Shown: positions 1-64,000 of the stretch, one piece after another
Numbering within the stretch: the stretch's first letter is position 1
Layout: each line of letters starts with the position of its first letter
Source: Rhynchobatus australiae
Lineage: Eukaryota
DNA: 64,000 bases
Assembly: GCA_034780895.1 (NCBI GenBank)
Contig: JAUZTB010008443.1
Coordinates: 1 to 64,000 of the forward strand
Direction of reading: 5' to 3'
Translations under genes and position numbers: made by a program
The notes under the pieces: model-generated
The model's database searches: none
What the model was told of the DNA's origin: nothing
What the model saw: the letters and a program-made list of their open reading frames with translations, nothing else

Positions 1-15
1 AGGAAAATAGTTGAT

Positions 16-321
16 ATGCCGGACATCCACAAAAAATTAGACCAAATGATGCTGATTATTCAGGACGTAAAAAAAGACGTTCAAGAAGTTAAAGAAGACG
101 TCGGCGTACTAAAAACAGACATGGTGCTTGTCAAAGAAGACATTAAGGTTTTAAAAGAAGACATGGTGCTTGTCAAAGAAGACATTAAAGTTCTAAAAAA
201 AGACGTCAAAGTTTTAAAAGAAGACATGGTGCTTGTCAAAGAAGACATTAAAGTTCTAAAAAAAGACGTTGCCATTATTAAATCGGTACCTATTATAAAA
301 GCCGCTTTTGAAAATCAGTAG
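16..321 (+). CDS. Small coiled-coil protein built from heptad repeats (D-[MVI]-x-x-[VL]-K-[EK]), 101 aa
   Basis: AGGA RBS at 1-4, ATG at 16, TAG at 319-321; about 10 uninterrupted heptads with hydrophobic a/d positions. Confidence 0.8.
   Translation: MPDIHKKLDQMMLIIQDVKKDVQEVKEDVGVLKTDMVLVKEDIKVLKEDMVLVKEDIKVLKKDVKVLKEDMVLVKEDIKVLKKDVAIIKSVPIIKAAFENQ
76..285 (+). repeat. Intragenic 21-bp tandem repeat, about 10 units each beginning GAC
   Basis: GACATGGTGCTTGTCAAAGAA is exact at 118, 160 and 223; GACATTAAAGTTCTAAAAAAA is exact at 181 and 244; 160-206 is identical to 223-269. Confidence 0.95.
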
Positions 322-577
322 TTATTTTTTTAAAAACACAAATAGATAAGTTTTGGGTTTGACTAATACTTATTTTTTGATTGTTGATTTTTTACTGTTA
401 AAATGATCAAGTTATTCTTAAAGATTAAACATTTACTATTTATTTTTGATAATATTTTTTAAAAAATTTAGTTATTAGACAATTTAGTATATCTCTAAAT
501 TTTTAAGATGCAAAAAAACCATCTCTTTTTTAATAAAAGTAAGTAAATATAAGTGATTATAATTATTTTTTTTTAAA

Positions 578-608
578 TAAAAATCAGTAAATTTTTTACT
601 GATTTTTA
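578..608. terminator. Perfect 14-bp hairpin between convergent genes, probable bidirectional terminator
   Basis: TAAAAATCAGTAAA-ttt-TTTACTGATTTTTA. Confidence 0.65.
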
Positions 609-788
609 GAAATTTATTTACAAAACTTCTTTTAAGTTTTATAAAAATATTTTTTTAATAATTTTTCTTAGTTTTAAAATGAAAAAGTAAAGATAATTTT
701 AATCTTAAAAACTATTCAATAAGAAAATTAAAAAGCAATTTATGAAAATAGTAAAAGCTAAAATTCTTTAAAATTTTAAAAACTTTTT

Positions 789-1256
789 CTAAGTGTAATT
801 AATTACTAAAAAAGGAATTGTAATTATTAACAGTAAAAAAGAACAAAAAGACAAAAAATATAAAAATGTATAATTTCGCTTTGCTTGCATTTTAATATAA
901 GTGCTTAAAGAAATGCTTTTGGAACGATTAGCCCTTGGTACAAAACGTAATTGTTCTTTAATGTTAACTTTGGCATTATAAAGCGCTACGCTCACGTTTT
1001 GCCCTAAAACGATACTATGAATGCGATTTAAAAAGAAAAGAGCTAGAGAAACGGCGCTAAAAACTGAAAGAGCATCGTATCAAAGCAAGCCATTGTGCAA
1101 AATTAAAACTAAATTGGAAATTAATAAAACAATTAAATAAAGAGTAAACTTAAGCGCATTATCGCGATTAAATTCACGCTCTAAAACAAATTTAAAGTGT
1201 TTATAAGTAAAAATTTGTTTTCATTTAGTTTTTCAGTTTTGTCAATACTTTTTCAT
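789..1256 (-). CDS. Small membrane protein (155 aa, about 3 TM) translationally coupled to oppF; DUF3899-like by position
   Basis: Code-4 ORF MKKYWQNWKTKWKQIF...; ATG overlaps the oppF stop (TAATG at 1258-1254); hydrophobic segments. Confidence 0.7.
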
Positions 1257-3616
1257 TATTGTGGCACTCAAGTTTTGATTTGTGCTTCGGTTCCAAAAAG
1301 ATAATGTTCTTTTTCAATTTCTTGGCGTACAATCACGTTAGGAAAACTTTGTGCTTCTAAATATTCTAGTGCAAAACTTGTAGAAATAAATTTTTGATTA
1401 GCATTACTAATCTTAGGAATTGATTTAAATAAATTAATAGTGTAAGGATGGAGCGGTTTTTGATAAATTTTATTAGTATTACCTTCTTCAACAATTTTTC
1501 CTAAGTGCATAATAATAGTGCGATTTGCAATATATTCCACCATACTTAAATCATGGGCAATAAAAATAATGCCAATTTTATTTTCCCGTCCTAATAATCT
1601 TAAAAGATTAACGATTTGCGCTTGAATGGAAATGTCTAAAGAAGCAATTGGTTCATCAGCAATTAAAAGTTTCGGTTTAGTAACTAAAGCGCGGGCAATG
1701 ACAATTCTTTGTCTTTGTCCACCACTAAATTCATGAGGATAACGATAAGCAAACTGGCGCAAAAGGCCAACAGCTTCTAAGGCGTTATAAATTGTTTTTT
1801 TAATTAATAATTTGGAAACTAAATATTTTTCCAGAGGATATTTTAAAAAGCTAGTTAAGGCATTTTTATAATGGCCAAAAAAGAATCTTAAAATTTTTAT
1901 GTCTTTTGTTAAAAATTTAAATTCACTATTAAATTTTTTTAAAGTTTTCATTTTTTCTTGGGCTTTATTTTCAAAATCTTTTAAGAGATTTTTGATTTCC
2001 TTAACTTTTAAATTACGCTTTTGATAAAGATTAGTTGCTAAGTTTTTAAAGTTAATTAAGTCTTTTTTGAAAACTGCAAAAACTTCTTTTTCAGCACCCA
2101 GATGCTTTTTAAAGCGTTTTTTTTCTTTTAAGTAAATAGTTTCCATTTGGCGATTAATTTTTTCTTGCTTGGCAGTGTATTTATTAATTTGCTCACGATG
2201 CTCGGCTCAAACTTTTTGGTAATGGGCTTGCGCTTTTTGATAAAGCTGCATCATTTTTTGATGATCAATTACGCGATTTAAATTTTTAATGGCTTTTTTA
2301 ATTTTGCTAATTGCTAATTTTGCTTCTGAACTTAAAGTTACTGTTGCCGTTTTAAAAGATTGTGCTTTGTCTAAATATTTATTAAAATCAAAATGATAAT
2401 TTTTTTTAATGTAATCTTTAATTTGTTTTGCTAAAGGTAAATCTAAATTTAAAGCTCAATTTGCTTTAATAAAAGTGCGATGGTACTGAAAAAGATCATC
2501 AAACAATTTTTGGATATTATCAACGTCTAAATGTTTAAATAAAGGATTAGTGAGGCTAATAAAGTTAAAAGGAGCAATTCAATTGAGCCTGGGTGCGATA
2601 ATGTTGCCACTATGGCCATAAGTAAAAGTTCTTTTAAGATGAAATAAATAAGTCGCTTGATTAGGCGCGCGATTGGCGCGCGAACGTTCTAATAAGTATT
2701 CATTACGTAAATCAGCAACTAAAGAATTTAATAAATTAGTACGGTTTCTTAATTTATCTTTGAGTTCTGCTTGATCTTTTCTGTTTTTTTCTTGCATCGC
2801 TTTTTTTTGTGCTAACAATTTTAAGGACTGATCGGTTTCTTTTAAATTAATTTTAGCGCGCCTTAAAGCTTTTTGCGCAGCTACTAAATTTTTTTCGTCT
2901 AAATCTAAATCGTTTTTTAAATACCTTGCTTGGGCTTTAAAATATTGATTATAAAGCTGATCTTGAATCGTGTATAAATTTTTAATGCTAGAGCTTTTAG
3001 CAGCTTGAATAGCATTTAAAGGATCAACTAAAGCATTAAAAATGTCATTAAGATTGTGATCTGTATTATTACTAATTTCTTCAAGATTAAGCGTTTGTAA
3101 ACGCGTTTGCGCTTTTTCATAAACTAAACTTAAGCTTTTATTAGTTTTAATGTATAAAGCGGCTGCGGCTTTTAAATAGGCATTGTTTAAAGTGTGTTTA
3201 AAATAGTAAGTAACTTCTTTTCAATTTTTAAAAATTTCTTTTGTTTCGTCTTTAATTATTTTATTAACGACTAAAGGTTCACGAATAATAGAAAAAACAG
3301 TTTTTTGTGAATTTAGTGAAGAGTGTGGATCTTGAAAAATCATTTGCACGTTTTTTCTTAAAAAACGTTGCTTTTCTTTAGCAATTTTGCGTCCTGAAAC
3401 AGTTTGCCCTAAGACTTTAACATTGCCCGAATAATCATCATAAAGACGAATTAAAGAACGCCCCACTGTAGTTTTACCTGAGCCTGATTCGCCAATAAGG
3501 CCAATTACTTCTCCTTCATGGACTGTAAAGCTAATATTGTCAACGGCTTTAACGATATTGCCACGATTACGGAAATATTTTTTAAGGTTTTGTATTTCAA
3601 TAATTTTCTGCTTCAT
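1256..3616 (-). CDS. oppF: Oligopeptide ABC transporter ATPase OppF with long helical insertion (786 aa)
   Basis: Walker A GESGSGKT, QMIFQDP, FSGGQRQR, LIADEP, HPYT; track fragments 3221-3637, 2579-2818 and 1268-2146 share one frame joined by TGA. Confidence 0.93.
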
Positions 3617-3617
3617 T

Positions 3618-4763
3618 TTATTTCCGTTCTTTAACAAAAGCTTCTTTAAAAGCTTGGATCCGTAACTTTAAAGCTTCGCTGATTTCAATTTTGGGGGCAT
3701 AAGGGTGTAAAAGTCAAGTAGCAGCGTAATGATTGTCTTTAACATGGAAAAGAGGGGGCTCTTTTTTAAAATCAATTTCCATAGCATAATCATTACGTGA
3801 AGCAAAAGGATCACCAACTGGTAAATTAGCCATATCGGGTGGAGTGCCTTCAATTGAGTAAAGATCTTGATCTTCATTTTCTGGAATGGAAGAGATCAAA
3901 GCCCAAGTATAAGGGTGCTTTGGATTTGAAAAGATGGCTTCGCGTGAACCTCTTTCAACAATTTTACCAGCATACATAACATAAATATAATCGCAAAATT
4001 TAGCAACCACACTAATATTATGAGAAATAAAAATAATACTAATGTTATAAGTGTTACGAATTTGTTCTAAAAGTGCTAAAACGCTAGCTTGTACAGTTGG
4101 GTCTAAAGCCGTAGTAGGCTCATCAGCAATAATAATATCGGGCTGTTTAGCAATCACCATGGCAATCACGACTCTTTGCTTCATTCCTCCAGAAAAAGTG
4201 TGGGGATAAAGTTTTAAGTTTTGCCTCGCTCCGCGCATGCCAAAAGATTCCAAAATTTCAACGACATAGTCTTCTTTTTCTTTTTTAGTTTTAAAACGGG
4301 GATCTTGATGTAAAGTATCGAGCAGCTGTTTGCCAATTGTGCGCGTTGGGTTTAAAGAAGTTAAAGGGTCTTGAGGAATGTAACCAATTTTAACGCCGCG
4401 CACAGCTTTTCAGTGTTTATCTTTTTTAAAGTTACTAATATCAATGCCACTCACTAACATTTTTTGAGCATGAAAAATAGCGTTCTCATTAACACCTAAA
4501 AAAGCTTTAGAAGTGACTGATTTTCCTGAGCCAGACTCACCCACTAAACCGACAATAGAACCGCGCTCAATTGCTAAATCAATACCACGAATAATGTGTA
4601 AACGTTTTTTTCTAGAAATGCGAAAATAAACATTTAAATCTTGCGATTCTAAGAGTAAATCTTTTTTTTGTTCAGTGCTTGTTTCTTTTTGTGCAAAAGT
4701 ATTGGCTGAAGTTTTTTTGGATTTTGGCGCTGTTACAAGATCGCTTTTTTTTATTTTTAACAT
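3618..4763 (-). CDS. oppD: Oligopeptide ABC transporter ATPase OppD (381 aa)
   Basis: GESGSGKS, PQDPLTSLNP, FSGGMKQR, IIADEPTTALD, HPYTWAL, RNDYA. Confidence 0.95.
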
Positions 4764-4765
4764 TA

Positions 4766-5977
4766 TTAACTTTTGCCTCGAATAATGCGTGGATCTAAAG
4801 CATCGTGTAAACCGATAGCGACAAACTGCAGCGATAAAGATAAAGATAACAAAATTAATGAAGGTAAGAGTAAACCTCAAAAATTAATACCGACGGTAGC
4901 GCGCGCATTGTTTAAAACAACGCCTAAATTATAAGTATTAGTAGTATCGATCAGTCTTAAAAATGCTAAGGCGGAAACAGCAAATACTACCGAAGGGATG
5001 CGCACTACAAAGCGTGCGATTAATTTACCAAAAATGGCTGGTAAAGCGTGCGAGAAAATTTGTCGTAATTTGGAAGCGCCGATTGATTTAGAAGCGATAA
5101 TGTATTCTTGATCTTTAACTAAAATAATGAAATTACGCGTAATTGCCATGGGACCGACCCAACCTAAAAAAGTTAAGATTAAAAATAAAGTGCCAAAACC
5201 AGAACCAAAAATAGCTACTAAAATAACGAATCAAATAAGCGGTGGAATTGCTGAAAAAATATCAACAATTCTTAAAAATAAAGTGTCTAAAGCTTTACCG
5301 GCGTGAAAGCCAACATAAGCACCTATTAAAACACCAATAATTACTTCAGTAGTCGTTACTAAAAGTCCAAGCCCAATGGCTTCTAAAGTGCCTGATCAAG
5401 TGCGCGTTCAAATATCAGCGCCTTGGCTAGTAGTTCCTAATAAAGTTTTAAGAGGAATAGCACTACCGGTAGCGATTTGTGATTGGATAGTATAAAAATC
5501 ATAAGCATTGTAAGTAACGATAAAGCCAATCCCTGTTTCTGAAGCTCTTAAATCGAAACTAAAAGGTTGCGCTGAGTTTTTGCTAAATTGGACGGCATCG
5601 TTTAAATTTTTTAAAAGCGGATCATTAGCAATGACTATGCGATTAATGATCGGTTTATAAGAAGGAGGCAGATTGTTAACAATTTGTCCTGCAGCATCAA
5701 ATTTATCAAAGTTTACTTTTTTAATGGGATCAAAAGTAGCACTTTGTGAAATAATTACTGACATTAAAATTAAGAGAATAAAAACAAATAAAGCAAAGGC
5801 AGCATAAGGATTAGAAAAGAACCGTTTTCACACTTCTAAAAAATCGTTTTTTGGTTTACCGACTAACTCAGCATTTAAATATTTAGATTTTTGTGCCGCT
5901 AGCGCTTTAAATTCTTGCGCTTTTAAAATTCCTAATTGGTATTTTTTATTAAAATCACTCGCAAAATTATTTTCCAT
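4766..5977 (-). CDS. oppC: Oligopeptide ABC permease OppC (403 aa)
   Basis: LGTTSQGADIWTR, EAA-like loop EYIIASKSIGAS, C-terminal GLHDALDPR. Confidence 0.93.
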
Positions 5978-5983
5978 AAATTT

Positions 5984-7114
5984 TTATTCGCTTTCTTTTG
6001 TTTTTGCCGAAACGGTTTTAAGACTTTGATAACGATTTTTTAAAGCTCAGCTGATAAGTTTTTTATCACCTCAGCGCTTGTGCACTTTTCTTTGTAAATT
6101 CGCTAATCAAAAAGAAAAGTAATTGCTTGAGCTGCGGCTTTTGGCGAATTTAATCGTAGGATCAACGACAACGTATAGAGAATCAACAAAAATGCTAATG
6201 GCCTGACCGGCACTTGAAAAAAAGAGGGCATTAAACATAATGACATGAATTTCCCCTATTGTAAAGAAACTAATAATTGTCGTTGAAGAGCCTGGCACGC
6301 CAAAAAACTGTTCAATTAAAATATTGGAAGACAAAAGTCCTAAAAAGGAAGGAATAATTAAGCCTAAGACTGGTAAAGAAGCGTTTCTTAAAACGTGCTT
6401 AAAGAAAATTTGTCGGCCGCTTAAGCCTTTGGTTTTAGCGATTAAAACATGATTTGATGTTAGAACGGTAACCATTTGGTTACGCGTATAAATCATGTAA
6501 ATTGATAAAGCGCTTAAAACAGAAACAGTAATTGGTGTAATTAAAGATAGAAAAATCGTAGTTGTAGTAGTCGAGGCTACTTCGGAACGCCTAAACTCTG
6601 GAGGTAAGCCAATATTAACAGCAATAATAATGGCAATCGGGGCAATTATAAAAGCGGGTAAACCAACGAAAATATTAGTAAAAACATTAATTAATGAATC
6701 AATCAATTTACCACGATTATAAGCTGCGATCACGCCAAAGATAATACCAAAAATAGTGGAAATAAAAAACACCGGAATCGTTACTAAAATAGTAAAACGT
6801 AAAGGTCCAAAAAACGCTTGATCTGGAGTTAAATTACGATCAGAAAAAATGACACCTAAATCACCATTAACGAATAAATTGTAAACGTATTTACCAAAAC
6901 GAACGATGACTGGATCAAAAAAACCGTTTTGCCTTAACTCTTCGTTAATGACATCGTTTAAAGATAAGCCTGGAGGAGTAATTGGAGGCTTTTCTATTGC
7001 GGCTTCACGAATGGGATTTTTTCCTTGCGTTGCTTGCAAAAAATAAACAATAATTAATAAAGCAAAAATAGTGAAAAAGCCTAGAATAATTCTTTTAAGA
7101 ATGTATCGAAACAT
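5984..7114 (-). CDS. oppB: Oligopeptide ABC permease OppB (376 aa)
   Basis: MFRYILKRI start, AKTKGLS...KHVLRNA, IEQFFGVPG, VDP; TAA at 5986-5984. Confidence 0.95.
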
Positions 7115-7150
7115 CTTTTCCTTTCAGCTCTTGCAATTTACAAATTAACA

Positions 7151-7223
7151 ACTAATGGATCAAATTTTTTGATCCATTAGTAATTGTTTTTTGAGAGAAC
7201 ATTAAATTAATATTTAATGTTCT
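7151..7223. terminator. Two adjacent perfect hairpins in the oppA-oppB spacer (attenuator or mRNA-stability elements)
   Basis: ACTAATGGATCAAA-ttt-TTTGATCCATTAGT (7151-7181) and AGAACATTAAAT-taat-ATTTAATGTTCT (7196-7223). Confidence 0.7.
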
Positions 7224-7252
7224 TAGTTTTTAACTAATGGCTTAAATTTTAG

Positions 7253-10144
7253 TTATTTGCGAATTAAAACGCGTCGGTCTTGATAGTAGACCGCTTTTGA
7301 AGTAGAACGAGCAACAATGAAGCCCGGTTGACGTAGAAAAGCAGTTCCAGTTTCCAAATTGTTAGTTAAATTGCGACGTGAAAAAGGAGAGTTGGCAATT
7401 AAAGTAAGTTCTTGGATTAAATCTATTCATTCTTGATTAGTAATTTGATCTTGATATCAAAGCCCAAAACGGGCAATTTCAGTATCAGGATCAATTACTT
7501 TTTTGCTTACTGGATCGGTATATTCTAAATATTCTTTTACGTGCGTTCCTTCAGCGTTAGTAATTTCTTTTCAAGAATTAAAAGGTTTATTAAAACGTAA
7601 ATGTAATTTGTTTTTAGCACTATTTTTATTATCATCAAGCGCATTAAGACTATCAACGTTTTCTTGCATTGCTTTAGCAACTTTTTGTATCTGAGGAAAA
7701 GCTTGATTAGTTTCTTGTTGAGCAAATAAAGATAAAGCTCCGATTAAAGTTTTGTTATCACCATAAATTGAGGCGTGTAAAAAAGTTCCGGCGCCATCGT
7801 AATCACTGTTTCAACCATTAACTTCTGATAACCCTTGTTGTTGAATGAAGTGTGGGTATAGATTTTCACTTTGAGCAGGTTTGATACCAACAAATTTAAG
7901 TCGTCCTTTATCATCAAGACCGTTAAGAGCTTTAATTGTAGATTCAAGATTCTTAGTACGAGTTTCGTCCCAAGCAATTAAAAAGTAAGAAATTGTTGCT
8001 TCAATTGGATTATCTTTAGTTATTGAAGAGTATTCTGGCTTGTCTAATAAAGCAGTCATGATTTTTTTGAGTTCATTGTATTTAGGGTTGCGAAAAGCTT
8101 TTTCACTAATTGCATTTGATGAACCATTAAGAAAGTCTTGATAAGAAGTAGCAACTTTTTTTGTTCGGTCTTGTGCCACAAAAGTTGAGTTTAATTTTTC
8201 AAAACCATCGCGTGGCGTTTTTTCTTTAGATTTATTATGGTTACTTCCAGCTAAACTTATATCGGTTGCAAAGTGTGGGAATCAAGATAAAGAAGAATTA
8301 GCGCTTAAATTATTAGCTTGCGTTACTAAGTTAATAACGCTTGATAAAATAGTTCTAAAAGTAACGCCATCACCATCGTAAAACTGTTTTGTTGATTTTG
8401 CTGTTCCTTTTTTGAGCTCATCAATAGTAGCCCCATAAACGATTTTGGCATAACTATCATTGAAAGAGTAATTTGGCTCATTAACAATTTTTTCACCTTT
8501 TTTATTAGTGGTTTCAATATTAGGTTTAGGATAAGATAATCACCAAAAAACGTTAACACTAGAAGAAAAGTTTTTGCTAATTGAATAATCCAAGAAATTA
8601 TTAATCGGTTTTAAACTTTCATCAGTTCCCTTAATAAGGGCATCGCGTTTATCATCTGGAAGCCTTGAAAGGCCTAGTTCAGTAATTGTGCCACCAGCAA
8701 AAGCGTTGTATAAACGATTAGCTAAGGCACTAACATCAGTATTTTTTCCGTATATTGAAGTTAAGTTTTTTAGTGAAGTTTTTGATTTAACTCATTTTTG
8801 ATCAACAAAAAACGGATTAATTTCTGCTGTTTCCACTTTTTTAAATTTATCAATAAATTTAGGAACATAAGCGGAAGCAAAGAGCATTTTTTCGCGGTTT
8901 TTACCGTATCAATAAGTACCAATTTCTTTAGCTAAATTTTCTGCTTTACGCGTGATTTGTTCGGTGCTCGTTGAGCTAGTTTTTCCAGTAATGGTATTTA
9001 GTTCTTGATTTTCATCAGCTTTAATGTATTTAGTAGGAGCGATTACGTATAAGTAGGAATCAATGAAAAGGGCATCAAAAGCAAAGTCTAATTTTTGAGA
9101 ACCAGAGCTTTCATTAGCATAAACGGTATACGCTTTATCACCTTTACTATTAGTCGTTATAGCTTTAGCTTTTTCGCTTAATAAATCTCCTCTAATTCCG
9201 AAAAGATCGTATAAATATTCATTAGGAAAACGTGAAGTATTTTCAAAAATTTGATGAGTTGTTTCGGCATACAAAATATCATCTAAATCTTTAGAACCAC
9301 CATTACTACGACGAAAAGAAACTTCATACATTTTGGTTCTTAAATAAGAAGTCAAAATGTCTTCTGCTTCCACTACATAATCAGATTTTTCACCTTTATA
9401 ATTAACTCAAGGAATGTCTTTTTTTACAGAAATACTAAATTGTTTAGCATTTTTTAAATCTTCTAAAAATTGTGGGTTGTTAATACTATTAGCTTGATCA
9501 GAACTTAAGCGATAAGAAGTTTCTTTAAATGATTCACCAAAATCGGGCAATTTCTCATGAGCGTCACTATCGTAGTACTTAATAGTACCGTCTTTTAAAG
9601 TAATCTCCACCGCTTCTGCTATTTCTAATTTATAGTAAGCAAGTGAAGGTTGTAAAATTTTAATAGTGTTTTTAATACCACCATCTGCTTTAGCAACTGG
9701 GGTCACTTTTAATAAAGTTTGACCTACAGAAGCAGTTCTAATTATTTGTGGTGCGAATTTGCTAAAATCAGCAATTCCGGCTGAGCCATAAGCAAAAGAT
9801 TGATCATAACGGAAAAATTGATTAGGAAATTCACCATTAACATTGTCAAAAACTTGTCTGCCCAAAGCAACAGGAATCTCAGTATTAGGAATAACGTTTC
9901 CTACTGTTACACTAGAACCTGTATATTCTTCACCAAAAGCAGCTTTAGCTATTGTTTCTAAGTTGCTTTTCGCTTGATCAAAAGGCAAATTATCTTCAGT
10001 AATTACTCCATCTAAAAATGTTGCTGTAGAGTTATTTTTAATTTCATCATTAGAACAAGCAACTGCTACCGAAAGGGTGGCAACTGAAGCTACAAAAGCG
10101 CCTAAATGTAATAGTGTTTTTTTCTTAATTTTTTTTAAAAACAT
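7253..10144 (-). CDS. oppA: OppA-family substrate-binding lipoprotein (963 aa), cognate to opp operon 1
   Basis: AGGAG RBS; signal peptide with lipobox AVAC; GWNSDY motif; directly upstream of oppBCDF; one frame through several TGA. Confidence 0.88.
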
Positions 10145-10471
10145 ATTTCTCCTTAATATTTAGATTAGTTTTTATTGCTTTTCAATAATTGACTTAAAAT
10201 GATAATTTTATAAAAGTAGTTTTTAATAAAAAAATTTCTTAATTAAAAGATTTTCATTAATATTACAAAATAATCGTCAATTTCGTAGCTTAATAAACAA
10301 AAAGGTCAGTTTTATTTTATCATAAAAACCTTGTTTTAGCATGCCTAGCTCACAAGGATTCTAAATTTCATGAAACAAAACTTAATTTTTTTTAAAATCA
10401 TTTTGATAAATTTGCAAAAGATAAAGTTATTTTTTTAGTTTTTAATAAATTTATCTTTGTTTAATGTTCAA

Positions 10472-11113
10472 TTAAACTGTTATTAATAAATCTTGATTTA
10501 TCTTCATAATAAAATTATTTTTATGTATTAATAAACGCTGATAAAAATGTTTTTCTCAGCTTATAAGATTTAGTTTTGCTTTTCGGATCAAGCTTTTAAA
10601 GCCTTTTGGCTTGCTACTTTGATAAATTAACAAATTATTGTTTTGCTTTTTATTACTTTTTGTAAAAAACTTTAAATTGATTGTAAAAAACTTTAAATTG
10701 ATATTAAATAACTTTTTAAAAAGGATCAAAAGTTTAATTATTAAAATACGATTATTTTTTTCATGAAGATCAAATTTTTTAATATCAAAGTGTGCTAAAA
10801 AAGAACGGTTTTTTTCTAGACTCAATAAAAGCGGAGAAACTATTTTTCAAGCTTGAACACTTAAAAAAGAATTTTTAGGAAAATTGTAATAATTTTTAGA
10901 CAAACTATCATTAAGCAGTTTTGCAAAATTTTCCATGAAATAAAAATTTTGCAAAACTCTTAAATAAGCTTGAAACTTTTGCTTTTTAAAAGCTGCAAGC
11001 TGGTAAGTAAAATAAGGGCCTTGATTTAATCAAGGATTTTCAATCAAAATCAAAAAAAGCGCTAAAGCTCACAGTTTTGAAAGATAGTTTTTTATTTTAG
11101 TTTTACTACTCAT
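10472..11113 (-). CDS. Hypothetical basic protein (213 aa)
   Basis: AAGGAG RBS then ATG at 11113 (MSSKTKIKNYLSKLWALALFLILIE...); open in code 4 to TAA at 10474-10472. Confidence 0.6.
10660..10701. repeat. Perfect 21-bp tandem duplication (in frame, INLKFFT twice)
   Basis: TTGTAAAAAACTTTAAATTGA at 10660-10680 and 10681-10701. Confidence 0.9.
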
Positions 11114-11330
11114 CGCTGCTCCTTATGCTTTTTTTAATTAAAAATTGTAACTAATTCTTTATAAATAATAAGATTAACGATAAATTAAGTATATACAGTA
11201 ATTTTAATATCGAAAATTTACTATTCTTAAGGAATTACCTATTATATAAATTTAACACTTTTATCAAGAAAAGTGTATTTTTATTAATTTTAGTTCTTGT
11301 AAAGATGGTTAAACCATAAAAGCTTTTTTC

Positions 11331-13832
11331 TTAAGCTAAATTTTTAGCTTTTGAAAATAAAGTCGTTCCCTTTTTTAAATCTTCTGGAAAGAGTTTTTTA
11401 ATTTGTGTAAAGAGCGATAAATAATTTTGTTGCTGGTCTCAGTTTGCGTTTACATAATTGTAATTTTTAATGCGAAAGTCTTGATCTTCTAAGGAATCAC
11501 TCGGTGTTTTATCTAAATAATCATATTCTAAATTAGTTTGAAAATAGATAGCGTAGTTTTTAGCCGTATCTTGACCGTATCATGAACTTAAATAATCATC
11601 ACTACTTCCATAAATCAGGCCAATAAGATTAAGGTTTTTATCAAAAAGCGGTGAGCCTGAAGCGCCTGAAGTTAACATTTGCGACTTTTGATAAGTTAAA
11701 CTAGCGCCATAGGCATTAAGATTATAAGAGCCGCCATCATTAGTTAAATAAACAAAAGAGCCTTGCTCGCGATAATAATCTTCGGAATTATTTTGATACC
11801 CAATAATAACATTAGAAAAAGCAGCATCATCACGATAAAGATAGTTATAGTTTCAGCCTAGGCCTATTTCTTGATGTTTTTTATGAGCCGAAAGGTAAAA
11901 ATCGCTTTGATTTTGAAAGCGAGGATAGCCCCCGGTAATCGCCTTATTAATGATTTGGTAATTACCAGTTTCTAAAGAAGAGCCCTGGCTTAGTGATTCT
12001 TTAGTTAAACGTTTATTTTGTTTTTGCGCAAAAAAATTACTTTTACGGCCATCATAATAATTGTCCCAATAAGCTTCTTGATTGAAAAAATCTTGATCAT
12101 TAATAGCACGCATTTTAGTAGGTCTTTTTAGAAACCAACTTTTTCAAGGATCATTTTCTTTTTCAAATTCAACTCTTAAAATTACTAAATCAAGCGCAGT
12201 TTTATTTTCTTGACGCGTATTTTTTAATGCTTGGTAATCTTTATTAATATTTACTTGATCATAATATTTAGCTTCATCTCAAGCTTTAGTTTGCACCTTT
12301 GAAAAATCGGCAACGTAATGAATCGATTTAATAAAGTCTTGATTAAGAGCAATTTCTAAAGGTGGCTTATCTAGTTTTTTAGTATCGGGACTAAAATTAA
12401 GACTTTGAGTAAAAGAAATCATACCTTTAAGATTAGCTTTTGCGTTTTGATGATGAATTAAATAATCAAAAAAACTATAAACTTTGCCACGAAAAAAATT
12501 ACTGCTTGAGTTATAACCTCAATTTTCAATTATTGTACCTAAAACATTAGAATTAATAACGTGCTTATTAGTAGCGATATAATAAATCGATTTATCTTGT
12601 ACTTTATCCAAGACTGTAGCTGTACCAATTTTTTTGAAATTGTCGTTTTTATAATCATCAAAAGTTAAATCTGAATAATCTTTACTTTTGATGGAACTTA
12701 TATTATTTCCTCTAGTTGAGTTTCCATAAAGTGCAAGAGTTCTTTCAGAAGCAATTTGTTTACTTGAAAACGTTTCGAAGCCATTTAGTTTTACTGTATC
12801 TAATAAAATAGTATTAGAAAGAATATCTTTTTCATATTCGCCAAATTTTAAGGTGCGTTTTAATACTCTTAAAGTAATTTCGCCTCTCTCATTGTCCTTT
12901 TTGATGTCTATAAAATAACGACTATTTATAGTATTAGGACTTAGATTAATAAGGTTAGAATATTTACTAAAATCAACATTATAAGGAATTTGTTGACGAT
13001 TAATTTTTTCTAGAACTTCTTTATTTAATTTGTTATAAATAATTTTAGGTTCTGAATTTTGATTAACAATTTCGTTTTTTGAAGTATTTTCTTCATTACC
13101 AAAGCCTGAAGGAGCATCATTTTTTTTAGTTTCTAAGTTAATATTATAAAAGTCCGTTTTTGTCGTTTGTCTTTCGCCTTTATGTTGCTTTTTAGATTGA
13201 TCAATTTCTGTTTTAGCTAACTCAGAATTGATTGAAGAAGGATGAGGTGGTAATGCCAAATTTTCACTATGATTAGTTATTCTTTTAGTATCATTTCGAA
13301 CTGCATTATTTCTTCTGTTGGTTGCTTGAGAAGGCGAATTATCAATAGTTTCAGGTTCTACTCAAGTAGTATTATTTTTTAGCTTATTTGATTTTTTATT
13401 TTCTTCTTTTTTATCGTGCAAGTAACCTTCTTCATTATCATTTAAAGAATCTGCGGAAATTTTATTAGACGTTTTAGTTTCCGCATTACTTGAACTATTT
13501 TCAAGATTGCTTAATGCTACATCTTTTTGATCATTTAAGTCATGTTTTTTATTATTATTTAAGGCTTTGGAAGAAACATTATCTGAAGCTTTAGCTTCTA
13601 CGTTATTTGAACTATTTTTAAGATCAATTGATTCTATTATTTTTGGTTCTGAAATATTTAAATCGTTGTCTATAGTTTTATTTAATTCTTCGTTTTTATC
13701 ATTTTTAATCGCGTCATTAGTTAGTGCACTGGAACACGAAAGTGCAACATAAGATATAGAACTAAAAGTTAAAAAATTAACAATTAGAAGCTTAGCAATT
13801 TTTTTTAAATTAATTGGTTTTTTTCAGTTCAT
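11331..13832 (-). CDS. DUF31/MIP-family serine endopeptidase lipoprotein (833 aa)
   Basis: Lipobox VALSC; GTATVLD...YYIATNKHV (His), ALDLVILRVEF (Asp), GGYP, LTSGASGSP (Ser); low-complexity N/K/S/E-rich N-terminal stalk. Confidence 0.85.
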
Positions 13833-14355
13833 AAGACAAATGTCATTTTACCAAAAATTTTTGTATTACATTATTTATTTATAATATTTTTTAGTTTATT
13901 AAGATGGATAATTTTAGTTGAATTTTAAATAAATCATGAATAAAGATCAAATTCATTTATATTTAAAAATTTATACATTTTTGATCAAAGTTTAGTTTCA
14001 ATGATTCTAATATCTAACTGTTTACCATAATTTTTTTGTTCATAAAATTTATTCATGAATTTTATTTAGAATTTTTATTTTATAATTTAATTATCAAGAT
14101 GAGATAAAGGTGAACATTAATTTTTAACATAAGGAGGATATTTAGAAATTAATTTTAAAAATATTTTTATATTATTTTTTGAATTTATAAAAAAAATTTA
14201 TTAATAAAAACTAAAAAATAAGTTATCTTCAAATAATTATAAGTTTTTAATTTAAATTATAGGAATAAAAGTTATATAGTTGACAAATGACGATTTCTCT
14301 TATTAATTAGGATTTTAGAATGATTTTAAATATTTCTTAAATTAAAAAAATTATT

Positions 14356-16848
14356 ATGATGAATCATTACCTTAGTTATGGCAATGCTATGGATTTAAAG
14401 TTGCCAGCAATTAAAATTATTTTTGAAAATAATATTAATGTTTTTAACTTTAGAGAAAAAATTGATATTCTTAAAAAGACAACGATAGTTTCGCAACAGT
14501 ATAAACTCATTTTCATTTTCTTTAGTGAAATCTTGTTTGATTTAGACAATAAAATTGATGATAATCTTTGATTAGATTATGCAGATAATAATTGCTTTCG
14601 TTACTTAGAAAAAAAATTTGAGTTGCAAGCTTTACAAATAAAAAATATTTATCAATTTCGGTTCATGTCCAAAGAAATGAAATTAATTTTAAAAGCTTTC
14701 AACACAACGGCATATAAGCGTTTGCTCTTAGCTTATGATGAGTTTAAACGAATTTTAGTTACCCGTAAGGAATTATTAGAAACTGATAATATCTTTGTTG
14801 CGCGCTTAAACTTTAGAAAAATGAAAGAAAACGAGAGCCAAGCTCAAGCTTATTGAAACAGCAATTCGGCTTGAAGGATTTATAAATTTTTAAAAAGAAC
14901 GATCTCTAACAATCGTATTAATTATTTAGATTTTAAAGATATTAATAGTAATATTTTGAAAAAATTACAAAAAAGTAATTTAGAAATTGAAATTGGGTTT
15001 GATTACAAAGGCCTTGATTTTTTACCTGGTAAAGCATTTTTTAAAATTTTTGCTAAAGATTTTGTAGACCAAAACTTAGAAATTCATTTAGGATCTGATA
15101 ACGTTTTTGATGAAGAAATTCTTAATGATTATTTAGATTTTCTTTTTTTCTTTTTAAAAGTTTTAAAAAGAAAAAAAGTTAGTCACCAACTAAAAGATCT
15201 TATTAATTTTGTCAAACTAATTAGTGCAGATGATACTGCATTTGATCACAAAATGGAAATTAATAAGCAGCAGATTCACAAATTTTACCGTTATTTTTAT
15301 CTTCAGAAAACGTTTGTAAAAGCTACTTTAGAAAACGTTTTATTACATTTGTACAGACAAAAAGACCGTCATGAACTGATGCATGATTATTGTAATAATT
15401 TAGAAATAGCGCAAAAACTTAACAGTATCTTTAGTACTTTTGGAATCACTAAAAGCAATAATGAAAGAGACATTATTTCTTTTTTATCGAGATACAAAAA
15501 TTTCATTAAAGGCATTCATCTTAATTCCAGATATTACAATTTTGAAAACCCAAGAGTCATCAGCTATATGAATCAGTTTTTTAGTGTCATTCAAAAACTT
15601 AAAAACGGAGCGTATTCACTCGATTATATTTATCAAAAACACAAACATATTATAGAAAATATTTTACATTTAAAAAACGTTTATGAACTTCATAATTTAA
15701 TGCGTAAATTTCAAATTCATGATCCACAAAAATACAACAATATTACTTTTGAGAGAATGCCGCACTTTACTAAAGGAATTGATAAACTTTCAAAAGTTGA
15801 TTTTATTACGTCTTGAGCTCATAATCTTTTTAAAGAATATCAAGATCATGAAAAAGTGTATGAGATCATCAATAAAGAAACTTTTATTAGTATTGAAAAC
15901 ATTAAAAGTGATGTACGCAATAAATACGGCGATAATTTTATTGATTTAAAAGAGAAAACCATTGGCTTCAATAGCGTTTTATTAAACGATTTTTATTCTT
16001 ATGAAGAAGCGCAACGCATTGGTCTTGCAAACAATATTAATTGAGAATTTTTAAACCTTTTTATGAGTGAACAAGGTTATGCCACTTTTCAGTGTTTATC
16101 TTTAAACACTTATGAAAACGAAACTTGTTTTTTAAAACGAACTTTTAAAACTTTTAATGGTTATTATAAACACTTATTAAAATTGCCTAAAAGTGAAACC
16201 AAAAAAGCTAAAATTGAAAAATTTATTAATAAACGCAGCAATTATTATTACAGTTTTCGTTTAGCAATTAATAAAGATTTTTTCACTTTTTATCGCAAAG
16301 ACAATTGGCTCGTTTTTATTGGTGATTTATTTCAAGAACACAAAGAATTATTGTTTGAAATTTACAATTATGTTATGGCTAAATTACCAAACAATCAAGT
16401 TTTTATTTCTAATAGCGGTCTTTTTTATTTTGCTAAATTACATCATTTATTTAAACATCTAGATTTAGAACTTCAGAACCAATCTTTTTGATTGTATTTT
16501 TTTGAATTAGCAATCAACAATCAACAGCTCAAAAAGCAAGCTCCGAAAATAGAACTTTTTCGGATGAACAATCATCATTATTTGGTCCGTTTTCAAAATA
16601 GTTCTTCAAAAAATAAACTCAATTTAAACAAAATCAATGTCATCAATAGTATTGTTGATAGTTTTGATGAAAGCAAAATTCCTTGTGTAGATTTTATTTA
16701 CAAAATGGCTTTTTATTTATTTATTCCTTACGTTTCTTTAACGATTCATGAATCCGAAAAAAACATAATTGATTTTTTAAAAAGTATATATTCGACGCGT
16801 TATAAAATTATTAATGATGAGCAAGAATATTATATTGTTAAGACCTAA
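14356..16848 (+). CDS. Large orphan protein of unknown function (830 aa)
   Basis: Six track fragments share one frame, separated only by TGA; TAA at 16846-16848; no signal peptide or recognisable motif. Confidence 0.8.
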
Positions 16849-17023
16849 TATTGGCGCTATTGTGGCTCTTTAAGAAATCAATAATAGCTATTTGATAATC
16901 ATTTCCTATACACTAAGACATGCATAAAGTATTTTTCAAGAATTTTTTGATAACTATATAAAGTCTATTATTTTACTTTTTAATGTTTTTGAACTAAACA
17001 TTAAATTTTAATAAATTAAATTC

Positions 17024-17185
17024 CTAAAGGAAATTAACACATATTAATAAAGCAATTAAGCTAATCAAAATCACAACTTCAAAGACCAAAAAAATAAAAC
17101 TTTTTAAGTTTGATCGCACAACAGAAATAAACGTTATTAAAGTTTGAATAAACAGAAAAAGATTTGTCATTTTTGCTTCTATCAT
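17024..17185 (-). CDS. Possible small hydrophobic protein (53 aa)
   Basis: MIEAKMTNLFLFIQTLITFISVVRSNLKSFIFLVFEVVILISLIALLICVNFL*; two hydrophobic runs; no clear RBS. Confidence 0.25.
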   Translation of the reverse strand: MIEAKMTNLFLFIQTLITFISVVRSNLKSFIFLVFEVVILISLIALLICVNFL

Positions 17186-18191
17186 AATTATTAATTAAAT
17201 TGTTTAGTTTTGATTTAACAACTCCAGATTAACTATGAATAAAAACTAATTGTGATCAATTAATTTAAAAACTTAATTGAAAATAAATTTCTTTTACAAT
17301 TTTAATTAAATTTTGAAATTTAAACTAATCATAAAATATTTTTTCACTTTTTGAAAAAGGTGTCTTTGTTAATATCTTTGAAGATTCATAACCTTATCAA
17401 TTTGTAATTTCTTAATTTTAAAAGACACTAGAAAACCACGGTTAAAGTATTTTTTAGTTTCATTCAAATTTAATAAATTACATTTCTTTTTTTAATTTTA
17501 ATTTGCTTTTTTCTTTTAATTTCTTTTGACTTAAGATTTTTTTAATTTATTTTTTAATAGTAGATTTTTTTGAAAATAAGCAAAATTAAATTATTAATTT
17601 TCAATTAAAAGCCAGATTTTAAAATTAAAAAGTTACTGCAAACAATTTGGTTCTTTTTCAAATTTTGACTATTCTCAAAACTTAAAGCGATACTTTAAAA
17701 ATTTGTATTTCGACAATATATTTGAAATTTTAATAATTCATGTTTTAGTGTTTTTTTAATTATTGAATTTTTCAAAATATAAAATTAAATATCAGAATAA
17801 AAAACGAAAATGTACTTTTCATTTTTTTCATTTGTCAATTTGATTTTTGCTTCCAATAAAAAAGTTAGTTTCAGACATTTTTAAATTTATGTAAATATTG
17901 TAAATTTCAAAAATTAACTTTTTATAAGTTAAATTTAATCTAAATATTAACTAATGTATAAGTTTTTTAAAAATTTTTAAAAATAATTTAATTTAAAATA
18001 AAAAGGACTAACTCACAATACTTTTAAATTATAGTTAGAATAATAATGATTTTATAAAATTTATGATTAACATAAAAAAAATTAACAGGAATGATCTTGA
18101 TTCAAGAGAATTAGGCTATAATTGAAAATATTTATATTAAAAAATACATTAATTAAAATAATAAAGTTAGGAAAGGAAAAGTATTAGAATT

Positions 18192-18809
18192 ATGAATTTT
18201 GAATTAAAAATTAAACAATTAGTTTGAGAATCAACTTATCAAACGATTTTGCTCTTAATGCATACTAGTAAAAAAGCTAATAATTTTCTTTTTCCTGCAA
18301 AAGAACTTTCTGCTTCGAATTTTAAAATTGAAAAAAATAAGGATTATAGAAAACCATTAAAAAGTTTGCATTTAATTAAAACTGTTGTTGAATTAGTAGT
18401 GTCACAACATTATTTAGCTAACAAAATTCCTTCAACATTAAAAAATCAATTTATATGTGGAAATGCTTTAGAAACTTTTTTAAAATTTAAAAAAGGAAAT
18501 TGCGAAAATTTTAAATCTTCGCAATTTAATCTTTTTAGAAAACAAAGTTTTTTGAATGTTATTATTTTTATTGTTTTCTTAATTGTTTCTAAAATTTTAA
18601 GTTCTCAAATTCACTTTAAATTTTTAGAATTACAGTTTTTTGATTTAAAAACTTTAAAATCATTTTTTAAAATTAATTTATTAAAAATTAAACATTATAT
18701 TTTCATGCTTGGACTTCAACAAAAACGAATTTTTCAAGCCATTTTTAACAAAATTCACTACACGCCATTTTTCCCTAAAACGTCTTTACGTGGTTTAACA
18801 ATTAATTAA
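18192..18809 (+). CDS. Hypothetical basic protein with one hydrophobic segment (205 aa)
   Basis: AGGAAAGG upstream; ATG at 18192 in frame with track ORF 18249-18809 through one TGA. Confidence 0.6.
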
Positions 18810-19117
18810 AATTTTGAAACTTTACGTTTCAAAAAGCTAATTAAAAAACCTTTAACATTTTTTCTAAATTTTTTAAGATAATTTTATTTTCTATTTTTAA
18901 AAACGGCTTTTAAGATTAACTTAAAAATGATACAGAAATTTTGATACTTATTTTCTGACTTTTTTATTTTCTTGATTTTTTTTAATAGTATTTTGCACCG
19001 CATAAAACCTTAGTAGTTTGCACTAAAAATGCCTTTAAAAACTAAGAATTGATTGATAAAACAATAAAAAAGTAGAAATGAGCACAGCGAAATTATTTTT
19101 GAAATTGGTATTTAATT

Positions 19118-22100
19118 ATGATTAAAAAGAAAACTACAAAGTTATTAATTGCTCTTTCAACGGTTTTGGGCGTCCCCATTATAATTCTTAGTGGAATTGC
19201 AATTGCTGCCAAGCAAAAAAATCCTGAAACCAAAAACACTGAAGGTTATCACAGTAATTACGATTTAAGCACGGCCCTTAATGCTTCTAAAGTGGAAGCT
19301 TTTATCGTTAAAAGAGCTGGTGATTACGCCTTTGATAGTTACCCAGATAAGCTTAATTTAGAAACTAAAAAAGTTAACGAAGAAATTGATGTTGACGAAT
19401 TTTTTAAAGCAGAAGCGAAAAAAAACAATGGCCTAAGTCCTGATTTAATTATTAAATACGGAAGTGTAACTTTTAATAATGAATATACTAACGTAATTTA
19501 TCCGAGTGACTTTATAGATTTTGTCTACTGATTCATCGAAAATATTAGCTATGGTCCAGAAATAAATGTTCTAGATACTTTTTCAGTAGTTCGTGGCATT
19601 GATTCGAAAGCCGGGGCAATTACATTAGGCGGTTTTGAGAATAAAAAACTGGAAACTAATCACATTAAATTTTATCCTGATGCCTTTTTTGGTTCTTTAC
19701 CAATTTATAATCAGTTTACTGGTGCTAATAGATTTCAAGATAAATTACTTAGCCCTTATGGAAAAGACGCAACTACTAAGGACATCCTTAACGTTCTTAA
19801 TAATGTTTTACCACTTTATGAAAACGCCATAAAATTAGAATTAGAAGAACTTTTTGCTGAGCCTAAATCTAAACCTAGTGAGAATGTAGAAAAAAAAGAA
19901 GAAAATAAAACTGCAAGCGCTTCTGAGCCTTCTCAAGCAGCAAAGGAAACTAAAGCTAAAAAGCCAAAAGTTAAAAAGGTAAAAACTTCTTCAGGAACAG
20001 AATTTACTAAAAGTGATATAGTTTCTAAAAAATTGCATCAAGTAGAGTTTTATCCGCATTTGTATAAAACTAAAGAAAAGCTTAATGCTAAAGGCGAAGT
20101 TGAAAGTTATTACCAACTTTATCACACTTCTTACAATGAAATTTTTAAAGATTTAAAAGAAGTTTATCCTTATCATTTTAAAAGAGCTACTTCAGCAGTT
20201 TTAAAACGGCAAGACGATGGCACTTTTTCTATCGTTGAAGAAGAACATGATTATTTACCAATTAGCGAGAGAATACCACTTTTGGAACTATTAAATTTAA
20301 AAGGCAAACCATTTAAAGGTTTAGGTTTTAGCTGATTACGTTATGTGGCAACGCATGAGTATGCCCACCATCAAACTTTAAATTTTTCTTCTGAATTATC
20401 TAATCAATATACGACTTTAGGACCTTGATCATTAGTATCTGGAAACTCTAAAGCGGCAATGTATGATATTAATAAAATCAATTTATATTTAAAAGCTCGT
20501 GCTCCCGAACTAGAAGCACGTAAAGCAGTTTTTGATGGCAGTGCTAATCCTAATGAAAATAACGTTTTTACTAAATTTTTAATTAATGGTGTTGAAGAAA
20601 CTAATAAACAAATTTTCGGAACCGATGATGAAGATCGCTTCTTTTTTGACTTTTTAAAAGACGATTATAGAGGTATGGGCGCAACTTATTTTGAAGCCTT
20701 TTTAAAAGACATTATGAAATGGATTAATAAAAAAGAAAAAGCACCATTTCTTTTAGCTTTTAATTCTGGTTATTATAAATTTATAAGTGAACATAAATTT
20801 AAAACTTTTGATGCAGCAGTAGATCTCATAATTCGTTCACAACATAGTGCTTTAGTTCCTCATATAACATTTGATTTTGTTCGTTGAGCTAAAGAAGTAG
20901 CAATTCCTAATGGGACAATAACTTATGTTACTTTAGAAGAGTTACCAAGAGCTTATTTAAAGATAGAAAGAGCTAAAGAGAAATTTAAAAATAAACCTTA
21001 TTTAGTTTATTTATTAAATGCTTGAGACAATAACAGTGGAACTATCAGTGGCGGCTATGATGGCGTTGCTCAAATTTTGAGTGATAAAGGTTTTGTTCCT
21101 TATCAAGATAAAGAAAAAATTGATCGCTCAGAAGGCGAACACGTAATTGTTAAAAATTACAGTATTAATGGTTTTGAAAGTAATGCACCCACAGGCAATA
21201 CTAGTTATTTAGGACAAGTTTTAAACAGCATGAAAGAAAAGTCCAAATATTATATTGATGAACTTTCAGGGATTTTTTCTGATTATACTTGAAACTTTGC
21301 CGAAACGATTGGTCGCGACATTATTCAAATTAGTTATCTACCTGATCGTAAACCACTAATGCCAGGCTTTAAGCACGTCTCTGAAGCTAATAGTGGACTT
21401 GAATATTTTATTTCTAAAGAACACTTACAAAAATACAATTTTAGAAACGATATTTTTGATTTAAGTAAGCATCGTTTTGATAATTACAATTCACTTTTCA
21501 CTTTAGAAACTGGCATTGGTTTAAAGAATAGTAAACTAAACAGTTATTTGGCAATTAGTATTGATGAATTATTAAAAGCAGAGCGAAGCACTATAAGTGA
21601 AGAAGTTAAAGAGTCTTTGAAACTGATGATGAAAAATGTTTCAGGGTGAAACTACTTATTTTCTCATATCGATTTTACTCCTACAAATATTAAAAAAATT
21701 GGTGGTGATAATAGCTTATCAAATGGCTATTTCAAAGATCGTTTTATTCGCCGAGAAGTAAATTGGAACATTTATAATGATGATGGATCACAAGTTCCTT
21801 ACCAAGGACCTTTAAAAGATATTAACGGTAAAAAGATTAAAGGCGTAGCCGATGCTTTATGAACTTATTTACTAAAATCTCAAGACATCGGTGAAAACAC
21901 AATTTCTAAAATATGACGTAATAAAAAACGTGATGCGCTCTTTTTATACGGATTTGTTAAAATTCAAGAAAGTCAAGAAATTGCCAAATTAGCTTTTCAA
22001 AATTTAAAAACTAAGGAAATTAAATACCAAGCTCTTAATTTAGATCAAGATCGCTTATTTTATTACACTAATGTTAAAGAGGGCAGCAAACGCACTTTAA

Positions 22101-22351
22101 GAGACGAAGGCTTTACTTCTTGAACCACCAATTATTTTTCATCTGGACTTTATGATGATGCCTTTTTAACCAAAGGCAAATACCGCCTTTTCTTTACTGA
22201 TAAAAATAATCAAGAGCTTGATTATTTAAAACTAAAAGATAATCATTTATTAACAGAAAATGGCAAATTAAAAGAAGCTTCAAGCTCTTTCATTTCTAAA
22301 AATGAAAACGGTGAAATCATTTTAGAAATTAAAGATCAGTTCGTTGTTTAG
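19118..22351 (+). CDS. PDxFFG-family surface protein with zinc-metalloprotease motif (1077 aa)
   Basis: N-terminal anchor; FYPDAFFGSLP near 19671-19703; YVATHEYAHHQTL (HEXXH) near 20342-20380; candidate third ligand in DYTWNFAETIGRD; directly upstream of oppA. Confidence 0.85.
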
Positions 22352-22362
22352 GAAAGGTAAAA

Positions 22363-24744
22363 ATGATTATTAAGCACAAAAAAGCGCAAAAGCTGGCCCT
22401 CAAAGTTTTAGCAGCAACGACCATTATTAGCGTTTTACCAATTACTTATTTAATTGCATCGCGCGCTTCACAAAAAGAAGAGTTTGATTTTGGAATTACT
22501 ATTCCTAAAATTAACAGTTTGAATTACGTTAAGTATTCACTAGCTACCATTCAAGCTTCAACTGCTTTAATTGATGGTCTTTATCGTTTAGGTCCTACCG
22601 GTGATTTAAAAAATTATTTACAATTACCAACTTTAAATGCCGAAGTTTGAACTGCGCCTTCAGAAACTGATCCAGCGATGCATAATGGCCGCTCATACCC
22701 ATTGTCTAATAATGGAATTTTTGCTGCAGGAATTACTGATGGTGATGATTCTCATTCTTTTGTTTTGATCCAAAATAAAAACAACAATATTAGCGATATC
22801 TTTTTTAAATTAAACCCACGTATCGTTTGAAAAAGTGGTGATCCTAAATGAGACAAAAAAAACGCACGTCCAGTAGTTGCTTCTGATTATGTTGATTACA
22901 TTAGAATGATTGCTGATTTAAACGTTTCTTCACAAAATAGCATCAGGATTCAAGAAATGGGTCTTAAAGGTTTTGATGAATTCGTTGAAGCACAAGTACT
23001 TTATTATCAAAAAAATAATGAAATCTATGCTACTCCTTTTGATGGTAAATTAAAAAAAGACGGCACTGTTTCGGAAACTAAAAGTGAAAACAAAGAATTG
23101 TTTTTAGGGATTAATTCAGGCAATGATTTAAAAAACATTAAATTAGGAATTCCTTCGGCTTCCAATGCTTTTGATGTTATTTCTCGCATGGCTGATGCTA
23201 ATGAAAAATTAGTGAAAGGCTGAGAAAACAATTTTTTACATTTTCAGTATCGTATTCCTAAATCTTTTAGCAGTGCTTTTACTGATATGAAAAACGTTTT
23301 AAAACCGATTAATAAAAAATTCATTGAAGACCATGGTGGCATTGACAATTTCGGTTCTTCAATTGAGACTTTTGCCTGAAACGGTCCTTTTGATTTAGAA
23401 GCGATGATTTTAGGAGATCAAGGTTCATTAGTTTTAAAACGTAATGAAGACCATTTTCGCGCTCACAAAACTTTAGTTAAACGTATTAAAATTTATTTTC
23501 AAGACGATGATGTTGTTAAAGGAGCGCTCTTTGATGATGGTAAGATCGCCTACACGCGCGTTCCAGCTATTTACCAAATGCGCTTTTGATCAGACCCACA
23601 TAAAAGACGTTATATGAAAAAAGTTGATGGCTTCGGAACGATTGGATTAGGACTTAATTTAGACCCCAAAAGCAACCCTTCTTCAGTACTGCATGATGAA
23701 GATTTACGTAGAGCTCTTTCTTATGCTATTGATCGCGCTAAAATTTTACGTTTTGCAGGTTGAAACTCTTCTTTTCCAGTAACGCACTGAACTGCTTTTG
23801 GCCAAGTTAAAGACTCTAAAGGAAGAGCAATTGAAACGTACTGAAAAGACGCCTTGATTCAAAGTGCTAATGATAAAAGTTTTCCAGTTATTAATACTAG
23901 TTGAGAAGATCACAAAGTTAAAATTAATTCCTTTGAAAGTAGTCAACGTTTTGATCGCTCTTTCGATTTGGAAACAGCACGTTATTACATGAATATTTAT
24001 AAAGCTAAAAACCCTGATCAAAAAGAGATCGTTATTGAGTTTTTAGACAATGGCGATCAAGCTGCTCGTCAAGTTTATATCGGTTTAGAAAACATGTTTT
24101 CGCGAGCTTTTGGTGGTTATTTAAAACTGGAACAAAAAACCTTGCCGCCTAATGTTTATTTGTCTTATGTTGATAATGGTAAATTTGACATTATTTACAA
24201 AAACTATGATGCTTATGGAAGCGAAATTCACTCTTACATTAAAAGGTTTTTACTTCCTGATGAAATCGATTTAGACAACAACAAAACAATCGGTTTTAAA
24301 GAAAATCCTTCAGGATCTTACACTTATACTCGATATCGCGAGCAAAAAAGAAAAGAAGGCGCTTGAAAGAGCTTGCGTAGCTTATTAAATATTGATTTAA
24401 AATCTTGAAAAATACTAAATCTTTTAATTCCTGAAAAAGAAAAATTAACGAAGCAAAACCAAGCTAGCATTAGTCATGATTTTGTTAATTATTTTATTGG
24501 ACAAGGAATTAAAGGTCATTCTGAATACGATAACAGTACTGACTTTGAAATCGCTATGGTAGTTTTAGCTTTTGAAAAAATCATTAAGCATAGTGTGCCG
24601 GTTTTACCTTTAATGGAAGTCGATGTTTTTTGATCAATTTCACGCTTAAATGGACTCACTCTTTTACAAGAACTAGATCTACAATTTGCTTATGATGTTG
24701 ATAAAAAACCACGTGAAGATTTACCTGGAATAGAGAAGGAGTAA
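22363..24744 (+). CDS. oppA: OppA-type (MG321/MPN456-like) substrate-binding protein, 793 aa, N-terminal anchor without Cys lipobox
   Basis: INSLNYV, VVASDYV, WNGPF, DLRRALSYAIDR, GKFDI; upstream of oppB, oppC and oppDF. Confidence 0.85.
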
Positions 24745-24746
24745 TT

Positions 24747-25796
24747 ATGAAAGTTTTAAAATATAAAATCTTAAAAAAATGAGAAACTTTTAATAATAGT
24801 GATTTGAAATTAAAAATCAATACGCTTTATACGAAATACGAATTATTTTATAAGCAATTTAAAAACGGTAAATATTCGCGTTGGGTTTTTTTACTTTTAA
24901 AATCTTTATTACAATTTTTCATTTTAGCTTTAATTGTTATTACTATTGTCTTTTTATTAATTGATGCTTTACCTGGAGAAAACGGCCTTTTACAAGGCTT
25001 GGATGATGCCCAAAGACAAGCCGTAATTCACGAATACGGTCTTAGTGATCCTACGTTGACTCGATATGGCCGTTATTTAGCTAATCTTTTTAAAGGCAAT
25101 TTTGGCATTTCTTATACTTTGTATCCTTTCCAAAACATTAATAGTTTTATTTGAGAAAGGTTCGGAACTTCTTTTGTGATTGGCATTATTTCAGTAGCTT
25201 TAACTTTAGTAATCGGTATTCCTTTAGGAATTTTTATAGGTAAAAATCCTGGTAAAATTGCTGATTCGAGCGCTACTTTAGTAATCGCTGTTTTTACTTC
25301 TATTCCTTCTTTAGTTTTAGGTTTAATTTTTCTTTTAGTAGGAAGATCTTTAGGTATGGACTATATTTATGAAGCACGTAATTTAGCTTCATGATTTTTA
25401 CCTACTTTATCTTTATCTGTTGTTAGTTCCATTGTTTATGTTAAGTTTATTCGCACCGAACTAAACGAACAGCTTAACTCACAACACGCTAAATTCGTTT
25501 ATTTAAAGGGTGGTTCAAAAAACCGTTTTCTGTGGAAACACGCTTTAAAACCAGCCCTTTTCCCAATTGCAACTTTTTTCCCCATTGCCGTTTTAGGTAG
25601 CTTCATTGGTTCCATTTTTATTGAACAAATTTTTCAAATTCCAGGTTCAGGAGCTCTCTTTTTAAACGCCATTCAGTCAAAAGATCAAAACGTCATCTTA
25701 TTTATGATTTTAATGTTTTCTTTATTAACAATTATTTCTTTTATTTTGCGTGATGTTTTATACGAAATTATTGATCCCCGTTTGCGAAGGAAATAA
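24747..25796 (+). CDS. oppB: Oligopeptide ABC permease OppB (349 aa)
   Basis: LIDALPG, RYGRYLANLFKGNFG, YLKGGSK...KHALKP, IEQIFQIPG, IIDPRLR. Confidence 0.93.
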
Positions 25797-25799
25797 ATT

Positions 25800-26777
25800 A
25801 TGGAAATTAAAAATTTGTTAAAAAAGAAAAACCTTAAAAATAATTTAGAAGCCATTCCTAATCAATATTTACAACCGCTTAATTATAAAAATTGAGAAAT
25901 GATAGGCGCTATTTTTGCTGAGCATGAAAGGTTTACAAAACAAACGCCAAAAAAACGTTTTTTAAGTAATTATTGAAAACGTTATCGCACTAGTATTGCT
26001 GGTTTAATCGGACTTTTCACTTTCTTAGTTTTAGTAATTACTTCTTTAATCATTCCTTTAACGACTGTTGATCCTAAAAAAACAGATGTTACTAATAACT
26101 ATTTAGGGTTTATGACTAATGGTCACGTTTTTGGTACTGACAATTTAGGTAGGGATCTTTGAGCACGTCTTTGATACGGCTTACGTTTCTCCTTAGGGAT
26201 TGCCTTTGCCGTAACTTTAATGGATCTTCTGTTTGGTCTCACTTTAGGCTTAATTATGGGTTATTCAAAACGCTTTGACGCTTTAATGCAGAGTATTATT
26301 AAAGTAATTTCTAATGTTCCGGCGATTTTAATTATGATTATTGCCATGATTGCTTTTAAACCTTCATTTTGAATTTTAGTTTTATCTTTAACTTTAACTG
26401 GTTGAATTTCAATGGCCCAACAAATCAGGGCGCAAGTAAAAAGAGCGAGCACTTTTGAGTGGGTTAATGCTTCTAAACTTTTAGGAACGCCCACTTATAA
26501 AATCATTTTTAATTTTATTCCAGTAACTATCCCTATTGTTATTACACAATTAGTTTTCACTATCCCTTCAGCCATTATCGCTGAAACTTCTTTAGCTTTT
26601 ATCGGTTTATCAATTCCTAATCAATCTACTTTAGGTACTTTAATTTTTGATGGCTCAAAAATAATTACCCTTTTCCCACGTTACACTTTAGTTCCTGTCT
26701 TTTTCTTAATCACTTTAACAACAGCAATTCAACTAATTGGTAATGCAACGCAAAACGTAATTAGGAGACAACGCTAA
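25800..26777 (+). CDS. oppC: Oligopeptide ABC permease OppC (325 aa)
   Basis: HVFGTDNLGRDLWARLWYG, EWVNASKLLG, AETSLAFIGL. Confidence 0.93.
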
Positions 26778-29149
26778 TGGCTCAATTTGATAAAGAAAGG
26801 GTAGTAGCTGAATTTAAAAATTTTCATCTTTCTTTTATTAATCCAGCTGCTGAAGAAGAAAAAGCAATCGTTATTCGTGGCGTTGATTTAGAACTCTATC
26901 GCGGCGAAGTCTTAGCTTTGATTGGTGAATCAGGTTCTGGAAAATCAGTCTTAACCTCGGCTCTTTACGGTCTGGCTGGTCACAATGCACGAATTGATAG
27001 CGGCATTATTAAAATTAAAGGCCAGGAAGTTCAAAACTTTACCGAAAAAGACTGACAAAAAGCACATCTTAGAGGAAAAGTTATTAGTGCTGTTTTCCAA
27101 AATCCTTCTGCAACTTTAACGCCAACACTAAAAATTGGCAAACAAATTATGGAAGGAATGTTAATTAATAAACTCGTTAAATCAAAACGAGAAGCTTATC
27201 AAAAAGCGATTGAATATTTAGAAAAAACGAAAATAAATAACGCTGCTGAAATCATGGAACTCTACCCTCATGAACTTAGTGGTGGTATGAAACAAAGAGT
27301 TGTAATCGCTTCCATCATTGCTTGTCAACCAGAAATTTTAATTTTGGATGAGCCAACCACAGCTCTTGACCCTGTAGTACAAGCACAAATTATTGATATT
27401 ATTGATAATTTAGCTAAAGAGTACAAAATTTCCATTATTTTCATTAGTCATGATTTAGGTGTTGTCGCTTCCATTGCCCATCGCATTGCTATTATGTACG
27501 CTGGGCAAATAGTTGAATACGGAAAGACTGAAGAAGTTTTGTGAAACAGTCATCACCCTTACACTTGAGGACTTTTATTATCTAGTCCTGATATTAATAC
27601 TGGTGAAAGATTAGTAACTATTAGAGGCAATGTGCCGAGCACTTTAAACGAAATTAAAGGTGATGCTTTTGCGCTCAGAAACGATTATGCCTTAGGAATT
27701 GATTTTAAAGAAGAAGCACCATTTTTTGAAGTTTCAAAAAGCCATTTTGCCAAAACTTGATTATTAGATAAAAGAGCTCCAGAAATAAAAATTCCTGAAA
27801 TTATTCAATGAAGACAAGATCATTTTTTGCAAAAACAAAAAGCTAATGGATCTTTAAACAGTAATAAAAGTCCTTCTTTTAAGTTGCCAAAAAAATCAGA
27901 AGATAAAGCAAACTTAAGCCATTATCAAAAAGGGGCAACACTTTTTAATAATAAAGGTGCAGCCAAATTAGAAACTCCTCAAGAAATTAAAATTGCTGCA
28001 GTTACTTTAGAAAAACGACTGGCTCATGATCAAGAAGCCATTCTTAATTTAGAAAATGTTAATGTCGTTTTTAAAACTAAAAAAAGTTTTTTACAAGCTG
28101 TTAATGATTTTAGTATCAAGCTTTATAAAGGTGAAGTTTTAGGTTTAGTAGGTGAGTCTGGTTCTGGTAAATCAACAATTGGTAACGCTGTAGTTGGTAT
28201 GTTAAAAAGAAAAAGTGGTAAAATCGTTTTAAATGATATTTTAATTCCTAAAAACAACCATTTAATTAGCCGCAAAAAACGTAAGCAACTAATGACTAAT
28301 GTGCAGATGATTTTTCAAGATCCGGCTAACTCTTTAAATCCCCACAAAAATATTTTTAAAATTGTTTCTGAAGGACTTGATAATGTCGATATTATCAATC
28401 ACTATCGTAAAATTTATTTTGAGGAAACTGAAGTTTTAGCAAAAGACTTTAAAGACTCACAAGCTCAAGAAGCTTTTTTAGCTAAACGCGAAAAAGAGTT
28501 TCAAGATTTAATTACTAAAAAAACTGCTAAAAGCGAAATTAAGAAAATTTTAGTCATTAAAACTTTAAAAGACGTTGGTCTTGATGAGACCATTTTGTAT
28601 CGCTACCCACTTGAGTTTTCAGGAGGTCAGCAACAAAGAATTAATATCGCTAGAGTTATTGCTATGCGCCCTAAAATCTTAGTTGCTGATGAGCCTATTT
28701 CTTCTTTAGACGTTTCCATTCAAGCTCAAGTTATTAACCTTTTTAACGATTTAAAAAAGAGCTTAAATTTAAGCATTTTGTTTATCGCTCATGATTTAAG
28801 AATGGTGGAATACATTTCCGATCGTATTGCCATTATATATCGTGGTCAATTATTAGAAATTGGTGCAGCTAGCGAAATTATTAGTTTCCCTTTACACCCT
28901 TATACACGTGCTCTTATCGAGGCTATTCCTACTATTAATGAGTTTCAAAAAGACTTATTACAAACTGATTATGATCCTGAGATGCACGCTTATACTAAGA
29001 AAAGACAACCTAGTTGGTTTGAAACTAAAAAGCAACATTTTGTTTATGGAACCGAAGCAGAAATTAGAGAATGAATTAAAATTCCTAAACCTCTTAATAA
29101 TGCAGATTTTATTAAAAATATTTTTGAGAATTTAGAAACTGAAGCTTAA
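26777..29149 (+). CDS. Fused OppD-OppF dual ABC ATPase (790 aa)
   Basis: Two full ABC cassettes (GESGSGKS/LSGGMKQR/LDEPTTALD and GESGSGKS/FSGGQQQR/VADEPISSLD) in one frame; no TAA or TAG between 27542 and 27827. Confidence 0.88.
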
Positions 29150-29398
29150 AAAAAACTTTTTCAATTCAACTTTTTTGAAAAGCTGTTAATTAAGTCTAAA
29201 TGATTTAATTAACTAATTTAATAAGTGATTTTCATGAATTAAAAATATAAATATTTTATCAAAAACTGAGACCAAACTTCTTTCTTCCTTTTCAGTCGCT
29301 TTTAGAATTGTTACTTAACTTAATTTATAAAAGCTAAGAAGAGTTTTTAAGAGACTAAAAACTCACTCATTATTATTAAAATATTTATAAGGAAAATC

Positions 29399-32254
29399 AT
29401 GTTATTCACTAAAAAGAGCTGACTCAGGTATAGTCTTTCTATTGCCGTTTTTATGAGTGCAACTTTATCGGTTTCTTGTGCCAAAAACAAAGCCGCGAGC
29501 GCTAATTCGAGCGTTATTTTCATTGCCAATTCTAAAGATATTACTTTTGAAAGAGCATTACAAAATTTACAAATCATTGCCAATGCTAAATTTGGTGAAG
29601 AATTTAGTGGTCAAGCGGTAACTGTTGCTAATATTATTCCTAATAGCGATATTGCTGTAATAAAAGGTCGCCAAGTTTTTGAAAGATCAACGAGCGACTT
29701 TCCTAATTTAAATTTCTATTTTGATGTTAGCGCTTCTTCTTGAAACGGACCTAACATATGGGTTAATCGTTATGTTGCTCCATTAATACGAAGCGCTGCT
29801 ATTGGACAAGCCCTTTTTGATGTTAAAATCATTAATGATAAAGGCATAATTAAAAACGAAATTACGGTGCAACAACCTTCATTATTTTTTTATAAACTGG
29901 AATTAATTAAGACAATAGAGATCACTCTAGAAAACGGAAAAGTAAAAATTTATGATAATGATAAGCATGAAAAACTTCCAGATTTTCCCGAAAGAAAATT
30001 TAGTGAATCTTCTTATCGCTTAAGTTCCTTAGATCAAAACTCAATTAACAATCCTCAATTTTTTCTTGATTTACAAAAGGCACAAAAAGTTAGTTTATCA
30101 GTTCACAAAAACATTCCATGAGTAAATTACAAAGGTGAAAAAAGTAAATACTTTGTTAAAGTTGAAGATTTTTATACTTCTTATTTACGAACCCAATTAG
30201 TTGATAGTGAATTTAGACGTAAAAATGGTGGATCTAAAGAACTAGACGATATTTTGTTAACCGAAACAGACTATATACGTTTTGATGATTCTACTAAAAT
30301 TAGTGCTTCTTATATTTATGATCTTTATGGCGTTAATGAAAAACTTTTATGAAATAAAGACTTAGTTATTACAAAAAACACTTTAAACGAAGACGCCTTT
30401 ACTATTTATGCTCTTGATAGTGTTAAAAATAAACGTATCGATTTAGCTTTTAAGTTTTTATTTATCGATAATATGACTTTTTTACCAGCTCCTAGTCAAT
30501 ACATTAAAGATAATAATCTTAAATTTAATATGATTGAAGGAAAACGTAAATCTATTGATACTAAAACTATTAAAAGAAAAGCGAGTGGCCTTGCCGCTGA
30601 AACCGGGATTTACTGATACGCCAAAAATCTTGACACAATATTGTTTGCCTCGCCTTTTATACCGCACAAAATTATGACTAATGCTTCCGAAGGAACAATC
30701 ACTTTTAAAGCGAATCCACACTATGTTGATCAAGCTTGGGTTAACTCCAAAACACGCATTTTAGATCATACTAGACAATTTCAAAAACCAGGTGATACAA
30801 GCGCTTTACAAACACGCTTTTATAATGGCTTTGCTACTGGACTTATAACTAGGCTTTCGCTTTCACAAATTCCTGAAAGTAATCGCCAAGCCATTATTTC
30901 AGGAACTGATTCGCTTATAAAACCATCCACTAAATTTTTAGACTACACTATTTCTAAAAATTTTGTTGCTTCACAAAACGATTGAATGTGATTAGTCCAT
31001 CCTAAAGCTAAAACCTTCGCTAGCGAAATTAAAAACGGTAAAAGTGTCACTAAAATTAGCGAACCAAACTATAAATGAAACGATAATTATGCCAAAATTG
31101 TTTATGGTAGTACTATTGCTAAATTAAAAGAAGGTAATGAGCGAGTGGCAAAACATTTTTTTCAAGGTGATAGCGTTACTTTTAGAACACTATTAACGAG
31201 CGCCATTAATTCTGTAACACAAGCTAATAATTTTAGTTCCAAACTTTCTAAAACTTGATTTTCTCACTGACCTACTGATGTAGATTTAGGAGGGAGCGAT
31301 CATCAAAGCGCTACTTTTAAAACACCTCGTGATGGCTATGATCTTATTAATTCTACTTTTGTTGTTAAAGACAATAAAAAAATCTTAGAAACAACTTATG
31401 ATCAATATTTACAAGGTTCTTTTAGTCCTTTAGAAGAAAAAGCGTTTCGTAATCCCCAATTTCAAAAATTACAAGCAATTATGACTGAATTATTAGATAA
31501 AAAAGAATATCGAGAAATTACTAAAGATAATCCAATTGAAGCCGATATTAGTTATTGATTAACTAGTTGAGACTTCATTCGCAGCCATAATCTTGATAGT
31601 ACAGTAGCAGCTATTAATGCTCTTGATAAAAAAGGCAGAATACGATTTAGAGCAGTAAAAACAACCGATATTAAAAATCTTTATGATTATTTTGTTGGCT
31701 CAGAAGGAACTATGGAAACCCATGGCTGAACTGCTGATTATCCTGGAGCGGCAAGCTTTTTACACAGCACTACTACTGGTAAAGGGCTTACTTTACTTTC
31801 GGCTTTTGGACTCTTTGGAGACGATCCAGTTGATTCTCAGGCCTTTCCAGAATTGCAAAGAGTAGCAAGAACCTTAAAGCAAAATATTGGCCCAGGTAAA
31901 GGTTTAGAATTACGCTTTAAAGTTCCTTTTAAAGACTGGAAACATTTAACTAATAGTGATGCTCAAGATTTGCACAAATGATTAGATCTGGAAATTGATG
32001 GCAAAATGACAAATTATGCTAGCGAATTGGCACGTTTTTTCTTAAATTATCAAAATAAAATTACTAACCAACAATGAATTAATTTAATTCGTGAAGTAAC
32101 GATGCTTTGATGTAGCATGTTTCAACGTTACAATATTGTTGCCGATTTAAAAACTGGTAATCCAATATTAGTGCAACCAGGCTTTATTACTCCTAAAACT
32201 AGTGCTAATACTTCTTATTTTAATGACGCTCGTTTTATTATTCGAGACAATTAA
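29399..32254 (+). CDS. oppA: Stand-alone OppA-family lipoprotein paralog P1 (951 aa)
   Basis: AAGGA RBS; lipobox SVSC; collinear similarity to 7253-10144; GWTADY; ends RFIIRDN. Confidence 0.87.
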
Positions 32255-33024
32255 AAATAAATTTTGTATTTTTTAAACTTAATTAAATAAATTTTACTAA
32301 GTTTTATTTAGTAAATATTAGTTGTGTTGCTTTTTTAAATAAGATATTATTTAATTTTATTTAAAAAAGGCAATCCTGAAATGACAATTACTTTAGTCTT
32401 TAGCTTTAAAAATCTTTTTTATTTTATTTGAAAAAAATAAATATTAAACGTGTAATCTTAATCAAGATTTTAAAATATGCTTAGTATTTATCATTTATTG
32501 TCACATAATTTAATTTTTAAGATTTATTTTTTATAATAAAAAATAATCATTTTAAATTATAAGTAAACAATATTTATTAAAAATTTATTTTATTATGTAT
32601 TTATAATTTAACTATGAGTTTTTTCAAAGTTATTAATGAATCTAATTAAGTAATTTTTGCTAAGTAGATAAAACTCTGATTTAATATAATTATGTCATTT
32701 ATTTGTTACGATTTCATATTCTTTTATTCATTTTTTAAATGAGTAATTTTATATTATAAATGACAAAAAAACCTCTAAAATGAAATTTAATTAGCTTTCA
32801 TTTTAAATACTTAAAGATTCAAAAGTTATTGTTTCAAAAGATCTTTTTTATTAAATAAAATATTAATAAATTGTTTCAAATTTAAAAATTTTAATTTTTA
32901 TCAACAGTTAAAAAGTTAACTTTTGTGAAGAAATTTTACTACTATTAACTTAATTAAAATTTTGATAAAAGTAAATATATTGAAAACTAATTTTTTCAGC
33001 AAGAAACAAAAAGCCATACCTTCT

Positions 33025-33045
33025 TAAAATAATTTTAGTTGTTTA
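33025..33045 (+). promoter_or_regulatory. Conserved upstream 21-mer beginning with a TAAAAT -10-like box (P2 copy)
   Basis: TAAAATAATTTTAGTTGTTTA identical to 36582-36602. Confidence 0.5.
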
Positions 33046-33226
33046 TGCATAGTTTCGCTTTAATTTAGAAAAACATTAATAACCTTTAATGTCAAAAGAT
33101 TTTTAAATTTTTAATATCAATTATTTAATCTTTTGATTTTCGTTGATTAGTTTAATGAATTATTAAAGAATTTAATATTTAAAAAATATTTTCAAATTAA
33201 TTAATAAAAAATTTATAAGGAAAACC

Positions 33227-36085
33227 ATGTTATTTACTAAAAAGACTTGGCTTAAGTTAGGCCTTATTACCCTAGCATCATTTAGCGCAATTGCGATGAT
33301 TTCTTGTGCTAACAAAAAAGCCACTCCAAATGTAAATTCAACTGTTGTTTTTATTGAAGATTCTGAAAATATTACTTTTGAAAAAGCTGTGCAAAATTTG
33401 CAAATCGTTGCTAATTCACAGTTTGGTGAGGAATTTAATGGCAAGGCTGTCACTGTTGCTAATATCATTCCTAATAGTGAAATCGCAGTAGTCAAAGGAA
33501 GGCAAGTTTACGAAAGAAAATCTGGTAATTTTCCAATCATACCTTTTTATTTTGACGTTAGCGCCTTTACTTTTACTGGCACTAACTCTTGACTTAATCT
33601 TTACTCAGCGCAACTTTTGCGTAGTGCTGCGCTAGGACAAAGTTTATTAGACGTTAAAGTTATTAATAATAATGGTGTTATCAAAAATGAAATTAGTGTC
33701 CGTCAACCTTCACTTACTTTTTACAAACTTGAACTAATTAAAACAATAGAAATTACTTTTGAAAATGGAACTATTAAAATTTATAACAATGATAAGCACG
33801 AGTTGCTTCCAGAATTTCCTGATCGTAAATTTCATGAAACTTCCTATCAATTAAGTTCCTTAGATCCCCATTCAATTAATAATCCACTATTTTTTGAGGA
33901 TCTGAAAAACGCTAAAAAAATTAGTTTATCGGTTAAAGATAATCTTCATTGAGTTAATCATCAAGGACAAAAAACAAAATATCTTCTGAAAGCTGAAGAT
34001 TTTTTCTTTTCCTATTGAAGAACCAAATTAGCAGATAGCAATTTTCGTCATCAACAAGGTGGCTCAAAAGATCTTGATGATATTCTTTTTGCCGAAACTG
34101 CATTCAATCGTTTTGGCGCTAATGCCAAAGTTAGCACACCTTATATTTATGATTTATACGGACTTGATCAAGAACTTTTATTAGATCGCGAAGCGAGCAT
34201 TAGCAAAAATAGTTTTAACGAAGAAGCTTTCACTTTACACGCTCTTAAAGACGTTAAGAATCGCCGTCTCGATTTAGCTTTTAAATTATTGCTTTTTAAC
34301 AATAATACTTTTTTACCTGTACCTAGCCAATACATTAAAGACAATAATCAAAAATTTAATGAGATTAAAGGCAAACGTTTTACCAATGATACACAGACAA
34401 TTAAAAGAAAAGTTCAGGGTTGAGCTGCAGAAACCGGGATTTACTGATACGGTAAAAATTTGGATACTATTTTATTTGCCTCACCTTTTATTCCTCACAA
34501 AATTTTTATTCAAGGTTCAGAAGGAACTATCACCTTTAAAGCCAATCCCCATTATGCTGATCAAGTTTGAGTTAATTCCAAAACACGGATTTTAGATATC
34601 ACAAGACAATATCAAAAAGAAGTTGATTTAAACGCTACAAAAACGCGTTTATACAATAGTTTTGCCACTGGCATATTAACTACTTTAGAGCTTTCACGCA
34701 TTTCAGAAAGCAAGCGACAAGGAATTATTTCAGGAACCGATCAGAAACTAAATCCAGCCCGTAAATATTTAAATTATTCAATTTCTAAAAACATTGATAA
34801 TTCACACAATGATTGGATGTGATTAGTGCACCCTAAAAGTTCTTCAGTTTCAGAAACAACTAAAGCCTCTAAAAAAGTGTTTAACAAAATTGAACCAAAA
34901 TACAAATGAAACGATAATTATGCCAAAATTGTTTACGGAACGACAATTGCCAAATTAAAAGAAGGTAAAGCTAAAGTTGCTGAACACTTTTTTAAAGGTG
35001 ATAGTATCACCTTTAGAACGCTCATTACTAGTGCCATTAATTTAGTAACACAAGCTAATAATTTAAGTGCACGCGTTTCTAAAACTTGATATTCACACTG
35101 ACCTACTGATGTTGAACTGTTGGGAAGCGATCATCAAAACGCTAAAATAAAAACGCCACGTGATGCTTTTGAAAAAATTAATACAACTTTTATTGTTAAA
35201 AATGATCAAAGAATTTTGGAAACAACTTATGATCAGTATTTACAAGGTTCTTTTAGTCCTCTAGAAGAAGAAGCTTTTCGTAATCCACAATTTAAGAAAT
35301 TACAAATTCTTATGACTAATTTATTAGATCAAGATCAATATCGCCAAATTACTCAATCAAACCCTATTGAAGCTGATCTTACTTATTGATTAAATAGTTG
35401 AGAAGATACACGCACCAAAAATCTTGAAAAAACTATTGCTGCTATTAACGCCTTAGACAAAAAAGGTAGAATTAAATTTAGAGGCGTGAAACTGAATGAT
35501 CCGGAAAGCGTTTTTGAACAATTTACGCGCTCACAAGGTACGATGGGATCTTATGGGCAGGCCGCAGATTATCCTGGGGCAGGAAGTTTTTTACACAGTA
35601 CGATGATTGGTAAGGGCGTAACTTTATTAGCGGCTTTAGGACTTTTTGGAAACGATCCAGTTGATTCCAAAGCTTTTCCTGAATTCCAAAAAGTGGGGCG
35701 TAGTTTAAAAAATAACATTGGCAAAGGAAATGGCTTAGAATTGCAATTTAAAGTGCCTTTTGAAAACTGACAAAATTTAACTAATGAGCAAGCCCAAGAT
35801 CTTAATCAGTGATTAGATTTTAAAAGTGAAAATAAAACGATTAATTACGCCACCGAATTAGCACGCTTTTTTTTAAGTTATCAAAACCAAATTACAAACG
35901 CGCAATGAATTAATTTAATTCATGAAATTACGATGCTTTGAAACACAATTTTTGAACCTCATAATCTTGTCGGTAATTTAAAAACGGGAACTCCAACTTT
36001 AGTACAACCTGGATATATTGTTCCGAAAACTACGAGTAATACTTCTTATTACAACGATGTTCGTTTTATTATTCGTGATACTTAA
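33227..36085 (+). CDS. oppA: Stand-alone OppA-family lipoprotein paralog P2 (952 aa)
   Basis: AAGGA RBS; lipobox MISC; GQAADY; ends RFIIRDT. Confidence 0.87.
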
Positions 36086-36581
36086 TTAAAATTATTTTTA
36101 AATTTATAAATATACATATTTTTTTATTTGTAATATTTTATAATGTATTATTCCAACTATTAAAGCGTTTTAATAGGGTTTTACAATCACAAAATAAATT
36201 TCTTTTTTTGAAACGTAAAAACTTTTATTTATAGTTTTAAATGATCTTCTAATTATGAGTTTTGTTTTCTTTTATTTATTAAAAAATCAGCATTTTTATA
36301 ATATTAATTATTTTTAGAAAAGGGTTTTTAAAAAAAGTTATAAAAACTTTTTTTAAATATTTAAATTATCAATAATCAGCATTTTTAAAATTTATTTTTC
36401 ATTGATAAAACGTCTTAAGAAATCTTAGTTTTAACTTGCAATTTTTATTTTTATAAATTGTAAAACAAACAAAACTCTTTCCACAAATTTTTATTAATCA
36501 CCAACTTAATTAAGATTATGATTAATGTTATAATTTTTTGCTATAAGCTTTATTCGTAAAGAGAAAAGAAGTAATTTTTTA

Positions 36582-36602
36582 TAAAATAATTTTAGTTGTT
36601 TA
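36582..36602 (+). promoter_or_regulatory. Conserved upstream 21-mer beginning with a TAAAAT -10-like box (P3 copy)
   Basis: Identical to 33025-33045. Confidence 0.5.
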
Positions 36603-36879
36603 ACTTTAGATTATGTTTTAAAATATAAAAAAATTTCTATATTTAATTTTATGAAATTCTCAAAATTTAAATACCAAATTAAACATCTTAAATTTACGAG
36701 TTTGAGAGTAAATATAATTAAAAATATGAGCTATCTATTTTTAAAAAATGATCTTAAAGACTTAATCAATATTAACAATTTAACAACTTAATTACGCTTG
36801 ATAAGAATATAAAGCAATGCAAACGACTTTTAACAATTTTTTTTAAAACATATTAATAAAAAAATAATAAAGGAAAACC

Positions 36880-39738
36880 ATGTTATTTATTAAGAAGACT
36901 TGGATTAAACTAAGTCTTGTTGCCGCCGCCTTCATAAGCGTAACTCTATCAATTTCTTGTACAAATAAAAAAACAAATGCGAGTGATAATTCGACTGTCA
37001 CTTTTACTGAAAACGCTAGCGATATTACTTTCGAAAAAGCGCTACACAATTTACAAATCATTGCCAATTCGCGATTTGGTGAAGAATTCAATGGAGAACA
37101 AGTAACAGTTGCAAATGTTATTCCAAATAGCGATATCGCAGTTATTAAAGGTAGACAAGTTTTTGAAAGATTGTCAAGTAATTTTCCAAATCTACCTTTT
37201 TATTTTGAAGTAAGTACTTCATCATGAAATGGTCCTAGTAAGCGGGCTAATCTTTTCATTTCCCAATTAATAAGAACTGCAGCAATCGGACAAGCTTTAT
37301 TCGATGTTAAAATCGTTAATGATAATGGCGTTATTAAAAATGAAATTATTGTGCAACAACCATCATTAGATTTTTTGAAATTAGAATTAATTAAGACTGT
37401 TGAAATCACTTTAGATAATGGTTCAGTAAAAATTTATGATAATGATAAGCATGAAAAACTTCCAAAATTCCCAGAAAAAAAATTTAGTGAATCTTCATAT
37501 AAGTTAAGTTCAGAAGACCCAAGATCAATTAACAATCCACTATTTTTTGATGATTTAAAAAAGGCTAAAAAAATTAGTTTATCAGTTAAAGAAAACGTTC
37601 CTTGGGTTAATCATAAAGGTGAAAAAAGTAAATATTTTGTTAAAGTTGAAGATTTTTTTACTTCATATTTAAGAACACAACTAGTTGATAGTGAATTTAG
37701 ACGAAAAAATGGTGGATCAAAAGAATTGGACGATATTCTTTTAAGTGAAACAAATCAAATTCGCTTTGATGATACTAGCAAAATGGGCGCTTCTTATTTA
37801 TATGATCTTTATGGTATTAATGAAAAGCTTTTGTGAGATCGTAAAGCAACGATTACCAAAAACACTTTAAACGAAGAAGCCTTTACTGTTTATACTCTTG
37901 AAAAAGCAAATAATAAGCGCTTCGATTTGGCTTTTAAATTATTTTTTATTAATAATACGACTTTTTTACCAGCACCAACTCAATACATTAAAGATAATAA
38001 TGAAAAATTTAATACAATTGTTGGAAAGCGAAAAACAACCGATACTGAAACTATTACAAGAAAAGTTAGTGGCCTAGCCAATGAAACTGGATTTTACTGA
38101 TACGGAAAAAATCTTGATACTATTTTATTTGCTACACCATTTTTGCCAAACAAAGTTATTAATAACGCTTCCGAAGGCATGATTACTTTTAAAGTTAATC
38201 CGCACTATGTTGATCAAACATGGGTGAATTCAAAAACACGAATTTTAGATCACACCACACAATATCAAAAATCAACAGACGCAAGCGCTTTACAAACTCG
38301 CCTTTATAACGGTTTTGCTACAGGAATCTTAACCCATCTTGCTCTTTCAGAAATTCCTGATAGTAATCGCCAAGCAATTATTTCAGGAACAGATTCACTT
38401 TTAAAACCGTCCACTAAATTTTTAGATTACACTATTGCTAAAAATTTTGTTGCTTCACAAAACGATTGAATGTGAGTTGTCCATCCTAAGTCTAACACCA
38501 TAACTAGCGAAATTAAAAACGGCAAAAGCGTTATTAAAATTACTGAACCGAATTATAAATGAAACAATAATTACGCCAAAATTGTTTATGGAACTACAAT
38601 TTCCAAATTAAAAGAAGGCAAAGAACGAGTGGCAAAACACTTTTTTAAAGGTGATGGTGTTACATTTAGAACATTGATTACAAGTGCCATTAATTTAGTC
38701 ACGCAGGCTAATAATTTAAGTGCAAGAGTTTCTAAAACGTGATTTTCTCACTGACCTACTGATATAGATTTAGCAGGGAGCGATCATCAAAGCGCTACTT
38801 TTAAAACGCCCCGTGATGGTTTTGATCTCATTAATTCCACTTTTGTTGTTAAAGACAATAAAAGAATCTTAGAAACAACTTATGATCAATATTTGCAAGG
38901 TTCATTTAACCCTCTAGAAGAAAAAGCGTTTCGTAATCCCCAATTTCAAAAATTACAAGCAATTATGACTGAATTACTAGACAAAAAAGAATACTTAGAA
39001 ATTACTAAAGATAAGCCAATTGAAGCCGATATTAGCTATTGATTAACTAGTTGAGATTTCATTCGCAGTCACAATATTGATAGTACAGTAGCAGCCATTA
39101 ATGCTCTTGATAAAAAAGGCAGAATTCGTTTTAGAGCTACTAAAGCGACTGATGGCGGCACCCTTTTTGATCATTTTGTGCGTCAAGAAGGAACCATGGA
39201 AGCACACGGTTGGGCTGCAGAATATCCTGGAGCAGCAAGCTTTTTGCAAAGTACAATGATGGGACAAGGCATTACTTTACTTTCTGCACTTGGAGTTTAT
39301 GGAGACGATCCTGTTGATTCCGAAGCCTTCCCTGAATTACAAAAAGTAGCAAGGTCCTTAAAGAAAAATATTGGTAAAGGTAATGGCTTACAACTACGTT
39401 TTAAAGTTCCTTTTGAAAACTGAAAAAATTTAACTAATGGTGAAGCTGAAAATATGCATCAATGATTAGATTTAGAAGTTGATGGCAAAATGAGTAATTA
39501 CGCTAGTGAATTAGCACGTTTTTTCTTATATTATCAAAATCAAATTACTAATCAACAATGGATTAATTTAATTCGTGAAGTTACAATGCTTTGAAGCAGT
39601 CTTTTCCAGCATCGTAATATCATTTCTGATTTAAAAACTGGTAATCCTTCTCTAGTCCAGCCAGGATACATAATTCCTAAAACTAGCGCCAATACTTCAT
39701 ATTTTAATGATGTTCGTTTTATTATTCGTGATAATTAA
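36880..39738 (+). CDS. oppA: Stand-alone OppA-family lipoprotein paralog P3 (952 aa)
   Basis: AAGGA RBS; lipobox SISC; GWAAEY; ends RFIIRDN. Confidence 0.87.
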
Positions 39739-39757
39739 TTAAATAAATTTTTAATAC

Positions 39758-39790
39758 AAAAAGATCAAAATTTTTGATCTTTTTTCTTTT
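39758..39790 (+). terminator. Intrinsic terminator after P3
   Basis: AAAAAGATCAAAA-t-TTTTGATCTTTTT followed by a T-rich tail. Confidence 0.7.
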
Positions 39791-40045
39791 CTTAAGTTAA
39801 TTTTTATCAATTTTAAATTTTTTTGTATTTATTTTTTTTAAAAAGGAACTTTTTGTTGATTTAAAATTTGTAAGAATATAATTTAGGCAACATCATTTCA
39901 TTTAAATAAGGAGTCATTAACGAAAGTAGTTTTACTTACAAATTAGAAGTTAGTTAATCGCTTAACTAAAGTCCAATTTAAAAATATGAAATTACTTTAT
40001 TAAATTGTAATTTACTTTAACAAATCATAGTATAAGAAGGAAATC

Positions 40046-41230
40046 ATGGAAGAGTATCAAAATCTAGAACGAATAAAGTCTAATTTAGCTGAAAACCATT
40101 TTCAACTTTTTGATCAAGAAGCAAGAACGTTTGTCAAAGCGCCAGCGCGCATTAATATTATTGGAGAACATATTGACTATTTAGGTGGCAAAGTTTTACC
40201 AGCAAATTTAGACATATATTTATTTGCAGCTTTTTCTAAAAGCAAAAAATTTCATTTTTATTCGAGTAAAGTTTCACGCAAAATCTTAACTTTTGATGAT
40301 CAAAACAAATTCCACTTTATACCTACTTATGGTTATGCCAATTATGTTTTAGGAATTGTTCAAACCTTACGTGATCATGGTCATCGCATTAGTCCATTTT
40401 CTTTTAATTTAGTAACGCAGATGCCAATTGCATCAGGACTTTCTTCTTCATCGGCTTTTGGGGTTTTAATATTAGTCGCTTTGCGCAAAATGTTTGCACT
40501 AAAAATGAATAATACTGAAATTGCTAAAACTTTTCAAGAAGTCGAAAATAACTATCTAAATTTAAAAAATGGGATTATGTCTAAATTCATTATTAGTAAC
40601 GGTTTAAAAGACACGGCAATGCTTCTTGACATATCCGATTTATCTTATCAATTAGTTAAAATAGGCGATCTTCAAGGTGCTAGATTTTGAATTATTAATT
40701 CCAATAAAGCGCGAGCCGTGGTTGATTCGAAAATCAATAAACGTCTACTAGAAACATCTAAAGCCTTAAAATATTTAAAAGCTCACTTTAATCAAAATTT
40801 TGTTAATTTATCTTCTCTTCCTTTTAAACAAAAGGAACAAATTCTTAAGGTTTTAAAAAATCCAATTTTAAAGATGCGAACGCAATACGTTATTGAGGAA
40901 AATGAGCGCATTAATAATATCATTAAAGCCTTTGATAATAACGATGCTTTAGAAGTTGGTAAAATTCTTAATGATGCTCATCAAGGGCTTAAAAATTTGT
41001 ATCAAGTAACTTCGCCAGAACTAGATTTTATTCATGATTATTTAAACCAAATTCCTGATGTTTTAGGTGTAAAAATGACTGGAGTTGGTTTTGGTGGTTC
41101 TTTAATAGCTTTAACAAAATTTAACGATCAAAGTTTTTTTGATGATTTTTTAAAAGCATATAAAGAAAAATTTAATTTAGAAGCCGAAATATATCCTATT
41201 AATTTTGTCGATCATGCCAAAATTTTTTAA
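40046..41230 (+). CDS. galK: Galactokinase-family (GHMP) sugar kinase with divergent active site (394 aa)
   Basis: APARINIIGEHIDY, MPIASGLSSSSA, KMTGVGFGG; one TGA read-through at 40688; AAGG RBS. Confidence 0.85.
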
Positions 41231-41350
41231 TTGCTAATTTTGTTTAACGTTCCATGAAAATTGCTTTAACCAAAACTAAAGCTAAAGTAATATTTAAATA
41301 TTAATTTTTTAGAATTAAAAAAATTATAAATTAAACTAAAACAAAAAAAA

Positions 41351-41371
41351 TCCTATTTGATCAAAATAGGA
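41351..41371. terminator. Hairpin between convergent galK and GH31 genes
   Basis: TCCTATTT-gatca-AAATAGGA preceded by an A run. Confidence 0.45.
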
Positions 41372-42353
41372 CTTATCAAATTATTTTTTTATTTAGTGCT
41401 TCTTATTTACAAAAGGAACTAATCTAATCGTTTTAGATCAGCAAATTAATTTCTTTGTTAATTTATTTATTTTTAATAAAGAAAACATTCAAAAATTATC
41501 AATTTCAAATTAATATAAAACGCTTTAAAACTTTTACAAATAAAATTATTGTGTTTCCTAAATTTGAAAAGCAAAAACTAGCTTAGTAGTATATTAATAT
41601 TTTGTTTTTTTTGTATTTTGATAATCTTTAAAAAAACTATGTTTGCTATTTTTAAAGATTAAAATATGTTCTTATTATCAAAAAATAAATATTCTTATCA
41701 CTTTTAAATATTAATGATCATGATAGTTTTTTTAAAAACTTAATTGTAAAATTTGGTAGCTTTATTTTAACTTTAGTCGATTTAAAATTTTTTTAATTTT
41801 GCCTTAATTTAAAGTCTTATTTTGATTTTATCTTTAATCATTAATGTCCTAATCAAAAGTGCGCATTTTAATAAAATTTAGCTCAAAAAATTAAACATTT
41901 TAATTTCAAAATAAAGATGCTTATTTTTACATCACAAATGTTAATTTAAAAAGTCTTGTTTCTTTATTTTTAGAGTATGGTTAATTTTTTAAATAGCTAA
42001 AAATCTCAATAACAAAAAGGAAATAAATAGTAATGTTTTTTTGATTAATCTGAGTAACTCTTAGATTAACTTTTAAGACTAAAATAAGCTTTTTTAAAAA
42101 GTTGCCTTACTTCTTATAAAAGATTTAACTTTACTTTTGAAAACATGGAACAAAATTTCAAAGCGTTTAAAAAAGTTATTTTAGAAAATTGCATCTTCTT
42201 TTTAAAAGCTAACTAAAATTAAGAGTTTAGCTTATTTTAATAAGCAATTTTGCTATTATTTTAAATTGAATGGATCAAGCAAAGCCTTTAAAGATTGTAA
42301 AAAATTATGTTATTGAGCTTTTGATTTTGAATATTTAATTTAAATTATTTTTT

Positions 42354-43877
42354 CTAAGTTTTTTTAATTTTTTTAAAAATTAAAATTGAATCTAAATCAA
42401 TATCTACGATGTAATGGTGTAAACCGTGATAATAGCGTTTTTGATATTCTCACATGCCTGAGGGTAAATAAATAAGTCGTTGCTTTCGGTTTTTTTCTAT
42501 AATGGCAAATACAAAAATATCAGGTCCCAACATAAAACTATGTTTATCAAGATATCGTAATGGTAGTTTTTCATAAAATTCAGGAAAAGTTCAAAGCGGT
42601 TCACCAGTTTTTAAATAATTATTAATACGACTTTTAACAAGCGAAGTGTAAAGTTTTCTTTTATCCATTAATTTCTTAAAAAGAGGATAGTGTTTTTTAT
42701 CTAATACTTCTTGTGGCAGTGCCGAAAACTGTAAGATAGGTGAAAAAATTGCCAAAGCTAATCAACGTAAAAATAACTCTTGATCAAACGAAGTTTTATT
42801 TTTATAAAAATCTTTAATCTGACCGCCAATTAAATCAAGAACACCAATAAAATAACCCATAAGGGAACCATTACAATAATTAGGCACTAAAGTATTTATC
42901 CCAGATTGATCTCAACTATGTTTACGATCATGCAAACGTTGATTAATATTTGAAAAGTTAAAATTCATAGTTGTACGCATTTCATTATTGCTAAATTGAG
43001 TTGCAAATTTTGAATAAAGAAAATTATGATCGATAGCTTCTGATCTTGGTTCAACTTTAGCATTTTCAAGAAAATATGCTTCGCCACCATCAAATTTAAA
43101 TCCAGAAATTCCATAATCAGACATTAATTTTTGCAAAATATTTTTTATATAATTTCAAACTTTTTGATTTTTAAAATTAAATACATATGCATCACCTTTT
43201 CATCATTTAATTACTAAAGGTTGCTCTTTACTATTTTTAACTAAAAAATTATCTTCTTGAAATTTTTTTATTAAAGGCATTTTTAAACTTACATACGGAA
43301 CAATTCATAATCAAACTTTGAAATTCATTTTTTTTAATTCTTGTACTAAAAAAGCGGGATCTGAAATTTTTGAAGTATCAAAATTTAAATCACCATAATT
43401 TTTCATTCAACCATCATCAATGATTAAAGTTTTTTTACCAGGAAATTCTTGGTTAATTTTTTTAGCGTATTCTAAAATATTTTGTGTTGTAGTTTCAACA
43501 TTCATTGCAAGCAAAGTACTAAATTGAAACGATTCAACAAATTTTAAAAAACTTGGATCACCTTTGGGTGCGGCAAAGGTTTTTGCTCAATCAGCAAAAG
43601 CGGCAGCCATATTTTTGAAATTGTCTTTTTTAACTATAGTACTTTTAGCTTCTAAAGTTATGGCACCTCTTTTAGCACTAATTTTTAAGCCTTCTGGAGC
43701 ATGAAAATATTTACCATAATTTGAGAAAAGAATTCCACTTGTTTGATTATCAGTACGATTAATAAAGTTACTAAAAGTAAAATCGCTATTTTCATCAATT
43801 GGATATTTATAACCTAAAGCAGTGCTAAGACCGTAGAGGCGTTCATTTTTTTGTAATTGAAAACTGATTTTGTTCAT
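42354..43877 (-). CDS. Glycoside hydrolase family 31, MYORG/KIAA1161-like (probable alpha-galactosidase), 507 aa, no signal peptide
   Basis: LIIDDGW, GFKFDGGE (nucleophile Asp), GYFIGVLDLIGG (acid/base Asp), ELFLRWL...PILQFS, FMLGPD, YLPSGMW. Confidence 0.85.
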
Positions 43878-46800
43878 ATTCCTAGCCTTTTTTAAATTTA
43901 ATATAAATAAATTTTAACTGTATAAAACTTAAACGTATTATTAACTAAATTTTATATTTATACATTATAAAAATTAATTAAATGCATATAAAATGTTTTT
44001 ATCATGATTATGAGCTAATATCTTAATATTTGTATTTACGAAACTAAGAATCAATAAAACTTATTGTTAAGTAATGTAATTTATGCATTTGTGTTAAAAG
44101 TTAATATTTAGTAATAATTTTAAAAATTTTAATAAAGTTTAAAAAGGATTTATAGATATGTATGAAAATTGTTTATGCCGATAGTTTTTTTGATAATATT
44201 TTTTTCGTTAATTTAAATTTTTGTTTTTCCAATTTATCAAGAAGTAATGATTTTTTAAAGAAGATTTAGTCCTAGAACGATTCCTATGTATTATTATTAC
44301 AAGTTTTAAAAATTACAATTATTTGTTTTAAAAAACTTCTTCAGGATTTATAAGTTTTGAATTTAAATAATTACTTTTTTAAATTAATGATGCTATTTTT
44401 GAAATCTGTAATTAATATATTTATTTTTTAAAACTATATTCTTTTTTGTTCTTGAAGCTTTTAAAGCAGAATATTGATTTTAAAAAGTTAATTTAATAAA
44501 ATCAAATAATTAGATTTTTAAGAAAATATTAAAAATTTTTTTAAAAGAAAAAGAAACTAAATTTTTTTTATCTTATTTATGAATAAGGAAATAATTTATT
44601 ACTTTCCCTAGATCATTTAGTTTGTATTAAAATTAGTATTTATATTAAATTTTAATTGTATTTATGAGTGACTAATAATCAAATTTTTATTTACTAAAAA
44701 ATTGTTTATAAAACAATTTAAGTCTAATAATTAGGACAAAATTAATTTAAATAATTTAGGAAGATTTAATTAATTTTTAAAGTAGTTTTAATTTGTCAAA
44801 AGCATAAAATAAAAAAGTTTGTATCCAGATTTAAATAAAGAAAAGATCTTTAAATTTTGTGTTTTTCATAATTATGTAAATGATTTTTTAAAATAGTTAG
44901 ATTTAAAAGTTAGGATCTTGATAATCTTTTATTTAAAAATTAAATTGTATTTTTAGAGATTTCATTTTAAGTTTATTAAAAAATGATTAGAGCAAAATAC
45001 TCTTTATTTTTTTGCTTATTTTATTTTCATGAAGTGTCAATTTAGTTCCCTTACTAGCTACTTAAACGCTTATTAAATCGTTAATATTAACAACGCACAA
45101 GCAAATAAACGTTTAATATATAATGATCTTTTAATAACATCAGTTTAATAAAAACTTTTTAAAAGATTGTTTAAATAGAAAATAACTTGAGACTATAAAA
45201 AACTTCACTTCAGAAAATATATTTTTATTTAAGAATATTATTTATGCTTCTAGTTTTGATATTAAAAGTATTTTAATTATTGTAATTTATTAGTAAAAAA
45301 TTTACGATATTGAAATCTTAAAGCAGATATTTTAAAAATTAAGTTCTTTAAAATTTCATTTTTTTCCTTTCTTTTAAATTCACAATTAGGACAAACAAAA
45401 AGAACATTTGTTTTTTTATTAATGACTTAAAAATTGGATATATTATCACGATACACTTTTAAAAAACGCTTCAAAATTAATCTGGCTTTTGATACTTACG
45501 ACTTTTGCGTAAGCAACTTTATTATGAAGAAGAAGATAATAGTTTTTTATTGTTTAATTGTCGAATACTTAGGTAAATAATTTATCTAAGATAATTTTAG
45601 CATAAGTACTTTGGCTTAATTTTTAGTTGAAACAAATGATAATTTTTTGAATTACAAATAACGATAAATTATTTTTAAATAACGAAAAAAATATGATTGT
45701 ACGATTTTGATTTTAATTTTAATTTTGGAATAAATTTTTATTATTAAGAACAAAAACTTGTTTATTAAAAATTTTATATTTAGAAACTTGAAATAGAATA
45801 GATAAAATAATCACCTTACTATAATCAAAAAAATATAAAGTTTATTAGTTGTAAAAATTTTTAATTCATTTTTTGAACTGAAATTTTTAATTTTTTAATT
45901 ATTGTGAACCGATAAAAAAATTAATATAAACAATAATTTAGATGAAATTTTAAAATAAAATTGTGATTTTTAAATTTAAAGTTTGATACTGTTTTTAGAC
46001 ATTAAATAATTAGATTTTTTTTAGTCTTAAAAAGATTTATTTGGGCATATAAAGTTCAAACTTTCTTATATATATAATTTATTTTTTGTAATTAATTGTA
46101 TTTCAAGATTACATCAAGCATTAGCAATAATGAAATCGTCTTGTACGAATGTATAAAAAAATAAAGATATTTACTCTTTAGTTTTATATATATAAATTAT
46201 CTTTGGCAATTATGGATTTTCTTTTTTATACTAAGAGAAGATGAGAATTTAAATACATTACTTTAAACATTAAAAATACTATTTTAATAAATAAAGATAA
46301 TTAATATTATATTTTTTAAAATTTCTTTTAAAAACTTTAACACTAATCGTAATTAGCTAATGTTACTAAATACTTGTTTATGATTTTTTTCAATGATTTC
46401 TTAAATGAATTTTTTTTATTTAAAAGAAAAGTTAATCTCAAATTTAAAAACTTTAAAAATCGGTTAAATAAAAAAGTTTTATTATTAGTGGCGCATGACA
46501 ATTGACTATTTAATCAACTTTTATTTTGTTTTCTTATTTTTTAAAGTAATTACTGTTTATTATAAATTTTTAGTTATGCATAAACGTTTATGATTCAAAA
46601 GTATTTTGATGCAAGCTTGAAATAGGCTTATTAAGTATTAAAAAGTTTATTTATATAAAAAAGATTTAATTACTTCGTTTAATAAAAACAATTGAAAACT
46701 CAATTAAATTAATTTTAAAAAAGTCATTTCAAAATATTAAAAAGTTAAAGTATCAAATATTGATTTTTAATTTAAAAATTAATCTAAATTTGTAATTAAT

Positions 46801-47213
46801 TTAATGATAAGAATAAAGATTTATAAATTTAGAAAAGGTAATTTTTATTTAATTTTTTATCTTTATAAAAGTGCTGATTTCACAATTTACTTGACTTTAT
46901 TTTTAGTTGTTTTTAAAGATCATCAATTATTAATAACGCATGAGTCTTAGCATGGAAGTTATTTTAAAAGCGTATTTAAAAATTTTTTTAGTCAATAGAT
47001 TAACTTTTGTTCTTTTATGAAATGAAAGCTTTTAATTTTAGATTTTAAAACTTTTTCTTTTGTAAATATTAAAAAAACTTTTTAACGATCACTATCGCTA
47101 AATCTTGCGACGTAAAGGTTTCTTTATCTCTTCTTTGCAATTAATTTTTCAAAAAAAAATTAATTTTAAATATTATTTTTTTTAAAACTAAAAGCAATTT
47201 TCTATTGCTTTAA

Positions 47214-47243
47214 AAAAACGTTCTTGTAAAAATGAACGTTTTT
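47214..47243 (-). terminator. Probable terminator of 47262-48281
   Basis: AAAAACGTTC-10 nt-GAACGTTTTT; second hairpin AAAGCAAT/ATTGCTTT at 47191-47211. Confidence 0.55.
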
Positions 47244-47261
47244 AAATTATTTTTAAAGTTT

Positions 47262-48281
47262 TTAAGTTAAATCCGGATCAGTAATACTAATAATTTTTTT
47301 GCTTAATTCTTCTTTAGTAAAATCTTCATAACCAAAAATATTAAGTTTTGAAGCAATTTTATTGAGCTGAGCCCTTGATAAAATGTAAAGTTGCGACAGT
47401 TTTTCTTCGTATTCTTTAGAATGAGCAATTTTATTATTGTTATTGTTTTGATTATTTTGATTTGATTGTTGTTGATTTTTATTGGTTGCACCAAAAGAGT
47501 TATTAGGCTGGCGATTTTGATTACGTTTCATAAACTCTTGAAACGAAGGAGAATTAACAAATGGATTATTGTTAAAGTCGTTTTGACTGAAACTTTTTCG
47601 CATTTCTTCTTCAAAAATTCTTTTTTGTTCAGTGATATAAACGCTTAAGTATGTTTTTTTGATATTATTGTAAGTTCGACCCAAAATAATTCAGAATAAA
47701 AATAATAAAATAATGGAAATAATATTAATAATTTCAGGAATATGACCTAAGATATTGTTATCTTTTGCTTGATTAAACAAAATGCTAATACCATTGACAT
47801 AAGTAAGCACCGAATTGCCAAATATATGAGGAATAAAAGAAATTGCATCAACAATTAAAATAATAACAATGGCACGATAAGCTCAGGGCGAGAGTAAATG
47901 GTAAGACTCAAAAGATTCACTTTTTTTTCAACCTAAAGTAAAGGAAACTAAGGCAACAACACTAAATATAAAAACTGCAACGCCTAAAATGATGAAATTA
48001 TTAACATAGTCACTTTTAATTCTAACTATTTCAACTGGATTATCTCCTGTTTGTTGACGTTTTATATAATTAGAAAAAGCTTGAACGGTATCATCAATAA
48101 AAATGACACGTAACATAAGAACAATAAAAGTTATTAAAACAAAAAAAACAAGACCAGCAGCAAAAGCAATTAATCACTTTTGTTGTTCTTTGCGATTGTT
48201 TCATAATTCCTTGAAAACATCAGGATTAATTTTGCTTTCAATAAATTCGTTTTGGTTGTTGGAATTAAAATTAGGAAACAT
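47262..48281 (-). CDS. Membrane protein (about 4 TM) with N/Q-rich linker and C-terminal Rho_N-like helical domain (339 aa)
   Basis: GGAG RBS, ATG at 48281; C-terminus LSRAQLNKIASKLNIFGYEDFTKEELSKKI resembles Rho N-terminal/HeH motif. Confidence 0.75.
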
Positions 48282-48542
48282 TTTTTCTCCTTGTTTTGCC
48301 TCGTATACCTCTAATATAGCTATATTTTAAAACATTTAGTTAATTAATTTGCAAATACTAATTTTACTTTTAAATTTTATCTATTTATTCAGAAAAATGA
48401 TATAAAATTTATAGTTTTAAAATCGCATTAATTAGTAAAGAATATTTGCCTAATTTTAGCAACTAAATTTTCAAAACAAAAAAGATATTTAAAAATTTTT
48501 ACTATTTTAACAATATATAATTTAATAATAAAGGTGGTAATA

Positions 48543-50762
48543 ATGAATTATAAAGCATTGTATCGAGTTTATCGACCGACTACCTTTGACGAAGTTAAAG
48601 GTCAAAAGTTCGTCGTAGAAACTTTAAAAAATATTGTAGTTTCCCAAAAAATATCCCATGCTTACCTTTTTAATGGACCACATGGGACTGGCAAAACTTC
48701 TGTTGCTAAAATCTTTGCAACTGCTTTAAATTGTAAACACAAAATCGATTTTAACCCTTGTTCCATTTGTCAAACTATTAGTCATGATCGCTCTGGGATC
48801 ATCGAATTAGACGCAGCTTCCAATAATAGTGCCGATGACATTCGTAACTTAATTGAAAACGCTAACACTTATTCTTTGGGCGGTGATTATAAAATCTTTA
48901 TTATTGATGAAGTCCATATGCTCTCAAAGAGTGCTTTTAATGCTTTTTTAAAAACTTTAGAAGAGCCTCCTAAACAAACCATTTTTATTTTAGCAACGAC
49001 TGAACCGCATAAAATTCCCAATACAATTTTATCACGTGTGCAACGCTTTAATTTTCGTCGTATTGATAATCAAGTTATTTATCAACACTTAAAAGAAGTT
49101 TTAGCCTTAGAAAATATTAGCTACGAACCAGGAGTTATTGAATTTTTAGTTAATTTAGCTAACGGTTCACTTCGCGATGGACTTTCTTTAGTTGATCAAT
49201 CAGCCATTTATGCACAAGGAAAAATCAAAACTAAAGATCTTATTGACACATTTGGTATTACTTCTTTTGAAGAAGTCATTAGTCTTTTAAATTACACCAT
49301 TTTTCATCTTTCTTTAGCATTACAAAAGTTGCAACAATTAAAACTACAAGGCGCCGATCCAGAGCAACTTTTAAATAATATTATCAACGTTGTTAAAGAC
49401 TTTATTTTGTATCAGAAAACTTCTGATTTAAAAAACGTCATTTTTTTAAATCAGATGCATTTAAATTTAATCAAATTTAATTTAACTCAAGCTTATACGA
49501 TTATGACAGAAGCGATTCGCACTTTAGAAACTTTTAATTATGTGCAGTTGCCTTTTCAACGTCTTGAAATTTTATTAATTCAAATTCATGATGCTACTGG
49601 TAATTTAGTAGTTTTAGAAAAAGCAAAAACATTAAAAAACATTGAACTTTTAAAAGCACAAGAGAAGCATCTTGAAGAGCAAATTGTGACTGATACTAAA
49701 ATTAATTTTCTCGATAAAACGTTGCAAACTTTGGATTCTCAAGCAGCTACAAAAACGACTTTAGAAACCATTTCTGAAGCAGATGATAGTTTTGATATTG
49801 TTGCTCAAAACAGTAAAACTATAAATCATGAAGATGATTTTGAAAATAAATTAAAAACTAAAAAAAATGGCGTTAGCAAAATTTTAAATCAGCTCAAAAA
49901 AGACAATAAAAAGTCTTCAAGTTTAAGTCCTAATGATTCTTCAAAAAAGATTGACAATCATGAGTTTAAAACGAAACTAGAAGCTGCACATGATCTTTTA
50001 GATAATACTGATGAGTTCATTAATACAACGAATGAATACGAAGATTTAGTTTCTCGAATTTCTGATATTGCAACGACCGATGAAGATCAAAGTGAGATTA
50101 TTTCGACTGGAGAAATGAATCTAGATTTAACCGAAAAAGAAAAAGATCGTGATCTTAAAAATGAGTTGCCTGCTGATCTTTTTAAAACTACAGAAGAAAC
50201 TAATTTAACTGCGACAACTAAAGAAACTCTAGATGACACTTTTGATAGTCTTTTAGAAGATAATAAGCCCGAATTAACAGGCATTTCCAAAATTATACCG
50301 GAAACTGATATTCACTCTCAAGAAGAGATCATTAACGCTTTTTTACAAAACTATAAAAAAGATCAAAGAAAAGAGCAAATGGATAAAATTAAGGAACTTC
50401 AAAAGTATCTTTATGATGATCAGTTTCATGAAATTGTTGCCCTTTTTTTACCTTTACGTTTAATTAATATTGGCAAGCGTTTTTTGATTTTTAGCTCAAG
50501 CGATAATGAGAAAGTTTTTGAAGCTATGGCCAATGTTAATAATCCTAAACTATTAACTTTAGTAGAGAAGATTTATGGAGATCAAAAAAAGGTTTTTGTA
50601 ATTACTAAAAAGTTATTTTTTGAAGTCAAAAAGGTTTGGGCTAAAATCAAAGCTAAGAAAGTTCCTTTACCAGAAACCAAAGAGATTAAAGTATCTGAAA
50701 ACGGTGATCAAACGCGTAAAATGATGCTCGACATTTTAGGCGATGATTTAAAAGAAATATAA
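48543..50762 (+). CDS. dnaX: DNA polymerase III gamma/tau subunit
   Basis: LYRVYRP, GPHGTGKT, Cys cluster, ELDAASN, IIDEVHML, LKTLEEPP, TILSRVQRF. Confidence 0.97.
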   Translation: MNYKALYRVYRPTTFDEVKGQKFVVETLKNIVVSQKISHAYLFNGPHGTGKTSVAKIFATALNCKHKIDFNPCSICQTISHDRSGIIELDAASNNSADDIRNLIENANTYSLGGDYKIFIIDEVHMLSKSAFNAFLKTLEEPPKQTIFILATTEPHKIPNTILSRVQRFNFRRIDNQVIYQHLKEVLALENISYEPGVIEFLVNLANGSLRDGLSLVDQSAIYAQGKIKTKDLIDTFGITSFEEVISLLNYTIFHLSLALQKLQQLKLQGADPEQLLNNIINVVKDFILYQKTSDLKNVIFLNQMHLNLIKFNLTQAYTIMTEAIRTLETFNYVQLPFQRLEILLIQIHDATGNLVVLEKAKTLKNIELLKAQEKHLEEQIVTDTKINFLDKTLQTLDSQAATKTTLETISEADDSFDIVAQNSKTINHEDDFENKLKTKKNGVSKILNQLKKDNKKSSSLSPNDSSKKIDNHEFKTKLEAAHDLLDNTDEFINTTNEYEDLVSRISDIATTDEDQSEIISTGEMNLDLTEKEKDRDLKNELPADLFKTTEETNLTATTKETLDDTFDSLLEDNKPELTGISKIIPETDIHSQEEIINAFLQNYKKDQRKEQMDKIKELQKYLYDDQFHEIVALFLPLRLINIGKRFLIFSSSDNEKVFEAMANVNNPKLLTLVEKIYGDQKKVFVITKKLFFEVKKVWAKIKAKKVPLPETKEIKVSENGDQTRKMMLDILGDDLKEI

Positions 50763-50793
50763 TAAAATAAATTTACTTGAGAATGGAGTGATT

Positions 50794-51084
50794 ATGAATA
50801 TTAATGAGTTAATGAAGCAAGCCAAAAAGATGCAAAGCAAATTAGAAGCCCAAGAAAAAGAACTTTTTAAAAAAGAATTTAGTGTTGAAAAGCAAGGCAT
50901 TAAAATGGTTTTTAATGGACAAAGAAAACTTTTAAAAATTGATATTGATAGCAATTTAGTCGATCCTGAAGATAAAGATATTTTAGAAGATTTAATTCGT
51001 ATTTGTACTAATGAAGCAATGGATTTGATTAATGCTGCACACGAGCAACTAGATCCTAAAAACAATGGAAACATGCCTTTTTAA
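50794..51084 (+). CDS. ybaB: YbaB/EbfC nucleoid-associated protein
   Basis: MNINELMKQAKKMQ...VDPEDKDILEDLI; canonical dnaX-ybaB-recR order. Confidence 0.93.
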   Translation: MNINELMKQAKKMQSKLEAQEKELFKKEFSVEKQGIKMVFNGQRKLLKIDIDSNLVDPEDKDILEDLIRICTNEAMDLINAAHEQLDPKNNGNMPF

Positions 51085-51660
51085 ATGCTTGATAATTTAA
51101 GCTATTTAGCTTTAGTTGATGCCCTGCGCGAATTTAAAGGCATTTCACGTCGTTTAGCTGAAAGTTTAGCAACACAATTAGGCAAAACTTCGGAAACCCA
51201 AATTGAAGATTTAATTGATAAAATTAGGACTTTAAGGAAAAACCAAAAAAGGTGTTTGAAGTGTAACTTATATCAGGAATTGGAACTTTGTTCTTTTTGT
51301 AAAAATGAACAACGCGAAAAGCAATTAATGATTTTTGAAAGTTCCAATAATGTTTTTAAATTTGCTCAAATTAGCAATTATGCTGGCTATTATTTCGTAA
51401 TTGATCCGCTTTTAAATAAAAAAACTAAATCAGATCCTATATGAATGGAACAACTTTTCAACTTCTCAGAAATTGTCGATGAAATTATTTTAGCTATTAG
51501 TCCAACTTTAAATGGCGAAATTACGATTAATTATTTACGCCAAAAGTTAACCCGCAAAGGACTTAAAATTAGCCGTTTTGCTACCGGTTTACCTGTAAAT
51601 TCAGAAATTAGTTATTTAGATCCATTAACTTTGTTAATGGCTTATGAAAATAAAAAATAA
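51085..51660 (+). CDS. recR: Recombination mediator RecR
   Basis: HhH (FKGISRRLAE), C4 zinc finger CLKC...CSFC, Toprim EIILAISPTLNGEIT, SRFATGLP; TGA at 51442 read as Trp. Confidence 0.92.
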
Positions 51661-51689
51661 ATAATTTTTCAAATTTATGAAAGGAATTT

Positions 51690-52355
51690 ATGCTCATTAA
51701 CATTGAAGGTTTGGATGGCTCTGGCAAAACAACTATTATCGAGCTTTTAAAAAAGAAAGTGGTGGCTCTAAACTTAGAAAAACACTTTATTTTTACGCGT
51801 GAACCTGGTAGTTTTAACAGTCAAACAGCAGAAGAGATTCGTAAGATAATTTTAAATCCACAACTCAAAATTGATAATTACACCGAGGCGCTTTTGTTTA
51901 CTGCTTCGCGCAATTTACACATCAAACATTTAATAACTCCTAATTATCAAACTAAAATTATTATTACTGATCGCTATTATGATTCTTTTTATGCTTATCA
52001 AGGTTTTGGGCGTCAGCTCGGTTATCAATGGGTAAAAACTTTAACTGAACTAATTTTGGATGAGCATTATCCCCATCTTAGTTTTTATTTAGATTTACCT
52101 TTAAATGTTGCTTATCAAAGGCGTCAAATTCGTTCTCAAACCAACCCTTTAGACGTTCTTAGTTATGAATTTTTTCAAAGGGTTAAAGAAGGTTATCAAA
52201 AGATTATTAATGAGCACAAAAATCGTTATGTTATTATTGATGCACTAGCACCAGCGCAAACAATTGCTAATCAAATTTGAGAAGAAATAATTTCAAAAGA
52301 AGATTATCGCAAAATATTTAAAAAAGATAAGGATCACAAAAAGCCAAATGAATAG
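51690..52355 (+). CDS. tmk: Thymidylate kinase
   Basis: IEGLDGSGKTT, TREPG, TDRYYDSFYAYQG. Confidence 0.96.
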
Positions 52356-53271
52356 TTGAAACACATACTGGCAAAACGCTTTGCAAAAAAATAAAATCGC
52401 CCATGCTTATTTATTAAAAGCTTTTCCAGGTGTTAATATTAATGAGCAACTTAATGCTATTATTTTGCGTATTGTTAATTACCAAGTCGCTTATAAAAAT
52501 AAGCGCTTACAAAGCCCGCAAATTTATCATCTTAATTCGCAAGAAACGACATTAAAAAAAGAAAAACTTTTAGCTGTTCTGGAAAAACTTAAGCTCTATG
52601 CTCATGGCTCAGGGCGTAAACTCTTAATTATTGAAAATATTGAATTAGCTTCCAAAAATTTTATTAATTCTTTATTAAAAACAATTGAAGAGCCACCGCA
52701 AAACGTTACCATTTTCATTACTACTAATGCCATTGCTAAAGTCATTCCGACAATTAAATCACGTTGTCAAATTATTAATATTCCTGAAAATGATAAGGCA
52801 GCACTTTTAAAAAAAGTTAAATCCTTAAATTACAAAAGTAACTTTAGTCAATTGTGAGTAGAAATTTTTAACAATTTTGAGGAACTAGAAACTTTTATTA
52901 ATCCTGAAAACGATGCCCTTATTGAATCTGCCATAGAAACTTTAAAAATGACAATTAAAAATCCTTTAAAATTAATCGAATTTTTAACACTTAAAATTAC
53001 AAAAAAAGAAGCTTTCTTAGTAACAAAAATTCTAAGCGTGCTTTGACGTTATGAATATAATCATTTTTTAAAAATTGAGAATAAAAAAATTGCTAAAGTG
53101 ATTGCTAATTTACGCTTAAAAAAATTGCCCGCGGCTAAAATAACGCTTCTTTTAGACGCTTATAACAAGCAATTAAGACAAAATCATAACTTTTTTATTC
53201 AAAAAGAAAAACTACTCATTAATCTTAAAAATTTATTATTAAAAATTAGAAATGATAGTCTTCATTACTAA
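52348..53271 (+). CDS. holB: DNA polymerase III delta' subunit
   Basis: IAHAYL, NSLLKTIEEPP, IPTIKSRCQ; follows tmk. Confidence 0.92.
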
Positions 53272-53273
53272 GG

Positions 53274-53279
53274 TATAAT
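53274..53279 (+). promoter_or_regulatory. -10 box of tRNA-His promoter
   Basis: TATAAT about 10 nt upstream of the tRNA 5' end. Confidence 0.6.
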
Positions 53280-53289
53280 TTTCTAACGT

Positions 53290-53366
53290 GGTGGATATGG
53301 CGAAGTGGTCAACGCATCGGGTTGTGGTCCCGACATTCGCGGGTTCAAATCCCGTTATTCACCCCA
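53290..53366 (+). tRNA. tRNA-His (GTG) with encoded G-1 and CCA
   Basis: Acceptor GTGGATA/TATTCAC, anticodon arm TCGGG-TTGTGGT-CCCGA, T arm GCGGG-TTCAAAT-CCCGT, C73 discriminator, CCA. Confidence 0.97.
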
Positions 53367-53511
53367 TTTTTTTATGCTTTTTTGTCTTCTTTTTGGTATC
53401 AAAAAAGATTTTTGTTAAAAAAAATCTGATAAAGCAAAATTCAATTAGTGAACTTTTAGATATTTACTTATAATATAGTTAATTTTATCCTTTAAGGAGG
53501 TTCAAAAAGAA

Positions 53512-53805
53512 ATGGTATCTACGGAAGCCCTTTTATCTTGAGGTGAACATTTATTAACGAGCACTTCGCAGCAAGGTTTGTCAACCGGTGCTATTGTTGG
53601 TTTAGTAATTGGTATTAGCCTTTTCACTTTTATTTTTGGTGCTGTTTTAACTTTTTATTTAACACGCCGCAGTTTTCTCAAACAACTTAAGGAAAATCCT
53701 CCCATTACTGAAAAAATGATTCGTGTTATGTTTTTACAAATGGGTGTTAAAGCTTCAGAAGCACGTATCAAACAAGTCATGCGTTCGATGCAAAACGCTA
53801 AGTAA
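53512..53805 (+). CDS. yneF: YneF/UPF0154 family small membrane protein
   Basis: AAGGAGG RBS; TM helix then LKENPPITEKMIRVMFLQMGVKASEARIKQVMRSM. Confidence 0.9.
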
Positions 53806-54047
53806 TTACTTTTAGTTAAATTTTTATTATTTGAAAAGTAATTTTTACTTTTTTGGACTCAAAATTAGCTTTTAATCTTAAATTATAAAAGATCATCTTT
53901 CCGAGTAATTGAGGGAAAGATTTTTATTAGTGCCACAAAAGCTTAAGCAAGCTTATTCGCTTCAAAAAGCTCCTATAAATAAGGAAGAAATGCGTTACTA
54001 TGTTTTATAATTTTAATCACTTACTCACCGAAAAAGGGCAGCTTTTT

Positions 54048-56735
54048 ATGAAAAAAGACAATAAAAACAAAGATGAACTAGAAAAATTTAATACCAGCGA
54101 ATTAGACTTTGATGAAGATTCGACTAGTCGCGTTTTTGGCGCAGCCGAAAAAGCGCTAGAAGAGAAAAAACTAGAAAGCGAAAAAAAAGTAGAAAAAATA
54201 GCAGAAACTGAATTAGTTCCAAAACTAATCGATGGACCACAAAAAGGTTTAGCCCCTGTTAATGTTGCCAATGAAATGAAGCAATCATTTTTAGAATATG
54301 CGATGTCGGTAATTGTTTCAAGAGCGATTCCCGATGCCAAAGACGGACTGAAACCAGTGCATCGGCGCATTTTGTATGGCATGCATGAAATCGGTTTATC
54401 GCACAGTTCGGCACACAAAAAATCTGCTCGCATTGTTGGTGATGTTTTAGGAAAATATCACCCTCACGGTGATAGTTCAGTTTATGAAGCAATGGTGCGT
54501 TTAGCACAAAATTTTTCAATGCGCTACCCTTTAATTGATGGTCATGGCAACTTTGGCTCAATTGATGGTGATTCTGCTGCCGCAATGCGTTATACTGAAG
54601 CTCGTTTAGCTAAAATTTCGCAGTTTATGTTGGAAGGAATCAAAAAAAACGCGATTCCTTTTGTTGCTAATTATGATGGCTCTGAAACTGAACCGCTCGT
54701 TTTACCAGCTTTATTTCCTAATTTATTAATTTCTGGAGCAAAAGGCATTGCCGTGGGTATGGCAACGGAAATTCCTCCTCATAATCTTAATGAAACTATT
54801 GCAGCCGCCATTGCTTATGCTCAAAATCCAGATCTAGAAGTGAAGCAACTGATGGAATACATTCACGGCCCTGATTTTCCCACCGGCGGTTCAATTTTAG
54901 GCGAAGAAGGCATTATTAGTGCTTATGAAACTGGTAATGGCTCAATTACCATGCGTGCTAAAAGCGAAATCATTAAATACGAAAACGGCAAAAGCCGCAT
55001 TATTATTAGCGAAATTCCTTATGGCGTTTTAAAAACTAAAATTATTGATGATATTGCTCGCGCCGTCAAAAATAAAACATCAGGGGTTGAAGGCATTGCT
55101 GATATTAGAGATGAGTCTTCAAGTCAAGGAATGCGTTTAATTATTGAAATTAAACGTAATTATCCAGCGCACGTAATTTTAAATACGCTTTACAAAATTA
55201 GTCGCTTGCAAACTAATTTTAGCGTCAACATGGTCGCTCTTGTTAATGGCGTTCCAGAAACTTTAAATCTCAAAAGAGCTTTTGAAGTTTATTGAATGCA
55301 CCAAAAAGAAACAACGCGCAACGTTTTACAATTTGATCTTGATAAAGCACAAGCCCGTTTACACATTTTAGAAGGGCTCAAAATTGCAACTGATAATATC
55401 GATCAAGTCATTAGTTTAATTCGTAAATCTAGTTCCGATGCTGAAGCGCGCATTCATTTAGAAACTCAATTTAGTCTTTCTGAGGATCAAAGTAAGGCTA
55501 TTACCGAAATGCGTTTAGGACGTTTAACGTCTTTAGCCATTGATAAAATGGAGCTGGAAATTAAGGAAACTATAGCTTTTTGTAAATACAATTCTTCACT
55601 TCTCAACGATCCTCAGTTGCTCTTAGAGTTTATCTTTAGCAAATTAAGAGAAATTGTTAATAAATACGGCGATCAACGTCGCACTTTAATCGAAAAAAAC
55701 GCTTCGGCAAACATTAATATTGAAGATTTAATCGAAGAGCAAAATGTTGTTATTACTAGATCGCGCAAAGGTTATGTTAAACGCATTCGCGTTGATCAGT
55801 ATCGCGCGCAAAAAAGAGGCGGTAAAGGAGCGCGCAGCACTAACACTTATGCTGATGATGATGTGAGCGACATTTTAGTAACAACGACGCATATTGATTT
55901 ATTAATTTTCACTTCTTTTGGCAAAGTTTATCGACTTAAAGCTTTTGAAATTCCTGAGTCTTCAAAAACGTCTAAAGGAACGCCTTTTAATAATTTTATT
56001 GATATTGATAAAGATGAATTTGTAGTTTCTTGATTAGCAACTAATATTTACACTGAAGATCTATTTTTATTAACTGTTACTAAAAAAGGGATTGTTAAAC
56101 GCTGCTTATTAAGTTCTTTTAAACGCATTAACCGCAACGGTAAAATTGCCCTTAAACTTGATGATGATGATGAGCTTTTGCGCGCTATGATTGTTCGTGC
56201 TGATGAAGAAATTATTATTGGTGCTAATAGTGGTTATGTAGTTCGCTTTAATGTAAAACAAATTCGCACTTCAGGGCGCACCGCACGCGGAGTAGTAGGC
56301 ATTACTTTAGAAAATAGCGAAGTCATTGCCGCAAGTTCATCAAGCGAAGGAAATTTAATTTTTTCTTTAGGATCTAAAGGCTATGGCAAAAAAACGATGA
56401 TTGATGCTTATCGTAAAACGAATCGCCGCGTTAAAGGAGTCAAAAGCATTGATACCGATAAAGCCGGTGCTTTAGTTTATGTCGGTTTTGTTAAAGGTGA
56501 TGAAGAAATCATTATTATTAATTCTTCAGGCATTAGTATTCGCACTTCTTTATCTGAGGTTTCTCAGACTTCAACTCGCAATACTAAGGGCGTAAGAGTG
56601 ATTCGTCTTGACGATCAAGAAACTATTAAAAGTGTTGGCATTTTAAAACTTAAAGAAGCCGAAGAAAAAATTAGTAAAACTAATGAATTAGCTTTGCGTC
56701 ATTTGCAAACTGAAAGCGAAAAGACAAGCGAATAA
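54048..56735 (+). CDS. gyrA: DNA gyrase subunit A (alternative start 54000)
   Basis: [27 protein letters not shown], GyrA-box QKRGGKG, beta-pinwheel repeats. Confidence 0.96.
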
Positions 56736-56757
56736 TTTTTAAGTTCCAGGAGTAAAT

Positions 56758-58308
56758 ATGGAAAAGCAAAACGCTTGAATTGAACCTTGATTTTTGTATT
56801 ATCGAAACAATTCTCAAAGAAGTAATGAACTCAAAAAAATCCTTAGTAATTGGGATAAATTAGCTGCTGCTTTTTTGGCTAAACCTTTTTTTGATGAAAG
56901 AGGTTTTTCATTTTACAAAGGCTTAGGTTGAGGCAAGTTTTGTGAGGCTACTTTAGCTTTAGTAGCGCAAGCTTTAGTAAGTTTAATAGCGCCTAAAAAA
57001 TTTTTAAAAATCTTATTAGCTTTTAAAGGTTCAGCAGAGTTAATGCCTTATTTAGAAATTTTTGATGGTGTTTTTAGTTTTTATGATCATAAAGTTTACC
57101 GTTTTCAAAAAAGCCCGATGCTAGAAAGCGTGATTGCGGAAACTTTAAGGCATTTAGATTTAGATTTAGTCGTTTATCTTAGTTATCAAGCTAGTGAAAA
57201 AAGGTATTATTTAAAATTTTTGGATGGCCAAGGCCTTGACTTAGAGTTGCCATTTTATCAAAACTTAGTAGCTATGATGGCGCAAACTGATTTAGCCCAA
57301 ATCAAAAGCTTAGCACGATCGCCCCAAATCATTAAAAAAGATCTAATTTATGAACAATACAAAATTCATAATTTAAAAATTAGCGAACGTCTTCAGGACG
57401 AAAAAACATTAAAAATTTTTTTTAATAGTGACTCTTTAGCATTTCAAGAACTAGCGAGCAAAATTTTTGGTTCTTTAGATTATCCTTACTTATTAGCAAA
57501 ACCAAAAATGCTAAATTTTTGGCAGCCAAAACGCTTCAATCTCAAAAACTTCTGAGCTAAAGATTATGATTTAGCGCTTTTTCTCGATGAAGCTTCACAA
57601 AGCTTTGAAATAGCTTTAAAGCAAGCCAAAAAAGAACGCGTTTTAAAAGATTATGAACTTTTAATATTTTTTTTCGAACACTATTTTTTGGCACAAAAAA
57701 TTGCTAATCAAATAAGTTCTCAAGCTTATATAATCATTCCTGAATACTACATTTTTTTCTTGAAAGATTTGTTAATTAAATACGAAATTAGTGTTTATGC
57801 TTATGAAAATTATCAACATCTACAACTTGATGAAAAAGCTTGTATTTTAGCTTTAGATGATAAACAAAGGTTTCGTATGCAAACTGTTTTACCTTATTTT
57901 TCGCAAATGCAATTTTTTATTATTTTTATGGAATTAATGAATTATTTAAAAACACAAAAAGGTAACTTAATTGAAGTTTTTGAAAACACAATGCGCACTT
58001 ATCCAGAAATTAAACATTACCAAGAAAAAATGATCATTACTTTTGAAAATTATCAACTTTTAATTAAACTTCTTGAAGAAAATTTAATTAAAGAAAAATT
58101 AGTTAATAAACTTTACAAACGCTTTCATCCTCATTATCTTTTAATTTTCAATGAAACTAGAGATTTATTGTTGCAATTTATTTACGATCGTTTTGCTTTG
58201 CGACTAAAATACCAAGTTTTTACTATTGGTAAAAAATTGGATCATAATTTGTTAGAATTAATTATTGATAAATTAAATAAAATCGTTAATCACGATCTCA
58301 GTGCTTAA
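56758..58308 (+). CDS. Degenerate phosphosugar-mutase (PGM/PMM)-like protein (516 aa)
   Basis: AGGAG RBS; N-terminal G-x-G-x-x-x-F...VAQAL...ILLAF and YYLKFLDGQG resemble PGM domain I; phospho-Ser motif TASHN absent. Confidence 0.55.
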
Positions 58309-58365
58309 GTTTTTTAAGTACTGTTTATTAATTTTTTAATAATTCTAAAAATTGTGAGGAGAAAA

Positions 58366-58860
58366 ATGAATACGGTATTTTTAAATAAAAATTACACAAC
58401 CGGGAGAATAATTAAAGTTGGTGAAACTTTAAACTTTAAAGCGCTAGCCACTTCTTTTCAGTGAAAAACCTTTGCTCCTAAGAAATTAACGGTGGTTTCA
58501 CCTTTTCCAGCGATTAGCACACAGCTTTGTGATCAACAAACGCAAGGTATTAGTAAACTGGCAGCCAAATACCAACAACAAGTAGATTTTTTAACTTTAT
58601 CGGTTGATCTTCCTTTTACTTTAAAAGAATGATGCGGTGCCCATTCAATTACTAATGTAGAAACTTTATCGGATTACAATAATCACTCTTTTGGTAAAGC
58701 GAGCGGCTTTTTAATTGATGAACTTAAAATTTTAAACCGTGGCGTTATTATTGTTGATGCGAATAAAAAAGTTTTATTCGTTAGTGCTAATGATAATGTT
58801 CATGAGCAAATTGATTTTGACACAATAGATCAAAAATTAGAGCAATTTTTAAGCGCTTAA
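58366..58860 (+). CDS. tpx: Thiol peroxidase (Tpx-type peroxiredoxin), absent from the ORF track
   Basis: GAGGAG RBS; FPAISTQLC (peroxidatic Cys), SVDLPF, WCGA (resolving Cys), LSDY, RGVIIVD. Confidence 0.9.
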
Positions 58861-58900
58861 ACTTTTTAATTGAAGTTTATAATTTGGTTTATTTTTAATT

Positions 58901-58930
58901 AAAAAAGCAACTTTAAGAAGTTGCTTTTTT
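58901..58930. terminator. Bidirectional terminator between tpx and pdhB
   Basis: AAAAAAGCAACTT-taag-AAGTTGCTTTTTT. Confidence 0.85.
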
Positions 58931-58959
58931 ACTTTAGCTTGAATTTTAAAAACTTAAAT

Positions 58960-59975
58960 TTATAAAACGTAATCCATAATTTCGCGAATTGCTTCAGCGA
59001 TTTTACCAGGAAGAGGCGAGTGCAAATGCTCACTTTTAGCTAGCGGAATAATGATATCATGACCTGTAACACGCATTACTGGTGCTAATAAATACTCAAA
59101 AATGTGTTCTTGCACTGAAGCGGCTATTTCGGCTGCTACCGAAAAAGAACGCGCTTCTTCTGTGACTACTAAAAGACGTCCAGTTTTTTTAACTGATTCT
59201 CAAATTGTTTCTTTATCAATTGGTGAAATAGTGCGTAAATCAATTAATTCTACTGAAGGAGCGTCTTCTTTTAAAGCTTGTAAGGCGCTAACGGTATCGT
59301 GCACTTGGGCTCCATAAGTAACAATTGTTAGTTCATCTCCTTCAGAAATTACTTTTGCTTTACCAATGGGAACAGTGTATTTGGCATCAGGAACTTCTTG
59401 TTTAAAAGCGCGATAAATACGTTTATGTTCTAAGAAAATAACAGGATCTTGATCTTCAATAGCAGCTATTAAAAGCCCTTTCATATCATAAGGATTTGAA
59501 GGCATAACGACTTTGAGACCAGGAATGTGAGCATATAGAGCTTCGATTGCTTCAGAGTGGTGTTCTAAGGCCCGAACCATGCCCCCCACCGGCATGCGCA
59601 TTACCATCGGTACGTGACGATGACCACGAGTTTTATTGCGATAACGTGCTGCTTGGGTAAAAAGGTTCATAAATGTTGGAAAAGAAAAGCCAGAAAATTG
59701 AATTTCCACGATTGGTTTTAGTCCGGCAACTCCAGCGCCAACAGCAACTCCGGCTAAAGTGGCCTCAGAAATCGGCGTATCAAAGACACGATCTTTACCG
59801 AATTGTGTTTGTAAACCTTGCGTAGCTCTAAAGACTCCTCCTTCATAGCCAGCGTCTTGACCGTAAACAACAATTGTTTCATCAAGTTCCATCATTTGTT
59901 TTAAAGCGCTTGTTAAAGCGCTAATATTGTTTAATAATTGTCCTTTTTGTTTTGCTGTAACTCTTGTAGTTTCCA

Positions 59976-59976
<1 letters not shown>
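58960..59976 (-). CDS. pdhB: Pyruvate dehydrogenase E1 beta
   Basis: GTG start after GGAGG; GGVFRAT, DTPISE, EIQFSGF, LEHHSE. Confidence 0.95.
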
Positions 59977-61097
<1,121 letters not shown>

Positions 61098-61188
61098 CAG
61101 TTTTTAATCTCCTTTTTAAGTGCTCTTAAATTTATTTATATCATAGAACAATCGTTTTAATTTTTTTTTAAAATTTTCTTTTAAAAAA

Positions 61189-61223
61189 ATAAACGTTGTG
61201 CCTGAGACAGCTGCAACGTTTAT
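61189..61223 (-). terminator. Terminator after gap
   Basis: ATAAACGTTG...CAACGTTTAT with an A run on its left (U tail on the minus strand). Confidence 0.6.
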
Positions 61224-61254
61224 CTTTCATAGTTATAAAAATTTAAAAGTCTGA

Positions 61255-62289
61255 TTAAACTTGAGCTACATAATCAACGAGTCTTAAAAGTTGGTGTACA
61301 AATGAAGATTCATTATCGTATCAAGCACACACTGTTACTAATTGTTCACCGTTTTCATCAGTAATTAATTTTGTTAAACTAGTATCAAAAATAGCACCGT
61401 AAGTTGAACCAACAATATCACCAGAAACAATTGGTTCTCTATTAATTTTGAACGATTCTGAGGCGTATTTTGCGATCGCATCGTTTAACTCTTCAGCTGA
61501 TTTAGGTTGTTTTTTTAGTTTTAAAGATAAATCAGAAATAGAACCAACTAGCGCCGGTACTCTTAAGGCAATGCCATCGAGTTTTCCTACTAAATCTTTA
61601 ATGACTAAACCAATAGCGCGTGCTGCTCCAGTCGTGGTTGGAATAATATTATTAGCAGCAGCACGACCGCGACGGAAATCTTTAGGTGAAGGACTATCGA
61701 CTAATCTTTGGTTTCCCGTAAAGGCATGAATGGTCGTCATTTTTCCTAATTTAATTCCGTATTCTTTATTAATAGCGTCTAAAAGTGGAGCAATTGAGTT
61801 GGTAGTACATGAAGCAGCAGAAATAATTTTGTCTTCAGCGTTAATTTCTTGGTGGTTAACGTTATAAACTAAAGTTTTTACGTCTGCGCCACCAGGAGCA
61901 GTAATAATACATTTTTTTGCCCCTGAATCAAGATGTAATTGTGCTCCGGCTTTATTTGCAAAAAAACCAGTTGATTCAAGAACAATGTCAATATCATGAT
62001 CTTTTCAAGGTAAATTACGTGGATTAGTTTCACGATAAACTTTAACTTCTTTTAATTGATCTTCTTTTAAGCCTTTGGGCCCGTATTTAAATCCGTTTTC
62101 AGTTAATACCAAAGTTCCTTGAAAAGGACCATAAGTAGTGTCGTATTTCATGAGATACAATAAATTTTCAGCGTTGGTTAAATCATTAACAGCAACGACT
62201 TCCAATTCATCAAAATAATTTTCGGCAATCGTTCTTAAAGTTAAGCGACCGATACGACCAAAACCATTGATAGCTATTTTTTTAGACAT
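61255..62289 (-). CDS. gap: Glyceraldehyde-3-phosphate dehydrogenase
   Basis: INGFGRIGR, SAASCTTN, RAAANNIIPTTTGAA, AWYDNE. Confidence 0.97.
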
Positions 62290-62463
62290 ATTTCTCCTTA
62301 AAGTAAAATTTGTAAATATAAAAGCAATATAACTTAATTATATTCCAATTTTGCTGCTTAAAAATTTAAATATCTTTATTTCCGGTAAGAATTATAAGTA
62401 TTTATTTATTGTATAAATATGAAAAAAATAATTATGAAAAAAATTTAAATATTAGTATAAATT

Positions 62464-63333
62464 TTATTTGATTGTGATTCTTTTCTTATCTGCGAATTGA
62501 TAATCCGTTAAATAAATAATTTTTTGCTCTTTACAAAATAGTTTGATTAAGGCTGGATGTTTATGAAACTGAGAATCAATTTTATCAAGTTTATCAACAG
62601 CAAAAAAAACTTTTAATCTTTTTTCTTGATAATAAGTAAAAGCACCAGGATTAGGATTGTAAGCTTTAATGTGATTAATTAATTTATCAGCTTCTCAATT
62701 TTGACTTTCAAAAAAAGCGTCTTCTTTTTTAAGTTTGGGACTTAAAGTTTTTAGTTGATGATTTTGTTCTTGGGGAATTAATTTTTTTTGATCTAAATTT
62801 ATTAGTCAATCTTTAATGTTTATTACAGCTAATTGAGAAAGTTTTTTAAAAAGTGTTGCTGAAGTGTCTGCTTCTTCAACACTTAGAGAACTTTGTGCCA
62901 CTACAGCGCCTGCATCCATTTCTTTAACCATTACCATTAAAGAAATGCCTGCTTCTTTATCGCCATTTAAAATTGTGTATTGAATCGGTGCTGCGCCTCG
63001 GTATTTTGGTAATAATGAGCCATGCACATTTAAAGGATATTTTTTAGCTAAATTGAGAATTTTGCTCGGTACAAACTGCCCATAAGATGCGCAGACAATA
63101 TAATCAAAATCAAGCTTTTTTAACTCATCATAAATAGTTGCTATTTTTTCTGGTTCATAAATTTTTATGTTCTTTTCTAAGGCCCAAGTTTTAACTACTC
63201 CTTGGTTAATTTTTTGACCACGATTTTGTGGTTTATCTGGTTGCGTAACTAGTCCACTAATCTCAAAATTATTAAATACTTCTTGAAATATGGGAAGCGC
63301 AAAGTCTCCTGTTCCTAATAATAAAATTTTCAT
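62464..63333 (-). CDS. fmt: Methionyl-tRNA formyltransferase
   Basis: GTGDFA, VTQPDKP, NVHGSLLPKYRGAAPIQ, MDAG. Confidence 0.96.
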
Positions 63334-64000
63334 TTAATTGGCCTCTAGTTCTAAGATTAAATCTCTTAATTCCGCCGCTCTTTCGTATTGCATTTTCTTA
63401 GCGGCATCATACATTTGTTTTCGTAAATTATTAATTGTTTCAGCTTTTGAAAGTTGATTTTTAGAATCGCGCTTTGATTGTTTTAAAAAGGCGTTGACGC
63501 TATTGGCAATGACACTACCTTGAATTGGCTCCGAAATAGCTTTGATAATAGTTTGCGGATTAATTTTATACTTTTGATTATGCTCAATTTGCAAAGCTCT
63601 TTTTTCTAAATTATCATCGATTGCTAATTGCATACTTTTACTAATTTTATCAGCATAAAAAATGACCCTTCCTTTATTGTTTCGTGCTGCGCGTCCGGTA
63701 ATTTGAATTAAACTGCGAGCATTACGAAAAAACGATTCATGATCTGCATCTAAGACAATTACTAAACTAACTTCGGGTAAATCAATGCCTTCGCGTAAAA
63801 GGTTAATACCAATCACAAGATCGTAAACCCCTTTTCGCAATTTGCGTAAGATTTCGTTTCTTTCAAAAGTTTTGTGTTCGCTATGAAGATAAGCTACTTT
63901 GAGATTGTGTTTTTGAAAATAGCGTGTTAACTCTTCAGCAAAGCGTTTTGTAGTCGTTAAAATTAAAGTTCTTTCTTTTTTGGCAATTTGCTTTTTAAGT
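63334..64000 (-). CDS. uvrB: Excinuclease ABC subunit B (3' part; gene starts beyond the window)
   Basis: [29 protein letters not shown]-terminal UVR domain YERAAELRD. Confidence 0.97.

Follow-up and report, generated by a model that had tools for sequence, protein, structure and literature searches.

Mycoplasmas depend on host peptides, yet assignments are poor for the enzymes feeding their Opp importers. In polysaccharide utilisation loci, hydrolase, binding-protein and transporter genes lie together, as they do in the block described here. The Opp system of Borrelia burgdorferi resembles this block in having five binding proteins and two permeases, and its paralogous OppAs are described as regulated separately and predicted to bind distinct peptides (PMC5736914). 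The pneumococcal Ami-AliA/AliB permease takes several binding lipoproteins on one permease, an arrangement that may apply here too, and Hominis-group species are described as having two Opp systems per genome, opp-I and opp-II, in tandem in some species (PMC5797395).

The window analysed here, 64,000 nucleotides long, is the start of a 125-kb Mycoplasma contig within a 2.2-Gb assembly, and its genes were read under code 4. The block at 789-43877 contains two Opp operons, three extra oppA genes, galK and a GH31 gene. A first-pass annotation had described it as an island that cleaves host glycoproteins at the surface, imports the products through Opp and processes galactose inside. The genes are present, yet they do not act as one island: the gene set stood, apart from the DUF31 assignment and an intact GalK, and of the interpretation the protease and Opp half has support as a family-wide module, while the glycan half probably does not hold. 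The block likely serves to scavenge peptides and has unrelated genes next to it, and is then not a single unit for consuming glycoproteins. The best explanation, to which we give a probability of about 0.65, is a multi-OppA peptide-foraging cluster, Borrelia-like, beside two likely unrelated, altered galactoside genes.

The Opp1 operon

The opp1 operon lies on the minus strand, from oppA at 7253-10144 through to oppF, which starts at 1256.

789..1271, minus strand, 160-aa membrane protein, overlapping the end of oppF1; no family above cut-off
1256..3637, minus strand, OppF1, ABC ATPase with a long insertion; family match
3618..4763, minus strand, OppD1, ABC ATPase; family match
4766..5977, minus strand, OppC1 permease; family match
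5984..7114, minus strand, OppB1 permease; family match
7196..7223, minus strand, hairpin of 12 pairs separating oppA1 from oppB1, predicted to attenuate or stabilise; z -5.65, 0 of 200 shuffles as stable
7253..10144, minus strand, OppA1, NF045850 lipoprotein heading opp1; 532 bits, cut-off 100

Both operons hold oppA, oppB, oppC and oppD as well as oppF together (D and F fused in opp2), so that the two divergently oriented Opp systems of the annotation, opp1 on the minus and opp2 on the plus strand, are both complete. Both are staples of the family. OppF1 was matched in all 80 oppD1 loci compared, an NF045850 protein heads opp1 in 68 of these 80, and the class has matches in 176 of the 179 family genomes.

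The Opp2 operon and the PDxFFG gene

The opp2 operon lies on the plus strand, beginning with the PDxFFG gene at 19118 and oppA2 at 22363, followed by oppB, oppC and a fused oppD-F ending at 29149.

19118..22351, plus strand, PDxFFG protein, anchored in the membrane at its N-terminus and carrying a HEYAH motif, predicted to be a zinc metallopeptidase; NF012210 163 bits, cut-off 150
22363..24744, plus strand, OppA2, membrane-anchored SBP_bac_5 binding protein; Pfam match
24747..25796, plus strand, OppB2 permease; family match
25800..26777, plus strand, OppC2 permease; family match
26777..29149, plus strand, OppD and OppF fused in one frame; two ABC_tran domains
29157..29213, plus strand, two hairpins after oppDF2, predicted opp2 transcript end; z -4.5

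The order of the opp2 genes differs among relatives, and OppD and OppF are separate ORFs in the 8 relatives whose opp2 loci were seen whole. A 120x contig has almost no cover over 26000-29800, which says nothing either way. In four relatives, none of the seven lipoproteins following opp2 was OppA-like.

The 109 of the 179 family genomes that have PDxFFG are also those with an OppA2-type gene, and in 107 of these 109 the PDxFFG gene lies on the same strand, at most 13 kb upstream of the OppA2-type gene. Judged by these genomes, the pair forms a family-wide module of predicted protease and importer, conserved without sugar genes. The zincin motif HExxH is conserved across the family, appearing as HEYGH in 25 of the 38 frames from homologues; the remaining 13 stop before showing one. 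The structure model of the PDxFFG protein (pLDDT 46.5) is too poor for a fold check, and no Foldseek match was found at E 0.001. The gene called as a PDxFFG HEXXH metalloprotease and its conserved motif are thus confirmed by NF012210 and the homologue frames, with the protease activity a prediction; in the literature found, the protein is called unknown. The membrane-anchored protein may cut host proteins as a zinc peptidase and in this way feed Opp2, with which it would be co-transcribed. Its tie to Opp2, together with the conserved HExxH, is the sturdiest result of the analysis, and makes it a candidate feeder peptidase that is directly testable.

Binding proteins of the block

Five substrate-binding proteins were counted, as in the annotation, which had treated them as one interchangeable set. 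They fall instead into two classes that BLAST does not connect: NF045850 lipoproteins, four in number (OppA1 and OppA3-5), and a single SBP_bac_5 protein without a lipobox Cys (OppA2).

29399..32254, plus strand, OppA3, orphan NF045850 lipoprotein, predicted cluster-C binding-protein fold; profile match, structure model
33227..36085, plus strand, OppA4, orphan NF045850 lipoprotein; profile match
36880..39738, plus strand, OppA5, orphan NF045850 lipoprotein; profile match
39758..39790, plus strand, hairpin of 12 pairs with a U-rich tail, lying between oppA5 and galK, predicted to be an intrinsic terminator; z -2.71, 2 of 200 shuffles as stable

Sequence comparison indicates that OppA3-5 arose as lineage-specific paralogues of OppA1: they are 65-78% alike among themselves and 44-46% alike to OppA1, and the best BLAST segments with OppA of other species are under 30%. 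The dN/dS over the six pairs of OppA1 and OppA3-5 is 0.17-0.38, as expected of four Opp1-type binding proteins under purifying selection.

The cluster-C (SBP_bac_5) fold is found in OppA2 by Pfam and in OppA3 by its model (pLDDT 85.8). In Foldseek, the first four ranks for this model go to the pneumococcal AliB, AliD, AmiA and AliC, with other peptide binders also ahead of the first sugar binder, SPH1118, at rank 28; MelB follows at rank 47. Superposition on 6dtg gave Z 17.5 and an rmsd of 5.0 over 484 aligned residues, and the 50 VIA rows for the model contain no oligosaccharide binder. The likeness to peptide binders is at 7-14% identity, which counts against the best explanation, as does the lack of a significant hairpin after oppA3 or oppA4. 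The three extra Opp1-type lipoproteins are likely to widen peptide uptake. OppA1 and the separately transcribed OppA3-5 would deliver different peptides to the Opp1 permease, which, 22 kb away, would be the partner of OppA3-5 rather than the adjacent Opp2. A promoter scan returned 108 sites, against 116 by chance.

It is rather improbable that a role as surface adhesins or antigen variants, and not as a wider peptide net, is the main reason why OppA3-5 are kept. M. hominis OppA is described as also a cytoadhesin and ecto-ATPase (PMC3179953), and a long AT-rich spacer lies upstream of each copy, two of the spacers, those of oppA4 and oppA5, being homologous (66% alike over 421 nt). Against such a role, dN/dS stays far below 1, the copies share no identical window of 50 columns and thus show no recent gene conversion, no tandem repeat lies directly upstream of the copies, the spacers hold only a 2-copy 27-mer, and no recombinase was found in the block.

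The serine-protease-like lipoprotein and other reading frames

Four further reading frames lie between oppA1 and the PDxFFG gene.

10472..11113, minus strand, 213-codon ORF, probably not a gene; first-position G 0.11
11331..13832, minus strand, 833-aa lipoprotein whose His/Asp/Ser motifs are trypsin-like, predicted to be a serine protease at the surface; Trypsin_2 below cut-off
14356..16848, plus strand, 830-aa orphan ORF without signal peptide, between the operons, absent from the annotation; matched in 0 of 179 family genomes
18192..18809, plus strand, 205-codon ORF, probably not a gene; first-position G 0.14

The 833-aa lipoprotein had been called a DUF31 serine protease, an assignment that is not borne out, as it matched neither PF01732 (DUF31) nor NF045841 (MIP) at E 0.01 and 0.001. 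NF045841 is passed, with 201.7 bits, by a protein encoded elsewhere, on contig C37600. The lipoprotein scores 21.9 bits with Trypsin_2 (cut-off 27.6) and weakly matches the Jep protease (E 0.61), and its His/Asp/Ser motifs are kept in a paralogue on contig C3499. It has one weak match in the 179 genomes, and no homologues of its serine-protease domain were found in the protein collection. First-position G in 15 other genes measured is 0.20-0.35, against 0.11 in the 213-codon ORF, which among 722 queries is matched only by itself.

GalK and GH31

40046..41230, plus strand, full-length protein of the GalK family, in which Ser179 takes the place of the catalytic Asp and Ile230 that of a conserved Tyr, predicted to be a pseudo-galactokinase or a retooled kinase
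42354..43877, minus strand, GH31; Asp263 and Asp317 kept, Leu122 for the galactose-gate Trp
43878..47261, no strand, spacer of 3.4 kb, 17% GC, upstream of GH31; no gene remnant found

The GalK-family protein resembles the GHMP galactokinases of mollicute Leloir clusters, with which it shares all three GalK Pfam domains and a clade, and it falls below every NCBIfam galactokinase cut-off. It keeps the galactose-binding signature, the GHMP ATP loop and Arg35, Glu41, His42, Asp44 and Tyr45. Both the catalytic Asp of the GIMDQ motif, now Ser179, and Tyr230, which we take to be a sugar-site residue tied to galactose recognition, occupy positions that are invariant in 120 of 120 homologues. The role of the catalytic Asp in galactokinase is treated in PMC10465942 and bioRxiv 2022.03.07.483271. 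Membership of the GalK family is therefore upheld by the Pfam domains, and a role as galactose kinase is not, as the catalytic Asp is lost. The protein is likely no longer a galactokinase and probably a leftover of the mollicute lactose/Leloir cluster; its full length and kept motifs suggest some retained role.

Neither galT nor galE was found in the incomplete assembly, and 722 queries revealed no decayed Leloir genes in the spacers. The mycoplasmal rpoB was likewise not found, and of the expected GTPases only 4 are present; because the assembly is incomplete, galT and galE may exist.

The GH31 barrel is clear (PF01055 71.8 bits, cut-off 23.5). The best PDB matches are the alpha-galactosidases 8J53 and 8J50, which we take to belong to subfamily GH31_19, and human MYORG (E 8e-57, 6e-43 and 3e-36). 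Eight site residues are kept with respect to MYORG, including the nucleophile and acid/base, Asp263 and Asp317, which align with MYORG Asp463 and Asp520. The gate Trp of MYORG and the 8J53-type enzymes is absent: Leu122, mapped by ungapped extension of the MYORG alignment, stands at a column that is Trp in 62 of 64 homologues. In MYORG this Trp is described as excluding glucose, mannose and xylose (PMC9491548). The enzyme has at most 35% identity to any representative among the matches listed, and no close relative was found in the 398 Mycoplasmatales genomes scored. Seven weak matches in 6 of these genomes, and one in genome G435, were rejected as orthologues, being of a longer type and 21-26% identical. 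Several of the longer-type genes adjoin PTS-like genes.

No N-terminal hydrophobic stretch was seen in GH31, in agreement with the reported lack of a signal peptide, and none of the 32 window ORFs scanned matched a sugar-transporter family, so that the window indeed shows no sugar transporter. Sugar importers of the ABC, PTS and SSS types are encoded on other code-4 contigs of the assembly, and the argument that GH31 needs Opp as its importer therefore falls. GH31 probably works in the cytoplasm as an active glycosidase whose selectivity for galactose is loosened, and which would be supplied by the sugar importers encoded elsewhere.

The substitutions in GalK and GH31 are plain in the deduced proteins. 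An assembly error behind them was considered and set aside, the 120x contig being identical over 38947-45000; that contig may be the source sample. The number of lost conserved columns (GalK 12 of 79, GH31 13 of 58) was weakened as proof of decay, because ordinary Opp1 genes lose 5-13% too (OppD1 8 of 172, OppC1 8 of 74, OppB1 9 of 71), so only the identity of the residues lost from GalK and GH31 counts.

The two genes could form a unit retooled away from galactose, with GalK as a base-free kinase or Gal3-like sensor, but this we consider unlikely. GH31 has changed the gate residue and kept the eight other site residues, GalK has lost Tyr230 but is still in frame and retains the sugar motif otherwise, and in a quick tree GalK has a long branch inside the mollicute clade (1.35, median 0.16). 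The organism as a whole, however, is divergent (against the same relatives, GAPDH reaches 47% and GalK 42-44%), the genes are convergent and 1.1 kb apart, and no partner regulator was found in the window. Yeast Gal3p is described as a kinase-dead sensor, but one that keeps its Asp (bioRxiv 2022.03.07.483271). Whatever their role, the Asp-less GalK and gate-changed GH31 provide natural variants against which the rules of specificity can be tested in two enzyme families that are well studied.

Linkage of opp, galK and GH31

In all 9 relatives carrying it, galK lies with lacZ, galE and galT in a LacZ-Leloir cluster, and in none of the 9 beside opp. None of the 80 oppD1 loci holds galK, GH31 or PDxFFG, and the one family genome of 179 with a GH31 gene has no opp gene within 40 kb of it. 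The proposed synteny of GH31 and galK with opp is thus contradicted by the genomes (0 of 9 galK loci, 0 of 80 oppD1 loci, 0 of 1 family GH31 locus). A GH31 pattern search of genome contigs for synteny found nothing, and the literature found contains no report of an opp-galK-GH31 locus. Since no close relative is among the compared genomes, a lineage-specific island could not show as synteny. The term island is itself unsupported, because GC3 is 0.18 in galK and 0.15 in GH31, against 0.17-0.26 in four housekeeping genes, and the window scan found no tRNA, integrase or transposase marking either end of the block.

A glycopeptide utilisation locus is accordingly improbable. Glycopeptide trimming needs several glycosidases, and the block has one. 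That the block acts like a polysaccharide utilisation locus, with host glycoproteins cleaved outside, glycopeptides imported by the OppAs and galactose released and phosphorylated inside, is very unlikely, even with all parts within 43 kb, a cytoplasmic GH31 nearest to alpha-galactosidases, a binding-protein fold that includes sugar binders, and other host-glycan genes in the organism, such as nanA with an SSS symporter. Synteny is lacking, GalK is without its catalytic Asp, galK is preceded by a terminator-like hairpin, GH31 lies on the opposite strand, sugar importers are encoded elsewhere, and a scan of 20 ORFs in 789-43877, of which the 830-aa ORF is unassigned, brought up no regulator gene. 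It is just as doubtful that GH31 and GalK were retooled together for a non-galactose host sugar, with OppA3-5 importing the matching oligosaccharide or glycopeptide; if true, this would be the first mollicute glycan-foraging locus made from peptide-transport parts, with Opp proteins serving glycan uptake in a minimal cell.

Comparison with known systems

Compared with polysaccharide utilisation loci, the block has a single glycosidase, no regulator found and no linkage conserved in the genomes compared. GH31, which keeps eight site residues of 8J53, 8J50 and MYORG, differs in the Trp321-equivalent gate, which is Leu, in its identity of 35% or less to representatives among the matches listed, and in lacking a signal peptide. 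GalK differs from the mollicute Leloir galactokinases in the replaced catalytic Asp and Tyr, and the window galK has no galE, galT or lacZ beside it. The proposed multi-OppA peptide-foraging cluster departs from the pneumococcal Ami-AliA/AliB proteins in sequence (10-12% identity) and in length (about 950 aa in the Mycoplasma proteins, about 620 in the pneumococcal ones), and from the Hominis-group opp systems in its three extra tandem OppA1 paralogues and its fused OppD-F. Relative to the Opp system of B. burgdorferi, it has a pair of ATPase sets, OppAs of two classes unrelated to each other, and one operon that includes a peptidase-like gene, all within 39 kb.

Source organism and overall reading

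The window is positions 1 to 64,000 of a contig of 124,625 bases (C8443) in a parent assembly of 2.23 Gb in 81,522 contigs. Its genes are readable with genetic code 4 and its OppD1 has 59-67% identity to its best matches among 80 loci, almost all of them Mycoplasma-type, from which we infer that a Mycoplasma co-assembled with its eukaryotic host is the source of the window. Five further code-4 contigs, 524,965 bases in all, are present in the assembly, and shared code, GC and complementary gene content suggest that the code-4 contigs represent one organism. The set is incomplete, with only four GTPase matches and no mycoplasmal rpoB found in the assembly by a stricter first-look search. Contig C8443 opens with an ORF of 21-nt (7-residue) tandem repeats (59-269), and contig C27986 likewise begins with a similar heptad-repeat ORF.

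The first-pass annotation described positions 789 to 43877 as a single island for foraging on host (glyco)proteins. Its observation of the named genes was mostly right, and ORF reading and profile scans placed them as described:

10144 to 1256, minus strand: opp1, Opp operon
19118 to 29149, plus strand: opp2, Opp operon, from the PDxFFG gene (predicted zinc metallopeptidase) at 19118 to the fused oppD-F ending at 29149
40046 to 41230, plus strand: galK, GalK-family gene
42354 to 43877, minus strand: GH31, glycosidase gene

Three oppA genes, galK and the convergent GH31 follow 3' of opp2. The best explanation, to which we give a probability of about 0.65, would be a peptide-foraging cluster with several OppAs, next to which lie two altered galactoside genes, galK and GH31, unrelated to it. 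Of the single-island interpretation the protease-plus-Opp half has support, the PDxFFG-Opp2 link being family-wide; the rest is not supported. This family-wide link and the two altered enzymes offer testable leads.

Opp operons and proteases

Both Opp operons are ordinary for the Mycoplasma family. Most mycoplasmas carry two Opp systems, in tandem in M. gallisepticum, according to the available part of one report (PMC5797395). Five binding proteins were present as annotated, but not of one class: four are lipoproteins matching the binding-lipoprotein profile NF045850 and one is an SBP_bac_5 protein, and BLAST found no similarity from one class to the other. Of the 179 family genomes, 176 had NF045850 matches, frequently two or more each; these counts are lower bounds and may include split matches.

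PDxFFG and OppA2-type genes were found in the same 109 of the 179 genomes. In 107 of these PDxFFG lies at most 13 kb upstream of the OppA2-type gene on the same strand, and in the remaining two the genes are on separate short contigs. The HEYGH motif was present in 25 of 38 PDxFFG homologue frames, the other 13 stopping before any motif could show, mostly at a locus edge; a structure model with fold search did not confirm the protease fold. The supposed DUF31 serine protease is an 833-aa lipoprotein with no DUF31 or MIP profile match; it has trypsin-like motifs, which are kept in a paralogue on contig C3499. A MIP-family Ig-specific serine protease is encoded on contig C37600 (L142:7263-9806), over the NF045841 cut-off.

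Opp1 and Opp2 lay within 30 kb of each other in four of the 72 genomes carrying both on one contig, a count resting on 102 of the 150 matches listed, of 329 in total. The adjacency is also found in G004 and G434, and relatives' loci with adjacent Opp1 and Opp2 had no match to galK or GH31.

In the window OppD and OppF are fused through a linker of approximately 60 residues (26777-29149), the junction lying outside the cover of contigs aligned from the sequencing run; in the eight opp2 loci of relatives that were covered in full, they are separate. Genome G416 (L185 and L188) has the closest relatives of OppA2 (44-46%); one of its PDxFFG-oppA2 pairs has no oppBCDF with it, and the second locus has PDxFFG as two ORFs. 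Between opp1 and opp2 is an orphan ORF of 830 aa (14356-16848), to which profile scans assigned no family and which had no match in the 179 family genomes.

The galK gene

Only nine of the 179 family genomes carry galK. Its neighbours in all nine are a LacZ-type gene, galE and galT, with an APC-type permease in the six whose contig reaches far enough; the LacZ-type, galE, galT and permease names are assignments from motifs and length. The mollicute lactose/Leloir cluster (APC-type permease, LacZ-type gene, galE, galK, galT) is conserved at L104-L112, several of the nine also containing a YgjK-like glucosidase. No opp genes occurred within the 12-20 kb around galK in any of the nine, nor within 40 kb of the sole family GH31, so the proposed synteny with opp was not borne out among these genomes, which include no close relative, such that a young lineage-specific island would escape the comparison. 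The codon composition of galK and GH31 is that of the genome, giving no sign of recent-island origin. Neither galT nor galE was found in G000, the parent assembly, and none of nine Leloir-cluster proteins in its incomplete code-4 contig set.

In a quick tree the window GalK grouped with the mollicute GalKs, where its branch is long; general divergence of this Mycoplasma explains part of that length, since its ordinary genes also lack 5-13% of conserved columns and its GAPDH is 47% identical to those of relatives whose GalK is 42-44% identical. The frame is intact and most of the sugar motif is kept. Ser replaces Asp of GIMDQ and Ile replaces Tyr of SKYN, both positions being invariant in 120 of 120 homologues, and from an Asp or Tyr codon neither replacement can be reached by fewer than two base changes. 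Over galK and GH31 a 120x contig from one run, possibly of the source sample, had zero differences. The two replaced positions align with Asp183 and Tyr233 of L. lactis GalK; the Tyr contacts the sugar. In sugar kinases a conserved Asp serves as the catalytic base, as stated in the portions available of PMC10465942 and bioRxiv 2022.03.07.483271.

The GH31 gene and sugar import

The best solved relatives of GH31 are alpha-galactosidases (8J53, 8J50, MYORG). No listed representative among 1.84 billion exceeded 35% identity, and the scoring of 398 Mycoplasmatales genomes (three more unscored) gave no close relative; the one GH31 in the 179 family genomes is of another type and adjoins a PTS-like gene. 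An old horizontal gain is our inference from these sequences. Eight MYORG site residues are kept, both catalytic Asp among them, and Leu122 replaces the equivalent of Trp321, at a position where 62 of 64 homologues have Trp. Trp321 conveys galactose specificity in MYORG through a clash with glucose, mannose or xylose (PMC9491548, in the part available). With the Asp pair kept and the gate Trp replaced, GH31 is probably active, though release of galactose alone would not be assured.

A hairpin of 12 pairs followed by a U-rich tail (z -2.71) separates oppA5 from galK, and two hairpins (z -4.5) lie 3' of oppDF2; none 3' of oppA3, oppA4, galK or GH31 was significant. GH31 has its own upstream spacer (43878-47261), which at 3.4 kb, 17% GC and gene-free is unusually long for Mycoplasma, and had no Rfam or protein match.

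The annotation had GH31 need an importer, the proposed route being the OppAs. Other contigs encode candidate sugar importers, several assigned under equivalog cut-offs: a GguA-like monosaccharide ABC ATPase, a mannitol-like PTS, glucose EIIA, an RbsA/RbsB-like system in an inositol cluster and an SSS symporter adjoining nanA. PTS enzyme I is also encoded on another contig. GH31 would therefore not need Opp by default, these importers being possible carriers of its substrate.

Contig C3499 also encodes a 593-aa protein homologous to the M. pneumoniae CARDS toxin along almost all of its length (L126:6017-7798; E 4.5e-69 to 4TLV), adjoining the sialic-acid cluster with nanA and the SSS symporter. 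It further carries a myo-inositol catabolic cluster with its own ABC importer (L127-L128; iolD over cut-off), three short ORFs with near-identical starts forming a small repeated element (L113:149-532, L125:9366-9782, L126:94-564) and, at L117-L118, what we take to be conjugative-element relic genes.

The additional OppA proteins

OppA3-5, the tandem extra copies, resemble one another at 65-78% and OppA1 at 44-46%, their best segments against OppA of other species being below 30%. Being far closer to each other and to OppA1, they arose within this Mycoplasma lineage from the Opp1 class. The spacers upstream of oppA4 and oppA5 show 66% similarity across 421 nt, and therefore each gene was duplicated along with its upstream region. 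The dN/dS among Opp1-class binding lipoproteins was 0.17-0.38. As 68 of 80 loci have the OppA1-type class at the head of opp1, OppA3-5 probably serve the Opp1 permease rather than the adjacent Opp2.

The OppA3 structure model was good (pLDDT 85.8, alignment of 22 sequences). The structures closest to it are those of peptide binders, with pneumococcal AliB, AliD, AmiA and AliC at the top; H. influenzae OppA matched with Z 17.5 and rmsd 5.0 over 484 aligned residues, and sugar binders ranked lower, at 28 and 47. These matches favour peptides as the predicted ligand, short of proof at 7-14% identity. Borrelia has five OppAs, two permeases and separate regulation (PMC5736914) and, as far as the available part of that source describes it, this multi-OppA Opp system is the closest known design to the OppA set of the window.
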